Assembly: GCA_964016885.1 (NCBI GenBank)
Contig: OZ024741.1
Span: 298,158,001-298,222,000, forward strand
Source of the DNA: Eledone cirrhosa
Taxonomy: Eukaryota
DNA length: 64,000 nt
Direction of reading: 5' to 3'
The notes beneath the pieces were generated by a model. The model worked only from the letters and a program-made list of their open reading frames with translations. It had not been told where the DNA came from and made no database searches. Positions 1-64,000 of this stretch are shown one piece after another; within the stretch, counting starts at the first letter, position 1; each line of letters begins with the position of its first letter. Position numbers and translations under genes: made by a program.

Positions 1-212
1 AAGGCTGAGATGGTATGGACATGTGATGCGCATGGAGGGTGACCGCTGAGTAAAGAAGTGGCAAGAAATCCCAGTAGAAGGAAGACGCAGTAGAGGTAGA
101 CCATGAAAAACATGGGCGTAAGTGGAGAGATGCTGTGCTGAATAGGACCCATCCAACCCTTGCAAGCAGGGAAAAGTGGACATAAAATGATGATGATGAT
201 GATGATGATGAT
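1..212 (+). mobile_element. 3' end of an RTE-clade LINE with (GAT)n tail
   Basis: Encodes RLRWYGHVMRM...RGRP.KTW, ends in a gatgat repeat. Confidence 0.85.
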
Positions 213-1831
213 GAAACTGGAAGTAATGGCTTATCAGTAACTTCAGGGGAGAAGATCATTTTCAGCCCTAGACAAGATGAAAGGAAGGAAGAGTTATACA
301 GTCGAATACAAGAAAGGAATTGTGGAGGAATCACTGGGCAAGAATCTTATTATTTTCTGCAAAGAAAAGAATCTGGATCTCCGAATGGTTCAAAGATGGA
401 GAATGGACTACGATAAACTCAGTCAGGACATGGACAAGGGAAATGCAAAGAAACGTAAGCGTAGATCTGGTCGACAACCGATATTTCTTGAGCTGGAAGA
501 CGCCATCTGTGAATGATTGCTGAAAGAAGAGCCAGAGCTTTGGTTGTTCACAGGGCTGATATTCAAACATTTGCCCTTACAAATGCACTAGAGTTTGGTA
601 TAGTTCCAGAAGAATTCAAAGCATCCAAACACTGGCTGCATAATTTCCTTCAGCGACAAATTTTCTTTGAGAAGATCGACAACACTGTTCAAACTGGACG
701 ATACTGAGATTATTAAATGTGCACTTGCATTTAAGTCTTTTGTTGATGGAATAGACTTTTCTAACTACCATCTCTCCGACATGATTGCTATGGATGAAAC
801 AACAGTATTCATGGGTCAAAGCTCTCAATCTACAATTGATCAAAAGGGTGCGTCATCAATTTACATTCCATCCACTGGTTACGAAAGTGCACGAGTTACG
901 TGTATCTTGGCAATTTGTCTCGCTGGAAGCAAATCCCCACCTCTTATCATCACTAAAGGCAAGAAAGATAAAATTGAATGCGTTTCAGATATCTGTGTTC
1001 TGGAAACTGAAAAGGCGCGGTGCACACAGGCAGTTTTAAGGAAGTGGGTCGATTTCATGCTGCCATTGATTTTGCGTGGAACCCAAAGAGGTCTCATAGT
1101 CTGGGATTCAGCCAGCATGCACCGTGCCAAAGATATGAAGAACTTTCTTGTAGAAAGAAGAATTGATCAAATCATGATTCCCGCAGGAATGACCACCTAT
1201 CTCCAGACTCTTGACATCGCACTGAATAAACCATTCAAGGACCATCTGCGCATGGAAATAAATGACTACATCGAAAACAAAATGGCAAGAAATGAGCGGG
1301 GAAATTTCGTGAAGCCCAGCCTTCAAGAGATCGTGACTTGGGTGGGAAATTCATGGAACAAAATCACAGATAGCTGTGTCATGAATGCACTACGAGCAGG
1401 CTATCTGGATAAGAACTCTTCATTCAATTCGACCTCTATCGCTTAACATGAAAGACTAGGAACGAAAATTCTGCAGGCAATTGAGTCACAAGAAAATTCC
1501 AGAGGAATTATTGAATCCCCTGATTTGGAAAACAATGACATTCCAGAGCAGGATGACATGAATATTTTTGAATAAATTAGTGGATTATTTCGCTCATGAG
1601 TTTTTGAATTAAAGGGTGTGTTAATTTTTAATAAATTTGATCTTTCAAGTAAACGTTGCGCGTAAATACCGATTGTTCTTTCGTAATTTCCAATCATTTA
1701 GCGAATTTGTAATTTTCGGTTTCGTAGTGTCGTTTTTTCGGTATATGAATCCTCTCCCCCGAAAATAAGCCATAGTGGTACATTTTGGAGTAAAAATTAA
1801 TAAGTCATGGTTTATAATCGGGGAAACACAG
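213..1831 (+). mobile_element. pogo/Tigger-family DNA transposon with frameshifted transposase
   Basis: ORFs 277-516 and 513-707 (HTH/CENP-B-like, ASKHWLHNF) and 667-1446 (AMDET, LIVWDS, LQTLD catalytic motifs); end ...ttataatcggggaaacacag followed by TA. Confidence 0.85.
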
Positions 1832-2429
1832 TATATATTTAGGGAAGGAGGAGGTGAGCTATGTTGAGAGACCTCCTGGGTATATTTAACAGTGTCTGAT
1901 GTTTTTCTTTTTGCTGTTGGTGGTGGAGCTTCTACTGTCATAGAGTGGCAGTTTTAAACTCCTCAGTGATGGCCTGAAGAACAATGATAAACAGGAGTGG
2001 GCTAAGGACTGATCCTAACACTAAGTGACTAATTCTTATGTACGACCTTTTCTTTCAAACACTGCTATATATATTTTTGCTTTTCTATTATGTCCTTTTC
2101 CCCTAAAACTTATTTTCGCTTTTACGTTATCTCATATGCATTTTTTTGGCTGTTTCTCTTCTAATGTCCTATTTCTTGTCCTCTCTCCTGAACCTGAGCC
2201 CCTCCACAACTCCTGTTCCACTGGCAGCAACAGATTCTGACCAATCAAACAAGCAGTTTCTCACCAGGATAAGCAAACTTGTTATGACAGATCAGTTTGG
2301 AAAGTGGGCTGAAATATCTTACAATCTTCACGAATATGACTGGAAGACCATGCAAACTCTCTACATCCCAGACACAGGAAACCAAATCTAATACTAGTCA
2401 GCCCATCTTCCAGGTTCTTCCCGTTTCCT

Positions 2430-4950
2430 GTAAACTTCAAAATTTCAGGACCACCACTATCAATGTTGCAATGATGAAAGGGAGATTATGTGAGATTGTA
2501 GGGTTACTAAAGTGAAAGCAAATTAATGTGTGTTGTATACAAGAGACTAGGTAGAGAGGGGCATCAGCCAGGTTCAGTACGGGTAAGAAACAGTGCTACA
2601 AGTTCTTCTGGATAGGTAATGATCTTGGACTGTGAGGTGTATGTGTCCTGCTAGTGGAAAATGGGTAGACAAATTAACTGACATCATTAGGGTGAATGAT
2701 AAGAGTCATTAAGATTAGGCAAGTTGAAGGTAAGATGATTATGGCAATTATCTCTGCACATGCACCCCAATCAGGACTGACAGATGAACTGAAGGACAAT
2801 TTTTATGAGACCCTTATGCCCACTACCTCTTTAACAAGTGATGGTGACATTATAATCACAGCTTTGGATTTCAATGGTCATGTTAGGCAATGCTGTGAAG
2901 GTTTCCATGGTATCCATGCTGGCTTTGGATTTGGTACAAGAAAGGAGGAGGGGATCAAGGCTCCTGAAGTTTTGTGATACCAATGGCCTGACTATCTGCA
3001 ACAGAAATTTAAAAGAAAACAGTTATCCACTTGATCACCTACAAGTCAGCTGAGCACTGGTTTTATCCTCACCAGAAGCCAAGACAGACTGATGGTTGTA
3101 AACACAAAGGCTCTCCCTAAGGAGGAGTGTACAACCCAACATAACAGTGTTAAGCAAGTTTAGAATCAGAGCTAGGGAAACTATGAGACAGAAGGCAAGC
3201 TGGAGGAGGACATGGTAGCTGAGGGAGCCATCAGTTGATGACAAATTAAGGCATTCCCTGATTGATGCTTGTGACTGTAAGGGAAAACGAGTTTGAGACT
3301 GGAAGCATAGATGAACAATGGTGGTTCCTGTGGGATAACCTGCTGAAGGCTACTGATGAGATCTTGGCTGGTAAAAGGCCCCAGGACAACATAGAGGGAC
3401 TTGGTGGTGGAATATAAGAATGGATGAGGTTATTAAAGTTAAAAAACAGGTGTGCAAAAACTGACAAAATGGGGGAAGCAGGGAACAGTATCAAGATGCT
3501 AGAAGAGAAGCAGAAAACAAGAAGTTTGAGCACGTTCTGCACTGCGAATATCATAGGCAAGAGGTGTTCAGGATTGCATGGCAATGTGTGTGAGGTAAAT
3601 CCAAGATGTTGGGGAGAAATGTTTCCAAAATGATAATGGTACATTTGCCCTCACAAATGGTGAGAAAAAAAGAAACATGGAAATGCCATTTCAAGAGACT
3701 GTTAAATGAGGAGAAAACATGGGAGGAAGATGGCCTGCCTCAAGCAGATCGAACAGAAGACCAGCCATCCAAGTTAGCAGCAGTGTAGTAAGTAAGGCAA
3801 AACAGCAGGTCCATCAGGGATAGTGACTGAAATGCTGAAAGAATCTCGTTGGGCGGGGCACACATTAACGATGCACATAGTAAATCAAGTAATACAAGAT
3901 AGTGTCGTACATAATGACTGGTGTAACAGCAGCATCAACTGCTTTAAAGAAGTAAAAGGAGACACACTAGACAAAGGAAACTACAGAGGCATCAAGTTGA
4001 TGGACCAGGTTATGAAAGTTATTACTGAAAAAGTTATTGCACAACTAATTCAGAATAGAATTTACATAGATGAGATACAATTTGGCTTTATGCTGCGTAA
4101 GCTGTGAGACAGCTGCAGAAGTACCTAGCTAAGCGTAAACCACTTTATCTAGCATTTATTGATCAGAAAAGTTTTTGACAGGGTTCTATGCTCTATAATC
4201 TGGTGGGCTCTTTGAAAATTAGTGTTAGAAGACAGGCTGGTAAAGGTGGTACAAGCTATTTACAGAGGTGTAGTTAGTAAGGTTAGAGTTAAACAATGAA
4301 TGTAGTGAAGAATTTAGTATGCAAGTGTGGGTCTACCAGGGCTCTGTCCTCAATCCCTTCCTGTTTATTATTGTCCTTTAGGCCATAACAGTGGAGTTTA
4401 AAACTGGATTCCCTTTGGGAACTCTTATATGCTGATGATCTAGTCCTCATAGCTGAAACTACAGCAGAACTGGAGAAAAAATTCCAGACAGAAAAAGCAA
4501 AATCTTCAGAGTCAACCTAGTAAAGATCAATGTCCTAATAAGTAAAACAGAAAACAAGGCCCTGATTCCTTCAGAGAAATGGCCTTGCTCAGTATGCAGG
4601 AAAAGAGTAGGCAGAAATTCCATCTTATGTACAAAATGTAAGTTTTGAGTACATAAAAGATGTAGTGGGATCGCAGACAGGCTAGCAAAGAGTGTAGGCT
4701 TTGTATGTAGCCAATGCACAGGCGCAGTAAGCAACAAGAACACACAGGAAACAAGTCCCATCAAATGTTAAGAGGGTTCCCTAGAAATAGTCGACAGCTT
4801 CTGCTACATAGGGGGACTAAGTTAGCAATTGGAGTGGGTATTGCAAAAGTACAGTTGCCAGAGCAAGGACTGGTTGGAAAAAGTTCAAGGATCTACTACC
4901 ACTGCTAGCTACAGAAGGTCTTTCCCTCAGAGTAAAAAGGAAGATTGTAT
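2430..4950 (+). mobile_element. Degenerate RTE LINE (AP endonuclease plus RT)
   Basis: Broken frames with SAHAPQ, DFNGHV, NYRGIKLM, QFGF, LLYADD motifs. Confidence 0.85.
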
Positions 4951-5688
4951 TTGAAAAATGTGGGCTTTGTTGCTTCACATGCACCTCTGTCTACTTTTTT
5001 CCATCTCCAGGGGTATTTTCCCAATTTTCTCAACTATTATTTATAATAGTCGACAGTTAGTATAATCATTTACTTTGTGACACATGCATTGTAAATTTCC
5101 CCAATGCTTCTTAAGTCAATTGCTTTGTTTACATTTCTAGCTAAAAATCCTTCTAAAAAGTTGAAATTGATGGCCAGTGGTTCTTTAGAATTGTGGTTAA
5201 TGCACATGCCCAGAATGAAGGGTTCAATTCTTTACAGGCACCTCTATCTTCTTTTCTTCTGAAGGGTTACTTTACTAAATTTACTAAATTATTATTATAT
5301 TGATTGAGTTATTATAGCCATTTGTATTGAGATATGAACATTTTAATTTTCATATTTATATATTTATTTGTATATGTATATATAACCTTTCAACCCCTAT
5401 TTCAGCTGTGATGCCATTATTTTGAATAACATATTGTACTGGTAATTTAATGCTGAATGTCCATGCTTTATATAAATTTTTACGAGAATATTAATAAAGA
5501 TTATTAACAAAAGGGAAACTCATGAATGAAATAGTTTAGTTGTCCAATTTTTCACTTCCTGGCTTTGTTGAAGATTTCATTAATATTGTTTTATGATATT
5601 GTTAAATATTTGTAGAAGTTTGAAAAATATATATTTAAGACTTGTTTAGATGTTCTTGACTTCTAAAGCTAACAATAGGGTTTCCAAT

Positions 5689-5693
5689 CTAAC
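5689..5693 (-). CDS. LRRC9: Putative terminal exon coding part (GT TAG) followed by AT-rich 3' UTR
   Basis: Acceptor atctttttcag followed by an in-frame TAG; minus-strand AATAAA near 5363. Confidence 0.45.
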
Positions 5694-5825
5694 CTGAAAA
5701 AGATAAATATAAAAATACATATTCAATACTATGGATGGATATACAGTGAAATACATAAACACCACTAAAACGTTTATAAAAGGATTTGTAGAAAATATAT
5801 ATTCAACCCATTAAAAAGATGAAAT

Positions 5826-6460
5826 CATCATTATCATTTTACATCCACTTTACATGCTGGCAAAGGTTGGAAGGGTTGTCGGGGTCTTAGACTAGACTGG
5901 TCAGAGATCGATGTTTCTGGTTCATATGATCGATATTTTAGCATGGTTTCTATTGCTGGATGCTCTTACTAATGCCAACCACCTTACAGAGTGAAGCAGG
6001 TACTTTTATTATGACACAAGCTCTATGACTTTATAGAGTGCACAGCGTGCATTTTATGGCACTGGCACTAGAGAGGTTCTCATATATGGAATATAGAATA
6101 ATTTCATACTAATTGTTTTATTCTGTAGAATATACAGAAAGCAATATATTTCCTACTGTAAAGTGGTCATTTTGGTGACATGACAAAAGGCACTCAGTTC
6201 ACCCTATAAAGTGGTCGTTTTGGTGCCATGACAAAAAGCGGCCAGTTCACACTGTAAAGTGGTCGTGTTGGTGCTACAATAAAAAGCACCCAGTCCACAC
6301 TGTAAATGTGGTTGGTGTTAGGAAGGGCATCCAGCCATAGAAACCAAGCTAGAAATAGTTCTGTATTAGCAAGTTTGATCTGACTTGTCTCACAACAAGG
6401 CAGCTCGTCTAACCCATGCGAGCATGGAAAAATAGATGTTAAACAGTGATCATGATGATG
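5826..6460. mobile_element. Two RTE-tail-related SINE-like copies in opposite orientation, one with internal tandem duplications
   Basis: Shared ggttggtgttaggaagggcatccagcc...acccatgc...aaa(gat)n segment, also at RTE 3' ends (20330-20505, 57910-58086). Confidence 0.65.
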
Positions 6461-6559
6461 ATATATATACATATACACAATACACACATACACATACAGC
6501 ATATACACAATACACGGATACACATACAGACACACACACATATACATATATGTATGCAA

Positions 6560-7350
6560 GTGAGGACAGGAGCTGTGATGAGTGTGAAGAGAAGACTGCT
6601 GAGTATCAGGGGACAGTATAAAGCCCATTACTCTTTGTAGATGAGATGGAGGTACATGGGAGTTGCAGTACACATGACCTGGTGTTAATAGTGGATGGAC
6701 TGACAGAAAATATGAATAGGTGAGGCAAAAGGTACGAAGAGGAATATCTGAAAGACAAAGATGATGGAAAGAACAGGAAGGTGGCTGTGTGCAATGTGCC
6801 CGAAGGGTGCTAGACTGAACTGTAGTAAACATACTGGATGGGTACAATAAAAATATAGTGATGTGAAGGGATTATTAAATAATGTGTGAGCTACATTTAA
6901 GTGTAAAGAGTGTATGGGAGGAGTTACAGATGGAAAGGATATTGAGCTGGATATTGGGAATGGTATGAATAAAGAAGGTGTGAAAATATGTTCTCCCTTG
7001 GGAGACATGTTGATTGCATGTGGTGGCAGTAGTTAGAATCAAAAGTGCATAGAAAAGGTTTCAGAAAAGGTGGCATGCTAATGAGGCAGGCAATATCGCT
7101 GAAAGTGAAGGAAAGATGTATGCTGCATGTGTGAGAAGCAAGACATGGCTGATGATGTGGAGCAACATATAAGGCTAGAAAGAATGATGATGAGAATGCT
7201 TCAGTGGATCAGCAGAGAATAATTCACAAAGAGGAATTCCAGAGGATGATGAGAATACAGCCAGTGATGAATGTTGTAAAATGAAATGGAATGAGATAGT
7301 TGAGCTATGTGTTGAGGAATGATGAAAGTGACTGGGTAAGTGGTTGCTCA
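6560..7350 (+). mobile_element. Old RTE LINE fragment
   Basis: Decayed post-RT region similar to the RTE C-terminus at 56780-57703. Confidence 0.55.
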
Positions 7351-7848
7351 GGCTGTTAAAAATAGCAGTTAAATCTTTTTCAAAAATACACTCTACAGTT
7401 TCAAAATTGAAAGGACATATTGCATAATTTATTCTTAGCTACCTTATGTTTGATGAAAAAAGAGTGTTAATGGCTAGAATATCTTTTGAGCATTACTTTG
7501 TTGAATCAGGTTTAGCATGGGGCTAAAATAAAACAGCAGTTATTCAACAACTCACTACTTACTATTAATCTGCTCAATAAGAACTAGCCTATTGTTAACT
7601 AACAACAACTAATGCAGAGTTTATGAGACGATGAGGAAGTTAATTAATATCTGTACATACAGGGTGACCACCAAAAAATATATACAGACTTTGATTACTA
7701 GTAAAGGCAATATTTATTTGAATGCTGTTGAAGTGTATATATATTTCTGGGGGACACCTTGTATATTCTACAGAGTTTAATGGAGACTGCTTAAATGTAT
7801 ATATAAATATATATATTGAGTATCTAGACATATAAACGTAAAATTTAC

Positions 7849-7863
7849 CTATTTTCCTGACAA
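7849..7863 (-). CDS. LRRC9: Putative 15-nt microexon (F-V-R-K-I)
   Basis: ttttcag|TTGTCAGGAAAATAG|gtaaat; frame-preserving, phase 1 on both sides. Confidence 0.45.
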   Translation of the reverse strand: MSGK

Positions 7864-7879
7864 CTGAAAAACATTATAA

Positions 7880-7929
7880 ATATTCTTAATCAATTTTCAA
7901 CCCTAATTGGGGTTTCATCAGATAATATG
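7880..7929 (-). ncRNA. Hammerhead-ribozyme-like motif, sense to the LRRC9 pre-mRNA
   Basis: ATATTAT-CTGATGA-AACCC caatta GGGTT-GAAA-ATTGATTA-AGAATAT on the minus strand. Confidence 0.4.
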
Positions 7930-8084
7930 CACATCAAACAACCAGAAGGAAATACATATCTGAGAGCCTTATAAAGCCTAGTAAATGTAGTAGCAATTTC
8001 TAATGAACATAATAATTTGCATATTTTTAGTGTCCATGCTGGTAGTTGATTTTAATATATATTGAGCTGTATACTAAGAAACCA

Positions 8085-8235
8085 AAATATACATTAGAAG
8101 TGGCTCAGACTGCTAGAAATAATAATATACATTAGAAGAGGTGCAAACTGCTAGAAGTAACAATATACATTAGAAGTGGCTCACACTGCTAGAATAATAA
8201 TATACATTAAAAGAGGCTTGGACTACTTGGAATAA
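8085..8235 (+). repeat. About 39-bp tandem repeat, 4 copies
   Basis: aatatacattagaagtggctcagactgctagaaat units. Confidence 0.8.
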
Positions 8236-8449
8236 CAATCTCTCATAAATAACATTCTTACTGTCTTTTGAAAAAGAAAAAAAGTAATATTGGATAATGT
8301 AATTTCAGATTATCAGTCTGAAAAGGTGGAGTAGTCATGGCTAGAATGTCTTTGATCATAGATCTTCTTGGTCATGGCTGATATGGAGTTAAACAATGGT
8401 ATCAAGAACATTTTAAAGGTTAAATAGGTGATGGCACTTGTTGTTGAAC

Positions 8450-8940
8450 CTCCATTGATTCTGAAGCTGTGTGTTATAGTTGTTTGATCAATGGAACAGC
8501 TTGTTCATGAAATTAATGTGCAAGGGATTGAGCATTTCACAAGTACATGTACCCTTAATGCAATTCCCTGGGAGATTCAGGATGATGGTGCATGACAAGG
8601 TTGGCTCTTTGAATTAAAGGTACAATCCTTATTGCCATCTGAGTGGACTGGAGCAATGTGAAATAAAGTGTCTTGCTCAAGGACACAGTGGACTGGAGCA
8701 ATATTAAATAAAGTGTCTTGCTCAAGGTCACAGTGGACAGGAGCAATGTGAAATAAAGTGTCTTGCTCAAGGACACAATAGACTGGAGCAACATGAAATA
8801 AAGTGTCTGGCTCAAAGATGCAGTAGACTGGAGTAACTTGAAATAAAGTGTCTTGTTCAAGGACACAACATGCCATTGGGAATCAAACTCATGGTCTTAT
8901 GATCATGAGCCAAACATTTTAATCACAAAGTAATGCACAT
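8450..8940 (-). mobile_element. tRNA-derived SINE with an internal 42-bp unit amplified about 5 times
   Basis: gtggactggagcaatgtgaaataaagtgtcttgctcaaggacaca repeated; a single unit occurs in related SINEs at 15523-15873, 52560-52840, 59640-59915. Confidence 0.75.
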
Positions 8941-8992
8941 TCACTAAATGAGTGATAGATATGCATCAAATGATAAAAAAACTCATTCTTAC

Positions 8993-9161
8993 ATTTGCCC
9001 TGAGACTCTGGCACTGTAGAATCACCAACATCCAGTCCAATTGTTACAGTTATATGTGGTATCGTTTGCTTACTGCTACTGCTGCTTAGCTGCATGTTGC
9101 TTGATGTTATTACTGGTAAAATGTTCTCTGAAATACTGGATTGGCTTGAAATTAAGTTACA
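8993..9161 (-). CDS. LRRC9: LRRC9-like C-terminal exon (low-complexity tail)
   Basis: Strong acceptor ttcttgttttcaatttccag, open frame CNLISSQSS...PESQGK, gtaaga donor; could alternatively read through to the stop at 8919. Confidence 0.6.
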
Positions 9162-10431
9162 CTGGAAATTGAAAACAAGAAAATTATCGTCACTCAATGA
9201 TGCCATCACTTCCTTTCCAAACTTAAGCCCATGTAAATAGTTTACCTTTTGCTCTCTTTGTCATGCCAAATAATCTTAACCCTTCAACCTGCCCACAAAA
9301 TCCCACACCTCTCAGTTTTTATATGTTACCTTATCCTCATAATCTTTAAATCTTTACTCTGAATTGCAGTTCTTTGGAACTAATCTCTCACCCCACCCCC
9401 CACAAGCATCCTCATCATCATTTTTATATTGAGTTTTCCATGTTGGCATAGGTTGGATGGGACTTTTTGAGGCAATGTTTTACAACCAGATGCCCTTCCT
9501 GATACCAACCCTTTTAGTTGTTTCTTATGGTATGCCTATTCTAAACTAGGTACACATAGTATGGATAAACACATATTTTTCTGTAGACTAAAATCCAGAC
9601 TGAATATCTATCATATTAACCTCAACAGTTTGAAAAGTGTCAACAAAAGATATGAGTAATGGGCACGAAGAAAAAAAGAAGCAAAAAAGAATTCTCTATT
9701 TCATCTTCTGATTTTCACATTCTTCATGTGTGTTATGAGAAATTCTAGATAGCCAGTGGGATCCAATCAATTATATTGATCTTACTATATTACTGGTACT
9801 TATTCTATTGATATTGAAGGCAGTATAAGTTCTGGTTTTGTTTGAAATTACATCTAATCTGGCATGTAACATGTAATGACACTTTCCTCAGTAGCAACCT
9901 AGTTCATTTGGCAACAGACTCATGTTTCTTTGCCCGACAAGCTGAATATTGTAAGTGGTTGAAGTATTAGCTGCTTTCCAATAGGTTTATTGATGAAACT
10001 GTCGCAGTGGAAACTTCTGGCATTCTTGGTCCCTAAACCACCCCCTTACTCACTACTTTCAGGGCGGAAATGGCCACCTGCAGGAGTTAACCACAAGAGT
10101 TTGAATGGCTATTTCAATGTGTCTCTCTTGCTAAACTCCAGAGTTACACTTTCACTTTCTCCATTCTGTTCAGTGGGACTATGAGGCTCCTTGCATCTAG
10201 TCTTCTATACATCAGAGAGCCTTCTCTCACACTGTCCAGGCTCATATAATTGGTGTAACAATGATATAGGTTACTGATATCTATGATATCTGTTGACAGA
10301 CACAGACACATAAATTATGAACAACCAATCATCTAGTCAGTGATGGCTATGTTTACATATTCTTATATCAGAGTACAGTAGTAGGCTATCATCTCAATTG
10401 GACTCTCAAAGTGAGTTAGTGAATTAGTTAT

Positions 10432-13400
10432 TGTAACATGACAACTAGGTTTTGATTTAATATTTCAGAATTTATGACCCTTTGAGTGTGCCTTAAAAAA
10501 GATGTCACATGATTTAATATTAAAAATAAAGATAACCAAGATGGCGAAATAAAGTAACATTGTTTAAAGATGTGTCTGCTTCATTTGTGTAAACAACATG
10601 CCATGGAGACAGACTAAAAAAAATTGAATGTCAAACAATCACAAAGGTGATACCAATATTGTAAAGAAGTAAAATTTTTCTTTATCAAACAAGTGCAAGT
10701 GATCCGAATTGAATGACAGACATCAAAGATGGTGTCATCAGTAATTTTGCTACCAAATCTGGACGGGTCCAATGAAAATGAGTGCAAAGCTCATAATGAA
10801 TGGACTCTTACTTCACTATGAACAAACTAGATAAGAAATTGAAACACAATTATATTTTGCTTAGCACAGGACCAAAGGGTTGATAATTAATACAAAATGC
10901 AGTTGAAAAGAAAGAAATATCAGCAAACGCATTCAGAATTTCTTAAGCCCATCTGATACAAAAACCAAACAAATGGGTTGAATGATTAAAGTTCTCATCA
11001 GTACAACAAACTAAAGAGTCAATTGAATATTTAGTTAGATTTAAATCAAAAGCAGAAAAAAATCTTGGAACAAATAATAAAAAGACTGAAGTGAACAGAT
11101 GAAAAAAGAAACATTATAAACAAACCAAATCAGATACTAAAGTTAGCTATTGAAAGCATAAGAGCATATGAAGCTACATTAAAAAACAGTACATATTACA
11201 ATATTGCCAGTAAAAAAAAAAGGGTACATGTCATGGAGTAACAAGAAAAAATACCAGACAGTGTGGAAAATGTGAGAAATCTCATGGAAAAAGAAAAGAA
11301 GACTGTTGTGCAAACAGAGAGCGCAGAAAATGCCTTAGACTATGCCATTTTGAAAATCACATACCAAAAAAGAAATCCCAGTCCACATAGGCTCAGAAAA
11401 CAAAGCCCATACAAGACCAGAAAATAAAGCCCATACTGACACAAAAACAAAATAACGAAAAGAAAAATATGAATGTCACTTACACAGAATATTATTCAGA
11501 TCAACTAGAAGACTTGTATGTAAACACTATAGAAAACAAAGAAGACAAAAGTCTTAATAACAGTAACAGAAAGAAAATATTTGATATCAGAGATTGTAAA
11601 GATTCCTATAAAAGAAAGCACAAAATATAAATGAAAATAGATATTGGGGCCAATAGAAACATATTACTCCTCAAGCTATATAACCCTCCATCCAACCAAA
11701 AAATGTTAATAAAATTACTGGCAAACCAATAAGTCTTCAAAGTAAATGGCACCAAAATACCACAATATGGTTCGATGGTCCTCAGCATTAGACATAAAAC
11801 TTCTGACACCATTCAGGCCAAATCTTTTGTGTGTGGAAATGATACAACAATATTAAGTCAAGACATTGTATAAAGTTGGGCTTGGTTCAAATTAACTGTG
11901 ATATCAGATCATCAGATATAAAAAACAGCTATGAAGTATAGAAAACATTGAAAGTGAATAACTTGACATATTTCAGGGAAATTTTTCAATGCATTACAAG
12001 AACTTACCACAAAACTGCAACTCTTAAGGAAATTTCCCACAAACTAGCTGGTGTTAAATATTTTACAAAATTAGATGTAAAGCATGGTTAGTGTGCAATA
12101 TATCTTGACGGTGAATCAAGTTTGCTTACATTCTTCAATACATCTTTTGGTAGATACAAACACTTACAGTGTCCCTTTGGACTCAAGATGTCACAGGACA
12201 TTTATGAACAAAAAATGAACCAAATCCTAAAAGATTGCAAAGGAGCCATTGGTATGTCTGATGATATTTGCACATATGGTAAAATAATTGAAGAACATGG
12301 TAAGAACTTGAGAAGGACAATGGATATGGCCGGAAGGTATGTTCTAGACAAGTGCAAAGTGAGACAAAAACAGATCAAATGTTATGATATGATCTGGGAT
12401 GATAATAGCTCTCACCTAGATCCAGAAAATGTGACAAAATCAAATCAAAGACCACCTCTACAAACTATGAAGAACTTCAGCCATTTTTAGGTATGATCCA
12501 ATACTGAAACCCTTTCATACCAGAGCTTTCATACATTCTCTGTGCATTGTTTGGCTCAGTTCAGCCAATCGCTATCAGTGTAGGAGAATGTATCTCGACT
12601 TCCGCCCAGAGGGAAAAATTCCTGCGGCGATTCAAAAATCTCTCTTTTGCTGCTTTGGACTCTGAAAGGTCAACACGCAATTATGTAATGGTGAGATTTT
12701 CACTTTGGCCTGTCGGCCTCCTTTGGCCCGGCACAGCGCTTTTTCTTTACTCCTTAAAACTCTTAATTTTGTTTGTTCCTTTCCTTGACTTGTGAACCCA
12801 GCTTAACTTTTGTGGTCGGTTGTAAATAAAGCTTGTAAAATATTATAAAGTCTCATAATAAAATTTTCTACAAAGCCTGCAGTGAGCTGCAACTATTTCA
12901 GCAGACATTCACTTTGTGGCTAACTTTGCCTCTCTCTCACTTAACAAATGTTACATCTCTCACTATAACAAATAACAGCCATGTTATCATCATAATAACC
13001 ACTAAAAATACTCTTCGTTAAAGATTCAAGCATATTAGGTCTAGGTGCAACACTAATCAATGATGGCAAAATTGTTGAATTTGCTAGCAAAAGACTAACT
13101 GATGCTGAATCAAGATATGCAAACATAGAAAGGGAGATACATGCAGTGTTTGGTTGTGAACATTTTCAGACACCCCTCAAGACTACAAAGAATGTTGTTA
13201 AGGCTATAACTATATGATGCTCAAATCATACAAACCAGGTAAAGAAATGAGAGTTCTAGATTTTTTATAAAGAGTACAGCCAACACAAGGCAAAGAAATG
13301 GAACTAGATCTTACAATATATACTGTCGCAGAAGCAAATAGAGTTACAAGAAGCTACAGAAGATGAAGAATTGAAAATACTAAAACAAATCATAATAAGT

Positions 13401-16031
13401 GGATGGCCAGAGACTAAGAAACGACTGGTCAATGAAAGAATGTATATCTGTACAAGATGGCTTAGTAACTAAAGAATATGCAAAACAATGTTCTTCAAAG
13501 AATTCATGATGCACATCTAGGAATTGAAAAATGTCAACTGTTTTGTTGCCAACCTAACCAAAAACCAGCTCTGGTTCTATGAAATAAAACCATCCATTTT
13601 AAAGGTTTCCAATTCAAATTAAAATCTTCCCACATAATTCTATATAAGAACCTTACATTAAGTAATGAAATAATAATTTTAGTAAGTCCCTCAAAATTCT
13701 TCATTAATTAATTGAAATAGAGTGTATTTTATTAGAAATGCTATCATAAGTGGGTTAAAGCAAGCAACAGTGTTTTCAATAGACATTAAAAATCTAGTAA
13801 AGTCATGTGAAATATGAAATGAGCACCAAAGAAGAAATACCAATGTGACAATGATAATAAAAGAAGACCCAACTAGACCAGTCCAAAATGTGGTGATGGT
13901 GGTTGTGGTATTAGTGTTATTGTCTTCAATACAATATAATACTTATATATATCATCATCATCATTTTATGTCCGCTTTTCATATATATACATATGAATCA
14001 TTACCTCCTATGGACAACTGACACTGTACTCCAGGTCCGAACACAGAAGAGCCAAACTTCCACTGTATTTTCCCTCCATCTCTTTCCCCCTCCCAATCTC
14101 TCTGTATTATGAGCAAATGGGGTCCCACATGCTGGCTGCTTCACGGCTCTGGTGGACAGAATGGAGAAGTCGTTTCCCCGGAGGATTGTAAGGGAGATGC
14201 GCTGGAAGAACCATTCCATCTCACAAGGCTCACACCTGCGGCTAGCCAGCTCAGTGCCTATGGTGGTAAGTAGGGAGGTAGCCTTAGGGCCAAGGATACC
14301 AGAAGTCTCCACTACTTAGGGGCTCGACCGCAAACCTGTTGGAGAGCGACCAATACTTGGAGAGTTTGCTGTCCTCAGCCTGAAGTGCAGCAGAACCTGA
14401 GTTGGTCGCAGACTGCACCAGGTTGTGGTTGGAACGGGAAGATGGTCATACTGTCTGGTATTTTGCTGTCCTCTCGGTCCAGCCCCACTGGCTCGAGCTG
14501 GGAGGGGAAGCCTGCAGCATCCAAGCCATGCTTTATGACCTCGTTAATGGCGGCATGGCTTGGAAGGCAGCTGGTATTGTAGTGGTAGGAATGCAGGTGG
14601 AGGGCGAAAGAGTCCATGGTAGATCTGCAGTGACATTTGTGTGGCTCACAGATCCGGAGGCCAAGCCTCAGGGAAACCTTGATGCACAGGCTATCGTTGT
14701 CCAACTGCGTGCTAGTGGAGAAGGAGGGTAAGGCATGGACCCAGGCACTGCTGTGGGGTTGTGAGACTGCACGAAAACATGCAAGGCAGTGCTGGTCGAG
14801 CTGGTGCGCTAGCCTGTCTGAGGCTAGGTTGCAAAATGACAAAAATGTTGTGGCTGACATTTTTGACTTCAACAATCAACAATTCTTACTTGTTGCTGAT
14901 CAATATAACAAAATGCCTTTTGTAAAGAGTATGAAGAGCATCACTAGCTCAAGCTGTATCAAATATTTCAAAGTAATCTTTGATGTTCATGACATTCCAG
15001 AATGGCTGTATACAGACAATGCGACATATTTTGTGTCAAATCAGTTCCAAAATTTCACCACAGAGTAGGAATTTGTGCACATCATATCCATCCCAAGATA
15101 CCCACAATTGAATGGTTTCATTGAACAAATGGTCCAAACAGGGAAAAACACTATGAAAAAAACAAAACAATCAAATGGTTCTTTTATGCCTAAAAGCTAC
15201 CCCAGCGGATAGACACCATCACCAGCAAAGATCTTATTCAACAGAAAAGTAAGAACAAGAATTCCAAATACGTTGAACACTGAAACTCCCCCCCAAAAAA
15301 ACAATCAAATCTGAGAAAAGGATGAATGTCAAAAGTAAAAAACAAGAACAGTAATACAACAGAAATATAAAAGACCTTCTTGAATTAGTTTTTGGCAGCA
15401 AAGTGTCTGTCCTTCAAGAAATAACACATAGACCCCAGCAAAGCTTAAGGACTTCATATGGAACTTCTGAAAAATACTCCAACTAGTACATTGGCTAATT
15501 CATAATTTTTAACTTCTCATTTAATAAAGGAGTTGTCGTAGTTCCCCTTCGGTCATGAATGACCATGGTTTTGCATCTGGAAAGTTCCCCTCCAAAGCAC
15601 AAGCCTGAGCAAAGTGTGTTTGTGAAAGACCAGCAGTCGCCCACGCATGACAGTCTCCCGTCTCTATGCTACTGATGTTGTCCAAGGGAAAGGCAATGGA
15701 CAATACAGCTTGGCTCCGGTGATGTTGCGGCTCATTTCTACAGCTGAGTAAACTAAAGCTACATGAAATAAAGTGTCTTGCTCAAGGACAGAATGCACCA
15801 CCTGGTCCAGAGTTTAAACTCACAACCTTACGATTACGAGCTCAATGCTTTAACCACTAAGTCACATGCCTTCCTAAAGGGGATGTAACATGCCAAATGT
15901 TTCGATTTAATATCTTATAAATTATGTCCCTCTGAGTGTGCCTTAAAAATGTCATGTAATTTAATGTTAAAAATAAAAGATAACATATGTTTAAAGATAT
16001 GTCTACTTCCTTTGTGTAAAACAACATGTCA
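10432..16031 (+). mobile_element. Decayed full-length Gypsy/Ty3 LTR retrotransposon with nested insertions
   Basis: LTRs 10432-10603 and 15884-16031 (TG...CA), GTTAT target-site duplication on both sides, TGG after the 5' LTR, polypurine tract before the 3' LTR; protease KIDIGA (~11635), RT PFGL...DDI (12122-12490), RNase H FASKRLTDAESRYANIERE (~13080), integrase (14840-15200). Confidence 0.9.
14001..14830 (-). mobile_element. CRE-like non-LTR retrotransposon 3' fragment (Zn-knuckle plus restriction-like endonuclease) nested in the Gypsy integrase
   Basis: SAWVHALP...LRLG...C-C...HAAINEVI...EPVGLDREDSKIPD...ETSGILG...FQRISLTILRGN. Confidence 0.75.
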
Positions 16032-16093
16032 GTTATAATGGAGCATCTTGTCTTGGCTTCTTAAATAACTGCTCTCTCTATCAACCCTCACAT

Positions 16094-16507
16094 GCTATCA
16101 GGTCTTGAATAATCGTCCCCTTATTAATTTTTTTGATTTTTTTCCAACCCCACCTGCTCGTATTACAACTCCCTTCCTGCTTATTAAATTTTGTTAATCT
16201 ATCTCCAGTGAAATTTTATTTTAAGTGATAGCATTCCTGTGACAATTAATTTTCTTTGGACATTAAAAAAAAACATTATACAAGACAAAAAAGTAAAAGA
16301 TTACTAGAAATTTCATATGTTATAAAATAAATAAGATAGGTTGGGGGGTCTCAATATGTAAACTAAATGACTAATTCTAGTTTTTAAAAAAAATCAAGGG
16401 AGACAACCTAGAAAAATTAACGATTGCTCCCCCACTTATTCTATGCCTCTGCTTATTCCAATCCACCACTTATTCCCCCACCTCCTATTATTTGGGACCC
16501 AAGAGTA
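16094..16507 (+). mobile_element. MITE-like DNA element; other copies at about 61612-61970 (-) and 62377-62650 (+)
   Basis: Degenerate TIRs (tactcttgggtcccaaataat) and a shared body (gggtctcaatatgtaaactaaatgactaatt). Confidence 0.65.
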
Positions 16508-17779
16508 AACAATTACAACCAGTGCAGTAGTAGTAATAGTTTTAAACTTTCTACATTTTTCTGGTACAAGGTTTATTTGAAGAAAATTTTAGAACTACTG
16601 AAACAGGCGCCATGATATTCTCTGAGTCTGAGAAGTACTTGTAATGGCTATTTCTAACATTTTATAAATAAATGTACTTTTAAAAATTTGTATTTGTGCT
16701 GTGTATGCAAATGAGTTTCAACAGCTCATAAACATAATTGTAATTCTATTAGAATCCAGCTTCTACAGTTTACAGGAAAGGAAAAGGGATATATAGCCTT
16801 GACAACCACTAAAAAGCGAGAAATCGTCGGTTATTACCCTTTGTTTTTGCTGAAGCTAGGTATGTGACGTTAGACACTACCTTAAAATTCTTAGCGAAAA
16901 GCCTTCAAAATGTTTTTAAATAAACATACAGTATATTATTAAATATACAATATGTACATTCTTAAATATATTTTTGCTTTTCATTATCATGGTCACGCAT
17001 TAGCTTCTTGTTTCTTATAAGACATTAGAAATTTCTAATATAAATTTTAGTACTGCATAAAATTGGATTTAGAACTACACAAGCATGGGTCAATTGCACA
17101 TTAAAATAATCATGCTCTGATAAAACAACAACAGCAAAAAAGTAAACTAACTAAATAAACAAACAAGAAATAGGTGGATCTTCCATCAACAGAATGATCT
17201 ACTCATTGAATTGTAGAGTAAATGGCAAAGTATTTCACATTTAACATAATCTTTGGACAGGATCAGCATGATATGGATGGCTGTCTCTTTGAATTACATA
17301 TTCAGTCCACTGGACAAGTTTTCACACAGTTCCCATCTACCCAGTTTTACTCAGAAGTCTAAGGTTAGCCCAAGGCTATGGTAGAAAGATGCCAAGCAAT
17401 GGGATTAAACCTGGAATCACATGATTGCAAAGTGAACCTCTTAACCACTCAGCCATACATGTGCCTATATTATACAGTGGAATACACATGCACACACTCA
17501 TGTACACATGCATATGTACACACACATGCACATATGGACACACACACACAAGTATAAACTCTTTTGCTGCCTTGTTTCTTCATTAATAATTCTACTTTAG
17601 GCACAAGGCCAACAATTTTAGAGGAGGGGAAAATCAAAATCAACCCCAGTGAATTACTGGTGTTTATTTTATCGAACCTGTAAGGATGAAAGGCAAAGCC
17701 AACCATGGCAGGATTTGAACTCAGAATGTAAATGGCTGTAACTATGCTGTGAAGCAGGTATATATAATTATATATATCT

Positions 17780-18085
17780 GTACTATGGGCATGTGGTTAG
17801 AATGTCTCAGGAAAGAATTGCTGGACAGATTTTATGGGCACAACTAATTGGTAGGAGACCAAGAGGTAGGCCCCAAGCAAGATGGTTGGATAACATTCAT
17901 GAGTTTGGCTTTTCTCTCTTGGAGATCCAGCTGGAATAGTTGGGAATGGTTGTTTCTGACAGGACCTACTGGAAAGAGTATTTGAAGACTCTGATCCCCA
18001 GGAAGAGGAGGAGGAGGAGTAGGAGGAGGAGGAGAAGGAGAAGAAGAAGAAGAAGAAGAAGAAGAAGAAGAAGAAGAAGAAGAAA
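17780..18085 (+). mobile_element. 3' end of a second RTE family with GAG/GAA tail; related pieces at 36690-37325 and 53970-54115
   Basis: YYGHVVRMSQERI...RPRGRP..RWLD motif. Confidence 0.75.
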
Positions 18086-18092
18086 TATATAC

Positions 18093-18224
18093 CTGACCAA
18101 TTCGTTCTAACAGATATGTTTCAGCTTTAATGCGGTCTTCTTCGGTAATCACTGCTCCATTTAGGGAAGTCAACCTTGGCATTTGGTTAATCAAAATATG
18201 TCGCATTTGTGGCTTTTTAGAGAT
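18093..18224 (-). CDS. LRRC9: LRRC9-like exon
   Basis: 132 nt, ISKKPQMRHILINQMPRLTSLNGAVITEEDRIKAETYLLERIGQ (final LRRcap). Confidence 0.88.
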
Positions 18225-18494
18225 CTATAAAAAAGATTTGGGAGACAGCTTACTTAATGCACAGACATACACATATACATATGTGTGTATTTGGCTGTGT
18301 GTATGAATGCATGTATGTAAAGATGAATGTAGGCTCATATATATATATATACATATATCCATATATATATATAACAGAACACACTCACAGTTTGGTTGGT
18401 TTTCGCTTCTGTATCTTTATTATCTCCATAGTTAATATATTTGGCAATCAATGTTTATCATTGATTGACCAGCGGTTAAAAATACAGATATAAA

Positions 18495-18700
18495 TATATA
18501 TATATAGTCTATCAAAGTTCTTTCATTGCACATCTGCAACATCGTAAGTGGTGCTTTTATTATGTTTACTCCTGTTGTATTGTATGTCTACGTCAAAAAA
18601 TGGCGTAGACATACAATAACAGGAGGAAACATAAAAGTAGCACTGATGATGTTGCAGATGTGCAACAAAAGAACTTTGATAGACTATATATATATTTATA
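18495..18700. repeat. Fold-back palindrome in (TA)n; both arms contain a decayed hammerhead core
   Basis: Arms of about 95 bp around apex cgtcaaaaaatggcg; right arm CTGATGA-T-GTTGCA gatg TGCAAC-AAAA, left arm (rc) CTTACGA-T-GTTGCA gatg TGCAAT-GAAA. Confidence 0.8.
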
Positions 18701-20503
18701 ATGAAGGTCACAGAAAAAGTTATAGCGCAACTAATCAGAGAGCGAATTGATCTAGGTGAAATGCAGTTTGGATTTGTGTCTGGTAAAAGTACCACAGACA
18801 CTCTTTTCCTTGTATGACAACTACAGGAGAAGTACCTAGCTAAAAGTAAACCCCTATACTTAGCTTTTGTTGACTTGGAGAAAGCCTTTGACAGAATCCC
18901 CTGCTCCATTATCTTGTGCGCTCTTAGAAAACTAGGTGTTGATGAATGGCTCGTGAGAGCTATACAAGCCATGTATAAAGAAACAGTCAGCAAGGTTAGA
19001 ATTAACAACGAATATAGTGAAGAATTTAGCGTAAAAGTTGGTGTTCATCAAGGCTCTGTCCTTAGCCCCCTCCTATTTATTACTGCTCTTCAGGCTATAA
19101 CAGATGAGTTCAAGACTGGCTGCCCATGGGAGCTTCTATACGCAGATGATCTAACGCTCATAGCCGAATCAATGGCTGAACTAGAGTAGAAATTCCAAAC
19201 TTGGAAGCATGGCCTAGAATCAAAAGGCCTTAAAATTAACTTGTCTAAGACTAAAGTTCTAGTATGTAGGAAGGAAAATAGGGCACTGGTCCCCTCTGGG
19301 AAATGGCCAATCTCAGTGTGTAGGAAAGGAGTAGGCAGAAACTCCATTTTATGTCCCAAATGCAAAGTATGGGTGCATAAAAGATGTAGTGGGATCACAG
19401 GTAAGCTAACTAAGAACATAGATTTTATATGTGGCCAGTGCTCAGTTGAAATAAGTAGTAGCAAGTGACCACAGGATACTAGCTCCTTCCATTGCCCAGA
19501 TGGTTCTATAGAAATAGTGGACACATTCCGTTACCTGGGTGACGAAATCAGCAGTGGTGGAGCGTGTTCTGAAAGTACAGTAGCCAGAGTCAGAACGGGA
19601 TGGAAAAAGTTCAGAGAGATTATACCGCTGTTGGCCACAAAAGGTTTCTCCCTAAAAATGAAAGGCAGATTGTATGATGCCTGTATACGAACAGCAATGC
19701 TACATGGCAGTGAGACATGGGCATTACCTACAGAGGACCTGCGCAGACTGGAAAGGAACGAAGCATGCATGCTCCGTTGGATGTGTAATAGTAATTTACA
19801 TGAACGGCAAAGCATAAATGAACTAAGTGAGAAATTAGGAATAAGAGGGATCAGATGCTGTTTACTTGAGAGAAGACTACGTTGGTATGGCCATGTGATG
19901 CGCATAGCTGTATAAAAAAGTGCAGGGCGATCAAAATTGATGGTAATTACGGAGTAGGTAGACCCAGAAAAACCTGGAACGATCTGATAAATTCCGACCT
20001 TACACACTTGCACCTCTCTAAGACAATGTCACTGGACTGAGATCTTTGGCGCTACGCAGTAATACAGAAGACCGGCCTTGCCTATGTACAAAGCGAAACC
20101 TACAGTCAGTAGGCACCTCTTAACCAAATATACACCCCAATCCACTACCCCTACCCTATCCTCCCACTCCCACCAACACCACCCTCTCTCTGTAAATTTG
20201 GAACCACAATATCCAGTCCAAATAAATGAGATAATGAGATCGAGATCGTGTAGGTGTCACAACAAAAAAACACACAGTCCACGCTGTAATGTGGCCGTGT
20301 AGGTAACACGGTAAAAAGTCCCCAGTTCCACACTGTAAATGTGGTTGGTGTTAGGAAGGGCATCCAGCCATAGAAAACCTGCCAGATAGTCCTATATGAG
20401 CGAGACACGGTCACCCGACCAACCTTGCCTCAAGTGGGACAACTCCCGTCTAACCCATGCTAGCGTGGAAGATGGACGTTAAACGAGGATGATGATGATG
20501 ATG
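18700..20503 (+). mobile_element. 5'-truncated RTE LINE (RT plus C-terminal Cys-rich region, (GAT)n tail)
   Basis: DLEKAFD, HQGSVLSPLLF, LLYADD, LRWYGHVMR; several stops. Confidence 0.9.
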
Positions 20504-20629
20504 ATCTGTATTTTTAACTGCTGGTCAATCAATGATAAACATTGATTGCCAAATAAATTAACTATGGAGATATAAAAGATACAGAAGCGAAAACCAACCA
20601 AACAGTGAGTGTGTTCTGTTATTATTTCT

Positions 20630-20820
20630 GGTGATTTGGCAGTATCGGTAGAGATTGGACGCCATGCTTTGCAGCAAAGAGTTATGGCACTTTATGGTCA
20701 GAGTTCAAATCCCGCCGAGGTTAACTTTGCCTTTCATCCTTACGGGGTCGATAAAATAAAGTACCAGTAATATACTAGGATAATTGCTGGCCTTGTGCCA
20801 AAAGTAGAAACAATTATTTC
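20630..20820 (+). mobile_element. tRNA-derived SINE, abundant family; other copies at about 17580-17760(-), 29600-29750, 31790-31920(-), 32880-32985, 35080-35262(-), 41497-41685, 55080-55260(-)
   Basis: A-box-like tggcagtatcggtaga, B-box gagttcaaatcc, conserved core aactttgcctttcatccttacggggtcgataaaataaagtaccag. Confidence 0.85.
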
Positions 20821-20869
20821 TGGCTATATTACAACAATATGACCCTCCCCAAGTATAACAATATATATA

Positions 20870-21012
20870 TATATTTGAAAAAAGGAAAAGAATGACTTCA
20901 CTTGTAGTTCTAAACAATTTGATTTAATTATATAATATCATAATACTATAAAATTAAATCAAATTGTTTAGAACTACAAGTGAAGTCATTCTTTTCCTTT
21001 TTTTCAAATATA
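20870..21012. repeat. Fold-back palindrome of about 60-bp arms in (TA)n
   Basis: gaaaagaatgacttcacttgtagttctaaacaatttgatttaatt mirrored by aattaaatcaaattgtttagaactacaagtgaagtcattcttttc. Confidence 0.85.
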
Positions 21013-21041
21013 CCTAACTGTACCAGGGATCTCACACATTT

Positions 21042-21102
<61 letters not shown>

Positions 21103-21105
21103 TAT

Positions 21106-22082
21106 TGTTATACTTTGGGAGGGTCATGTTGCCAATAAGAAACACACGCACCAGTTGCTTTCACTTCAATTTATTATAATAAATTTATAAATTTAGGAAT
21201 TTATAAATTTCCGGTTGGTTGGTTGGTTCCACAACCAGATGGTTGTTTATATATTGTCAAAGTTCTTTCGTCACACATTCTGTGACCTCTTCAGTGACTG
21301 GGGATTCTTTTGTTTGTTTTTGTGCCTCTCCTTTGTTCTGTCCTACGCCATCTTGTTTCTGTGTGTGTGTTGTGTGCTCAGTCTGCGCATGCGCCACATC
21401 CGGGTGTCTGTGTGTGTTTATATTCGTTTATTTATTTGTTTATTTACATGTTACTGGTTGGTTGTTTGTTCTATGTGCGTGTGTGTTTCCATTTTGTCCT
21501 TAATTGTAAGTTGTGATGTTGCTGTTCCACTCATGTTTTCTATTTAATTTTGGTTGTAATTCTTTTATGTTTATTGGCTCTGTGACGCAATGTTTAGACA
21601 AATCACAGAGGCAATAAACATAAAAGAATTACAACCAAAATTAAATAGAAAACATGAGTGGAACAGCAACATCACAACTTACAATTAAGGACAAAATGAA
21701 AACACACACGCACATAGAACAAACAACCAACCAGTAACATGTAAATAAACAAATAAATAAACGAATATAAACACACACAGACACCCGGATGTGGTGCATG
21801 CGCAGACTGAGCACACAACACACACACAGAAACAAGATGGCGTAGGACAGAACAAAGGAGAGGCACAAAAACAAAGAAAAGAATCCCCAGTCACTGAAGA
21901 GGTCACAGAATGTGTGACGAAAGAACTTTGACAATATATAAACAACCATCTGGTTGTGGAACCAACCAACCAACCGGAAATTTATAAATTCCTAAATTTA
22001 TAAATTTATTATAATAAATTGAAGTGAAAGCAACTGGTGCGTGTGTTTCTTATTGGCAACATGACCCTCCCAAATTATAACA
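21106..22082. repeat. Near-perfect palindrome, about 480-bp arms and 17-nt spacer
   Basis: Mirror ORFs 21215-21547(+) and 21641-21973(-); only a handful of arm differences; ends TGTTATA...TATAACA. Confidence 0.95.
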
Positions 22083-22271
22083 ATATCGGTTTCAACACAC
22101 GTTTTCAGATAAAGAATCTTGCTAAACAAATCCAGAAACGAAATATATATATATTGGAAAATGTGTGAGATCCTTGGTACAGTTAGGTAGGTATATATTT
22201 AATATAGAAAAGGCTTCTACAGGACTAGAACTATATATATATATATATACAATGTTCAATATATTGTATAG

Positions 22272-22322
22272 GGCTTCCTGATGATTTCTCCCGAATGAAA
22301 CAGTTCTAGTCCTGTAGAAGCC
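22272..22322 (+). ncRNA. Type I hammerhead ribozyme motif
   Basis: Stem I GGCTTC/GAAGCC, CTGATGA, stem II TTC tccc GAA, GAAA, stem III CAG...CTG, GTA cleavage triplet; AATAAA at 22331. Confidence 0.75.
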
Positions 22323-22417
22323 TTTTCTATAATAAACATTTATACTCTACTATGTATTGAGTACCTTACTTACTGAGGTTACCCTCGATTGAACCCAGGA
22401 TAAACTTATATATATAT

Positions 22418-22520
22418 ATATTTATTAAAATAACAGATTAAAGTTTAAGCAAAGAATCACTGTTAAGGGTGAAAGCAGCGATTCTTTGCTTAAACTTTAA
22501 TCTGTTATTTTAATAAATAT
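22418..22520. repeat. Fold-back palindrome in (TA)n
   Basis: atatttattaaaataacagattaaagtttaagcaaagaatc mirrored across taagggtgaaa. Confidence 0.85.
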
Positions 22521-22624
22521 TTGCTCTACGGTTCTTATATATTTGATATATATTCATCCTTATCGAGCCCTCTTTGGATTTTAGTCTTCAAATTTATTAT
22601 TACTATACATATATATATATATAA

Positions 22625-23470
22625 GTATTGCTGCGTTTTTTTGTAAGAAAATGATGATTGATTTTAAATCAGTGATATAATTTATGGAGAAAAACTCTGC
22701 ATTTCAATATTACTCAATGTAAAATGTAATGCATGAAAAATTGGAAAACATTATTTTTTAACATAATAAATACATGAAAATATATTTCATACTTTGTCCT
22801 AATGAAGAACTTTAGGGTAAACAACATTTCTTGTTTTTGATTGGCTAAAATGTAGAGATTTTTTGAAGTTTCAGTCCTTGAAACAGCCACATAAAACATG
22901 CCATGACTGAAACATGGGTTTGTCAGATCTATACCAATAGTTTTGAAAGTTTGACCTTGACTCTTATTGATGCTCATGGCAAAGCATGGCCTCATTGGGA
23001 ACTGCAGCCTCTTAAATGTAAAAGGCAACTCGCTATCACTTGGTATAAGTGGAATCCTCGGAATGAGAAGAGCTTGACCTTTGTAAGCCTCGAATATAAT
23101 AGTTGCTTCAATCAAGTCCTCATACAATCTTGTTCCATTTATTGGCCAACATTTTCACTATAGGGGGTTTAACTCCCATTAGGGTGTCTTAATATTATTG
23201 AAATTTGCTGACATTTTGTGAATAGGCATCATATCTTGTCATTTACCTATGGTTTAATTTTCATATAAATCGAAAGGTAAAAGATTTCAGCGGGGGTTTG
23301 TGCCCCCGAGGAACCCTTTGATTAAAATGAAATATACTTATACAAGTACCCTGGGCAATGTAGTTTCAGAATATATATGGTTATGGGGGTCTATCTCCAA
23401 AACCATAGGAGGAGTTTGTAAACAAACAAACAAAAAAAACAAACAGACAGGAACTACAACTTTATATATA
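22625..23470 (-). mobile_element. Helitron/Helentron fragment encoding the Pif1-type helicase C-terminus
   Basis: ORF 22714-23127: IPRIPLIPSD..PFTFKRLQFPMRPCFAMSINKSQGQT...FSHGMFYVAVSR. Confidence 0.85.
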
Positions 23471-23609
23471 TATATATAATGTATATATACATTTATTCCA
23501 AGAGATGGTGACAGGAATAGACCTGTTTTTTCTCTAGGGATTCTTTTCCATTTCTGTCACTGCCCAGTCTCCTCTATCTTTCTAGTTCTTCTTTAATTTC
23601 TCATTCTAT

Positions 23610-23644
23610 TTTCTGATGAAGGACTAGCGTCCGAAACGTTAAGA
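23610..23644 (+). ncRNA. Minimal type I hammerhead motif typical of Penelope-like pLTRs
   Basis: TTT-CTGATGA-A-GGAC tagc GTCC-GAAA-CG-TTA-AGA with palindromic AACGTT stem III. Confidence 0.75.
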
Positions 23645-24734
23645 CTCTCTTCCTATTATATCAAGCATAAAACTAATAATATATTTCTACCTTGTACTGT
23701 GTTGTTTGTTTTGTTATTTCTGTTTGCCTTTTGCAATATATATGCAAGCATGGAAAAATGGACGTAAAAACGATTATGATTATGATATATATATATATAT
23801 GCAAATATACATACATATGAAGGCATGTAGCTTAGTGATTAAGGTGTTGAACTCACGATCGTGAGATTATGAGTTTAAATCCCTGAAGATATATGCACAA
23901 AATCTATACACTATATGGTTAAACCAAGACCCCACTTCTCAGACCATGATAAGACTTCATTGCAATACACAGTGGCACGTGCAACTAGAGAATACATATC
24001 TTGCTTAGGTCAACTTTGCTTTTCATTATCTATTCTTCAATGAAATATAGTAATAGTTATAACATTGTGTATATGTTATAAATTTGTATTTATTGGTCGT
24101 ACAAATTGAAATTGGCCATATATAGTGTTACAAAGGAGATTGTAAAGTCAATCATCAGCTGCACATGGTATCGCTCGAATTCAAAGCATTGCTCCCCAGA
24201 TCTACAAAAGAAAGTGAGGAAAAACAAACAATGGATCACGTGACTGATTTGAAGCATGATGCACGTTTTATTTACATGCATTTTACTGGAGGTAGACTAT
24301 TTAAACCGGTGGAGTTGCCAATGCAGGGAGTTGGTGTGAGGTTGGCAGTGAGAGCAGTCGGTCCGATGTCAGCAGTGTGGAAAAGACAGTCGGTGTGAAG
24401 TTGGCGATGTGAATAGTCGGCATGAACCTGGGCGATGAAGAACAACATTACACAAGACATCCAGCCTGGAGCATCTTTTTCTTCCATTCTAAGTAAGTTG
24501 GTTAGCTGGGTTGGCTTGCGGTTTTCCAGCTGCAGATTTGGGCTGTTGGAGCTGTATTGTAGTTGGAGACTGCATTTTGCAACAATATATAAATTATATA
24601 ATGTCATCATATATATTAGCCGTATAAATTAATCATATATATTAGCCATATAAGATAGTCATACATGTTGTTCTATCATATATTTTAGTCATATAAGTTG
24701 GTCATTTAATATTAGTTATATTCATTATACTTAC

Positions 24735-24803
24735 AGAGTTATTAGAAAGTGATAAGTCTGTTAATGATTCTAAAGTTTTCAGATGGTCTAATTCATAGAT
24801 TTC
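24735..24803 (-). CDS. LRRC9: LRRC9-like exon
   Basis: 69 nt, EIYELDHLKTLESLTDLSLSNNS, poly-T acceptor, gtaagt donor. Confidence 0.85.
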
Positions 24804-24950
24804 CTAAAAAAAAAAAGACAAAAATGAATAAAGAAAATATAATAATTTTTTTATGGTTTGTATTTTAAGGTTTAACACTATTACCTGTCTTTAGGATGCC
24901 TTTAGCAAAGTCCCTCTGATGGAAGCATTTGAGCTAAGTATTTGGTTTAA

Positions 24951-25170
24951 CCCTTTAGCATTTAAACTGGATGTATCCAGCCAGAATTCTCTCACTTTTT
25001 TTTTGTTCAAATAGGTCATAACTGGCTGCTCATACTGGTATTGGTATTGTTCTCAAAATAAATTATATCAAAATCTCGTACATTCGAAATTTTGTGAGAT
25101 AATTATGTAAGAGAAAGCCTTTATCACAAAAATACAATAGTATATATAGAGTAATGTAAATACTAAAGCA
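24951..25170. mobile_element. piggyBac-like MITE; related pieces at 34195-34390 and 43145-43177
   Basis: TTAA-CCCTTTAGCATTTA ... TAAATACTAAAGCA-TTAA. Confidence 0.6.
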
Positions 25171-25998
25171 TTAAGAATACCTTCCTTCCTCTTTCTCTCC
25201 CTCTACCAGTCTTACAAGCCCTGAAGGGTCAGGGGAACTCTCTGACTAAACATTAAACACTCAACTGTGAGTTCAGATCTTGCCAAAGTTGACTTTACCA
25301 ACCATTCCACCAGAATTGCTATAAAATAAATGTTAATAATGCACAGTTGTGATGGGATCACTCAGTTTACCTTACAAGCCTTAATCCTCCCCCTTGTTGT
25401 CGCCACCACCACCACCACCATCATCATCATTTAGCATGTTTTCTCTGCTAGCAATGGTTGAACAGGTTGTCACAGACCAAAGGGGTTGAATCTCACATAC
25501 AAACATTTCCACACTCTACAGAGTACACCAAGTGTATTTTATTGTGGAACCAATATTAGGGAGGGCATCATGTCTTTGACACAATTGCAGAGTCCTCTAA
25601 AAAAATTTACGTTGTGCTCCCACCCCAGCGTAGAGGTGCATGGCCTAGTGGTAAGGGTGTTGGACTTATGATCATAATGTCATAGGTTGCTCCAGTATAC
25701 TCAGCTGAAAATGAGTACCAGCAATACCTGGGGGGTTTAACTCTGTGATGGACTGGCATCTTGTCCAGTGGGGAGTCTTGTACTCTCAGTTACTTTATGC
25801 CACAAAACCAGGATAAGTACCAGGCTAATGAGTCTTCTGGCTTGAGACAGATTTTTAGACTTAGACTCCCACTCCAGCAATATTAAAAATGGAGAAATAT
25901 TTCATAAAATAAAAACTAATCCCCACCACCTCAGCAGCAGTAAAGAAACAACAACAATAACATTAACAACAACAACAACAACAACAGAAGTTAATCAC

Positions 25999-26216
25999 CT
26001 GTATCTTATTGCTGCCGAGATAGAGACGTTGTAAGTTGAGCAGTGGAGTTAATGCAGCTAGACTTGTCAGGCGGTTCTCTTCCATGTGTAACTCCAGAAG
26101 GTTCAGTTGACCAGAGAAGGATTGAGGAGTTAATATTCGAATTTTGTTAGCATCCAGGATTAACTCAGTGAGGTTTTTTAACTCTTCAATACTTTCAACT
26201 TTCGTGATTTCATTAC
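25999..26216 (-). CDS. LRRC9: LRRC9-like exon
   Basis: 218 nt, GNEITKVESIEELKNLTELILDANKI...LHMEENRLTSL...LYLGSNKIQ. Confidence 0.9.
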
Positions 26217-26725
26217 CTGAAATTTAGAAATAGAGTCGCTACAATGCAGATAACTACAATAATAGTTGATAACTCCAAATGATAGTTGAATAAATCGGAA
26301 AAAGTATCCCTGGAGATGAAAAAAATGGATAGCAATTCCTGCAGAGAATTTGACTATACATCTCTGATATGCTAGGCAAGTGTGTTTAACCATTATCCAA
26401 AAGGGCTTCTGGCTACTAATTGCTGTTTTAAAAGATTTAAGCTTGAAGCTGGAAGTGCAAATAAGATTTGGCTGACTCATAAAGCATTGGGAAATATGAA
26501 ATTTGGAAATATATTTTGCCACAATACAGATAATTATAATAATAATTGATAACTGTAAATAGTTGAACAAATAGATGAACAAATTAGGTACAGTACCCCT
26601 AGAGACAGAAAAAATGTTGATAGAGACACCTGTGGAGAACTGAAACATGCATCTCTCAAATGTTGTGTAAGAATTGAAAATCTGGAATATTCATCACAGT
26701 TATATCATAGTTATATTGGTAAATT

Positions 26726-27478
26726 TATAGAAAAACACCCCGCTCAATTTCAGTAGGAAATAATTATTTTTCCTAATTTTTTTTTCATGGGGTATCAAGT
26801 AATCTGATCTCCAAACAAGCTGAAATTGACTTTTTTCCTAGAGATCAGAAGAAATAAACAAGAGGACCCTCATATTTTTCCTCTTGTCATTGGAGTTTAT
26901 CTTTACCATTTGTTTTATTTTTTGTGTGTTATCAACCAATCTGACCTCTAAACCAGTCAGAAACCACAAGCTCTGTAGAAAAAGGAGAGGGAAAGGGGAG
27001 AAGAGCTTCAGAGATTCACAGATCTACACCCTTCTCTCGTTTGGAGGAAAATGTTTTTTCATAGGTTTTTTCACAAGTTATTAACGAATCTGACCTCCAC
27101 TAACCTTAACTGCTAACAGTAACACTAAACATAACCCTAACACTAACGCTAACCCTAATCCCTAAACCTAACTGAAACCCCTAATCCAAACCTCCAACCC
27201 TAACATTAACCCTAACCCCTAAACCTAATCTTAACCCCTAACCCTAGCAATTCCGACATTTATTAGAACAAAAGTTAACAAAAGATGAATAGTATAACAC
27301 ACGAAAAAAAAAAATTCTGGGGTTGGGAGAAAGTACAAAAGCCCACTCCTTCCTCTGTTTTCTGTGAAAAAGGTCCTTTGCAGCATGTTTGGAGGTCAGA
27401 TTAGTTGAGAGCATATGAAGGAAAAAAACAAGGAAAAATAATTATTTCTCACTGAAATTGAGAGGGTGTTTTTCTATA
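26726..27478. mobile_element. Non-autonomous TIR element with a degenerate (CCCTAA)n core at about 27100-27247
   Basis: TIR tatagaaaaacaccc.ctcaatttcagt..gaaataattatttttcc at both ends. Confidence 0.75.
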
Positions 27479-27486
27479 ATATTTTG

Positions 27487-27785
27487 GTTATATCATGGTA
27501 ATATAGTATTATCATGGTTTATATCATAGTTACATTATGATAATATCATGGTTATATCATGATTATATCATGGTTGTATCATGGTTATATCATGGTAATA
27601 TCATGGTTATATCATGGTAATATCAGGATACTATCATGGTTATATCACAGTTATATTATGGTAACATCATGTTATATCATATCATCATGGTAACATCATG
27701 GTAATATCATAGTCATAGCATAGTAATATGGTTATATCAATAATATCATGGCAATATTATGGTTATGTCACACTTATATTATGGT
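27487..27785 (+). repeat. About 12-bp minisatellite (tatatcatggtt-like)
   Basis: Direct tandem units. Confidence 0.85.
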
Positions 27786-28025
27786 ATTTAGAAGACAGTG
27801 ATTGATAAATTTTTAGTAGCAGTTAATAAACTGAAAACTTGATTGAAATTTTATGTTATATTTTGTCAGTGTGCAAATTGCATAATATTTAATTTTAAGG
27901 ATAAGAAAAATAAAACAATGTACACACACACTTACTCTATCTCTCATACACACACATAAACAAATATGTACACAAAAACACATATATACACTTGAGATGA
28001 GCAGCCTGAAGTATGTAAGACTGAC

Positions 28026-28099
28026 CTTGTAAGAAAAGTGCTCGGAGAGATGGTAGGTGGAACAGCTGTAGTTGTGTTAAACTTTTTATTTCATTGTAC
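28026..28099 (-). CDS. LRRC9: LRRC9-like exon
   Basis: 74 nt, GYNEIKSLTQLQLFHLPSLRALFLQG. Confidence 0.9.
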
Positions 28100-28562
28100 C
28101 TGTGATGAGATTATAAGGTAAAGTAAAGGTGTTAGGAGAATGTTGTCATACTAGTTAAGATTTGTGTTTGAATGAAACATGATTTCTATTAAAAGCTTCT
28201 ATTGATTTTCAAAGGTAGCTAATCAGTATTAGGTGAGCTCAACCAATCATTCAACAATTCCAAACAAACCACAAGCCGAAGTCTCGCTGATTTTTTTTTA
28301 CCTCTCACTCTCATAAAATGCTTAATGTATCTCTCCATGAACATAAAACCCAACACCATCACAAAAGCTTTATCTTACAAACTCTCTGGAATTACTCATC
28401 TACACACACAATTACCCATGTCTATTGACTTTTATTTGGGAGAGGAGTGAATTAGTAGTTGGGACTTTCTTATTTTTCCAAAAGTTATTTGTAAAGTAAA
28501 TGGAAACACTCTAATTGGGAAATCATATCACATATTGAGTTCATCAGTTCATGAGGCACTTA

Positions 28563-28903
28563 CAGTGGAACCCTGGTTTATGAATACCTCTATCATGAAC
28601 AAATCAGTTTATGAACAATTTTTCTGAACATAAAACATCTCACTTCATGAACGGTGTCTTGTGTAACGAACAAACAAGCCAGCAACAACAGTTGGTGACA
28701 AGCAGGGAGTATTGGTGGGAAAACGTCACTTACTGTAGAGTTATTTACTATGGTGATATCTATCTGTCTTTCACAAACAGTCTCTTTCTTACTATATTTC
28801 TCTCTCAACACTTTGTATGGGAAAAATAGTTTCAGTTTACGAATATTTCAGGTGATGAGCAGCCTTCAGGAACGAATTAAGTTTGTGAACCAAGGTTCCA
28901 CTG
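28563..28903. mobile_element. Tigger/pogo-type MITE
   Basis: TA-CAGTGGAACCCTGGTTTATGAA ... TTTGTGAACCAAGGTTCCACTG-TA. Confidence 0.85.
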
Positions 28904-28991
28904 TATATATAAATTATTGTGCTCACCACAAAATCCTGATAAATATGTGATATAAAGAAAAAATTGAAACCTAAAATCAAAGAAAGCTCAC

Positions 28992-29158
28992 CCAAGATGT
29001 AAAATTTCTAATTTCTTCAGATATGTTTGATCTTCAAGATTGTTTGAAAAGCTTCCACATATTTCTTCATCATCAGTTTTTGGTTTTGATTTCATTTGAC
29101 TTTGTTTGATTGCAGGAGATATAATACACTCCACCCTGTTGTTGTTTAGGCACAATAC
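28992..29158 (-). CDS. LRRC9: LRRC9-like exon
   Basis: 167 nt, VLCLNNNRVECII...LKKLEILHLG, gtgagc donor. Confidence 0.9.
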
Positions 29159-32100
29159 CTGTTGGTTGATAACACCGAATATAACACAAGAGACAAGTAA
29201 TCTGAACCCAAAATAGAGCAGCTTTTAGTGTAGTGGTTGCCAAACTTTTTTTTTTCACTTGTGGCACACTTTAAAACTGAAACAAATACTTTAGTGCACC
29301 TTGTACAGGATGTATTAAAACATTGTCTTTATATATTTTAGTCAATAAATGATGAATCCTTAATTGGTTTTAATGATGAGCCTTTTATTGTTCACTCATC
29401 CCAACCCAGCCAAAACCAGCTCTGGTTCTATGAAATAAACCCACCCATTTTAAAGATATCCAATTTAAATTAAAAGCTTCCAACATTTTATATAAAAACC
29501 TTACATTAAGTTACTATCTTAGTAATGAAATAATTAATAATTTTAGCAAATCCCTCAAAATTCTTCATTAAATAATAAAAATACAGTGTATTTCATTAGA
29601 TAAGGTGGTGATTTGTTAGAATGTCGGATAGAATGCTTTATGGTATTCGTTTCGGCTTTCTGATCTCAGAGTTCAAATCCCGCCAAGGTCAACTTTGTCT
29701 TTCATCCTTTCGAGGTTGATAAAAAAATTGCCAGTCTAGTAGTGGGGTCGATTCTTCCTCTATATCTCTTTCTCACATTCTATCTTTCTCTGTAAAAAAT
29801 CTCCCTCAAATCACATCCTTCTCTCTTAAAAAGGGAAGGAGTTATATATATCCAGGATAAAGTAACCACAGATATACTATCCCTTAAAAAATAGACAAAA
29901 ATATCACATCTTGAACATCTTTGATTACAGGTCTGCTCAACTGGGCCTAACCTGAGACTAAACAACAACAGCAACAGGAAAACTGAACAGTGCTGTTGCT
30001 ACTACTGCTAAATGGTCATCCCCAATATTCTCACTCTTCTCAAACTTTTTATCCCTTTCACTGTCATATTATCATCAACACTAGCACCAGTATCATCACA
30101 ACCACCACTACTACAACAACCACCACCTGTTTGATTAGATAACTACATTATCTGATAAGAGAGCCCTTTCTCTTTATGATTGTAATGTGTAATTTGGCTG
30201 CTACTGCTTGCAGGTCCAGGAACAATGTAGGGACTCCATTGTTAGCTCATTGTTGGTCTCAGTGTTAATATGGTAATGATTATGGCAATGGTGACGAGGA
30301 AAAGTGCTATTATTTGATAGCTTTGGATATTAAATTACCAAATGCTCTCTTCTTCAAGTCTAACCTGGTTAACAGAAAAAATTTGGATCTGTATGTCTTG
30401 ACCAAGTACATAACACAATATCTCTGATACAGTTTATATGCATTTTCTTTTCTTTATAATCTTATATAAAAATAAAACCTTTCACTATTTGTGCAGACCA
30501 CACAAGTCAACAATAGAACCTCTATGTGGCTATTCAACCTGCTAAAAATACCTGGCTCTTTTAAAGAAGAAAGGAGAAGGACAGATTAGATAATGTGTCT
30601 GCCTGTCTATGTGTGAAAACAAAACCCAAGATGGAATGTCACTGATCATAGGTCAGTTCTGTCAAGGATGATCTGGGGTTAAACATCAGCAACACAAAAA
30701 TGTTTAATCCTTATGTGGTCACTCAATGGGATAACAATAGCATCAATTCTCCCTCAAATTACTCTCCACCACCTTAAAAAAAAGGAATGACACATAAATA
30801 ATGTAGACTTTGATACAACATGTCTGAAAATAAAAGATGGGATAATCATAGTTTTACTACCTAAGGTAATAGGTGTACTCAATCAGGGCTGTTCTGGTGC
30901 TAAAATAACAACAATAAGAAAACCTTTAAAAAATAGATGTATAACAGTAAAACATTCACCAAATTTGATGGGTTCACAATTATTAAGAAAATAATGAAGC
31001 AAATAAAGAAAATCAAATTAAAGAAACAATGTTCTTTAACTCCAAGCCAGCCTTGAATGAGCAGACCCATGCTCAAACATAATCAAACCTGTGCATCATC
31101 TCATGTGTTCATCCATTTTTCAGTTTAACACACTCATCTGACTCTTGGGCACATTTAACAAAGTCTACCCTGACATAAGAAGAGAGTCTCTGGCCTGAGG
31201 GAAAATTCCCTCTTTCCTTTTATCAGTCCCAGAGACTCTGAGAAGGGTCATGAGCACAGCTCTTACTCTTCCACTAAAATCATGGGAAAAAAAAAAGAAG
31301 ATAATATGGTGTGATTTGAAGGAGATTTGACCGCTATTTCTAGCAGACTAAGCAACCATGTGATGATTTCTTCATTGATTCATTTGTGTATGTTTTTATT
31401 ATCAAAAACATTTCAGTTGTAACCAATCTGAACATTTTGGTTTAGATACAATACCTCTAGGACAACATTATATAATGCAGAGGTTCCTAGTCTGGTGTCT
31501 GTGGACATCTAGGATGTCAGTAAAGGTAATACTGGGAGTTCTGGGAGTAAGTAAAACATTTCAAGAACTTTAAAATCTGAAAACATAGTCATCACAATGC
31601 AGATGCTGTATTTCCTGGTGCCGAAAACGCTTCGTCCTTGAGGACGCACCTTAATTTTGACAACCAAAAAAAAAAAAAAAATAATAATAAACAACCTTCG
31701 GCCTCCAGGACGCATGGTAGATTTTTTAGATTTATTTTAGGAAAAAAGTAGCATTTTCAATGCCAGGAATTATGGTAACTATAATAATGGTTTCTGATTT
31801 AGGCCCAAGGTCAACAATTTTTGAGGAAAGGCAAAGTCAATTAAATCAACCCCAGTGTATTACTGGTACTTTATTTTATCAACCCTGTAATGATGAAAGG
31901 CAAAGAAAACCTCAGGGAGGTAACTATAATAATAGTTGGAAACCATAAATTATGGTTATTAACTATTATTATACTTATCTGCATTATGGAGGCTATATTT
32001 TCAAATTTCAAATTCTCAATGCTTTGTAAATTAACTACGATTTTCAAGAACTTTGTTAAAATCATAATATGCACATATTATTTGGTATCCATTCTTCTCT

Positions 32101-32718
32101 AAGTGTAAACACGTCTTACTTTTGATTGTCATTCTTGTCATATAACAATTTGAGAGAGGAGTAATTGTGGAGTGGTGGTAATGTCTGTGGGAAAATTCTT
32201 TTAAATATAAGGGGTCATTAGTAGTGAAAAGAATGAACTGATCTAATGCATTCCTTATTATTAAGGTAGTATAGGCTTATTTGAGATAAATTTGGCTGGT
32301 ATTTAAAAAACATTTTGTTGAATGACTGTATAGCAGCTCTCTTATTGGCTTATGTAGCCACATTGCTTGTTCATACAAGAAATGTATTTTATTGTTGCTA
32401 GTAGTTGTCTGTGCTGGTACAGACATGTCCTTTGCCTGCCACCAGATCATCCTTCCAGGGCCTTACTCTTGTTTCATACAGCAGCTACAGGCTGGCCACT
32501 AGGCAGGCCCCAAACCAGATGGCTGGATGTGATCAAGGAAGATCTCCAGGATTTCAGAATCACCTTGGAGGATGCAGAGGGTCTGGCATGGGACCACCAG
32601 CAATGGTGGGCACTGGTGGACCTGGTTGGCTCTATGCATGATGATGCCTTTGGGATCACTGACTTAGGATTACTCCAGTCTAATCGAATAAGTTCAAGAA
32701 GAAGAGTAGTTGTCTTAC

Positions 32719-32782
32719 CTTCAGGTTATCTAGATAGATTAGACCACAGAGGGAAGTCAAACAATTGTTTTCAAGGTTGACA
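32719..32782 (-). CDS. LRRC9: LRRC9-like exon
   Basis: 64 nt, SVNLENNCLTSLCGLIYLDNLK; phase matches neighbours. Confidence 0.9.
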
Positions 32783-33274
32783 CTGTTAAAGAAAAAAACA
32801 TGTATGTATAGATAGATATAGATATTTAGATAGATATAAATATAGATATTGTGTACTATTTTCCCTATATTATTACCCCCTCCGAGGTTAACTTTGCCTT
32901 TCATCCTTACGGGAGTCGATAAAATAAAGTACCAGTAATGTACTGAGTAATTGCTGGCCTTGTGCCAAAAGTAGAAACAATTATTACCACTTATGGGCTA
33001 GCATATGTATAATATCATCATTTTTGATGATGTTACACACACACACATGTATATACAATGGATAAATAGATATAGGTAGGTGGGTGGGTATATAAAATTG
33101 TTTTAATTTAGGCAGAAAGCCAGCAATTTGTGGGGCAGGGAAAGTCAAATTAAATCAACCCCAGTACATGACTGGTGCATTATTTTATTGACCTTGGAAG
33201 AATGAAAGCAAAGTTGACCTCAGTATGATTCCAACTCAAAAGATAAAGAGTTGTAACTAAATATAAATGATCTG

Positions 33275-33612
33275 GTCTGGTGCTCCACCAATTCTGCCAA
33301 TACCCCACCATTTTGTCTGGTGCTCTACCAATTCTGCCAATACCCCACCATTTTGTCTGGTGCTCTACCAATTCTGCCAATACCCCACCATTTTGTCTGG
33401 TGCTCTACCAATTCTGCCAATACCTCACCATTTTGACTGGTGCTCTACCAAAATCCCACCATTTTGTCTGGTACTCTACCAGTTCTATTAACACCCTACC
33501 ATTTTGTCTGGTGTTCTACCAATACCTCACCATTTTGTCTGGTGCTCGACCAATTCTGCCAATACCCCACCGTTTTGTCTGGTGCTCTACCAATTCTGCC
33601 AAAATCCCACCC
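33275..33612 (-). repeat. 40-bp tandem repeat (about 8 units) derived from a SINE tRNA-like head
   Basis: ttttgtctggtgctctaccaattctgccaataccccacca units adjoining the SINE body at 33100-33260. Confidence 0.85.
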
Positions 33613-33831
33613 AATGAGTATAAAATGAAGGCATAAAAAGTAAAAGTAAATTGTAGCTGTTTTATTGGTTGACAAACTGAAGCAAAAATTGCAATTCAAT
33701 ATTGTTTTGGTGAAAAGTAAACTGTTTTTAAAGTGAGAACTTTATGATGATGATGATGGAATAAGGTTCAAGGGGGAGTCTTAAAATCCATGCAGTGAAT
33801 TGAGTGTGTATGTGTGAGGTAAGGCAGTTAC

Positions 33832-34004
33832 CTGGTCAAGTTATTGAGGACATCAGTAAAACCAAGTACTACTGTACGTATATTAGAATTGGGTAAGTTT
33901 AGTTCCTTTAGTTCACTGTTAAATGGACCCAAACGTTCAGTGATCAAATCCAGAGTGAGGCAGCCTCCAAAAATTTCCTTTGCGGCAGCCACCTGTGCAG
34001 GTTC
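33832..34004 (-). CDS. LRRC9: LRRC9-like exon
   Basis: 173 nt, EPAQVAAAKEIFGGCLTLDLITERLG...NSNIRTV; resembles the LRRC9 AKDLFGGRLTSD segment (from memory). Confidence 0.9.
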
Positions 34005-34667
34005 CTAATAATTAATTAAAGAAGAAAAAGCAAAAGAAAACTGAAAAAAAAACAAAGCAAAAACAACCCCACCCCGACACCCTCCACAAAACAAACAACA
34101 AAACACCCCAAATGAAACCTAAAGAACAAATTAATACATCAATAAAATATGTGATGCTGACTTTATAATAACAGTTTAACAACAAAGGAGACTTAATCGT
34201 TTAGCATTTAAACCAGCCATATCCAGCCAGAATTCTCTCACCACCTTCTGTTCAAGCTGGATGTAATCGGCTGCTCATACTGATGTTAAGGTATTGTTCT
34301 CAAAATAAATAATATCAGAATCTCATAGATTCAATATTATGTGAGATAATTATATGAGGTAATGCCTTTACCACAAAAATTTAATATACTAGACCACCAC
34401 TTCAAAATATTAAAAAAAAATTATGTTCACTTAAAAATAATTTTTAAATAATTAAAATATACACAGGCATGTATATAATGTGAAATGAAACTGGCAGGCC
34501 CATGTATATATATACATGTGTGTATGTATATATATAAATGTGTGTGTTTGTATATATATATATATATATATGTGTGTGTATATATATATATGTGGGTGTT
34601 TGTGATCTATATACACTGATCATAGACACACACACACTCACATTTATATATACACAACAACACCACT

Positions 34668-34711
<44 letters not shown>

Positions 34712-36051
34712 CTTCTTCTCTGTCTCCTTCTCTCTATCCATATCTTGGGAACCTGTGGTCTGATTTACGCAAAACTTGTTTTATTACATTTGTATTCCCA
34801 TTTTCAGGGGCAACTTTCTTTCAAAGTATTTCCCCATTATGCGCCATTTTGTATTTCATTACAGACAAGCAAGCAAGCAATCACAGACTTCTAGTAATAT
34901 AGTAGACTACCCATGACCCGTTGGGTCACGTTCACTTCAAAATATTAAAAAAAAATCAATTTTGCTTAAAAATAATTTTTACATAATTAAAATATACACA
35001 GACATCTTAACTATAATAAAGAAAGGAGTGCAGGACTGCATCCAGAATATAATTTTTTTAAAGTTGGATTACTTTGAATAAATAATTGTTTCTACTTTAG
35101 GCACAAGGCCAGCAATTACGCAGTACATTACTGGTACTTTATTTTTATCGACTCCCGTAAGGATGAAAGGCAAAGTTAACCTCGGCGGGATTTGAACTCA
35201 GACTGTAAAGGGACGTAACTATGCTAGAAAGCATAGCGTACAACCCTCTACCGATACTGCCAAAATGAATGAATATTACATAATTTATCTACTAAATTTT
35301 GTAACACATGATTAAACATTTATTAAAAATATTATTGCATAGTTCAAGACTCACTTCTTTTAAAAGATTCAAATTTTAATACTTCTGGTATATCTATACT
35401 ATATATATAGAGAGAGAGTGAAAGAGAAAGATGAAGCGATTTGGATTTTTTCCAACACGCTGATGTGTGTGCGTGTGCATGTGTGTATGTTGTTGTTCTT
35501 TGATTTTATAAAATTGCTAGAGCGAGAAAGAGAGATTGTATGTGTGAGTATATAAAGAGAGTAGTGACTGTGACATATATATATATATATATATTGTAAC
35601 TATAATTGCGCAAACACAAACTATAAAAATAAACGCTCACGGACATACATTCACACAAATACACATACTTTCACGCATATACATTTACACAAACACACAT
35701 ATACATTTACACAAACACACACATACAGTCATGATAGCAATGTTCGGTTAATTGGAAACAGGAGGGTGAAACAAGTATAATGTTTTATTTATTTATTAAC
35801 AACACAGTTAAACTCTTTTTTTTAAAACTCATTTGTATAAACATTTAATATAATGGTTACAGAACGAAAACACTAACAATATAATATATACAAAGGAAAG
35901 GGAAAGGGAAAAGAGAAAGAGGAAAATATACACAAGCATATAAAACCCACATCTTAGACCACATCAACAAAAGGCAGGTGAAAGGGATGGACAAACGAGA
36001 CGCTACCAGAGCAAAAGATAGCAATATAGCAAGGAGCACTGGGAAACCTCT

Positions 36052-36500
36052 CTAATAATTTTTGAGATAAGCTAGCATGCTCACAGCGTTACCTAGGGTG
36101 ATGGCGAGGCTAAGGTGCTTGAACAAACAAGTGCCTTCACGAGCATCACCAGTTACCTTTGTTTGGCGAGCCACCATTGAAGATAAGAACCTCACTGTCA
36201 GTCGCCAGATTCCCCCAAACGTCTCAAACGCCACAGGCTGGATAATGTAGTAAGTTGAGAGAACACGGTATTTTAGGATTTTGTTCCATTCAGCTGCAGA
36301 TGCTGTAGCTCTCACCCTTACTGCTGCATCCAGGATGTGGGAAGAAGCAAGTGTCACTAACTGTGGCGCCCCAGGTAATGCACCTGCTGCTTGACCAGGA
36401 GCACAGAGTAAGACCGTCAAGTCTTTTCCCATCAATTCTGGACAACCCAGACGGTTCCAAAATTGAGGGGATATTTGTCCGGGCCAAAGCTTTTAAGTGG
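36052..36500 (-). mobile_element. CRE-like LINE endonuclease fragment, second copy
   Basis: NIPSILEPSGLSRIDGKRLDG...TWGATVSDT; QPVAFETFG...LSLAITLGNA. Confidence 0.75.
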
Positions 36501-37609
36501 TAATAGGACAGTGTGTGTATGTGCACGCTCGTGATTTTGTCGGCGTTCTTAAATTAGAGACGTGTGTGTCACTGTTTTTAAGTTAGAGACATATATGTGT
36601 GTATCCCTATCCTTCCTTTTACACACATACATTCACACAAACACATATACACATTGTGTGATGGACGAGTAGACAGGAGTCCCTCAAATTTATATACATG
36701 TGAATGGAGTTCAACTGAAGCAGTTAGAGAGGTTCAAGTATCTTGGAGCCGTGTTCATGAGTGATGGAATGCAGGAGGGTGAATTAAGTGTAAGAATTGC
36801 AAAAGCTGATGCAGTAATGCGCCAGCCTCAGCAATCAGATGAAGCGGAGTAGGTGTAAAAGCCAAACTCGCTGTCTTCCTGGTATTCCTGCCAACTCTTA
36901 CCGAGGATCATGAATCTTGAGTAATGACCAAAAGAATACAATTGCAAATAAAAGCAGCAGAAATGGGATTCCTCCAAAGTGTCTTTGGAGTAACGTTACT
37001 CGATAAAGTGCATAGTTCAGAGATCAGAGAGTCACTCCTGATAGAGCCGCTACTTCTCCGAATTGTGAGATCACTACTCCGATATTATGAGCATGTGGTT
37101 AGAATGTCTCAGTAAAGAATCGCTGGATACATTTTACAGGCAAAACCAACCGGCAAGAGACCCAGAGGTAGACCCTGAGCAAGATAGCTGGATAACATCC
37201 ATGAGCTTGGCTGATCACATTTTGGGATCAGTTATAGATGTTTGCTACTGACAGACTAGCTGGAAGGAGTGTTTGAGAAGGACTCTGCCCCCACGACCCT
37301 CTCAGAAATAAGTTATGAAGAAGATATTGTTGATTTACTTTTCAATTTACATATATATATTTGCGTATAATACCAATATGCACACTACATATGCTAGCAG
37401 AAAACTGCCCGCAGCCGGTTTCTCTACTAATGTATATAATGTGAAATGAAACTGGAAGGCCCATATATATATGTGTGTGTATGTATATATATAAACGTGT
37501 GTGTGTGTGTATACATATATATATATATATGTGTGTGTATATGTATATATATAAATGTGGGTGTCTATGATCTAAATATACTGGTCATAGACACACACAC
37601 ACACTCACA

Positions 37610-40600
37610 TCATCAATTTACGTCCGCTTTTCCCTGCTTGCAAGGGTTGGACGGGTCCTATTCAGCACAGCATCTCTCCACTGTGAGCTTCAGCGATCTG
37701 AGGTCTGCTCTCACCACCTCCGCCCATGTTTTTCGTTGTCTACCTTTACTATGCCTTCCTTCAACTGGCATTTCCTGGCACTTCTTCACCCATCAGTCAT
37801 CCTCCATGTGCATCACATGTCCATACCATCGCTGTCTCCTTTCTCGCACACTACAATTTATCCCTCTCAACACATTCATGCTTGGTCGTTCACGCACATT
37901 GACATTGCACATCCAATGGAGCATGCTTGCCTCATTTCTCTCTAGCCGTCCCATATCCTCTACAGTTGCTGCCCATGTCTCACGTACGCAGGGAGAAACC
38001 CTTCTTCGTCAGCAGAGGAAGCAGCTCCCTAAACTTCTTCCAACCTGTCCGTATTCTAGATACTATGACCTCGGAACCCCCCCCCCCCCATGCTAATCTG
38101 ATCACCTAGGTACTGGAAGCTATCAACCACTTCTATAGCACCCACCTGCATTTGAAAAATGTGTCTATCAATGTGACTTCTACTGTCAAATTTCCATGTA
38201 CATCTAGTGCATACATATTTCTCCCTACCTGTTAGTTTGCCTGCTATCCCACTACATCCCTTGTGTAGCCAAGATCTGCATTGTGTGCATTTTATGGAAT
38301 TTATGCCAGTTCCTTTTCTGCATATCGAACATGGCCATTTCCCCGACGGAAACAGAGTTTTGTCCTCTTTTCTACTCATCAACACTTTTGTCTTAGCTAG
38401 GTTCACTCTCAGTCCTCTTAATTTCAACTGCTATTTCCATAGCCTGAATTTATTCTCTAGCTCCTCTACTGATTCTGCTATAAGAACCAGATCATCAGCA
38501 TAGAGAAGTTCCCATGGACAGCCAGTCTTAAACTCCTCTGTTATGGCTTGGAGGACTATAATGAACAAGAGTGGGCTGAGGACCGAACCCTGATGTACTC
38601 CTACTTGTATCTAGAATTCCTCACTAAACTCCATTCCTACCCTCACTTTACTGACAGCAGCTCTGTACAAAGTTTGCACTGTCCTCACAAGCCATTCCTC
38701 AACACCTAGTTTCCTTAGGGACCACCAGATGACAGATTGGGGTACCTTATCAAAGGCCTTCTCTAGGTCAACAAAAGCTAAGTATAGAGGCTTATTCTTC
38801 TCTAAGAACCTCTCTTGTAATTGTCTCACCAAGAGGAGGGTATCTGTTGTACTTTTCCCCGGCACAAAACCAAACTGCATCTCATCTAGTTTGACCCTTT
38901 CTTTAATTAGTTGTGCTAATATCTTTTCTGTCACTTTCATAACCTGATCCATCAGTTTTATACCCCTCTCCAGAGTATCCTCTTTACCTTTGTAGCAATT
39001 TATGAGAATACTGCTGCACCAGTCTTTGGGTATGACACCGCCATAAATAGCCTGATTGATGATGCAGGCAACCAGTTTAGTGCCTACGTCTCCTGATGCC
39101 TTCAGCATCTCAGTAACTATCCCCGACGGTCCAGTGGCCTTACCATTTTTCATTTCCTTAATCGCCTCTTGGACCCTATATTTGTCAATCTCAATAGCTG
39201 GTCCCTGTTAGATCTACTGAGGGTAATTTCTCTCTCTCCTATTCATCAGTCTCTCATAATGATATTTCCAGGCCTCCTTTTTCTGATCATTCGTGACACT
39301 AAGTACACTGGCATCATTACGGACACATTTATCTCCAACAACATCCTGATTTGCATTGACACACTGCCTTGCAATGTGGAACACCACACGTCTCTGATTT
39401 TTCTCATCGCAGAACATTGACAAACCTACTCTCAGCCTCCCTGTGTGCTAAGTACACCTGACGTCTAGCTTCTCTCTTAGCGGCTGTATATCCTTCTCTA
39501 CTCCCACCCTTTTTCCAAGCCTGCCATGCTAGTCTTTTGTCTCTAATGACCCTATCTACCATGCTGTTCCACCACCAGATCACTCTCTGTCTAGTTGGAG
39601 CTCAGCTCCAGCCACAAGTTTCATCAGTAGCCTGCAGTAAGTTGTCACATAAGAAATTCCAGTTATCATCTATGTCATACGATTCTAAATTGTCTTCTTT
39701 TTCGTCATACACATCTTGAAGGACTTTCCTAAATTTGTATTTTAGTGAAAGGTATTTTAGCTTCCAGATCTTTCTTCTCCACACCTTCCTGTATGTCTCA
39801 TTCCGTCTCTTGCTTACTGAGATGTCACTAACGACTAACCTATGCTGTGGGGTACATTCTTTCCCAAGGTATGCCTTGGTATTTGACACCATCTGCCTGT
39901 CCCGCTGCCTAATTAGTAAGAAGTCAATCTGGCTTATGTGCTTGCCTGATTTGTAGGTTATTAGGTGGTTGGCAGGTTTCTGGAAGTTAGTGTTGCAAAT
40001 GGTTAGTGTACTTGCATCACAAAATTCTAGAAGTATCACTACTTCTTCATTTCTTGAGCCGTAACTGTGCCCACCATGTACCCCAGTGTAACGATCCTGG
40101 AACTGTCCAACATTACCATTGAAGTCCCCTGCTAGCACAATGATGTCTCCGTCCTCTGTCATTGCAGCTGTTTGTAAAAGCAGTCTTTCTCTTCTTTACC
40201 TAGGCTTGCCCTGGGGAGCATAGGCAGAGATGATTGTCAGTAGTCTCCTGTCTACAACTGATCTAAGCTTAATTATTCTATTATTAACTCGAACTACCTC
40301 TATTGTCTTATCGATCCATCTCTCAGCCAGGAAAATGCCTACTCCCCCTAACCCATCATCCTTACCTACCCAGAAAAGCTTATAACTAAGATGTTTTGCC
40401 TGCGATTAGTCTCGCAGAGGCACCTCTCCATCTCACCTCTTGCATGCAGCACATATCCACATGTCTTCTCTCCAGCATCTCCGCTATTTCACCAGATCTA
40501 CCTGTGAGAGTGCCAACATTAAGTGTTGCAACTCTGAGATGCGATGTCGTCATATTCTTGTTCCTTTTCCTGTAGTGCGATTGCTTGAAGATGGTCGGGG

Positions 40601-40830
40601 GTTCTCGCACATGGCCGCACCAGCCACCCCACTACTGTGTGCAGCCCTAACATGGTTAGTGTTATTGCTGTTTACGCAGTTATTGCGATATATATTTGTT
40701 GTTGTGCTCATAATTGTTTTAGCATTAATACACTGGTTTGATGCCCTTTCTAACACCAGTGCCACTTTACAGCATGGACTGGGTGCTTTTATTCGTGCCA
40801 CCAGCACTAGAGAGGATGTCTTACTGAACT
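37610..40830 (-). mobile_element. Near full-length decayed RTE LINE
   Basis: APE start LRVATLNVGTL...MQEVRW (40386-40610), GDFNG (39602-40162), RT (38611-39153), C-terminus, gat tail near 37610. Confidence 0.9.
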
Positions 40831-42679
40831 CATGAGCCCTCTCTACCCCTCCATTTTACAGCATGGTCATAACAATAATAACAATAATAATTATTAATTA
40901 ATGCAATCGTGCAATGCCTGTGCATGAAAAATATTTTTAAAGTGAGGAAAGACTGTGCACTGAGCCAATCCCACTCTCTGAGCGACAGTAGCTATAACCT
41001 GAAAAGAAGAAAAGATCAACATCATCAGTAACTACTGAGCTGCAGGTTTTATGTTGGAGTTAACCCAGTTTCCTGAGATGCCTTCTCCTAGAAGAATGCT
41101 CTGAAAAGGGCTAGGGGTCCTTCACTCCCAGTGGTTTAACTGCGCGATCGGGTATCCAGCCCGATTATTTCTATGTCCCCGCGCACAAAAAAAAATCACT
41201 TATTGACACTCATATGTACACACACACACTCACTCACACACCAACACTCATGCATACAAACACACATACACACATGCCACTCACTCACATACCAACACTC
41301 ATGCATACAAACACATTCACTCACACACCAACACTCATGCATACACACACACTCCACTCACTTACATACACACACACACACACATATACATATATTACTG
41401 TCATTACTGATACAAGATCACGTCAACTGTTGACTTTCGAAAGAGTTTGTATAATTGAAGCCGTGTGCTACTGTTCAGTATAATTATAATAATTGTTGGA
41501 TTGGCAGTACGGTAGAGGGTCGGACGATATGCTTTGCAGTATAGAGTTACAGCCCTTTACGGTCTGAGTTCAAATCCCGCCGAGGTTAACTTTGCCGTTC
41601 ATCCTTACGGTGTTGATAAAATAAAGTACCAGTAATACACTGGGTAATTGCTGGCCTTGTGCCAAAAGTAGAAACAATTATTATAATAATTGTTTTACAA
41701 CATAGAGCTACGGCCCTCTATGCTCCGGGCTCAAATCCCGCCGAGGTCAACCCTGTCCTTTATCCCCACGGAGCCGACAAAACAAGGCACCAGCAATGTG
41801 TTGGGACAATCGCTGCCCCATGCCAAAAACAATAATTATTATTATTATAGTTGTTGTTTTCTTAAGGCCCGATCGCTGGTGATGGTGATGGTTGTGGTGG
41901 ATGATGGTGGCAGTTGATGTTGTTGTTTTTTTATTTTTATTTATTTTTTTATTGTTTGATGCCGCAGTTGTTGTAAATGTTCATTTCATTCTGATGCTGT
42001 TGTTGCTGTAGACATTGGTGCCGGTTTGTTGTTGTAGACGGGTTGAAATTTGGTCGTTTTGACTGAGTGATAAATATATATATATATACACATACATACA
42101 TATATATATATATATACACACACATTCAACCCAGAGTAAGGAGTTTGGCAACAGGTCAGTCACCTTAGTCTAGATAGGGTAATGACTTGTGTAAATGTAA
42201 ATGTGGTGGTAGGGAGCGAGTGTAGACGTTATTGTGGTGGCGGGGGGCACTGAGATGTATCTAGCTCATAGTTCATTTGTCTGTTTTCCTCTCTTTTCAA
42301 AATTTGAATTTATAGCAATGGGAGGCAAGTAAACGTAAAATGTAAAATGTAAATAAAGATTGCTCTGGGAAAATATATGGAAATATTTGTGTAGCTTCCA
42401 CAGCTTCTGTCAGGATATTTCCTGAGTCTAGTGAGCAAAAATTTTGTTGTATTTTGATGTTTCAGAATACAAAAATTAATCAAAACTTACCCCCATGAAA
42501 AACAGCGTGTGTTGTCCGATCTATAAGCTCCCTTTTATATATATATATTTACAACAACACCACCAGCTATTTCTCCAGAGAGATAGGCCGTTATACAGAG
42601 AGATATACAATTAAAGTGTTAAATATTCACAGAGAGAGAAAGAGAGATAATGACATCCCACAAAAGTCTAGAATTGACT

Positions 42680-43140
42680 TAAACTATAGATCAAAGTATA
42701 TCAGTTGAAGGTTTAACAATATTGCATTAGCTTTCCTAAAGTAGTTTTACAGTCTTTGATTTTACAGAACAAAGAAAAATTGATACTATTTGAAATTAAT
42801 CTACTCTCCAGCTTTTATCCATATACTACTTACAAACCATACTAATAAAGCTAAACACTTCAGAAGCAATGTTGTGCAGTATAATGCTGCGTTTCAGATG
42901 ACGTCCTTTGGAGCTGAAAAAGATCATACTGACTATGGTTATTTCACAACATTTAAAATCCAAGGCCAATGCAACCATTTAATCGGCAGTTTACTCCCCC
43001 AGCCTAATGAGGAAGTTTTATGATTGTTTTTATTATGCCTTTCTCACCTCATACCTGACAACACATCCAATACAGTCATTTTCTCTTTTATCTGTCTTCT
43101 CTTAACTGTTCTCCCGGGCGAAGCTGGGTACCTCAGCTAG
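42680..43140 (+). mobile_element. Internally deleted Helitron
   Basis: Rep N-terminal fragment FRSNVVQYNAAFQMTSFGA...FKIQGQ..HLIGSLLP; 3' hairpin cccgggcgaagctggg and terminal CTAG followed by T; 5' boundary approximate. Confidence 0.75.
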
Positions 43141-44663
43141 TAGTATATATAGAGTAATGTAAATGCTAAAGGGTTAAGTAAATTTATTCCACATGTCACC
43201 ACCTTAAATGAAACTTAAGGGTTGTCCAGGTGGATAGGATAGAGGGTAGTGAGGGAAGCGTGCTGGAATAGCCACTCAACTTTGTGGGGCTCGCCCTTGC
43301 AGATAGCCAACTCTGCTCCAATAACAGTGAGTAGGGATGTGGTCTAGAAGTCAAGAATGCTGGAGAGTGGCTGATACTTTGACAATTTGCCCTCTTCAGC
43401 CTGGCAGGCAGTGAAGCTTGGATTGGTAGCTGAATGCACCAGGTTGTTGCTAGAGAAGGCATCACAACATGTGGCATCTCAGATGAGGGGCCTACCTCCA
43501 TAGAACGGGAAGATTGTCATTAAGAATTAACATCCAAAACCACAAGAAATCACATTAGTAATTTTTTTTTATTGGAAAGTACAAAACAGCACTATGACTG
43601 CATCATCATCATCGTTTAACGTCTATCTTCCATGCTAGCATGGGTTAGATGGGTTTGTCCCATTTAGAGGTAAGTTGGGTCGCATGACTGTGTCTCATTC
43701 ATATAGGACTGTTGATTTTACAAGCATAGGAGGGGCTGCCAGCAAGGGCTATAGAAACTGTTGTACATTTTATCTGACTTAGTGTTTCTTTTGTTTTATT
43801 GCAGGGTCCATATTCATGCCTATTGATGCAACTGTGAAGCCACTCGAATTAATGTCTTGTTTTGTCTGACAGTTGATTTTCCCCACAAACACTCCAGACC
43901 AGACTTAGGACATGGAATTTGAACTTAGAATGCAAAGAATTGAGACAAACATCACAAGGCATCTTGTCTGACTCTAACAATTCTGCCACTCTACTGCTCT
44001 AGATTTGTGCTTTATTTATCAACCCTAAGAGAACAAAAAGCAAAGTTTATCTTGGCAGTATTTTTAACTCAATGAGCTAGATCAAATAATACAAGTTATT
44101 TTATGATGCACTAATGATTCTGTCAATTCACTGTCTTTGTCAATATTTCTTCAGATAAAAACAAACAAACTATAAAATAAAGTGGTTGTTTTTGTTTATA
44201 TTGGCCTTGATTGAGCAGATTTATGATCAAATGTATTCCAACTAAGACAATCTTTTCAACAGGATTAATCACAGAATACTGATTTAGCCAATGTTTATTT
44301 TACTTCTTTAGAGACAATAGGGTATGATCTGAGAAATATTTGATTACTAATTATAGAAGTTTGAGCAACAGCATAGAGGTTCACCCCATTGGTTTGAAAT
44401 AAATAGGTTTTACTATTGATTGATTGATGTGTTAAAAAAGTAATATGTTTGTTCAGTTTTAAAGTCTTAATATTATGATTAAAGGTCCAACCCTTGCTAT
44501 CAAGGAAAATGGACATTAAATGATGATGATGTTGATGACAATGAATGTCTTCTAAATAATAATTTCACAGAAACCTTCTTTAAACCAAAGGATTAACAAA
44601 AGAGGTTTTAACATATTTCTATGCTCTAAAGTCTCTTCATGTTATATATATATATATATATAT

Positions 44664-44904
44664 ATGAATGTATGTATAGTACATTTGGCAATATACCGTA
44701 TGTTTAATTAAAAACATTTAGAAGACCATTCGCTATCAGTTTTAAAGTAGTGACTATGTCACTTACTTCTATTTTCGGCAAAGCCTTTGCCGAAAATAGA
44801 AGTAAGTGACACAGTCACAACTTTAAAACTGATAACGGATGGTCTTCTAAATGTTTTTAATTAAACATATGGTATATTGCCAAATGTACTATACATACAT
44901 TCAT
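44664..44904. repeat. Fold-back palindrome of about 120-bp arms between (TA)n tracts
   Basis: Apex tttcggcaaag c ctttgccgaaa; arms differ at several positions. Confidence 0.9.
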
Positions 44905-44929
44905 GCCTACATCGCTACCAATACTAATA

Positions 44930-44975
<46 letters not shown>

Positions 44976-45423
44976 TTTAAAACAACAGAAGGTCAGGTTG
45001 GAGATATCTTTTTAAAGTTTTAATGTTGCAAAAGACACTATACATATTTCAATGGCCAACATAAATGATATATATATTCACAAAATTCTATATATATCAT
45101 CATCATCATCATTTCTGTTTAACATCAATTTTTCCATGCTTGCATTGGTTAGATGGGTTGTCCATGCTGGGAGGCAAGTCTGGCCAAGGTTGGCCATGTG
45201 TTGCACCTTGCTCCGGGGAGGACTGTAAATTTAGCTGGGTATTTTACAGCTGGATGCCCTTCCTAACACCAAACACGTTTACAGTGTGGAACTGGATGGC
45301 TGTTATGAGGAGGAACAGGCCTGTTGGCCAAACCGAACTCGTCTCACAACGGAATTATGTTTTTGGAGCCCAACCCATCACATAGTAGAACCATAGTTTT
45401 GGAGCCCAGTACTGGATGACACC

Positions 45424-45455
<32 letters not shown>

Positions 45456-45667
45456 TTATATAGTAAGTTGAATCGAAGTCAGTGTTGCAGTGTATGTACA
45501 AATTTTATTGCACAATAAATCTTGAATACATCCCAACATGAAACGGACCCTGTAACAGCATTGAGTGCTGCAAACAGCATGCCGTCTGTATCTGTAGTTA
45601 AACACCTAACATACACCGCCCCCCACATATATATATATATATACCATCACAAATTAGCTGAACTTAC

Positions 45668-45790
45668 CACAGGACAGCCATCTAAGAGATTCAGTCCTCT
45701 TAAATGAAAAATAACATAGGAACGATAGTCTTCATGCTCATTAATCATTGGGTTTCCATAGAAATGAACAGTTGTTAAGTTCTTCATGTT
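45668..45790 (-). CDS. LRRC9: LRRC9-like exon
   Basis: 123 nt, NMKNLTTVHFYGNPMINEHEDYRSYVIFHLRGLNLLDGCPV (LRRcap YRxxVIxxLxxLxxLD), gtaagt donor; not in the ORF track. Confidence 0.9.
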
Positions 45791-45949
45791 CTAAAGAATA
45801 GCAGACAAGAATAATAATAATACTGGTTTCTGATTTAGGCTCCAGGCCAAACAACAACAATAATAATAATAATAACAATAATAAAAATAATGATTTCTAC
45901 TATAGGCACAAGGCCAGCAATTTTTTTAGACTGTATAATAATGGTTTAG

Positions 45950-46522
45950 GCACAAATAAATAACAATGAACACAAGAATTACAACAATGAAATTTCGCTA
46001 ACAGGGGAAGGACCACCCAGGAGTAACTTAGGAACTCCACAAATCCTAAACCTCCTAATGCTCGAAGAACACCCTAAAGAGGTCGTCCTTCTCCTTTTTA
46101 AATCAGCCAAGCCTACAGGCATATGCTTAGAGTAGGCCCATTCACACGCGACATTCTTGCAACATTCACCCACCTTTTAACAAATGTATGGGGGGGGGGA
46201 AGCACTCTCTCTCCACCCTCACCTTCCTTTCCAAGTGAAACTTGAAAAAGTTGATGAGGGATTGGCTGAAGAGAAAAGTGTCTGGCTCCAGTCCTTTTGA
46301 CCTGGTCCACCAAATAACCTCTTTCACTATGGCCAACAGATGGAGGAAAACTGCCTGTCCTTCTAGGCTAAATGAATGCCTTCTGATTTAGGCACAAGGC
46401 CAATGATTTAGGGGTGGGAGGAGAGTCGATTAAATTGACCCCAGTACATTACTGGTACTTTATTTTATTGACCCTGTATGGGAAAAAGACAAAGCTAACT
46501 TCAGTGGATGATGGTGGTGGTG

Positions 46523-46565
<43 letters not shown>

Positions 46566-47740
46566 TTTCTTTATTGGCCACTCAGGCTGACATCAAGAAA
46601 AACATTACAGACGGCACAGGACGGTACATATATATATATATAAACAATAAAAATGAAAATTGAAACAATGAAAAATTCCCCAATAGGGGGGAAACCTCCG
46701 AGGGTTACTCGTGGTGAAAACCACACAAAAGACCGCGGCCACTCTGACTACCAGGGCAAGCGCCCGCTCTCAAACTACAAGGGTTGACACAAAGTATAAC
46801 ATTAAGGACAACACAGGATGGTACAAATAGGCATTTCTGTGTGTAAAAAAAAAACAAAACCAGAGGATGTAATAAAAAAAGGAAACAATGAAAAATTCCC
46901 CAATAGGGGGAGACTTCCGAGGGTCGCTCCTGGAGAAAGCCCACAAAAAAAGCCACGGTTACCCAGACCGCTAGGGCAAGTGCCCTCTTCCAGTTTTCCT
47001 TCCACTATGCTACAGGCACAACCTCAGGGTAGGCCCATTCACACGGGCCATTCTTGCCTCTCTCACCCACCTTTCAACAAACTGGCTGGAAGTCAGCAGT
47101 TCCTTCTCCACCCTGATTTTCCTTTTCAGGTGAAACCTGAAAAAGTTAATGAAGGCGTCACCGAAGAGGAAAGTACCCATCTTCAACCCTTTCAGACGTG
47201 TCCACCATACGATCTCTTTTACCATGGCCACCAGGCAGATAAAAACTGCCTGCCCTTCCCAGCTAAAGGAAGGCGGCGGGGCAATTCTCACGATGGATCA
47301 GCTGATAGCTGGATCCATTCTACACGCGACAGCAGGTGTTCGGCATAAACCCATAAGTCAGCAATGCTCGGACAGGCCCGGCTGACAGCAGTTCCATGCC
47401 TGTAGAGTTTATCCCGAACTGGCAAGGCTCCTCGGGAGCACTGCCAGGCCAGGGATTTCTGGAAGTTGTCCATGGGTCTCGGCCCAAAAGTTCTCCTGAA
47501 GAGATTGCTAGTTGGTTTTCGTCGACACCTAGTCTCCCCAAAGACATCGTCACTCTTTCCCTCCACTAACCCTCTATATAATGCCAAGGTGGAGTTTCCA
47601 CCGATCGTATTGCCCGACTGGTTGAGGGCTGTAAGCGCGCTTGCAGACATTCCAGTCTCCAAGCGCTTCCTCTCAGTCTTCGCTTGACCCAGGACTGCAG
47701 CTCCGTCAAGGAGATGAGCTGGGGAAACATGTGTCTAGCA
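45950..47740 (-). mobile_element. Stacked 3' fragments of Tx1/L1-clade LINEs inserted in (AAT)n
   Basis: Same 3' region (AVFICLVAM.KEIVWWTR, 3' UTR ctattggggaatttttc) repeated, with (aat)n at the junctions. Confidence 0.8.
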
Positions 47741-47770
<30 letters not shown>

Positions 47771-47771
<1 letters not shown>

Positions 47772-50152
47772 CTTTCTTTATTAACCACAAGGGTTTACAC
47801 AAAGTAGACATTAAGGACAGTACAGGACAATACACGACGGTACAAATGGGCATTTCTGCGTGTAAAAAAACAAAAACAAAAAAACAGAGGATGTAATAAA
47901 AGAACAATGAAAAATTCCCCAATAGGGGGGAGACTTCCGAGGGCCATCGTGGAGAAAGCCCATTAAAAAAGCCACGGTGACCCTGACCACCAGAGCAAGT
48001 GTCCTCTCCCAGTTTTCGACCTTCAATTTACAGGCATATACTCAGAGTAGGTCCATTCACTCGGGCCATTCTTGCCTCTCTCACCCATCTTTCAACAAAA
48101 AGCTGGGAAGAGAGCACCTCCCTCTCTACCCTGATTTTCCTTTTCAAATGAAATGTGAAAAAGTTAATCAGGGCATCACCGAAGAGCTAAGTGCTCGTCT
48201 TCAGCCCTTTCAGACGCGTCCACCATACTATCTCTTTCGCCATGGCCACCAGACAGATAAAAACTGCCTGCCATTCCCAGCTAAAGGAAGAGGGCGGGGC
48301 AATCCTCACGATGGACTCAGCTGATAGTCGGATCCGTTCTACACGCGACAGCAGGTATTCGACATAAACCCACAAGTCAGCAGTGATTGGACACTGGACG
48401 AGTGCATGCAGGACGGTTTCGGCGCCCTGCGCGCATCTCGCACATGCCCGGTTGACGGCACCTCCATGCCTGTAGAGTTTATCCCGAACTGGCAAAGCCC
48501 TTCGGTAGCACTGCCAGGCCAGGGATTTCTGGAAATTGTCCATAGGCCCCGGCCTGAAAGTTCTTCCGGAGAGATTGGATAGTTGATTTTCGTCGACGCC
48601 TAGAGTTTCCCCAAGTACGTCGTCGCTCTTCCCCTCCACTAATCTTCTATAGAAAGTCAAGGTGGAGTTTCCACCAATCACATTGCCCGATTGGTCGAGG
48701 GCTGTGAGCGCCTGAAGACATTCCAGTCTCCAAGCGCTCCCTCTCGGTCTTCGCTTGACCCAGGACTGCAGCTCCGTCAAGGAGATGAGCTGGGGAAAGA
48801 CGCGTCTAGCAAATGGCGACCACACCTGATCACCGTCGAGGAAGAGGTGGAGATGTCGTAGCTTGAGCGCGTGTCTGCGCATCATCAGCCACGGCATGCC
48901 CAACCCGCCACGTAGCGGGTGTTGACAGCAGATGGACTGCCTGACCATCGGAGTGCGTCCCTTCCACAAAAGGCGAAAGAGAAAACGCTCCAGCGCAGTC
49001 AGGCGAGGCTTACGACAAGGCACGACGGTCAGGCGGTTGTAAATGACGGACGCGATGTACGCGTTAGCCACCTCCGCTCGACCTTTCAGAGATAGCTTCC
49101 TCTCTGGATAAGAGAAGCCACCCTGCTCGACACCTCGTCCCAGTTTTTGTCTGTCTGGAGGTCCGGACCGAACCAGACCCCTAGCAATTTAACCGGTCCG
49201 TCCGTCCAGCGCCCGACGACACCGTTGGACGGCATGGACCTGCCTCTCCAGGTGCCGAGCTGCAGGCCCACCGACTTTTCCTGGTTGATCATTGCTCCTG
49301 TCACCGCTTCGTATTTTCTTAGTGTAGTGCCGATCGCCTCAATGTTTTTGGTGTTCAAAACCACTACGGTGACATCGTCCGCATATGCTGACACGGATCT
49401 TCCGCATCCTAGTTCGCGCGGGACCCCCCACAACGTCTCCAGTTTGTGCAGTAATGGCTCGAGAGTCAATACGTACAATAGGGACGAGAGGGGACATCCT
49501 TGGCGGACCGAGCGCATGATGTTGAACGGTTCCGAAAGGTGACCATTCACTCTCACCACAGAGCAGATGTCGCTGTGCATGGCAGCGATCCAGCCTCTGA
49601 AGATGGGCCCAAAGCCAGCCGCCCTCAGGACTGGCGCCAGATAACGATGGTCGACCCTATCGAAAGCTTTCGACTGATCTAAATTGATCAAAGACCCACC
49701 CGTGCCAGGTTTCCTAGCTACTCGCTCCACGATGTATCGCATGAGGTGGAGGTTGTTGTGGATGGATCTGTCGGGAATGGCGCATGTCTGCGCCTCTCCC
49801 ACCAGACCACCAACAACAAGCGCCAACCTCTTTGCTAGCACCTTGGCCAAAATCTTGAACTCTGTGTTTGGCAGAGTTATGGGCCTGAAATTATCTATGT
49901 TATCCCCCTTGTTCAGATCCTTTTTCAGCAGCACCACCGCTCCTCGGCTCACAGAGCTGGGAATTCTTCCGTTCTGTTGCCAGTTGCAGTAGACGTCTGC
50001 CAAGAGGCCTCCGAACAAGTCTGGCATCTGTACGTAAAGTTCATAGGGCAGACCATCCAAACCAGGCGATTTACCCCTTGTGCAGCCAGTCATTGCCTCC
50101 CGTACTTCAGCTGCTGTTATCGGCTTTTCGTAACACTCCGCCTCAGTGGCCG
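47771..50152 (-). mobile_element. 5'-truncated Tx1-like LINE (RT plus C-terminal zinc-binding region), one frameshift
   Basis: ORF 49086-50093 KSPGLDGL, NFRPITL, DQSKAFDRV, RQGCPLS, AYADD; ORF 48187-49071 C.RC....ETVLHALVQC; (aat)n on both flanks. Confidence 0.9.
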
Positions 50153-50169
50153 ATAATAATAATAATAAT

Positions 50170-50833
50170 GAGGAGGCTAGCTCATGGTGTAGGATCTGTA
50201 GAGAGGGAGAGGAGACTGTGGCTCAGATTGTATCCAAGTGTAAACACCTAGCCCTGACTATAAAGGCTGGAGACATGATATGATAGGCAGGGTGATCCAC
50301 TGGCATCTATGCAAACTAAACAATTTACCACATTCTGAGAAGTGGTATGAGCATAAGCCAGAGTCGGCGATAGAAAACGATCAGGTGAAGGTGCTATGGG
50401 ATTTTAGGATAGAGACGGACAAGAAATTAGAACACAATAGGCCTGACCTGGTGGTTTGGGTCAAGGAAAAATGATCGTGCCTGATTGTAGATGTAGCCTG
50501 CCCATTTGATAACAGAGTGCAAGAAAAGGAGAGGGAGGAAATTAACTGATACCAGGATTTAAAGTGTGAGTTAAAAAGGATTTGGAACTGCCATGAGATC
50601 AAGGTCATCCCGATTGTCATAGGCACACTAGGTACTATCTCAAAGAGTTTCCAAGGATGGTTAAAGAAGATTAGTCCAGCCCCGTTTTTTGGAACACTTC
50701 AAAAGGCATGCTTGCTGGGAACAGCAAGAACCCTCCGATACGTTCTGAATGTCTGAGGCTGCAGGTAGCAGCTTGATATTCATTTCAACAAACTTTCCAG
50801 TTAAATAACATCAATGACTGAGACCCAAAGAAC

Positions 50834-50835
<2 letters not shown>
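50170..50835 (+). mobile_element. R4/Dong-like LINE 3' fragment with restriction-like endonuclease and (TAA)n tail
   Basis: CRIC...ETVAQIVSKC, RHD, VLWDFRIETD...NRPDLVV, IVDVACP, K...Y.DL. Confidence 0.8.
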
Positions 50836-50884
<49 letters not shown>

Positions 50885-50888
<4 letters not shown>

Positions 50889-51615
50889 TTTTCTTTATTA
50901 ACCATCAGGGTTGACATAAAGTATAACATTAAGGACAGCACAGGACGGAACAAATGGGCATTTCTGCGTGTAAAGAAAAAAGAAAGAAAATGACCAAAAA
51001 AGAAACAAAGGAAAATTTCCCAATAGGAAGAAGACTCCGGAGGGACACTCATGGAGAAAGCCCATTAAAAAAGCCAGTGACCCTGACCACCAGGGCAAGT
51101 GCCCTCTCCCAGTTTTCCACCTTCAATTTACAGGCGCATACTCAGAGCATGCTTGCCTCTCTCATCCATCTTCCAATAAAATGCTGGGAAGAGAGCACTT
51201 CCCTCTCCACCCTGATTTTCCTTTTCAAATGAAATTTGAAAAAGTTAATCAGGGCATCACTGAAGAGGTAAGTGCTTGTCTTCAGCCCTTTCAAACGCGT
51301 CCACCACACGATCTCTTTCGCCATGGCCACCAGACAGATAAGAACTGCCTGCCCTTCCTGGCTAAAGGAAGACGGCGGGGCAATTCTCACGATGGACTCA
51401 GCTGATAGCCGGATCTGTCCTACACGCAACAGCAGGTGTTCGACATAAACCCACAAGTCAGCAATGCTCGGACACTGGATGAGTGCGTGCAGGACGGTTT
51501 CATTGCCCTGCGTGCATCTCGGACAGGCCCAGCTGATGGCACTTCCATGCCTGTAGAGTTTATCCTGAACTGGCAAAGCTCCTCGGTAGCACTGCCAGGC
51601 CAGGGATTTCTGGAA
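50885..51615 (-). mobile_element. Further Tx1-like 3' fragment in (AAT)n
   Basis: Paralogous to 47771-48540. Confidence 0.85.
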
Positions 51616-51719
51616 ATAATAATAATAATAATAATAATAATGGTTTCATTTATTGGCCACATATAGGGGACGATACACTAGACAGGACAGGATAATAAGA
51701 TGATGATGATGATGATTTT

Positions 51720-52990
51720 GGGATTGAATGTGGGTAGGAAGGGAATCACAATGCATAGGACTTGTAAGAACACCTAACACAGCACCTGAACAACTGTGGG
51801 AAGACATCACTGTTTAACACTGAAAAAAAAGCAGCTAGAAGGCACCAGGTCATGACAGAATCCCATATTTCTGGTTGAAACATTTAACAGGGACACATAT
51901 GGTACTTGTAGAAAAGTTTAATGAGTTGCTGACAGAACCATTATTAAGTCAGACTAGCTCACTGATGGGAAAACGATCCTGATCCCTAAGAATATATGAC
52001 ACAACAAACCCTCAAAAAGCAACAGACCTATAACATGCCTTCCTTAACACATAGAAAAATAGAAAGAAAGCAACCTGTTTCCAGAAGATGCCGCAATCGT
52101 TTATATGGCTGTGAAGATCAGTTAGTGATCTACAAAGTCATAACTGAAGACTGCAGAAATAAAAGATTCTTAGTATAGCATAGATTGATCATGTTATTCC
52201 CATTTAGATAGTAAACAATACTATATGGAAAGAATCAAGTACATATAGAAATAGAGAGAAAGTGATGTCATATTGAGTATCCCCCACATCCAACTAACTT
52301 ACCCTCCGTCTCTGGGTCCTGGCTGACAAGATGGAGAATACATTGCCCCAGAGGGCAGTGATGGAGACACACTGGAACAGCATAGATTGATTACCAGAAG
52401 GCTTCTGACATCATTTCCTATGTGTGGATACTTGACTCACTAGCCATGAACAAAGTAGCACCAATAATAAAAATCAAAAAAAAATCATCAACTGTGCAGT
52501 AAGTGACAAACAGTTCTGTGCATACAGACAAAAGAAGTAGTTATATAAACTGAGGCCCCACAATTAGCTAAAGTCTGTCTCAAGCCAGAAAGTTTGTTAG
52601 GCTGGTGTTTATCCCGGTTTCATGGCATGAAACGACTGAGAGTACAAGACTCCTCCTTGGATAGGATGCCAGTCCATTGCAGGGTTAAACTCCCAGCTAT
52701 TGCTGGTACTCATTTTCAGCTGTGTAAACTGGAGCAGCATGAAATGAAGTGTTTTGCACAACACACAACCTAGCCCGAGAATTGAACCCACAACATTATG
52801 ATCGTAAGCCCAACATCCTTACTACTATGCTATGTGCCTCCACATCCCAACAAGGGGATTTCATATTTCCACTCCTCTTCTTCATAGCACTGACCCTATT
52901 AACTAAAATGCTAAACAGGATTGGTCTAGGACACAAATGTTACAGCAAGATAATAAACCATCTCTTGTATATGGACAATTTGAAGTTGTA
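51720..52990 (+). mobile_element. Old R4/Dong-like RT fragment interrupted by a SINE (52560-52840)
   Basis: IDYQKA.D...WILDSL; QGD...PLLFFIAL; INHLLYMDNLKL. Confidence 0.6.
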
Positions 52991-53095
52991 ACTGTCTGTT
53001 GGTCATCTCAACATTTATCAGTACAACTATTAATTAATTTTAACTATGGAACAAGAGCTATACAGTGTTATGAATGTGGAAAAAAGTTTTCTTAC

Positions 53096-53383
53096 CTTAA
53101 TGTTGATAATCTCTCGGGGGTTAGAAATTTTGTTGTTGGTCAAATAGAGTTGTTGTAGATTAGAAAGTCTGTTGAAATTCTCTAAAGAGGTAAAGAGGTT
53201 ATTTTCCAACGATAGATAGGACAGTCTTGTTAAGTTCTCCATGTTATTTAGATTCAGCTCATCTAAATAATTCTGTGACAGGTGCAGCTTCTGCAATTTC
53301 ACCAGCTGTGAAAGGTCACCAAGCTGACTGAGGCAGTTGTTGGCTGCTGAGATTTCCTCTAGACCAATGCAATTCTTCAGATT
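53096..53383 (-). CDS. LRRC9: LRRC9-like exon
   Basis: 288 nt, NLKNCIGLEEISAANNCLSQL...LSLENNLFTSLENFNRLSNLQQLYLTNNKISNPREIINIK, gtaaga donor. Confidence 0.9.
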
Positions 53384-54210
53384 CTGAAGGTTCAGATAAA
53401 AAAAAGATAAATAAACAAAAAAAACAAACTTAAAAGAAACAATAGTTTAAATACATGCATCTCTTCTCAAACCTCTAAAAACTTACTGATTATGAAATTT
53501 AAGAACATAGCATGCCAATCAGCCTAGGAATGGAATCCACAGCCTTATGATCATGAGTCCAACAACCTACCCACCATGCCATGTGCCTTTTTAATAGTAG
53601 CCAAATCTCTCTCAAATCACACTCTAACATCTTAAAAAAAAAGGAAGGATATATTTATTAATGCAGATCCAGATACAAAATCTCTGAAAAAGATGGGATG
53701 GCCATGGCAGGAGAATCTTTGATTATGGATTGACTTTATCAGATATGATTTTAGGGCTGTATACCAACAACAACAACAATCAAATGGAAGAACTAAGTTG
53801 GAGATAATCCAGAACTAAACAGCAATAATATAGAGATTGTCCTGACATGTTCTCTAACTAACTGAATTCAATTATAACGACAATTATAAGTGGTGGATTG
53901 GCAGAATATAATGCCATTGCAGTATTTGTTCTGTTCTAGCTTTTTACATTTTGGGTTCAAATCTCAACCAGCAGGAGACCCAGGGGTAGACGCTAAACAA
54001 GATGGTTGGATTACATTCATGAGCTTGGCTGGTCTCGCTTGGAGATCCAGCCAAATCAGTTGAAAATGGTTGCTTCTGACAGGACCTACCGGAAGGAGTG
54101 TTTGAGGACTCTGATAAAATGACTATCCTTCTTATTGGTTCATAATTATATAACAGCAGTATAATGTAGAAGTGTTTAAACAGTAGATAAGTGCATGCGC
54201 ATGTAGCATT

Positions 54211-54351
54211 AGTACAAGTAGTAGTAGTAGTGCTTGTAGTAGTAGTAGTACCACCACCAGCAGTAGTAGTAGTAGTAGAAATAGTTGTTGTAGTAGTAGT
54301 AGTAGTAATAGTTGTTGTACCAGCAGCAGCAGTAGCAGCTGTAGTAGTAGG

Positions 54352-54381
<30 letters not shown>
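54211..54381. repeat. (TAG/CAG)n compound microsatellite
   Basis: Direct reading. Confidence 0.9.
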
Positions 54382-54382
<1 letters not shown>

Positions 54383-54409
54383 TGTTTTTAGGAAGGGGAC
54401 ACCACCTAC

Positions 54410-54520
54410 CTGCAAAGTGGTCAGCTGGTTTTCGTCCAAAGACAGCCACCTGAGTAATGGTAGTTTGGCAATAATCGACAATTCTTGCAGGAAGCAGTGA
54501 TCAAGGCACAACGAAGTTAT
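54410..54520 (-). CDS. LRRC9: LRRC9-like exon
   Basis: 111 nt, ITSLCLDHCFLQELSIIAKLPLLRWLSLDENQLTTLQ, gtaggt donor. Confidence 0.9.
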
Positions 54521-55338
54521 CTAGAGGAAAGAGACAGAGAGGGAGGATATGGAGTATAAAGTAGAGGGGAGAGGAAGAAAGAGGAGGAAGTAGAAGAGAA
54601 AGGAAACAGCAAGAAAAGAAAAGGGGGAGAGATAAAAGGAAGAAAGAGGAACAGTCTATTTTAAGGAAATTTTAGAACTGCACAAATCTCCGAGGCAGGT
54701 GCCACGAATCAGTGTTTCATATTCTCTGAGTCTGAGAAAGATTTGTAATCATCATCATCATCATTATCATCATCCATGCGAGCATGGAATAGACAGTTCT
54801 GTTCTAGCACTGCCTACCTCTACTTATTATGTTCCTTTGTCATCTCCTTTGAGGGGTTCAGTGTTTTGTGGTCTACTCTCACCACATCTACCCAAGTCTT
54901 CTCTGGCATTCTTTGGCTGCAGGTTCCAGCTTTTCAAAGCATTTTATTGGTGTTTTAAGTAATTTAGCTATTATTTACCGTTAGGTACATGTAATGTTTG
55001 ACATAAAATGTAAACTTACTGCACAAAACTAGATTTAGAACTACATGAGCAGGGTGAGCAAGGGACAACTGCATATTAAAATAATTGTTTCTACTTTAGG
55101 CACAAGGCCAGCAATTACCCAGTACATTACTGGTACTTTATTTTATCGACCCCATAAGGATGAAAGGCAAAGTTAACCTCAGCGGGATTTGAACTCAAAC
55201 CGTAAAGGGACGTAACTATGCTAGAAAGCATGGCGTCCAACCCTCTACCGATACTGCCAATTATTAAAATAATAACTGCTATGTTAGAAAATAATACAAA
55301 GAGAGAGAGAGAGAGAAACAAAGAGGGAGAGAGAGTGA

Positions 55339-55374
<36 letters not shown>

Positions 55375-55471
55375 AAGAAAACAAAGAGAGATGGAGAGAA
55401 AGATGGTGAGAGGGAGTGACAGAGATAAAGAAAGAAAAAAAAATTACTAAAAGCTGGTTCCATTGACAAAC

Positions 55472-55735
55472 CTTAAACAGCTGATTCTCAGCATTGTCTA
55501 CAATGTGAAGCACATATTTGCTGCTCTCCAATAGGACCTGTGCCTTGTTATGTAGACTCAGTATTTTTGGAGCCATGATATCCATGCGTGCTCGGCGCTT
55601 TAGTAGAGGCAAGTGGCTTTGGTAACGCCTGAGGAGACCCTGTACACGCTGCATCTCTCTGTCATCGACTTCAATGTTATTGATGAATCGGATATTTCTA
55701 AGGTAGTAGATAATCTGAAGACGTAGATCAGGTGG
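55472..55735 (-). CDS. LRRC9: LRRC9-like exon
   Basis: 264 nt, PPDLRLQIIYYLRNIRFINNIEV...PKILSLHNKAQVL...ENQLFK; LRRcap-like segment resembling LRRC9 as I recall it. Confidence 0.85.
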
Positions 55736-55901
55736 CTGAAATGGCAAAAAATTGTGAGATGATTTGAAGAAAAGATTCAATATACTGGTTCAGAATGGTT
55801 GAAATACACACATTATGCTAATTTTTTTAAAGGGATAACAAGTGTTTTACATATGTGCACTTGTGTGTATCTATCTTTAGACCCCCTCTCTCTCTCTCTA
55901 G

Positions 55902-55956
<55 letters not shown>

Positions 55957-55960
<4 letters not shown>

Positions 55961-56272
55961 ATTAACAAATGGAAACTATATTTATAAAACCATATTTATT
56001 TCATTATACATATTTCAAGGACACCAAGTTAAATTATGGTGTGCTTTCATCAGATAAAATATAATATAGATCAGTTTTATAAATAAATATTGACATACCT
56101 TTAAAGAATGCAACCATTGCTGTTATTTATAAAACTGATCTATATTATATTTTATCTGATGAAAGCACACCGTAATTTAACTTGGTGTCCTTGAAATATG
56201 TATAATGAAATAAATATGTTTTAATGAAATAAATAGGTTTTATAAATATAGTTTCCATTTGTTAATATCGTA
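55957..56272. repeat. Fold-back insertion between (TA)n tracts with a hammerhead motif on each strand
   Basis: Arms about 55957-56086 and 56123-56272; motif at 56149-56211(+) and 55998-56060(-). Confidence 0.85.
56149..56211 (+). ncRNA. Type I hammerhead motif; inverted copy at 55998-56060
   Basis: ATTTTAT-CTGATGA-AAGCACACC...GGTGTCCTT-GAAA-TATGTATA-ATGAAAT. Confidence 0.7.
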
Positions 56273-56357
56273 TTTTTACTCCAAATATTTGTTGAGTGCT
56301 TTATATCAGTTATAAAAATATTTGCTTGTTGTATCCCAACAATTTGAATAGAACTCT

Positions 56358-56418
<61 letters not shown>

Positions 56419-56578
56419 GTAGAACACTGGGAGGTTATATCCGTAGTAAAGGAGCACTCAGTCCATGGGATGAGTTTGGTAGAAATTAGTTCCACAACAG
56501 TTAATTAACCATTGCTGAGGACAATTTGCTTTGCCTTAATGGATCTTCGGCTTGGCTGAATGATTTGCAAACCATTCA

Positions 56579-56620
56579 GCTGAGCTGAAGATCTGCAAAG
56601 TGAAACAAATTGTCCTCAGC
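56579..56620 (+). ncRNA. Type I hammerhead motif in the right arm of palindrome 56485-56653
   Basis: Stem I GCTGAG/CTCAGC, CTGAAGA, T-CT gcaa AG-T, GAAA, CAAATTG, GTC triplet; the left-arm copy has a mutated core. Confidence 0.7.
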
Positions 56621-56764
56621 TCGGCAATGGTTAATTAACTGTTGTGGAACTAACAAAATTAAATAAAAGATGTCATGTCTGAGAATACTACCTATAGAAG
56701 AAGCCCAAAGATTCTAAGGAATAAACCCGAACATTTATTAAAATCAAATTAAAAGTCAATTAAC

Positions 56765-58086
56765 ATAATAGCTGAATCAATGGCTGAACTAGAGAAGAAA
56801 TTCCAAACATGGAAGCATGGCCTAGAATCAAAAGGCCTTAAAGTTAACTTGTCTAAGACTAGAGTTCTAGTTTGTAGGAAGGAAAATAGGGCACCAGTCC
56901 CATCTGGGAAATGGCCATGCTCAGTGTGTAGGAAAGGAGTAGGCAGAAACTCCATTTTATGTCCCAAATGCAAAGTATGGGTGCATAAAAGATGTAGTGT
57001 GATCACAGGTAAGCTAACTAAGAATATAGATTTTATATGTGGCCGGTGCTCTGGTGCAATAAGTAGCAGCAAGTGCCCACAGAATACTAGCTCATTCCAT
57101 TGCACAGATGGTACTATAGAAATAGTGGACACCTTCCGTTACCTGGGTGACAAAATCAGCAGTGGGAGAGGGTGCTCTGAAAGTACAGTAGCTAGAGTCA
57201 GAATGGGATGGAAAAAGTTCAGAGAGCTTATACCACTATTGGCCGCTAAAGGGTTCTTTCTAAAAATGAAAGGCAGGCTGTATGATGCCTGCATACGAAC
57301 AGCAATGTTACATGGCAGTGAGACCTGGGCATTGTGTGCAGAGGATATACGCAGACTGGAGAGAAACGAAGCTTGCATGCTCCGCTGGATGTGTAATAGT
57401 AATATACGTGAACGGCAAAGCATAAACGAACTAAGGGAGAAATTTGGAATAAGAGGGATCAGATGTTGTTTACTCGAGAGAAGACTACGTTGGTATGGTC
57501 ACGTGATGCGCATGAAAGACGACAGCTGTATAAAAATGTGCAGGGCGATAAAAATAGACGGTAGCCACGGAGTAGGCAGACCCAGAAAAACCTGGGACGA
57601 CTTGATAAATTCCGACCTCACACACTTACACCTCTCCAAGACAATGTCACTGGACCGAGATCTTTGGCGGTACTCAGTAATACAGAAGACCCGCCTTGCC
57701 TAAGTACAAAGCGAAACCTACAGTCAGTAGGCACCTCTAACAAAATACCCCCCCCCCCCCCCCGTCCCACTACCCCCTTAAATGTGAAGTTATGTTGGTA
57801 CCACAACATCCAGTCCGAAACAAATGAGGTCGTGTAGGTGTCACAACAACAAAAAACACACAGTCCACGCTGTAATGTGGCTGTGTAGGTAACACGGTAA
57901 AAACCTCCCAGTCCACACTGTAAACGTGGTTGGTGTTAGGAAGGGCATCCAGCCGTAGAAAACCTGCCAGACAGTCCTATAAGAGCAAGACAACAAATCT
58001 TGCCTCAAGTGGGAAACCTCCCGTCCAAACCCATGCAAGCGTGGAAGATGGACGTTAAACGATGATGATGATGATGATGATGATGA
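56765..58086 (+). mobile_element. 5'-truncated RTE LINE with an uninterrupted C-terminal ORF (56780-57703); same family as 18700-20503
   Basis: Close similarity to 19160-20503, (GAT)n tail. Confidence 0.9.
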
Positions 58087-58970
58087 TATAAAATGAACAT
58101 ATCAAACATTGACAGGGGATAATTTGTAAAGAGTGCAAACACACGTAACTATGTGTGTTTAATTAATTAATGAAAAATGAAAGATGAGAAATGAAAAATA
58201 AAAATGGAAATCCAATTTCCATTTTCATTTTTCATTTCTCATCTTTCATTAATTAATTTTTCATTTATTTTCTGTTTTCTTCTTTTTATTGACTTCTATT
58301 TCTTCATATACATGGCAGACCCCCCCCCCCCACAAGAGATGGTGGCAGGATGGGTGAAGAAACACACACAGATGCTTATAAATGTCAGTAGCAGCAAGAC
58401 ATAGACTGACCAAAACACCAACAACACTACCAAATTAAGGGTAGAGGTCAGATGTACTTAACAATAGCAAAAACAAACACTACAGGGAACCTCACCTCAG
58501 AAAGAATTTCTATAGACTTTTGACTGAGGAATGCTCTCAAAACTGACCAATGGGGGGAGTGAACTTACAAATTTTTATAACATTGAGATTGGGTATAACA
58601 CACACACATTTTATTTAATTATTTTATTTGGTTCCTCTACCACTTTATCATTTTTTTGAGCTGACTCTAACACCAACACCACTACCAACATAAGAGTAGA
58701 GGTCAGATGTACTTAGCAATAACAAGAAAAACCACTACAGATGGCCTTGCCTCAGAATGAATTTCTATAGAATTCTGACTGAGGAATGTTCTCAGAACTG
58801 ACCAATGAGAGGAGAAGATGTCCTTTGACACTGAAATTTGTTTGTTTAAATTCATATGATTCCAGTTTCTCAATGAAACAACAACCCAATCAGGAACTGG
58901 GCATATCAGAGTATTGACAAAGTTAAACACCTCAACAACATGTGTACTCATCTCTACCACACTAATTCGG

Positions 58971-59031
58971 ACTGCCTGAAGAGGTCACAACCAAAGATGG
59001 CTGTCACCGAAATATATATAGCAGTAATAAA
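58971..59031 (+). ncRNA. Type I hammerhead motif followed by AATAAA
   Basis: Stem I ACTGC/GCAGT, CTGAAGA, stem II GGTCACAACCA aaga TGGCTGTCACC, GAAA, palindromic TATATATA stem III. Confidence 0.75.
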
Positions 59032-59172
59032 CGAAGCCAAATTTTAAACATTTGACTTATTTATTTTATTTTATTTTACATTACTCCGGAGTAACCAAAC
59101 CAACCTGTGCACTTCGTCGAGTGCTCCAATCTGCATACTGAGGTGTTGGTATACAACCAACATATACTCAAA

Positions 59173-59214
<42 letters not shown>

Positions 59215-59277
59215 CTGCTGGATGATAATACATGACCAGACATATCCCCATGATTGCATAACTACACCTTTGTATGA

Positions 59278-59334
59278 GCATCTGATGAAGTCACATTTAT
59301 AACCATGTAACAGAAATATATAACATGCAATAAA
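59278..59334 (+). ncRNA. Decayed hammerhead motif followed by AATAAA
   Basis: GCAT-CTGATGA-A-GTCACAT...ATGTAAC-A-GAAA-TATATAAC-ATGC-AATAAA, between (TA)n tracts. Confidence 0.55.
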
Positions 59335-60164
59335 GTAATTATAGTGAAGTAACCCTGTCTTAACTACTTTTACTTTGATATATATATATATTTATATATA
59401 TATATACACACACACGCACAAGGTCTGGCTGAAAAGTTCATAGGCTGACCAAGATACTCTCTTGGAATGTGACCAAATGAGGTATATCAATCTTGTAATA
59501 CTGTTTCACATTAATATTGATTGAATTAGTGACCTGTCATAATGAAATATCCACCAAAGTGTAAATATTTTAAAAACTATATGAGGATGTGTATGTAATG
59601 TAGAAGATATGATCTTCATCCTTTCCTAGTCTAGTGTAATGTCTGTCTCAAGCCAGGAGGCTCATCAGGCTGGCGGTTATCCCGGTTTTGTAGCGTGAAG
59701 CGACTGAGAGCACAAGACTCCTCTCATCCCTGGACAGGATCCTAGTCTGTTTGCAGGGTTAACTCAACCAGCTAATGCTGATATTCATTTTCAGCTGAGT
59801 ACACTGGAGCAGCATGAAACAAAGTGTCAAGAATACAACACATAGCTAACACAGGAATCAAACCCACGACATTATGATCGTAAGTCTCTCACCCTTACCA
59901 CTAGGCCATGTGCCTTCATCCTTTCCACAATAGGTAAATTAATTCATATTTACAAAAAAAAAAAAAATCAAAACCAAATCAATTTTTTTTGTGTGTGTGG
60001 GGAGATATTAGTAATTCGATAATCAATAAAGTTGAAATTCCTATTATTAATAGTTATGAAACACCAGAGAAAAAAAAAACTTACGTAATCAATCAAACAA
60101 AGACAAAGAAACATCTTATAAACAGTGGTACCTTGATATTTGGTCTATTGCATATGTTGGATGG

Positions 60165-60455
60165 TTGTGGATGGTAGAGAGCTAATGGTTGTGGTACATA
60201 TATGATGGTTGTAGTACAGAGATGATGTTTGTGGTACAGAGATGATGGTAGTGGTAGAGATGATGACAGTGGTACAGAGGTAATGGTAGTGGTACAGAGG
60301 TAATGGTTGTGGTACAGAGGCGATGGCAGTGGTACAGAGATGATGGTAGTAGTACAGAGGTGATGGTAGTAGTACAAAGGTGACAGTTGTGATGCAGAGG
60401 TGATGGTAGTGGTACATAGGTGATGGTAGTGGTACAGAGGTGATGGTTGTGGTGT
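60165..60455. repeat. 20-bp minisatellite (ggtacagaggtgatggtagt)
   Basis: Direct tandem units. Confidence 0.9.
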
Positions 60456-60508
60456 ATAAAATAAAATAAAATAAAATACGATATAACAAACTCATAGCTG
60501 ATATGTAC

Positions 60509-60640
60509 CTCATGCCAATCATTATGTGATACATTCAAAGAATGAAGACCAAAAGCATTCTGCTTCAAGATGTTTATAGACCTCTTGACATCAGTCAGGT
60601 GATTCCAGCTCACATCAAGGAATTTCAGATTTGGCAGATT
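60509..60640 (-). CDS. LRRC9: LRRC9-like exon
   Basis: AG/GT bounded, 132 nt, NLPNLKFLDVSWNHLTDVKRSINILKQNAFGLHSLNVSHNDWHE. Confidence 0.9.
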
Positions 60641-60734
60641 CTGTGAGACAGATGGCATTTGTTATATGTTTATTAAAAGCAAATATATATATATATATAT
60701 ATATTTAAAGAAATTTTAGCCTGAGAGTGGGGTT

Positions 60735-60810
60735 CAGAATTCTCTAAGAAATGGAAAAAGATGAGTATTGACGTCAATACTCATCTTTTTTCATTTCATA
60801 GAGGGTTCTG
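60735..60810. repeat. Short palindrome between (TA)n tracts
   Basis: gaaaaagatgagtattgacgtcaatactcatctttttt. Confidence 0.8.
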
Positions 60811-60897
60811 TACAAAAAATATGGCCAAAGCTTCTATTTATAATTTCAAACTCACTCGCTATTTCAAAACATACTTACTTGTCATATATATATTTAT

Positions 60898-60928
<31 letters not shown>

Positions 60929-62725
60929 ATCATCATCATCACTGTTTAATGTCTATTTTCTATGCTATTGTCAACACTAAGCCGCCTCAATTGTTTCTAT
61001 ATTTCATCTGCCTGTCACCCACCTCCAGGATTGTCTCTCTACTGACCACTGGTCTCTGTCTACTGAGTTATTTTTACCCAACCCTGTCATTGACAGCATT
61101 TGGCTGTTTTAACAGCTGTTCTTGCGATGCGTTTTCTCATTTTCTATGAATTCAAATATACTCTTGCGTCGTTTTGACTAGAATTGTAGACTACAGTTTT
61201 GTACCTAAGTACCCAAAAGTTTGTATAAGGGCTTAACTATTTAATGAAAAATGTGACATTTCAGGTTTTATATTTGTTTGATATCTTGCAGTTTTACGAA
61301 GTTCAACTTGAGTCACCTTCTTAATTGCTAAGATGAAACATTTATGAGTGAATCAATAATCCTGAACCACCTGGATTGTCAACAACTTCTTAAAGAAATT
61401 TGTCTAAATATATAGTGTATTGATTGTTTTCGTCTCAAGTATTAATAAACCTGTGCAAGGCCAGGTAATGCTGCTAGTAAAATATAAACAATACTCAACT
61501 TCAGTCCTTGTAGAGTTGATATCTTATTGAAACTGACATCCACATATTCCAAAGACTGAAATAGATTTCAATGGTAAATATATAATTTTATTACATTGTA
61601 TACAATATCAACTACTCTTGGGTCCCAAATAATAGGTGGGTGGGGTGAAATAAGCCGGGATTGGGTGGGGTGGTGATTGGAAAATCGGTAATTTTTCTAG
61701 GTTGTTCCTGTTGATATTTTTAAAAATCAAAATTAGTCATTTAGTTTACATATTGAGACCCCCAACCCATCCTATTTATTTGATAACATAAGAGATTTCT
61801 TATCATATATTTTTTTTGTCATGTATAATGTTTTTGATTGTCTAAAGAAAATAAATTGTTGCAAGAATTCTACCACAGAGGTAGATTAGCAAAATCTAAT
61901 AAGCGAGGGTAGGGTGGGGGTTTGGTGGTGGAATAAGAGCTGGGGTTAGGAAAAATCTGAAAAATTAATATGAAAATAGCTATTACAAATGTTTCTCAGA
62001 CTCAGAAAATATCAAACGCTGAAAGATCTGAAAGATCTGTGCAGTTCAAAATTTCCTTAAAATAAATTTTGGCATATTGGTCAAATGTCATTGGTCTGGA
62101 AGGCGCTGTAAAGGTGATTAGCTCTGATGTACATAAACAAATACATGTATTGTATGGTCTTAAATATGTCTTATAGTTAGCAGAAAAACTTTTATTAACT
62201 GAGATTATCCATACAATTAGTATATAAAATCTCTCTTGTGGAGCGTTAAAAATCTAAAAATAACAAGCCAAGAAGATACCTCCATCAAGATGGAGCAGAC
62301 ATATGAAGAATAGCAGGTGCTCTAGCTTGGCCTTAGCTGTTTAATAATAACACAGTCAGACAATAATAGTAGCATTCCTACAACAATTAATTTTCTTTAG
62401 TCATTAAAAAACATTATACATGACAAAATAAAAAGAACATTACAAGAAATCCCATGCGTTATGAAATGAATAAGATGGGTTGGGGTCTCAATATGTATAC
62501 TAAATGACTAATTTTGGTTTAAAAAAAAATCAACAGAGACAACCTAGAAAACTTACCAATTTTCCAACCACTCTACTTATTCCAACCCTGCTACTTATTC
62601 CATCCCTCCTATTATCCCCCCCCCCCCCATTATTTGGGCCCCCGAATGTAATTATAGAACAATTATACGACAATGACAGGAGGTGTATAAGAGAAAAGAA
62701 AAGAAAATATGTTTATGCTACTCAC

Positions 62726-62915
62726 AGGATAAATCAGATCAAGGCTAGAAAGATTATTAAAACTGGCTTCAAGTTTGACTAATGTCGGAATTAAGTTTGT
62801 TGAGATGTTAAGTTTATTTAGGTTCTGGCGACTCAGGTTGAGGTGAGTGATTGAGGAAAGTATTGGCTGGTCAGATAGTGAGTTGAGATCAAGAGTACCA
62901 TTGCTGAGAGCTAGA
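62726..62915 (-). CDS. LRRC9: LRRC9-like protein, first exon visible in window (gene continues beyond the right edge)
   Basis: ttcttgtcacag acceptor and gtgagt donor; reads LALSNGTLDLNSLSDQPILSSITHLNLSRQNLNKL...LVKLEASFNNLSSLDLIYP (LRR pattern); 190 nt, ends phase 0. Confidence 0.8.
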
Positions 62916-63534
62916 CTGTGACAAGAAAATGAACAGGAAACAATTATTATATATAATGAAGTACTGACACACTGAATGTGACAATCATGATAACATGCAA
63001 ACTCTTTGCAACTGTATTTATAATGAAAATACTCTATTTCAATTAATTAAAGATGAAGTTTGAGAATAGTAACTTAACATATGGTTCTTATATCAAATTA
63101 TTTTGGAAGATTTTAGTTTAAACAGGAACTCATTAAAATGAGTGGTTTTATTATAAAGGAATGGAGCTGCTTTTGGCTAGGTTGGTAGTAAAAGGGTTAA
63201 ATAATGAAAATACTCCAGCCTTCTTGCAAAGATATACATTGTTAAGTTAGAATTTTGTTACCTAATATTTTTAAAATTATAATATTTGTTTTTCTTTTTA
63301 GTCCTTAGTCACAGAGATGTTTTTATAGGGTATAAAGAAAATTTTGTCAGAATGTGAGAAGTGATTAACTGTTCCGATTAAACATCTTCAGGTATATGAG
63401 CTCTATATGTATGAGGAAAAACAAATCAAAGATTTAATGCTGAAAAGGCAGTACAGGTGGTAACCATATGGTTAAGACATATAATCACGTGGTTTCAAGT
63501 GTAACTCTTGTTACACAGTACCTTCTACCACAAC

Positions 63535-63698
63535 CAGGGCCAATGAGAGTGGTGTCCATCTGATACTTTGTTCTGGGGCCCAAGAGCTAAGAAGACCCCA
63601 CAGAAACCATGCAATATCCATTTTGAGAAAAATCTTTGCCTGTTACGGGCCCCAAAGTGGTCTTCTACTACCTTGCAAAATTTCTCTTGAAGGCCCTG
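63535..63698. mobile_element. Small hAT-like MITE
   Basis: TIR cagggcc...ggccctg; imperfect 8-bp flanks accacaac/actgcaat. Confidence 0.5.
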
Positions 63699-64000
63699 AC
63701 TGCAATCTTAGCTCCTTTGAATATTGTAAAGTCAAATTCTAATTCTGACAAAATCCCTGCTGATTCTTATTTAAAGCCATTTCATGCTACTTATAGTATT
63801 AATGCAAATTAGAAAGACACAGAGTCACTGCATTTCTTTTATAACTCCATTCATTTCATTTCATTTTACATCCGCTTTTTCCCTGCTTGCAAGGGTGGGA
63901 CGGGAACTGATTCTGGCTTGATTTCTACAGCTGGATGCCCTTCCTAACATCAACCTCATTCACAGTGAGTGCTGGGTGCTTTTTTGCCGTGGCACCTCCA

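Follow-up and report, generated by a model that had tools for sequence, protein, structure and literature searches.

The 64-kb window, which is the whole stretch of Eledone cirrhosa DNA analysed here, contains insertions of 13 families, and most of those that can be traced are 5'-truncated ends of elements that encode an RT and a GIY-YIG endonuclease (EN) and are present elsewhere in the genome. The first-pass annotation had read the inserts as several families of Penelope-type elements that carry hammerheads, sit at (TA)n, and leave hairpins behind, and this is supported by the multicopy nature of all eight families searched in the genome and by the position of 126 of 148 arms at (TA)n. It had also called the insertions truncated or non-autonomous; most of the traceable ones are truncated and neither orphan nor non-autonomous, since seven of the 13 families have coding parents in three existing clades of Penelope-like elements (PLEs). 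New here are an estimate of ~200,000 hammerhead motifs in the genome, a rule by which fold-backs combine one short and one long arm (37 of 38 pairs), and the A4 hammerhead core of family E.

Hammerhead motifs in the window and genome-wide

A relaxed type I hammerhead descriptor (stem I ≥5, score ≥11) found six motifs in the window (22278+, 56156+, 56053-, 56585+, 58976+, and 7921-), compared to a mean of 0.08 and a maximum of one in 60 local and 60 global dinucleotide shuffles, and a strict descriptor found four. Measured against these shuffled controls, a check proposed with the first-pass annotation, the motifs are real. A second proposed check, against Rfam models, gave no such support, as no hammerhead family matched the window at E≤5. 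Four of the six hammerheads named earlier (22272, 56149, 56579, and 58971) pass the descriptor and two fail: the motif at 23613 has a stem I of just 3–4 bp and a score of 9, and the one at 59282 has lost U16.1, where a T is kept in 18 of the 19 other copies displayed. Motifs absent from the earlier description are the pair 21294-/21894+, with arms of 484 nt, and 7921-. Extrapolation from a 400-kb sample yields the genome-wide estimate, equivalent to ~1 motif per 14 kb.

The inserts carry hammerhead-shaped RNA motifs that are likely self-cutting. Low activity as monomers is expected for minimal PLE hammerheads (PMC4209133), and in monomer folding stems I and II both formed in only three of eight cases. 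Covariation of stem II, also proposed as a check, gave a divided answer. Among 33 H-type variants, whose rows were picked by our own descriptor, seven of nine pairs changed on both sides and none of 500 shuffles reached the covariation score, but the count of two-sided pair changes alone was matched or exceeded by 326 of the 500.

Insertions in the window

Seven fold-backs are confirmed (18491–18700, 20878–21003, 44664–44904, 55981–56228, and those at 22418, 56486, and 60735); the view that many inserts are inverted duplications of themselves therefore stands for these, but not for 23613, 58976, and 59282, which are not fold-backs in the window. The decayed pair noticed at 18495–18700 is indeed a fold-back of family A (18371–18693; short arm 18371–18595 on the minus strand, start of the long arm 18596–18693 on the plus strand, decayed core at 18643) with a Nematis-like parent. 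Inserted in its long arm is a plus-strand LINE fragment with an RT (18701–20503), which we take to be an RTE element, followed by the remainder of the arm and its tail (20504–20874, plus strand; 20509–20631 and 20813–20874, with a short repeat between).

The features at 20870, 22418, 44664, and 60735, described previously as hairpins lacking a full core, are all hairpins, but the one at 22418 includes half of a hammerhead. It is a fold-back of family E, a young Hydra-type element (22418–22610; short arm 22418–22462, minus strand; long arm from 22462, plus strand), and contains the 3' half of an A4-core hammerhead. The others are a coreless hairpin with a tail belonging to family B (20878–21048), whose one tie to PLEs is 80% similarity to the terminal 3' part of L063, a Neptune-type element; a coreless fold-back of family G (44643–44904), for which no ORF link was found and whose copies elsewhere have a hammerhead immediately upstream of the region seen in the window; and a coreless fold-back with a tail of the multicopy family L (60709–60890), also without an ORF link.

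In family C, a short arm with a hammerhead (21102–21585, minus strand, core 21294) faces a long arm (21584–22154, plus strand) that comprises the end of a GIY-YIG domain, the 3' UTR, a hammerhead (core 21894), and a tail, and that has a Nematis-like parent. As 21584–21688 encodes the last 34 codons of this domain, the earlier statement that the window holds no PLE RT or GIY-YIG ORF was nearly right. Family D consists of a short arm without a core (22192–22232, minus strand) and a long arm (22272–22409, plus strand) with a tail and a hammerhead (core 22278) that has U.U at its stem II base, and no parent ORF was found for it. The family H pair has a hammerhead in both its short arm (55954–56124, minus strand, core 56053) and its long arm (56123–56357, plus strand, core 56156, ~90-nt tail) and a Hydra-type parent. 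The fold-back of family I (56415–56654), whose relatives sit behind a Hydra-type endonuclease, joins a tailed arm (56415–56530, minus strand) to a short arm with a hammerhead (core 56585, plus strand). Further insertions are a single 3' end of family F with a minimal hammerhead (23496–23735, plus strand, core 23613) and an old, Neptune-like parent; a family J copy with 3' UTR, hammerhead (core 58976), and tail (58321–59172, plus strand) and a Hydra-type parent; an end of family K whose hammerhead is broken (59218–59383, plus strand, core 59282) and for which no parent ORF was found; and an old hammerhead-bearing end of family M (7815–7930, minus strand, core 7921), which lies beyond the range annotated earlier and has no ORF link. 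Copies in the window are single or head to head and not tandem units; a 310-nt tandem occurs elsewhere (L254). The host-gene check covered one LRR exon in an open frame on the minus strand (53033–53446), presumed to belong to the host gene, and all six motifs named at first lie on the opposite strand.

Target sites

At least (TA)3 follows the 3' end in the 126 of 148 unbiased arms (six families) mentioned above, compared to 11.7% of random positions, with 45 of 46 at (TA)n in family H and nine of nine in family J. The proposed (TA)n targeting is therefore strong but not absolute, as some family F ends lie at (CA)n and (TATG)n. AATAAA, reported to follow several hammerheads directly, was rejected as a common signal of the inserts: it occurs in just three of six reference copies, right past the cleavage site.

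Parent elements and clade assignment

Seven families (A, C, E, F, H, I, and J) trace upstream to RT/GIY-YIG frames of PLEs. Links were accepted only if collinear; mere proximity to an ORF did not count, as individual (TA)n tracts collect several inserts that have nothing to do with one another. Four of the linked families are Hydra-type (E, H, I, and J), two Nematis-like (A and C), and one Neptune-like (F), with RT seen in the parents of A, C, E, F, and J and EN only for H and I. In family E the link was seen in 18 of 20 loci, with a query located directly behind the EN, and full chains are found in L403, L405, and L407. RT/GIY-YIG frames were also linked to 19 of 30 loci in family C, five of 30 in family F, and three loci in family A. 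In family J, five of 30 loci are collinear with one Hydra-type EN 1.2–1.45 kb upstream, and an RT is present in L203. Parents of family H are found in L204 and, as an H-like copy, in the sampled locus L231, with ENs that are 85% identical, and relatives of family I in L206 and L207. The search for parents by genome similarity, as suggested at the outset, thus succeeded for these seven families but left D, K, G, L, and M unlinked, with no coding parent found in the genome searches and no common ORF in 14 D and six K loci extended by 6 kb. Some of these five may be non-autonomous passengers.

A genome search with the GIY-YIG Pfam model gave 10,597 candidates, of which 150 were scored. Among 30 loci fetched, 29 were Neptune-type, one was Penelope/Poseidon-type by motif, and none was Hydra-type; Hydra-type proteins were not recognised by Pfam. 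Clade assignments are based on motifs and by-eye comparison (for RT including Hydra-1_Obim). The parents of E, H, and J have a CxCX5C linker, lack the CCHH motif, and show CxxC and CxH near the end of EN, while the family I relative shows the CxxC part only. DKT is present in L405, in a frame without its N-terminus in which RWK was not seen. Parents of C (L263) and A have a CX2-5CxxC linker and CCHH, and the F parent is too decayed for all motifs to be read. The ENs of at least four Hydra-type families in the window are 34–50% identical.

Fold-back architecture

Each fold-back family has exactly two 3' end points, and almost every fold-back has one of each. Relative to the core they lie at +66 and +125–131 in family D, +95–99 and +199 in H, +102 and +196 in J, +192 and +261 in C, +90 and at least +199 in K, and +69 and +174 in E. 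A short-ended arm is combined with a tailed arm in 37 of 38 classifiable unbiased pairs (p = 1e-10 against 0.5; six more were unclassifiable). The pattern is clear in 17 of 20 family E fold-backs and unclear in three, and it extends to arms of 2–3 kb (L204, L403, L404, and L407). It is absent in family F, where no head-to-head pair occurred among 79 arms. These two fixed end points suggest that a single RNA is copied from each of the two ends of the cut DNA.

Centre junctions are variable, the side carrying the tail differs among fold-backs, and both ends lie at (TA)n. Arms resemble each other more within than between insertions, with distances of 0.10 vs. 0.16 in D (15 pairs), 0.04 vs. 0.15 in H (four pairs), and 0.04 vs. 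0.09 in C (12 pairs), although the closest arm was the pair partner in no more than 17 of 31 pairs, and gene conversion between arms could also explain the similarity.

Through the fold-backs, introns would acquire long, nearly perfect hairpins, in an animal group known for heavy RNA editing. As the arms stand head to head, the antisense arm would be the first that a host transcript reaches, and we expect the ribozyme to be trapped within a long hairpin; the family H fold-back is predicted to fold as one such hairpin. A search for scars of A-to-G editing found no polarity in nine window hairpins.

Proposed mechanism and alternatives

We consider it likely that the inserts are 5'-truncated PLE 3' ends and that fold-backs arise when both cut strands of a (TA)n tract are extended on the same RNA. 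The element's enzyme would cut the tract and each cut strand would prime on this RNA, one at an inner and the other at an outer site, early RT drop-off would leave short cDNAs, and repair would join the two; the both-strand priming and the single template are steps that we infer. The hammerhead is carried along because it lies 50–260 nt from the ends, and, since most cDNAs run through the cleavage site, uncleaved RNA is the likely template. A Penelope-like protein has been reported to cut and extend both strands in vitro from two RNA start sites with no need for ribozyme cleavage; as the strands do not differ in start site in that account, it does not lead one to expect a strict one-of-each rule (PMC11167929).

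Alternatively, though this seems unlikely, each arm might stem from its own RNA, with a dimeric enzyme holding both copies and the palindromic stem III of the hammerheads possibly pairing them. Many clusters have a stem III that is a perfect or near palindrome, a dimer has been predicted for the protein (PMC11167929), and the arms overlap in sequence, which on a single RNA requires strand displacement. However, the arms carry common subfamily variants, two RNAs would demand an additional asymmetry to produce one arm of each kind, and family E and coreless ends obey the same rule. It is more improbable still that short fold-backs are retrozyme- or MITE-like non-autonomous units spreading as whole hairpins via Penelope enzymes. 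Family D comes closest to this, with an arm ending within -6 to +3 of the core in 17 of 18 unbiased pairs, one junction recurring in seven loci from its search, and no parent found, but its unbiased junctions differ in sequence between subfamilies, those of H, J, C, and E are scattered, and seven families have coding parents. Arms that are 96–99% complementary in B, C, G, and H would also fit a single cDNA snapping back on itself or an assembly artefact, but we consider this very improbable, as the common D junction has bases in one arm that are missing from the other, the tail side varies with both ends at (TA)n, and a 151-nt contig in two of four runs (one study, possibly of the sample used for the assembly) crosses the family I junction without differences.

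Beyond the extension of both cut strands on one RNA, we propose only tentatively that double-ended priming is the obligatory mode of integration for Penelope-type enzymes, recorded in tens of thousands of fold-backs, and that the young Hydra family has fixed A4, either cutting with protein help or kept as a fold for a non-cutting role. Position 4 is an A in 42 of 43 family E copies, and this family is a test of whether cutting is required of these ribozymes. We found no match for the A4 core in print, though the literature on PLE hammerhead variants and its supplements may bear on it. A 2017 study of such variants by Lunse et al. may list changes at position 4. The supplement table of PMC8557442 lists no Hydra hammerhead with an A4 core. 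A scan for U3-A8 cores gave four matches in 400 kb vs. 0.7 in shuffled sequence, and as three of the four lie in one tandem repeat, we make no claim about their density. Cores of this kind can nevertheless be seen in the 3' UTRs of Neptune-type elements.

Comparison with known systems

Previous work on PLEs, including an octopus Hydra family, has already described hammerheads, insertion at (TA)n, inverted copies, and tails on one side only (PMC8557442, PMC4209133, PMC11167929). With the C-terminal-EN Hydra clade, to which Hydra-1_Obim from Octopus bimaculoides belongs (Craig et al. 2021, PMC8557442), the Hydra-type families share the CxCX5C linker, the missing CCHH, CxxC..CxH around the EN end, DKT (in L405), (TA)n targets, a 3' hammerhead with U.U at the stem II base and a palindromic stem III, and the inverted truncated copy with its one-sided tail, but their tails of ~60–105 nt exceed the 30–40 nt given there, and their 3' UTRs reach 1.5 kb. 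The same source describes for the Neptune and Nematis clades the linker with CCHH seen in the A and C parents, and the minimal hammerhead, extra nucleotide, and G10.1-C11.1 seen in C and F. As in EN+ PLEs, a type I hammerhead lies near the 3' end. In the linked families the EN forms the 3' part of the ORF and hammerheads follow it, unlike in Naiad/Chlamys, which have an N-terminal EN and no canonical hammerhead.

The minimal hammerheads described for PLEs of metazoans (Cervera and de la Pena 2014, PMC4209133) likewise occur as dispersed single motifs left by truncated elements and as opposite-strand pairs 100–700 bp apart, with many families per genome, at ~2,000–9,000 motifs per genome vs. 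our ~2e5 with a different descriptor. Metazoan non-LTR retrozymes share type I hammerheads, a link to PLEs, and high copy number, with up to 120,000 in the axolotl (PMC7229834; preprint 10.64898/2026.07.22.740005), a published count that the density estimated here would surpass. Retrozymes form tandem non-coding units of 150–450 bp, each with a hammerhead, unlike the window inserts, seven families of which have coding parents. To explain how inverted copies with a tail on one side arise in PLEs, PMC8557442 calls for an in vitro system. In the PAc Poseidon system (Frangieh et al. 2024, PMC11167929), the two start sites set the tail and the target is AT-rich, and the inverted product is left unexplained in that account; against its equivalent strands, the genomic pairs found here are one of each, which turns the one-short-one-long rule into a sharp prediction for that assay.

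Hammerhead motifs and their genome-wide scale

A strict type I hammerhead descriptor returned four motifs in the window and a relaxed one returned six with a score of at least 11, whereas 120 shuffles averaged 0.08 and never held more than one, bearing out the excess over shuffled DNA expected in the first-pass annotation. Four of the six motifs named there pass, the one at 23613 having a weak stem I and the one at 59282 having lost U16.1, which is kept in 18 of the 19 relatives shown; a pair at 21294/21894 and a motif at 7921 had been overlooked. The Rfam scan of the window gave no hammerhead match, and monomer folding formed stems I and II in only three of eight cases, with z < -3 in only one. 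In an alignment of 33 H-type variants (family H, 55954-56357), whose rows were picked by our own descriptor, 95% of cells are paired and stem II shows two-sided change in seven of nine pairs. Its covariation score was reached by none of 500 shuffles; the number of pairs with two-sided change was no better than in shuffles.

Forty 10-kb stretches at round coordinates held 28 motifs versus 0.33 in shuffles, extrapolating to approximately 2.1 × 10^5 motifs in the 3.0 Gb genome (bootstrap 1.2–3.1 × 10^5), a sample in which small chromosomes are over-represented, four motifs form one tandem array, and mirror arms are counted twice. In this unbiased sample, a retrozyme-like tandem array has four hammerheads with a 310-nt period (L254:3650-4630). 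Across all loci examined, 279 distinct motifs fell into 31 clusters, 19 of them with at least two members. The families are multicopy, as had been predicted: first-look genome candidates, of which 40 were scored per family searched, numbered 3,621 for D (22192-22409), 3,331 for F (23496-23735), 1,546 for J (58321-59172), 1,143 for C (21102-22154), 886 for K (59218-59383), 308 for H, and 101 for M (7815-7930), together with 587 for I (56415-56654), most of these from an adjoining repeat.

Fold-back architecture and a possible mechanism

In each fold-back family the 3' ends fall at two sharply defined points, an inner one (short arm) and an outer one (long arm), approximately 60–105 nt apart. 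Among 44 distinct head-to-head pairs, counted only in loci that had not been retrieved with the family in question, 37 combine a short with a long arm, one is short with short, and six are unclassifiable. In family E (22418-22610), 17 of 20 pairs are clear, with no short-short or long-long combination, and family F has a single end point and no head-to-head pair in 79 arms. The proposed association with (TA)n sites holds, since (TA)3 or longer follows the 3' end in 126 of 148 arms and 18 of the 28 sampled motifs lie within 150 nt of (TA)5, compared with 15.7% of random places. The two arms of one insertion are more alike than arms of different insertions. For H, loose ends of read contigs confirmed that (TA)n comes directly after the inner end, and the family I junction was spanned by one read contig in two of four runs from one study.

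H, J, C, and E have dispersed centre junctions; in D, one arm ends at the hammerhead 5' edge in 17 of 18 unbiased pairs, with differing junction sequences. In the region upstream of D (L208:794-1045, -), copies end at the ribozyme 5' edge, and the pyrimidine-rich CAG lying 8 nt before that point is a candidate splice acceptor, as described for Drosophila Penelope (PMC4209133). Of 42 D tails, 35 carry a small hairpin, CTC..YTGAG, immediately past the inner end, as do 26 of 38 H tails (expected <0.3; copies within a family are non-independent). It is absent from 21 J, 33 C, and 11 K tails and is supported in two of five families.

According to the available text of PMC11167929, a Penelope-like protein cuts AT-rich DNA and extends both strands, two RNA start sites set the tail, and ribozyme cleavage is dispensable for activity. 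A fold-back would be a two-strand product of the same RNA, started at the outer site on one strand and at the inner site on the other, with both cDNAs ending early and then being joined. Few copies end at the cleavage site, consistent with an uncleaved template. Because the arms are head to head, the antisense arm comes first in a host transcript, and structure prediction gives a single long hairpin for the H fold-back.

Host locus

The insertions had been placed in the introns of one gene, here a putative host gene with a single confirmed minus-strand LRR exon (53033-53446); further minus-strand frames resemble LRRs by eye. All six motifs named initially are antisense to this exon. One TA-rich stretch (21046-22620) holds a pile-up of four families, namely C, a B-type tail, D, and E, and such stacking is frequent in other loci examined. 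Two LINE fragments that are related to each other carry RT sequence and end in (GAT)n; the one at 18701-20503 interrupts family A, and the one at 56770-58085 interrupts another repeat (56654-56760 plus 58090-58147). An old family G copy (16722-16952, 69% identity) lies outside the range first annotated. An AT-rich hairpin at 58150-58260 has weak Rfam miRNA matches and no copies among the other loci examined. From their motifs, we take 22714-23154 (-) to be helicase-like, 604-1446 (+) DDE-transposase-like, and 48187-50222 (-) LINE RT-like fragments.

Parent elements

The search for parents linked RT and GIY-YIG endonuclease (EN), or EN, to A, C, E, F, H, I, and J; no coding parent was found for D, K, G, L, and M in the searched loci. 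In 5 of 30 loci, J is collinear with one EN that lies 1.2–1.45 kb upstream, with RT preceding EN; E is collinear with an EN in 18 of 20 loci and three longer stretches. H is collinear with an upstream EN in L204, as is an H-like copy in the sampled locus L231, and I relatives lie behind an EN in L206 and L207. Judged by protein motifs, the E, H, and J parents fit the Hydra clade definition, because they have CxCX5C and CxxC..CxH and lack CCHH, with DKT in the E parent L405. Pfam did not recognize these proteins; Atlas grouped L405 with HTH_animal/RVT_1/GIY-YIG clusters. The C (19 of 30 loci) and A (three loci) parents, with a short CX4CxxC linker and CCHH, appear Nematis-like, and the last 34 codons of the C endonuclease are present inside the window. 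F is joined, in 5 of 30 loci, to an RT/EN that is Neptune-like and decayed, and B is 80% similar to the end of a Neptune-type element. In the 3' UTRs of the Neptune-type elements in L061, L062, L073, and L078, the hammerheads seem by eye to combine a palindromic stem III with a U3-A8 core.

The A4 core of family E

Family E has a complete hammerhead fold, with a 5-bp stem I, U.U plus a 3-bp stem II, a 4-bp stem III, and a CUU site, and the hairpin at 22418 represents the 3' half of it. The core of this fold is CAGAAGA in 42 of 43 copies, none with the usual U at position 4, and five A4-core motifs occur in the sample versus 0.125 in shuffles. The literature search found no paper combining hammerhead, U4A, and cleavage; the available parts of PMC3088659 list U3-A8, A6C, U10.1-U11.1, and U4C among variants and no A4 change, nor does an A4 core occur in the table of Hydra hammerheads in PMC8557442. 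Judged on this text and table, the A4 core may be new. E copies are 97–99% alike, and a single founder mutation where cleavage is not needed would also explain A4. Position 4 also shows another natural change, to C, in hammerhead folds of L236 (score 17), L144, and L151.

Comparison with known systems

Our literature search found no hammerhead census for octopus or cephalopods; 235 Rfam matches are on record for giant squid, and the available text of a 2026 O. vulgaris repeat paper contains neither "hammerhead" nor "ribozyme". For Penelope inverted copies, twin priming, and tails, the matches listed held only a review on human elements. In the parts available, PMC4209133 describes Penelope-like ends with hammerheads, pairs on opposite strands, and genomes containing many families, and PMC8557442 describes inverted copies, one-sided tails, and (TA)n targets, as well as the hammerhead-bearing Hydra-1_Obim, which the elements here resemble; its table includes U.U at the stem II base. 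The ribozyme-bearing fold-back system is real and mostly known biology, its points of interest being the testable end rule, the genome-wide scale, and the A4 family.
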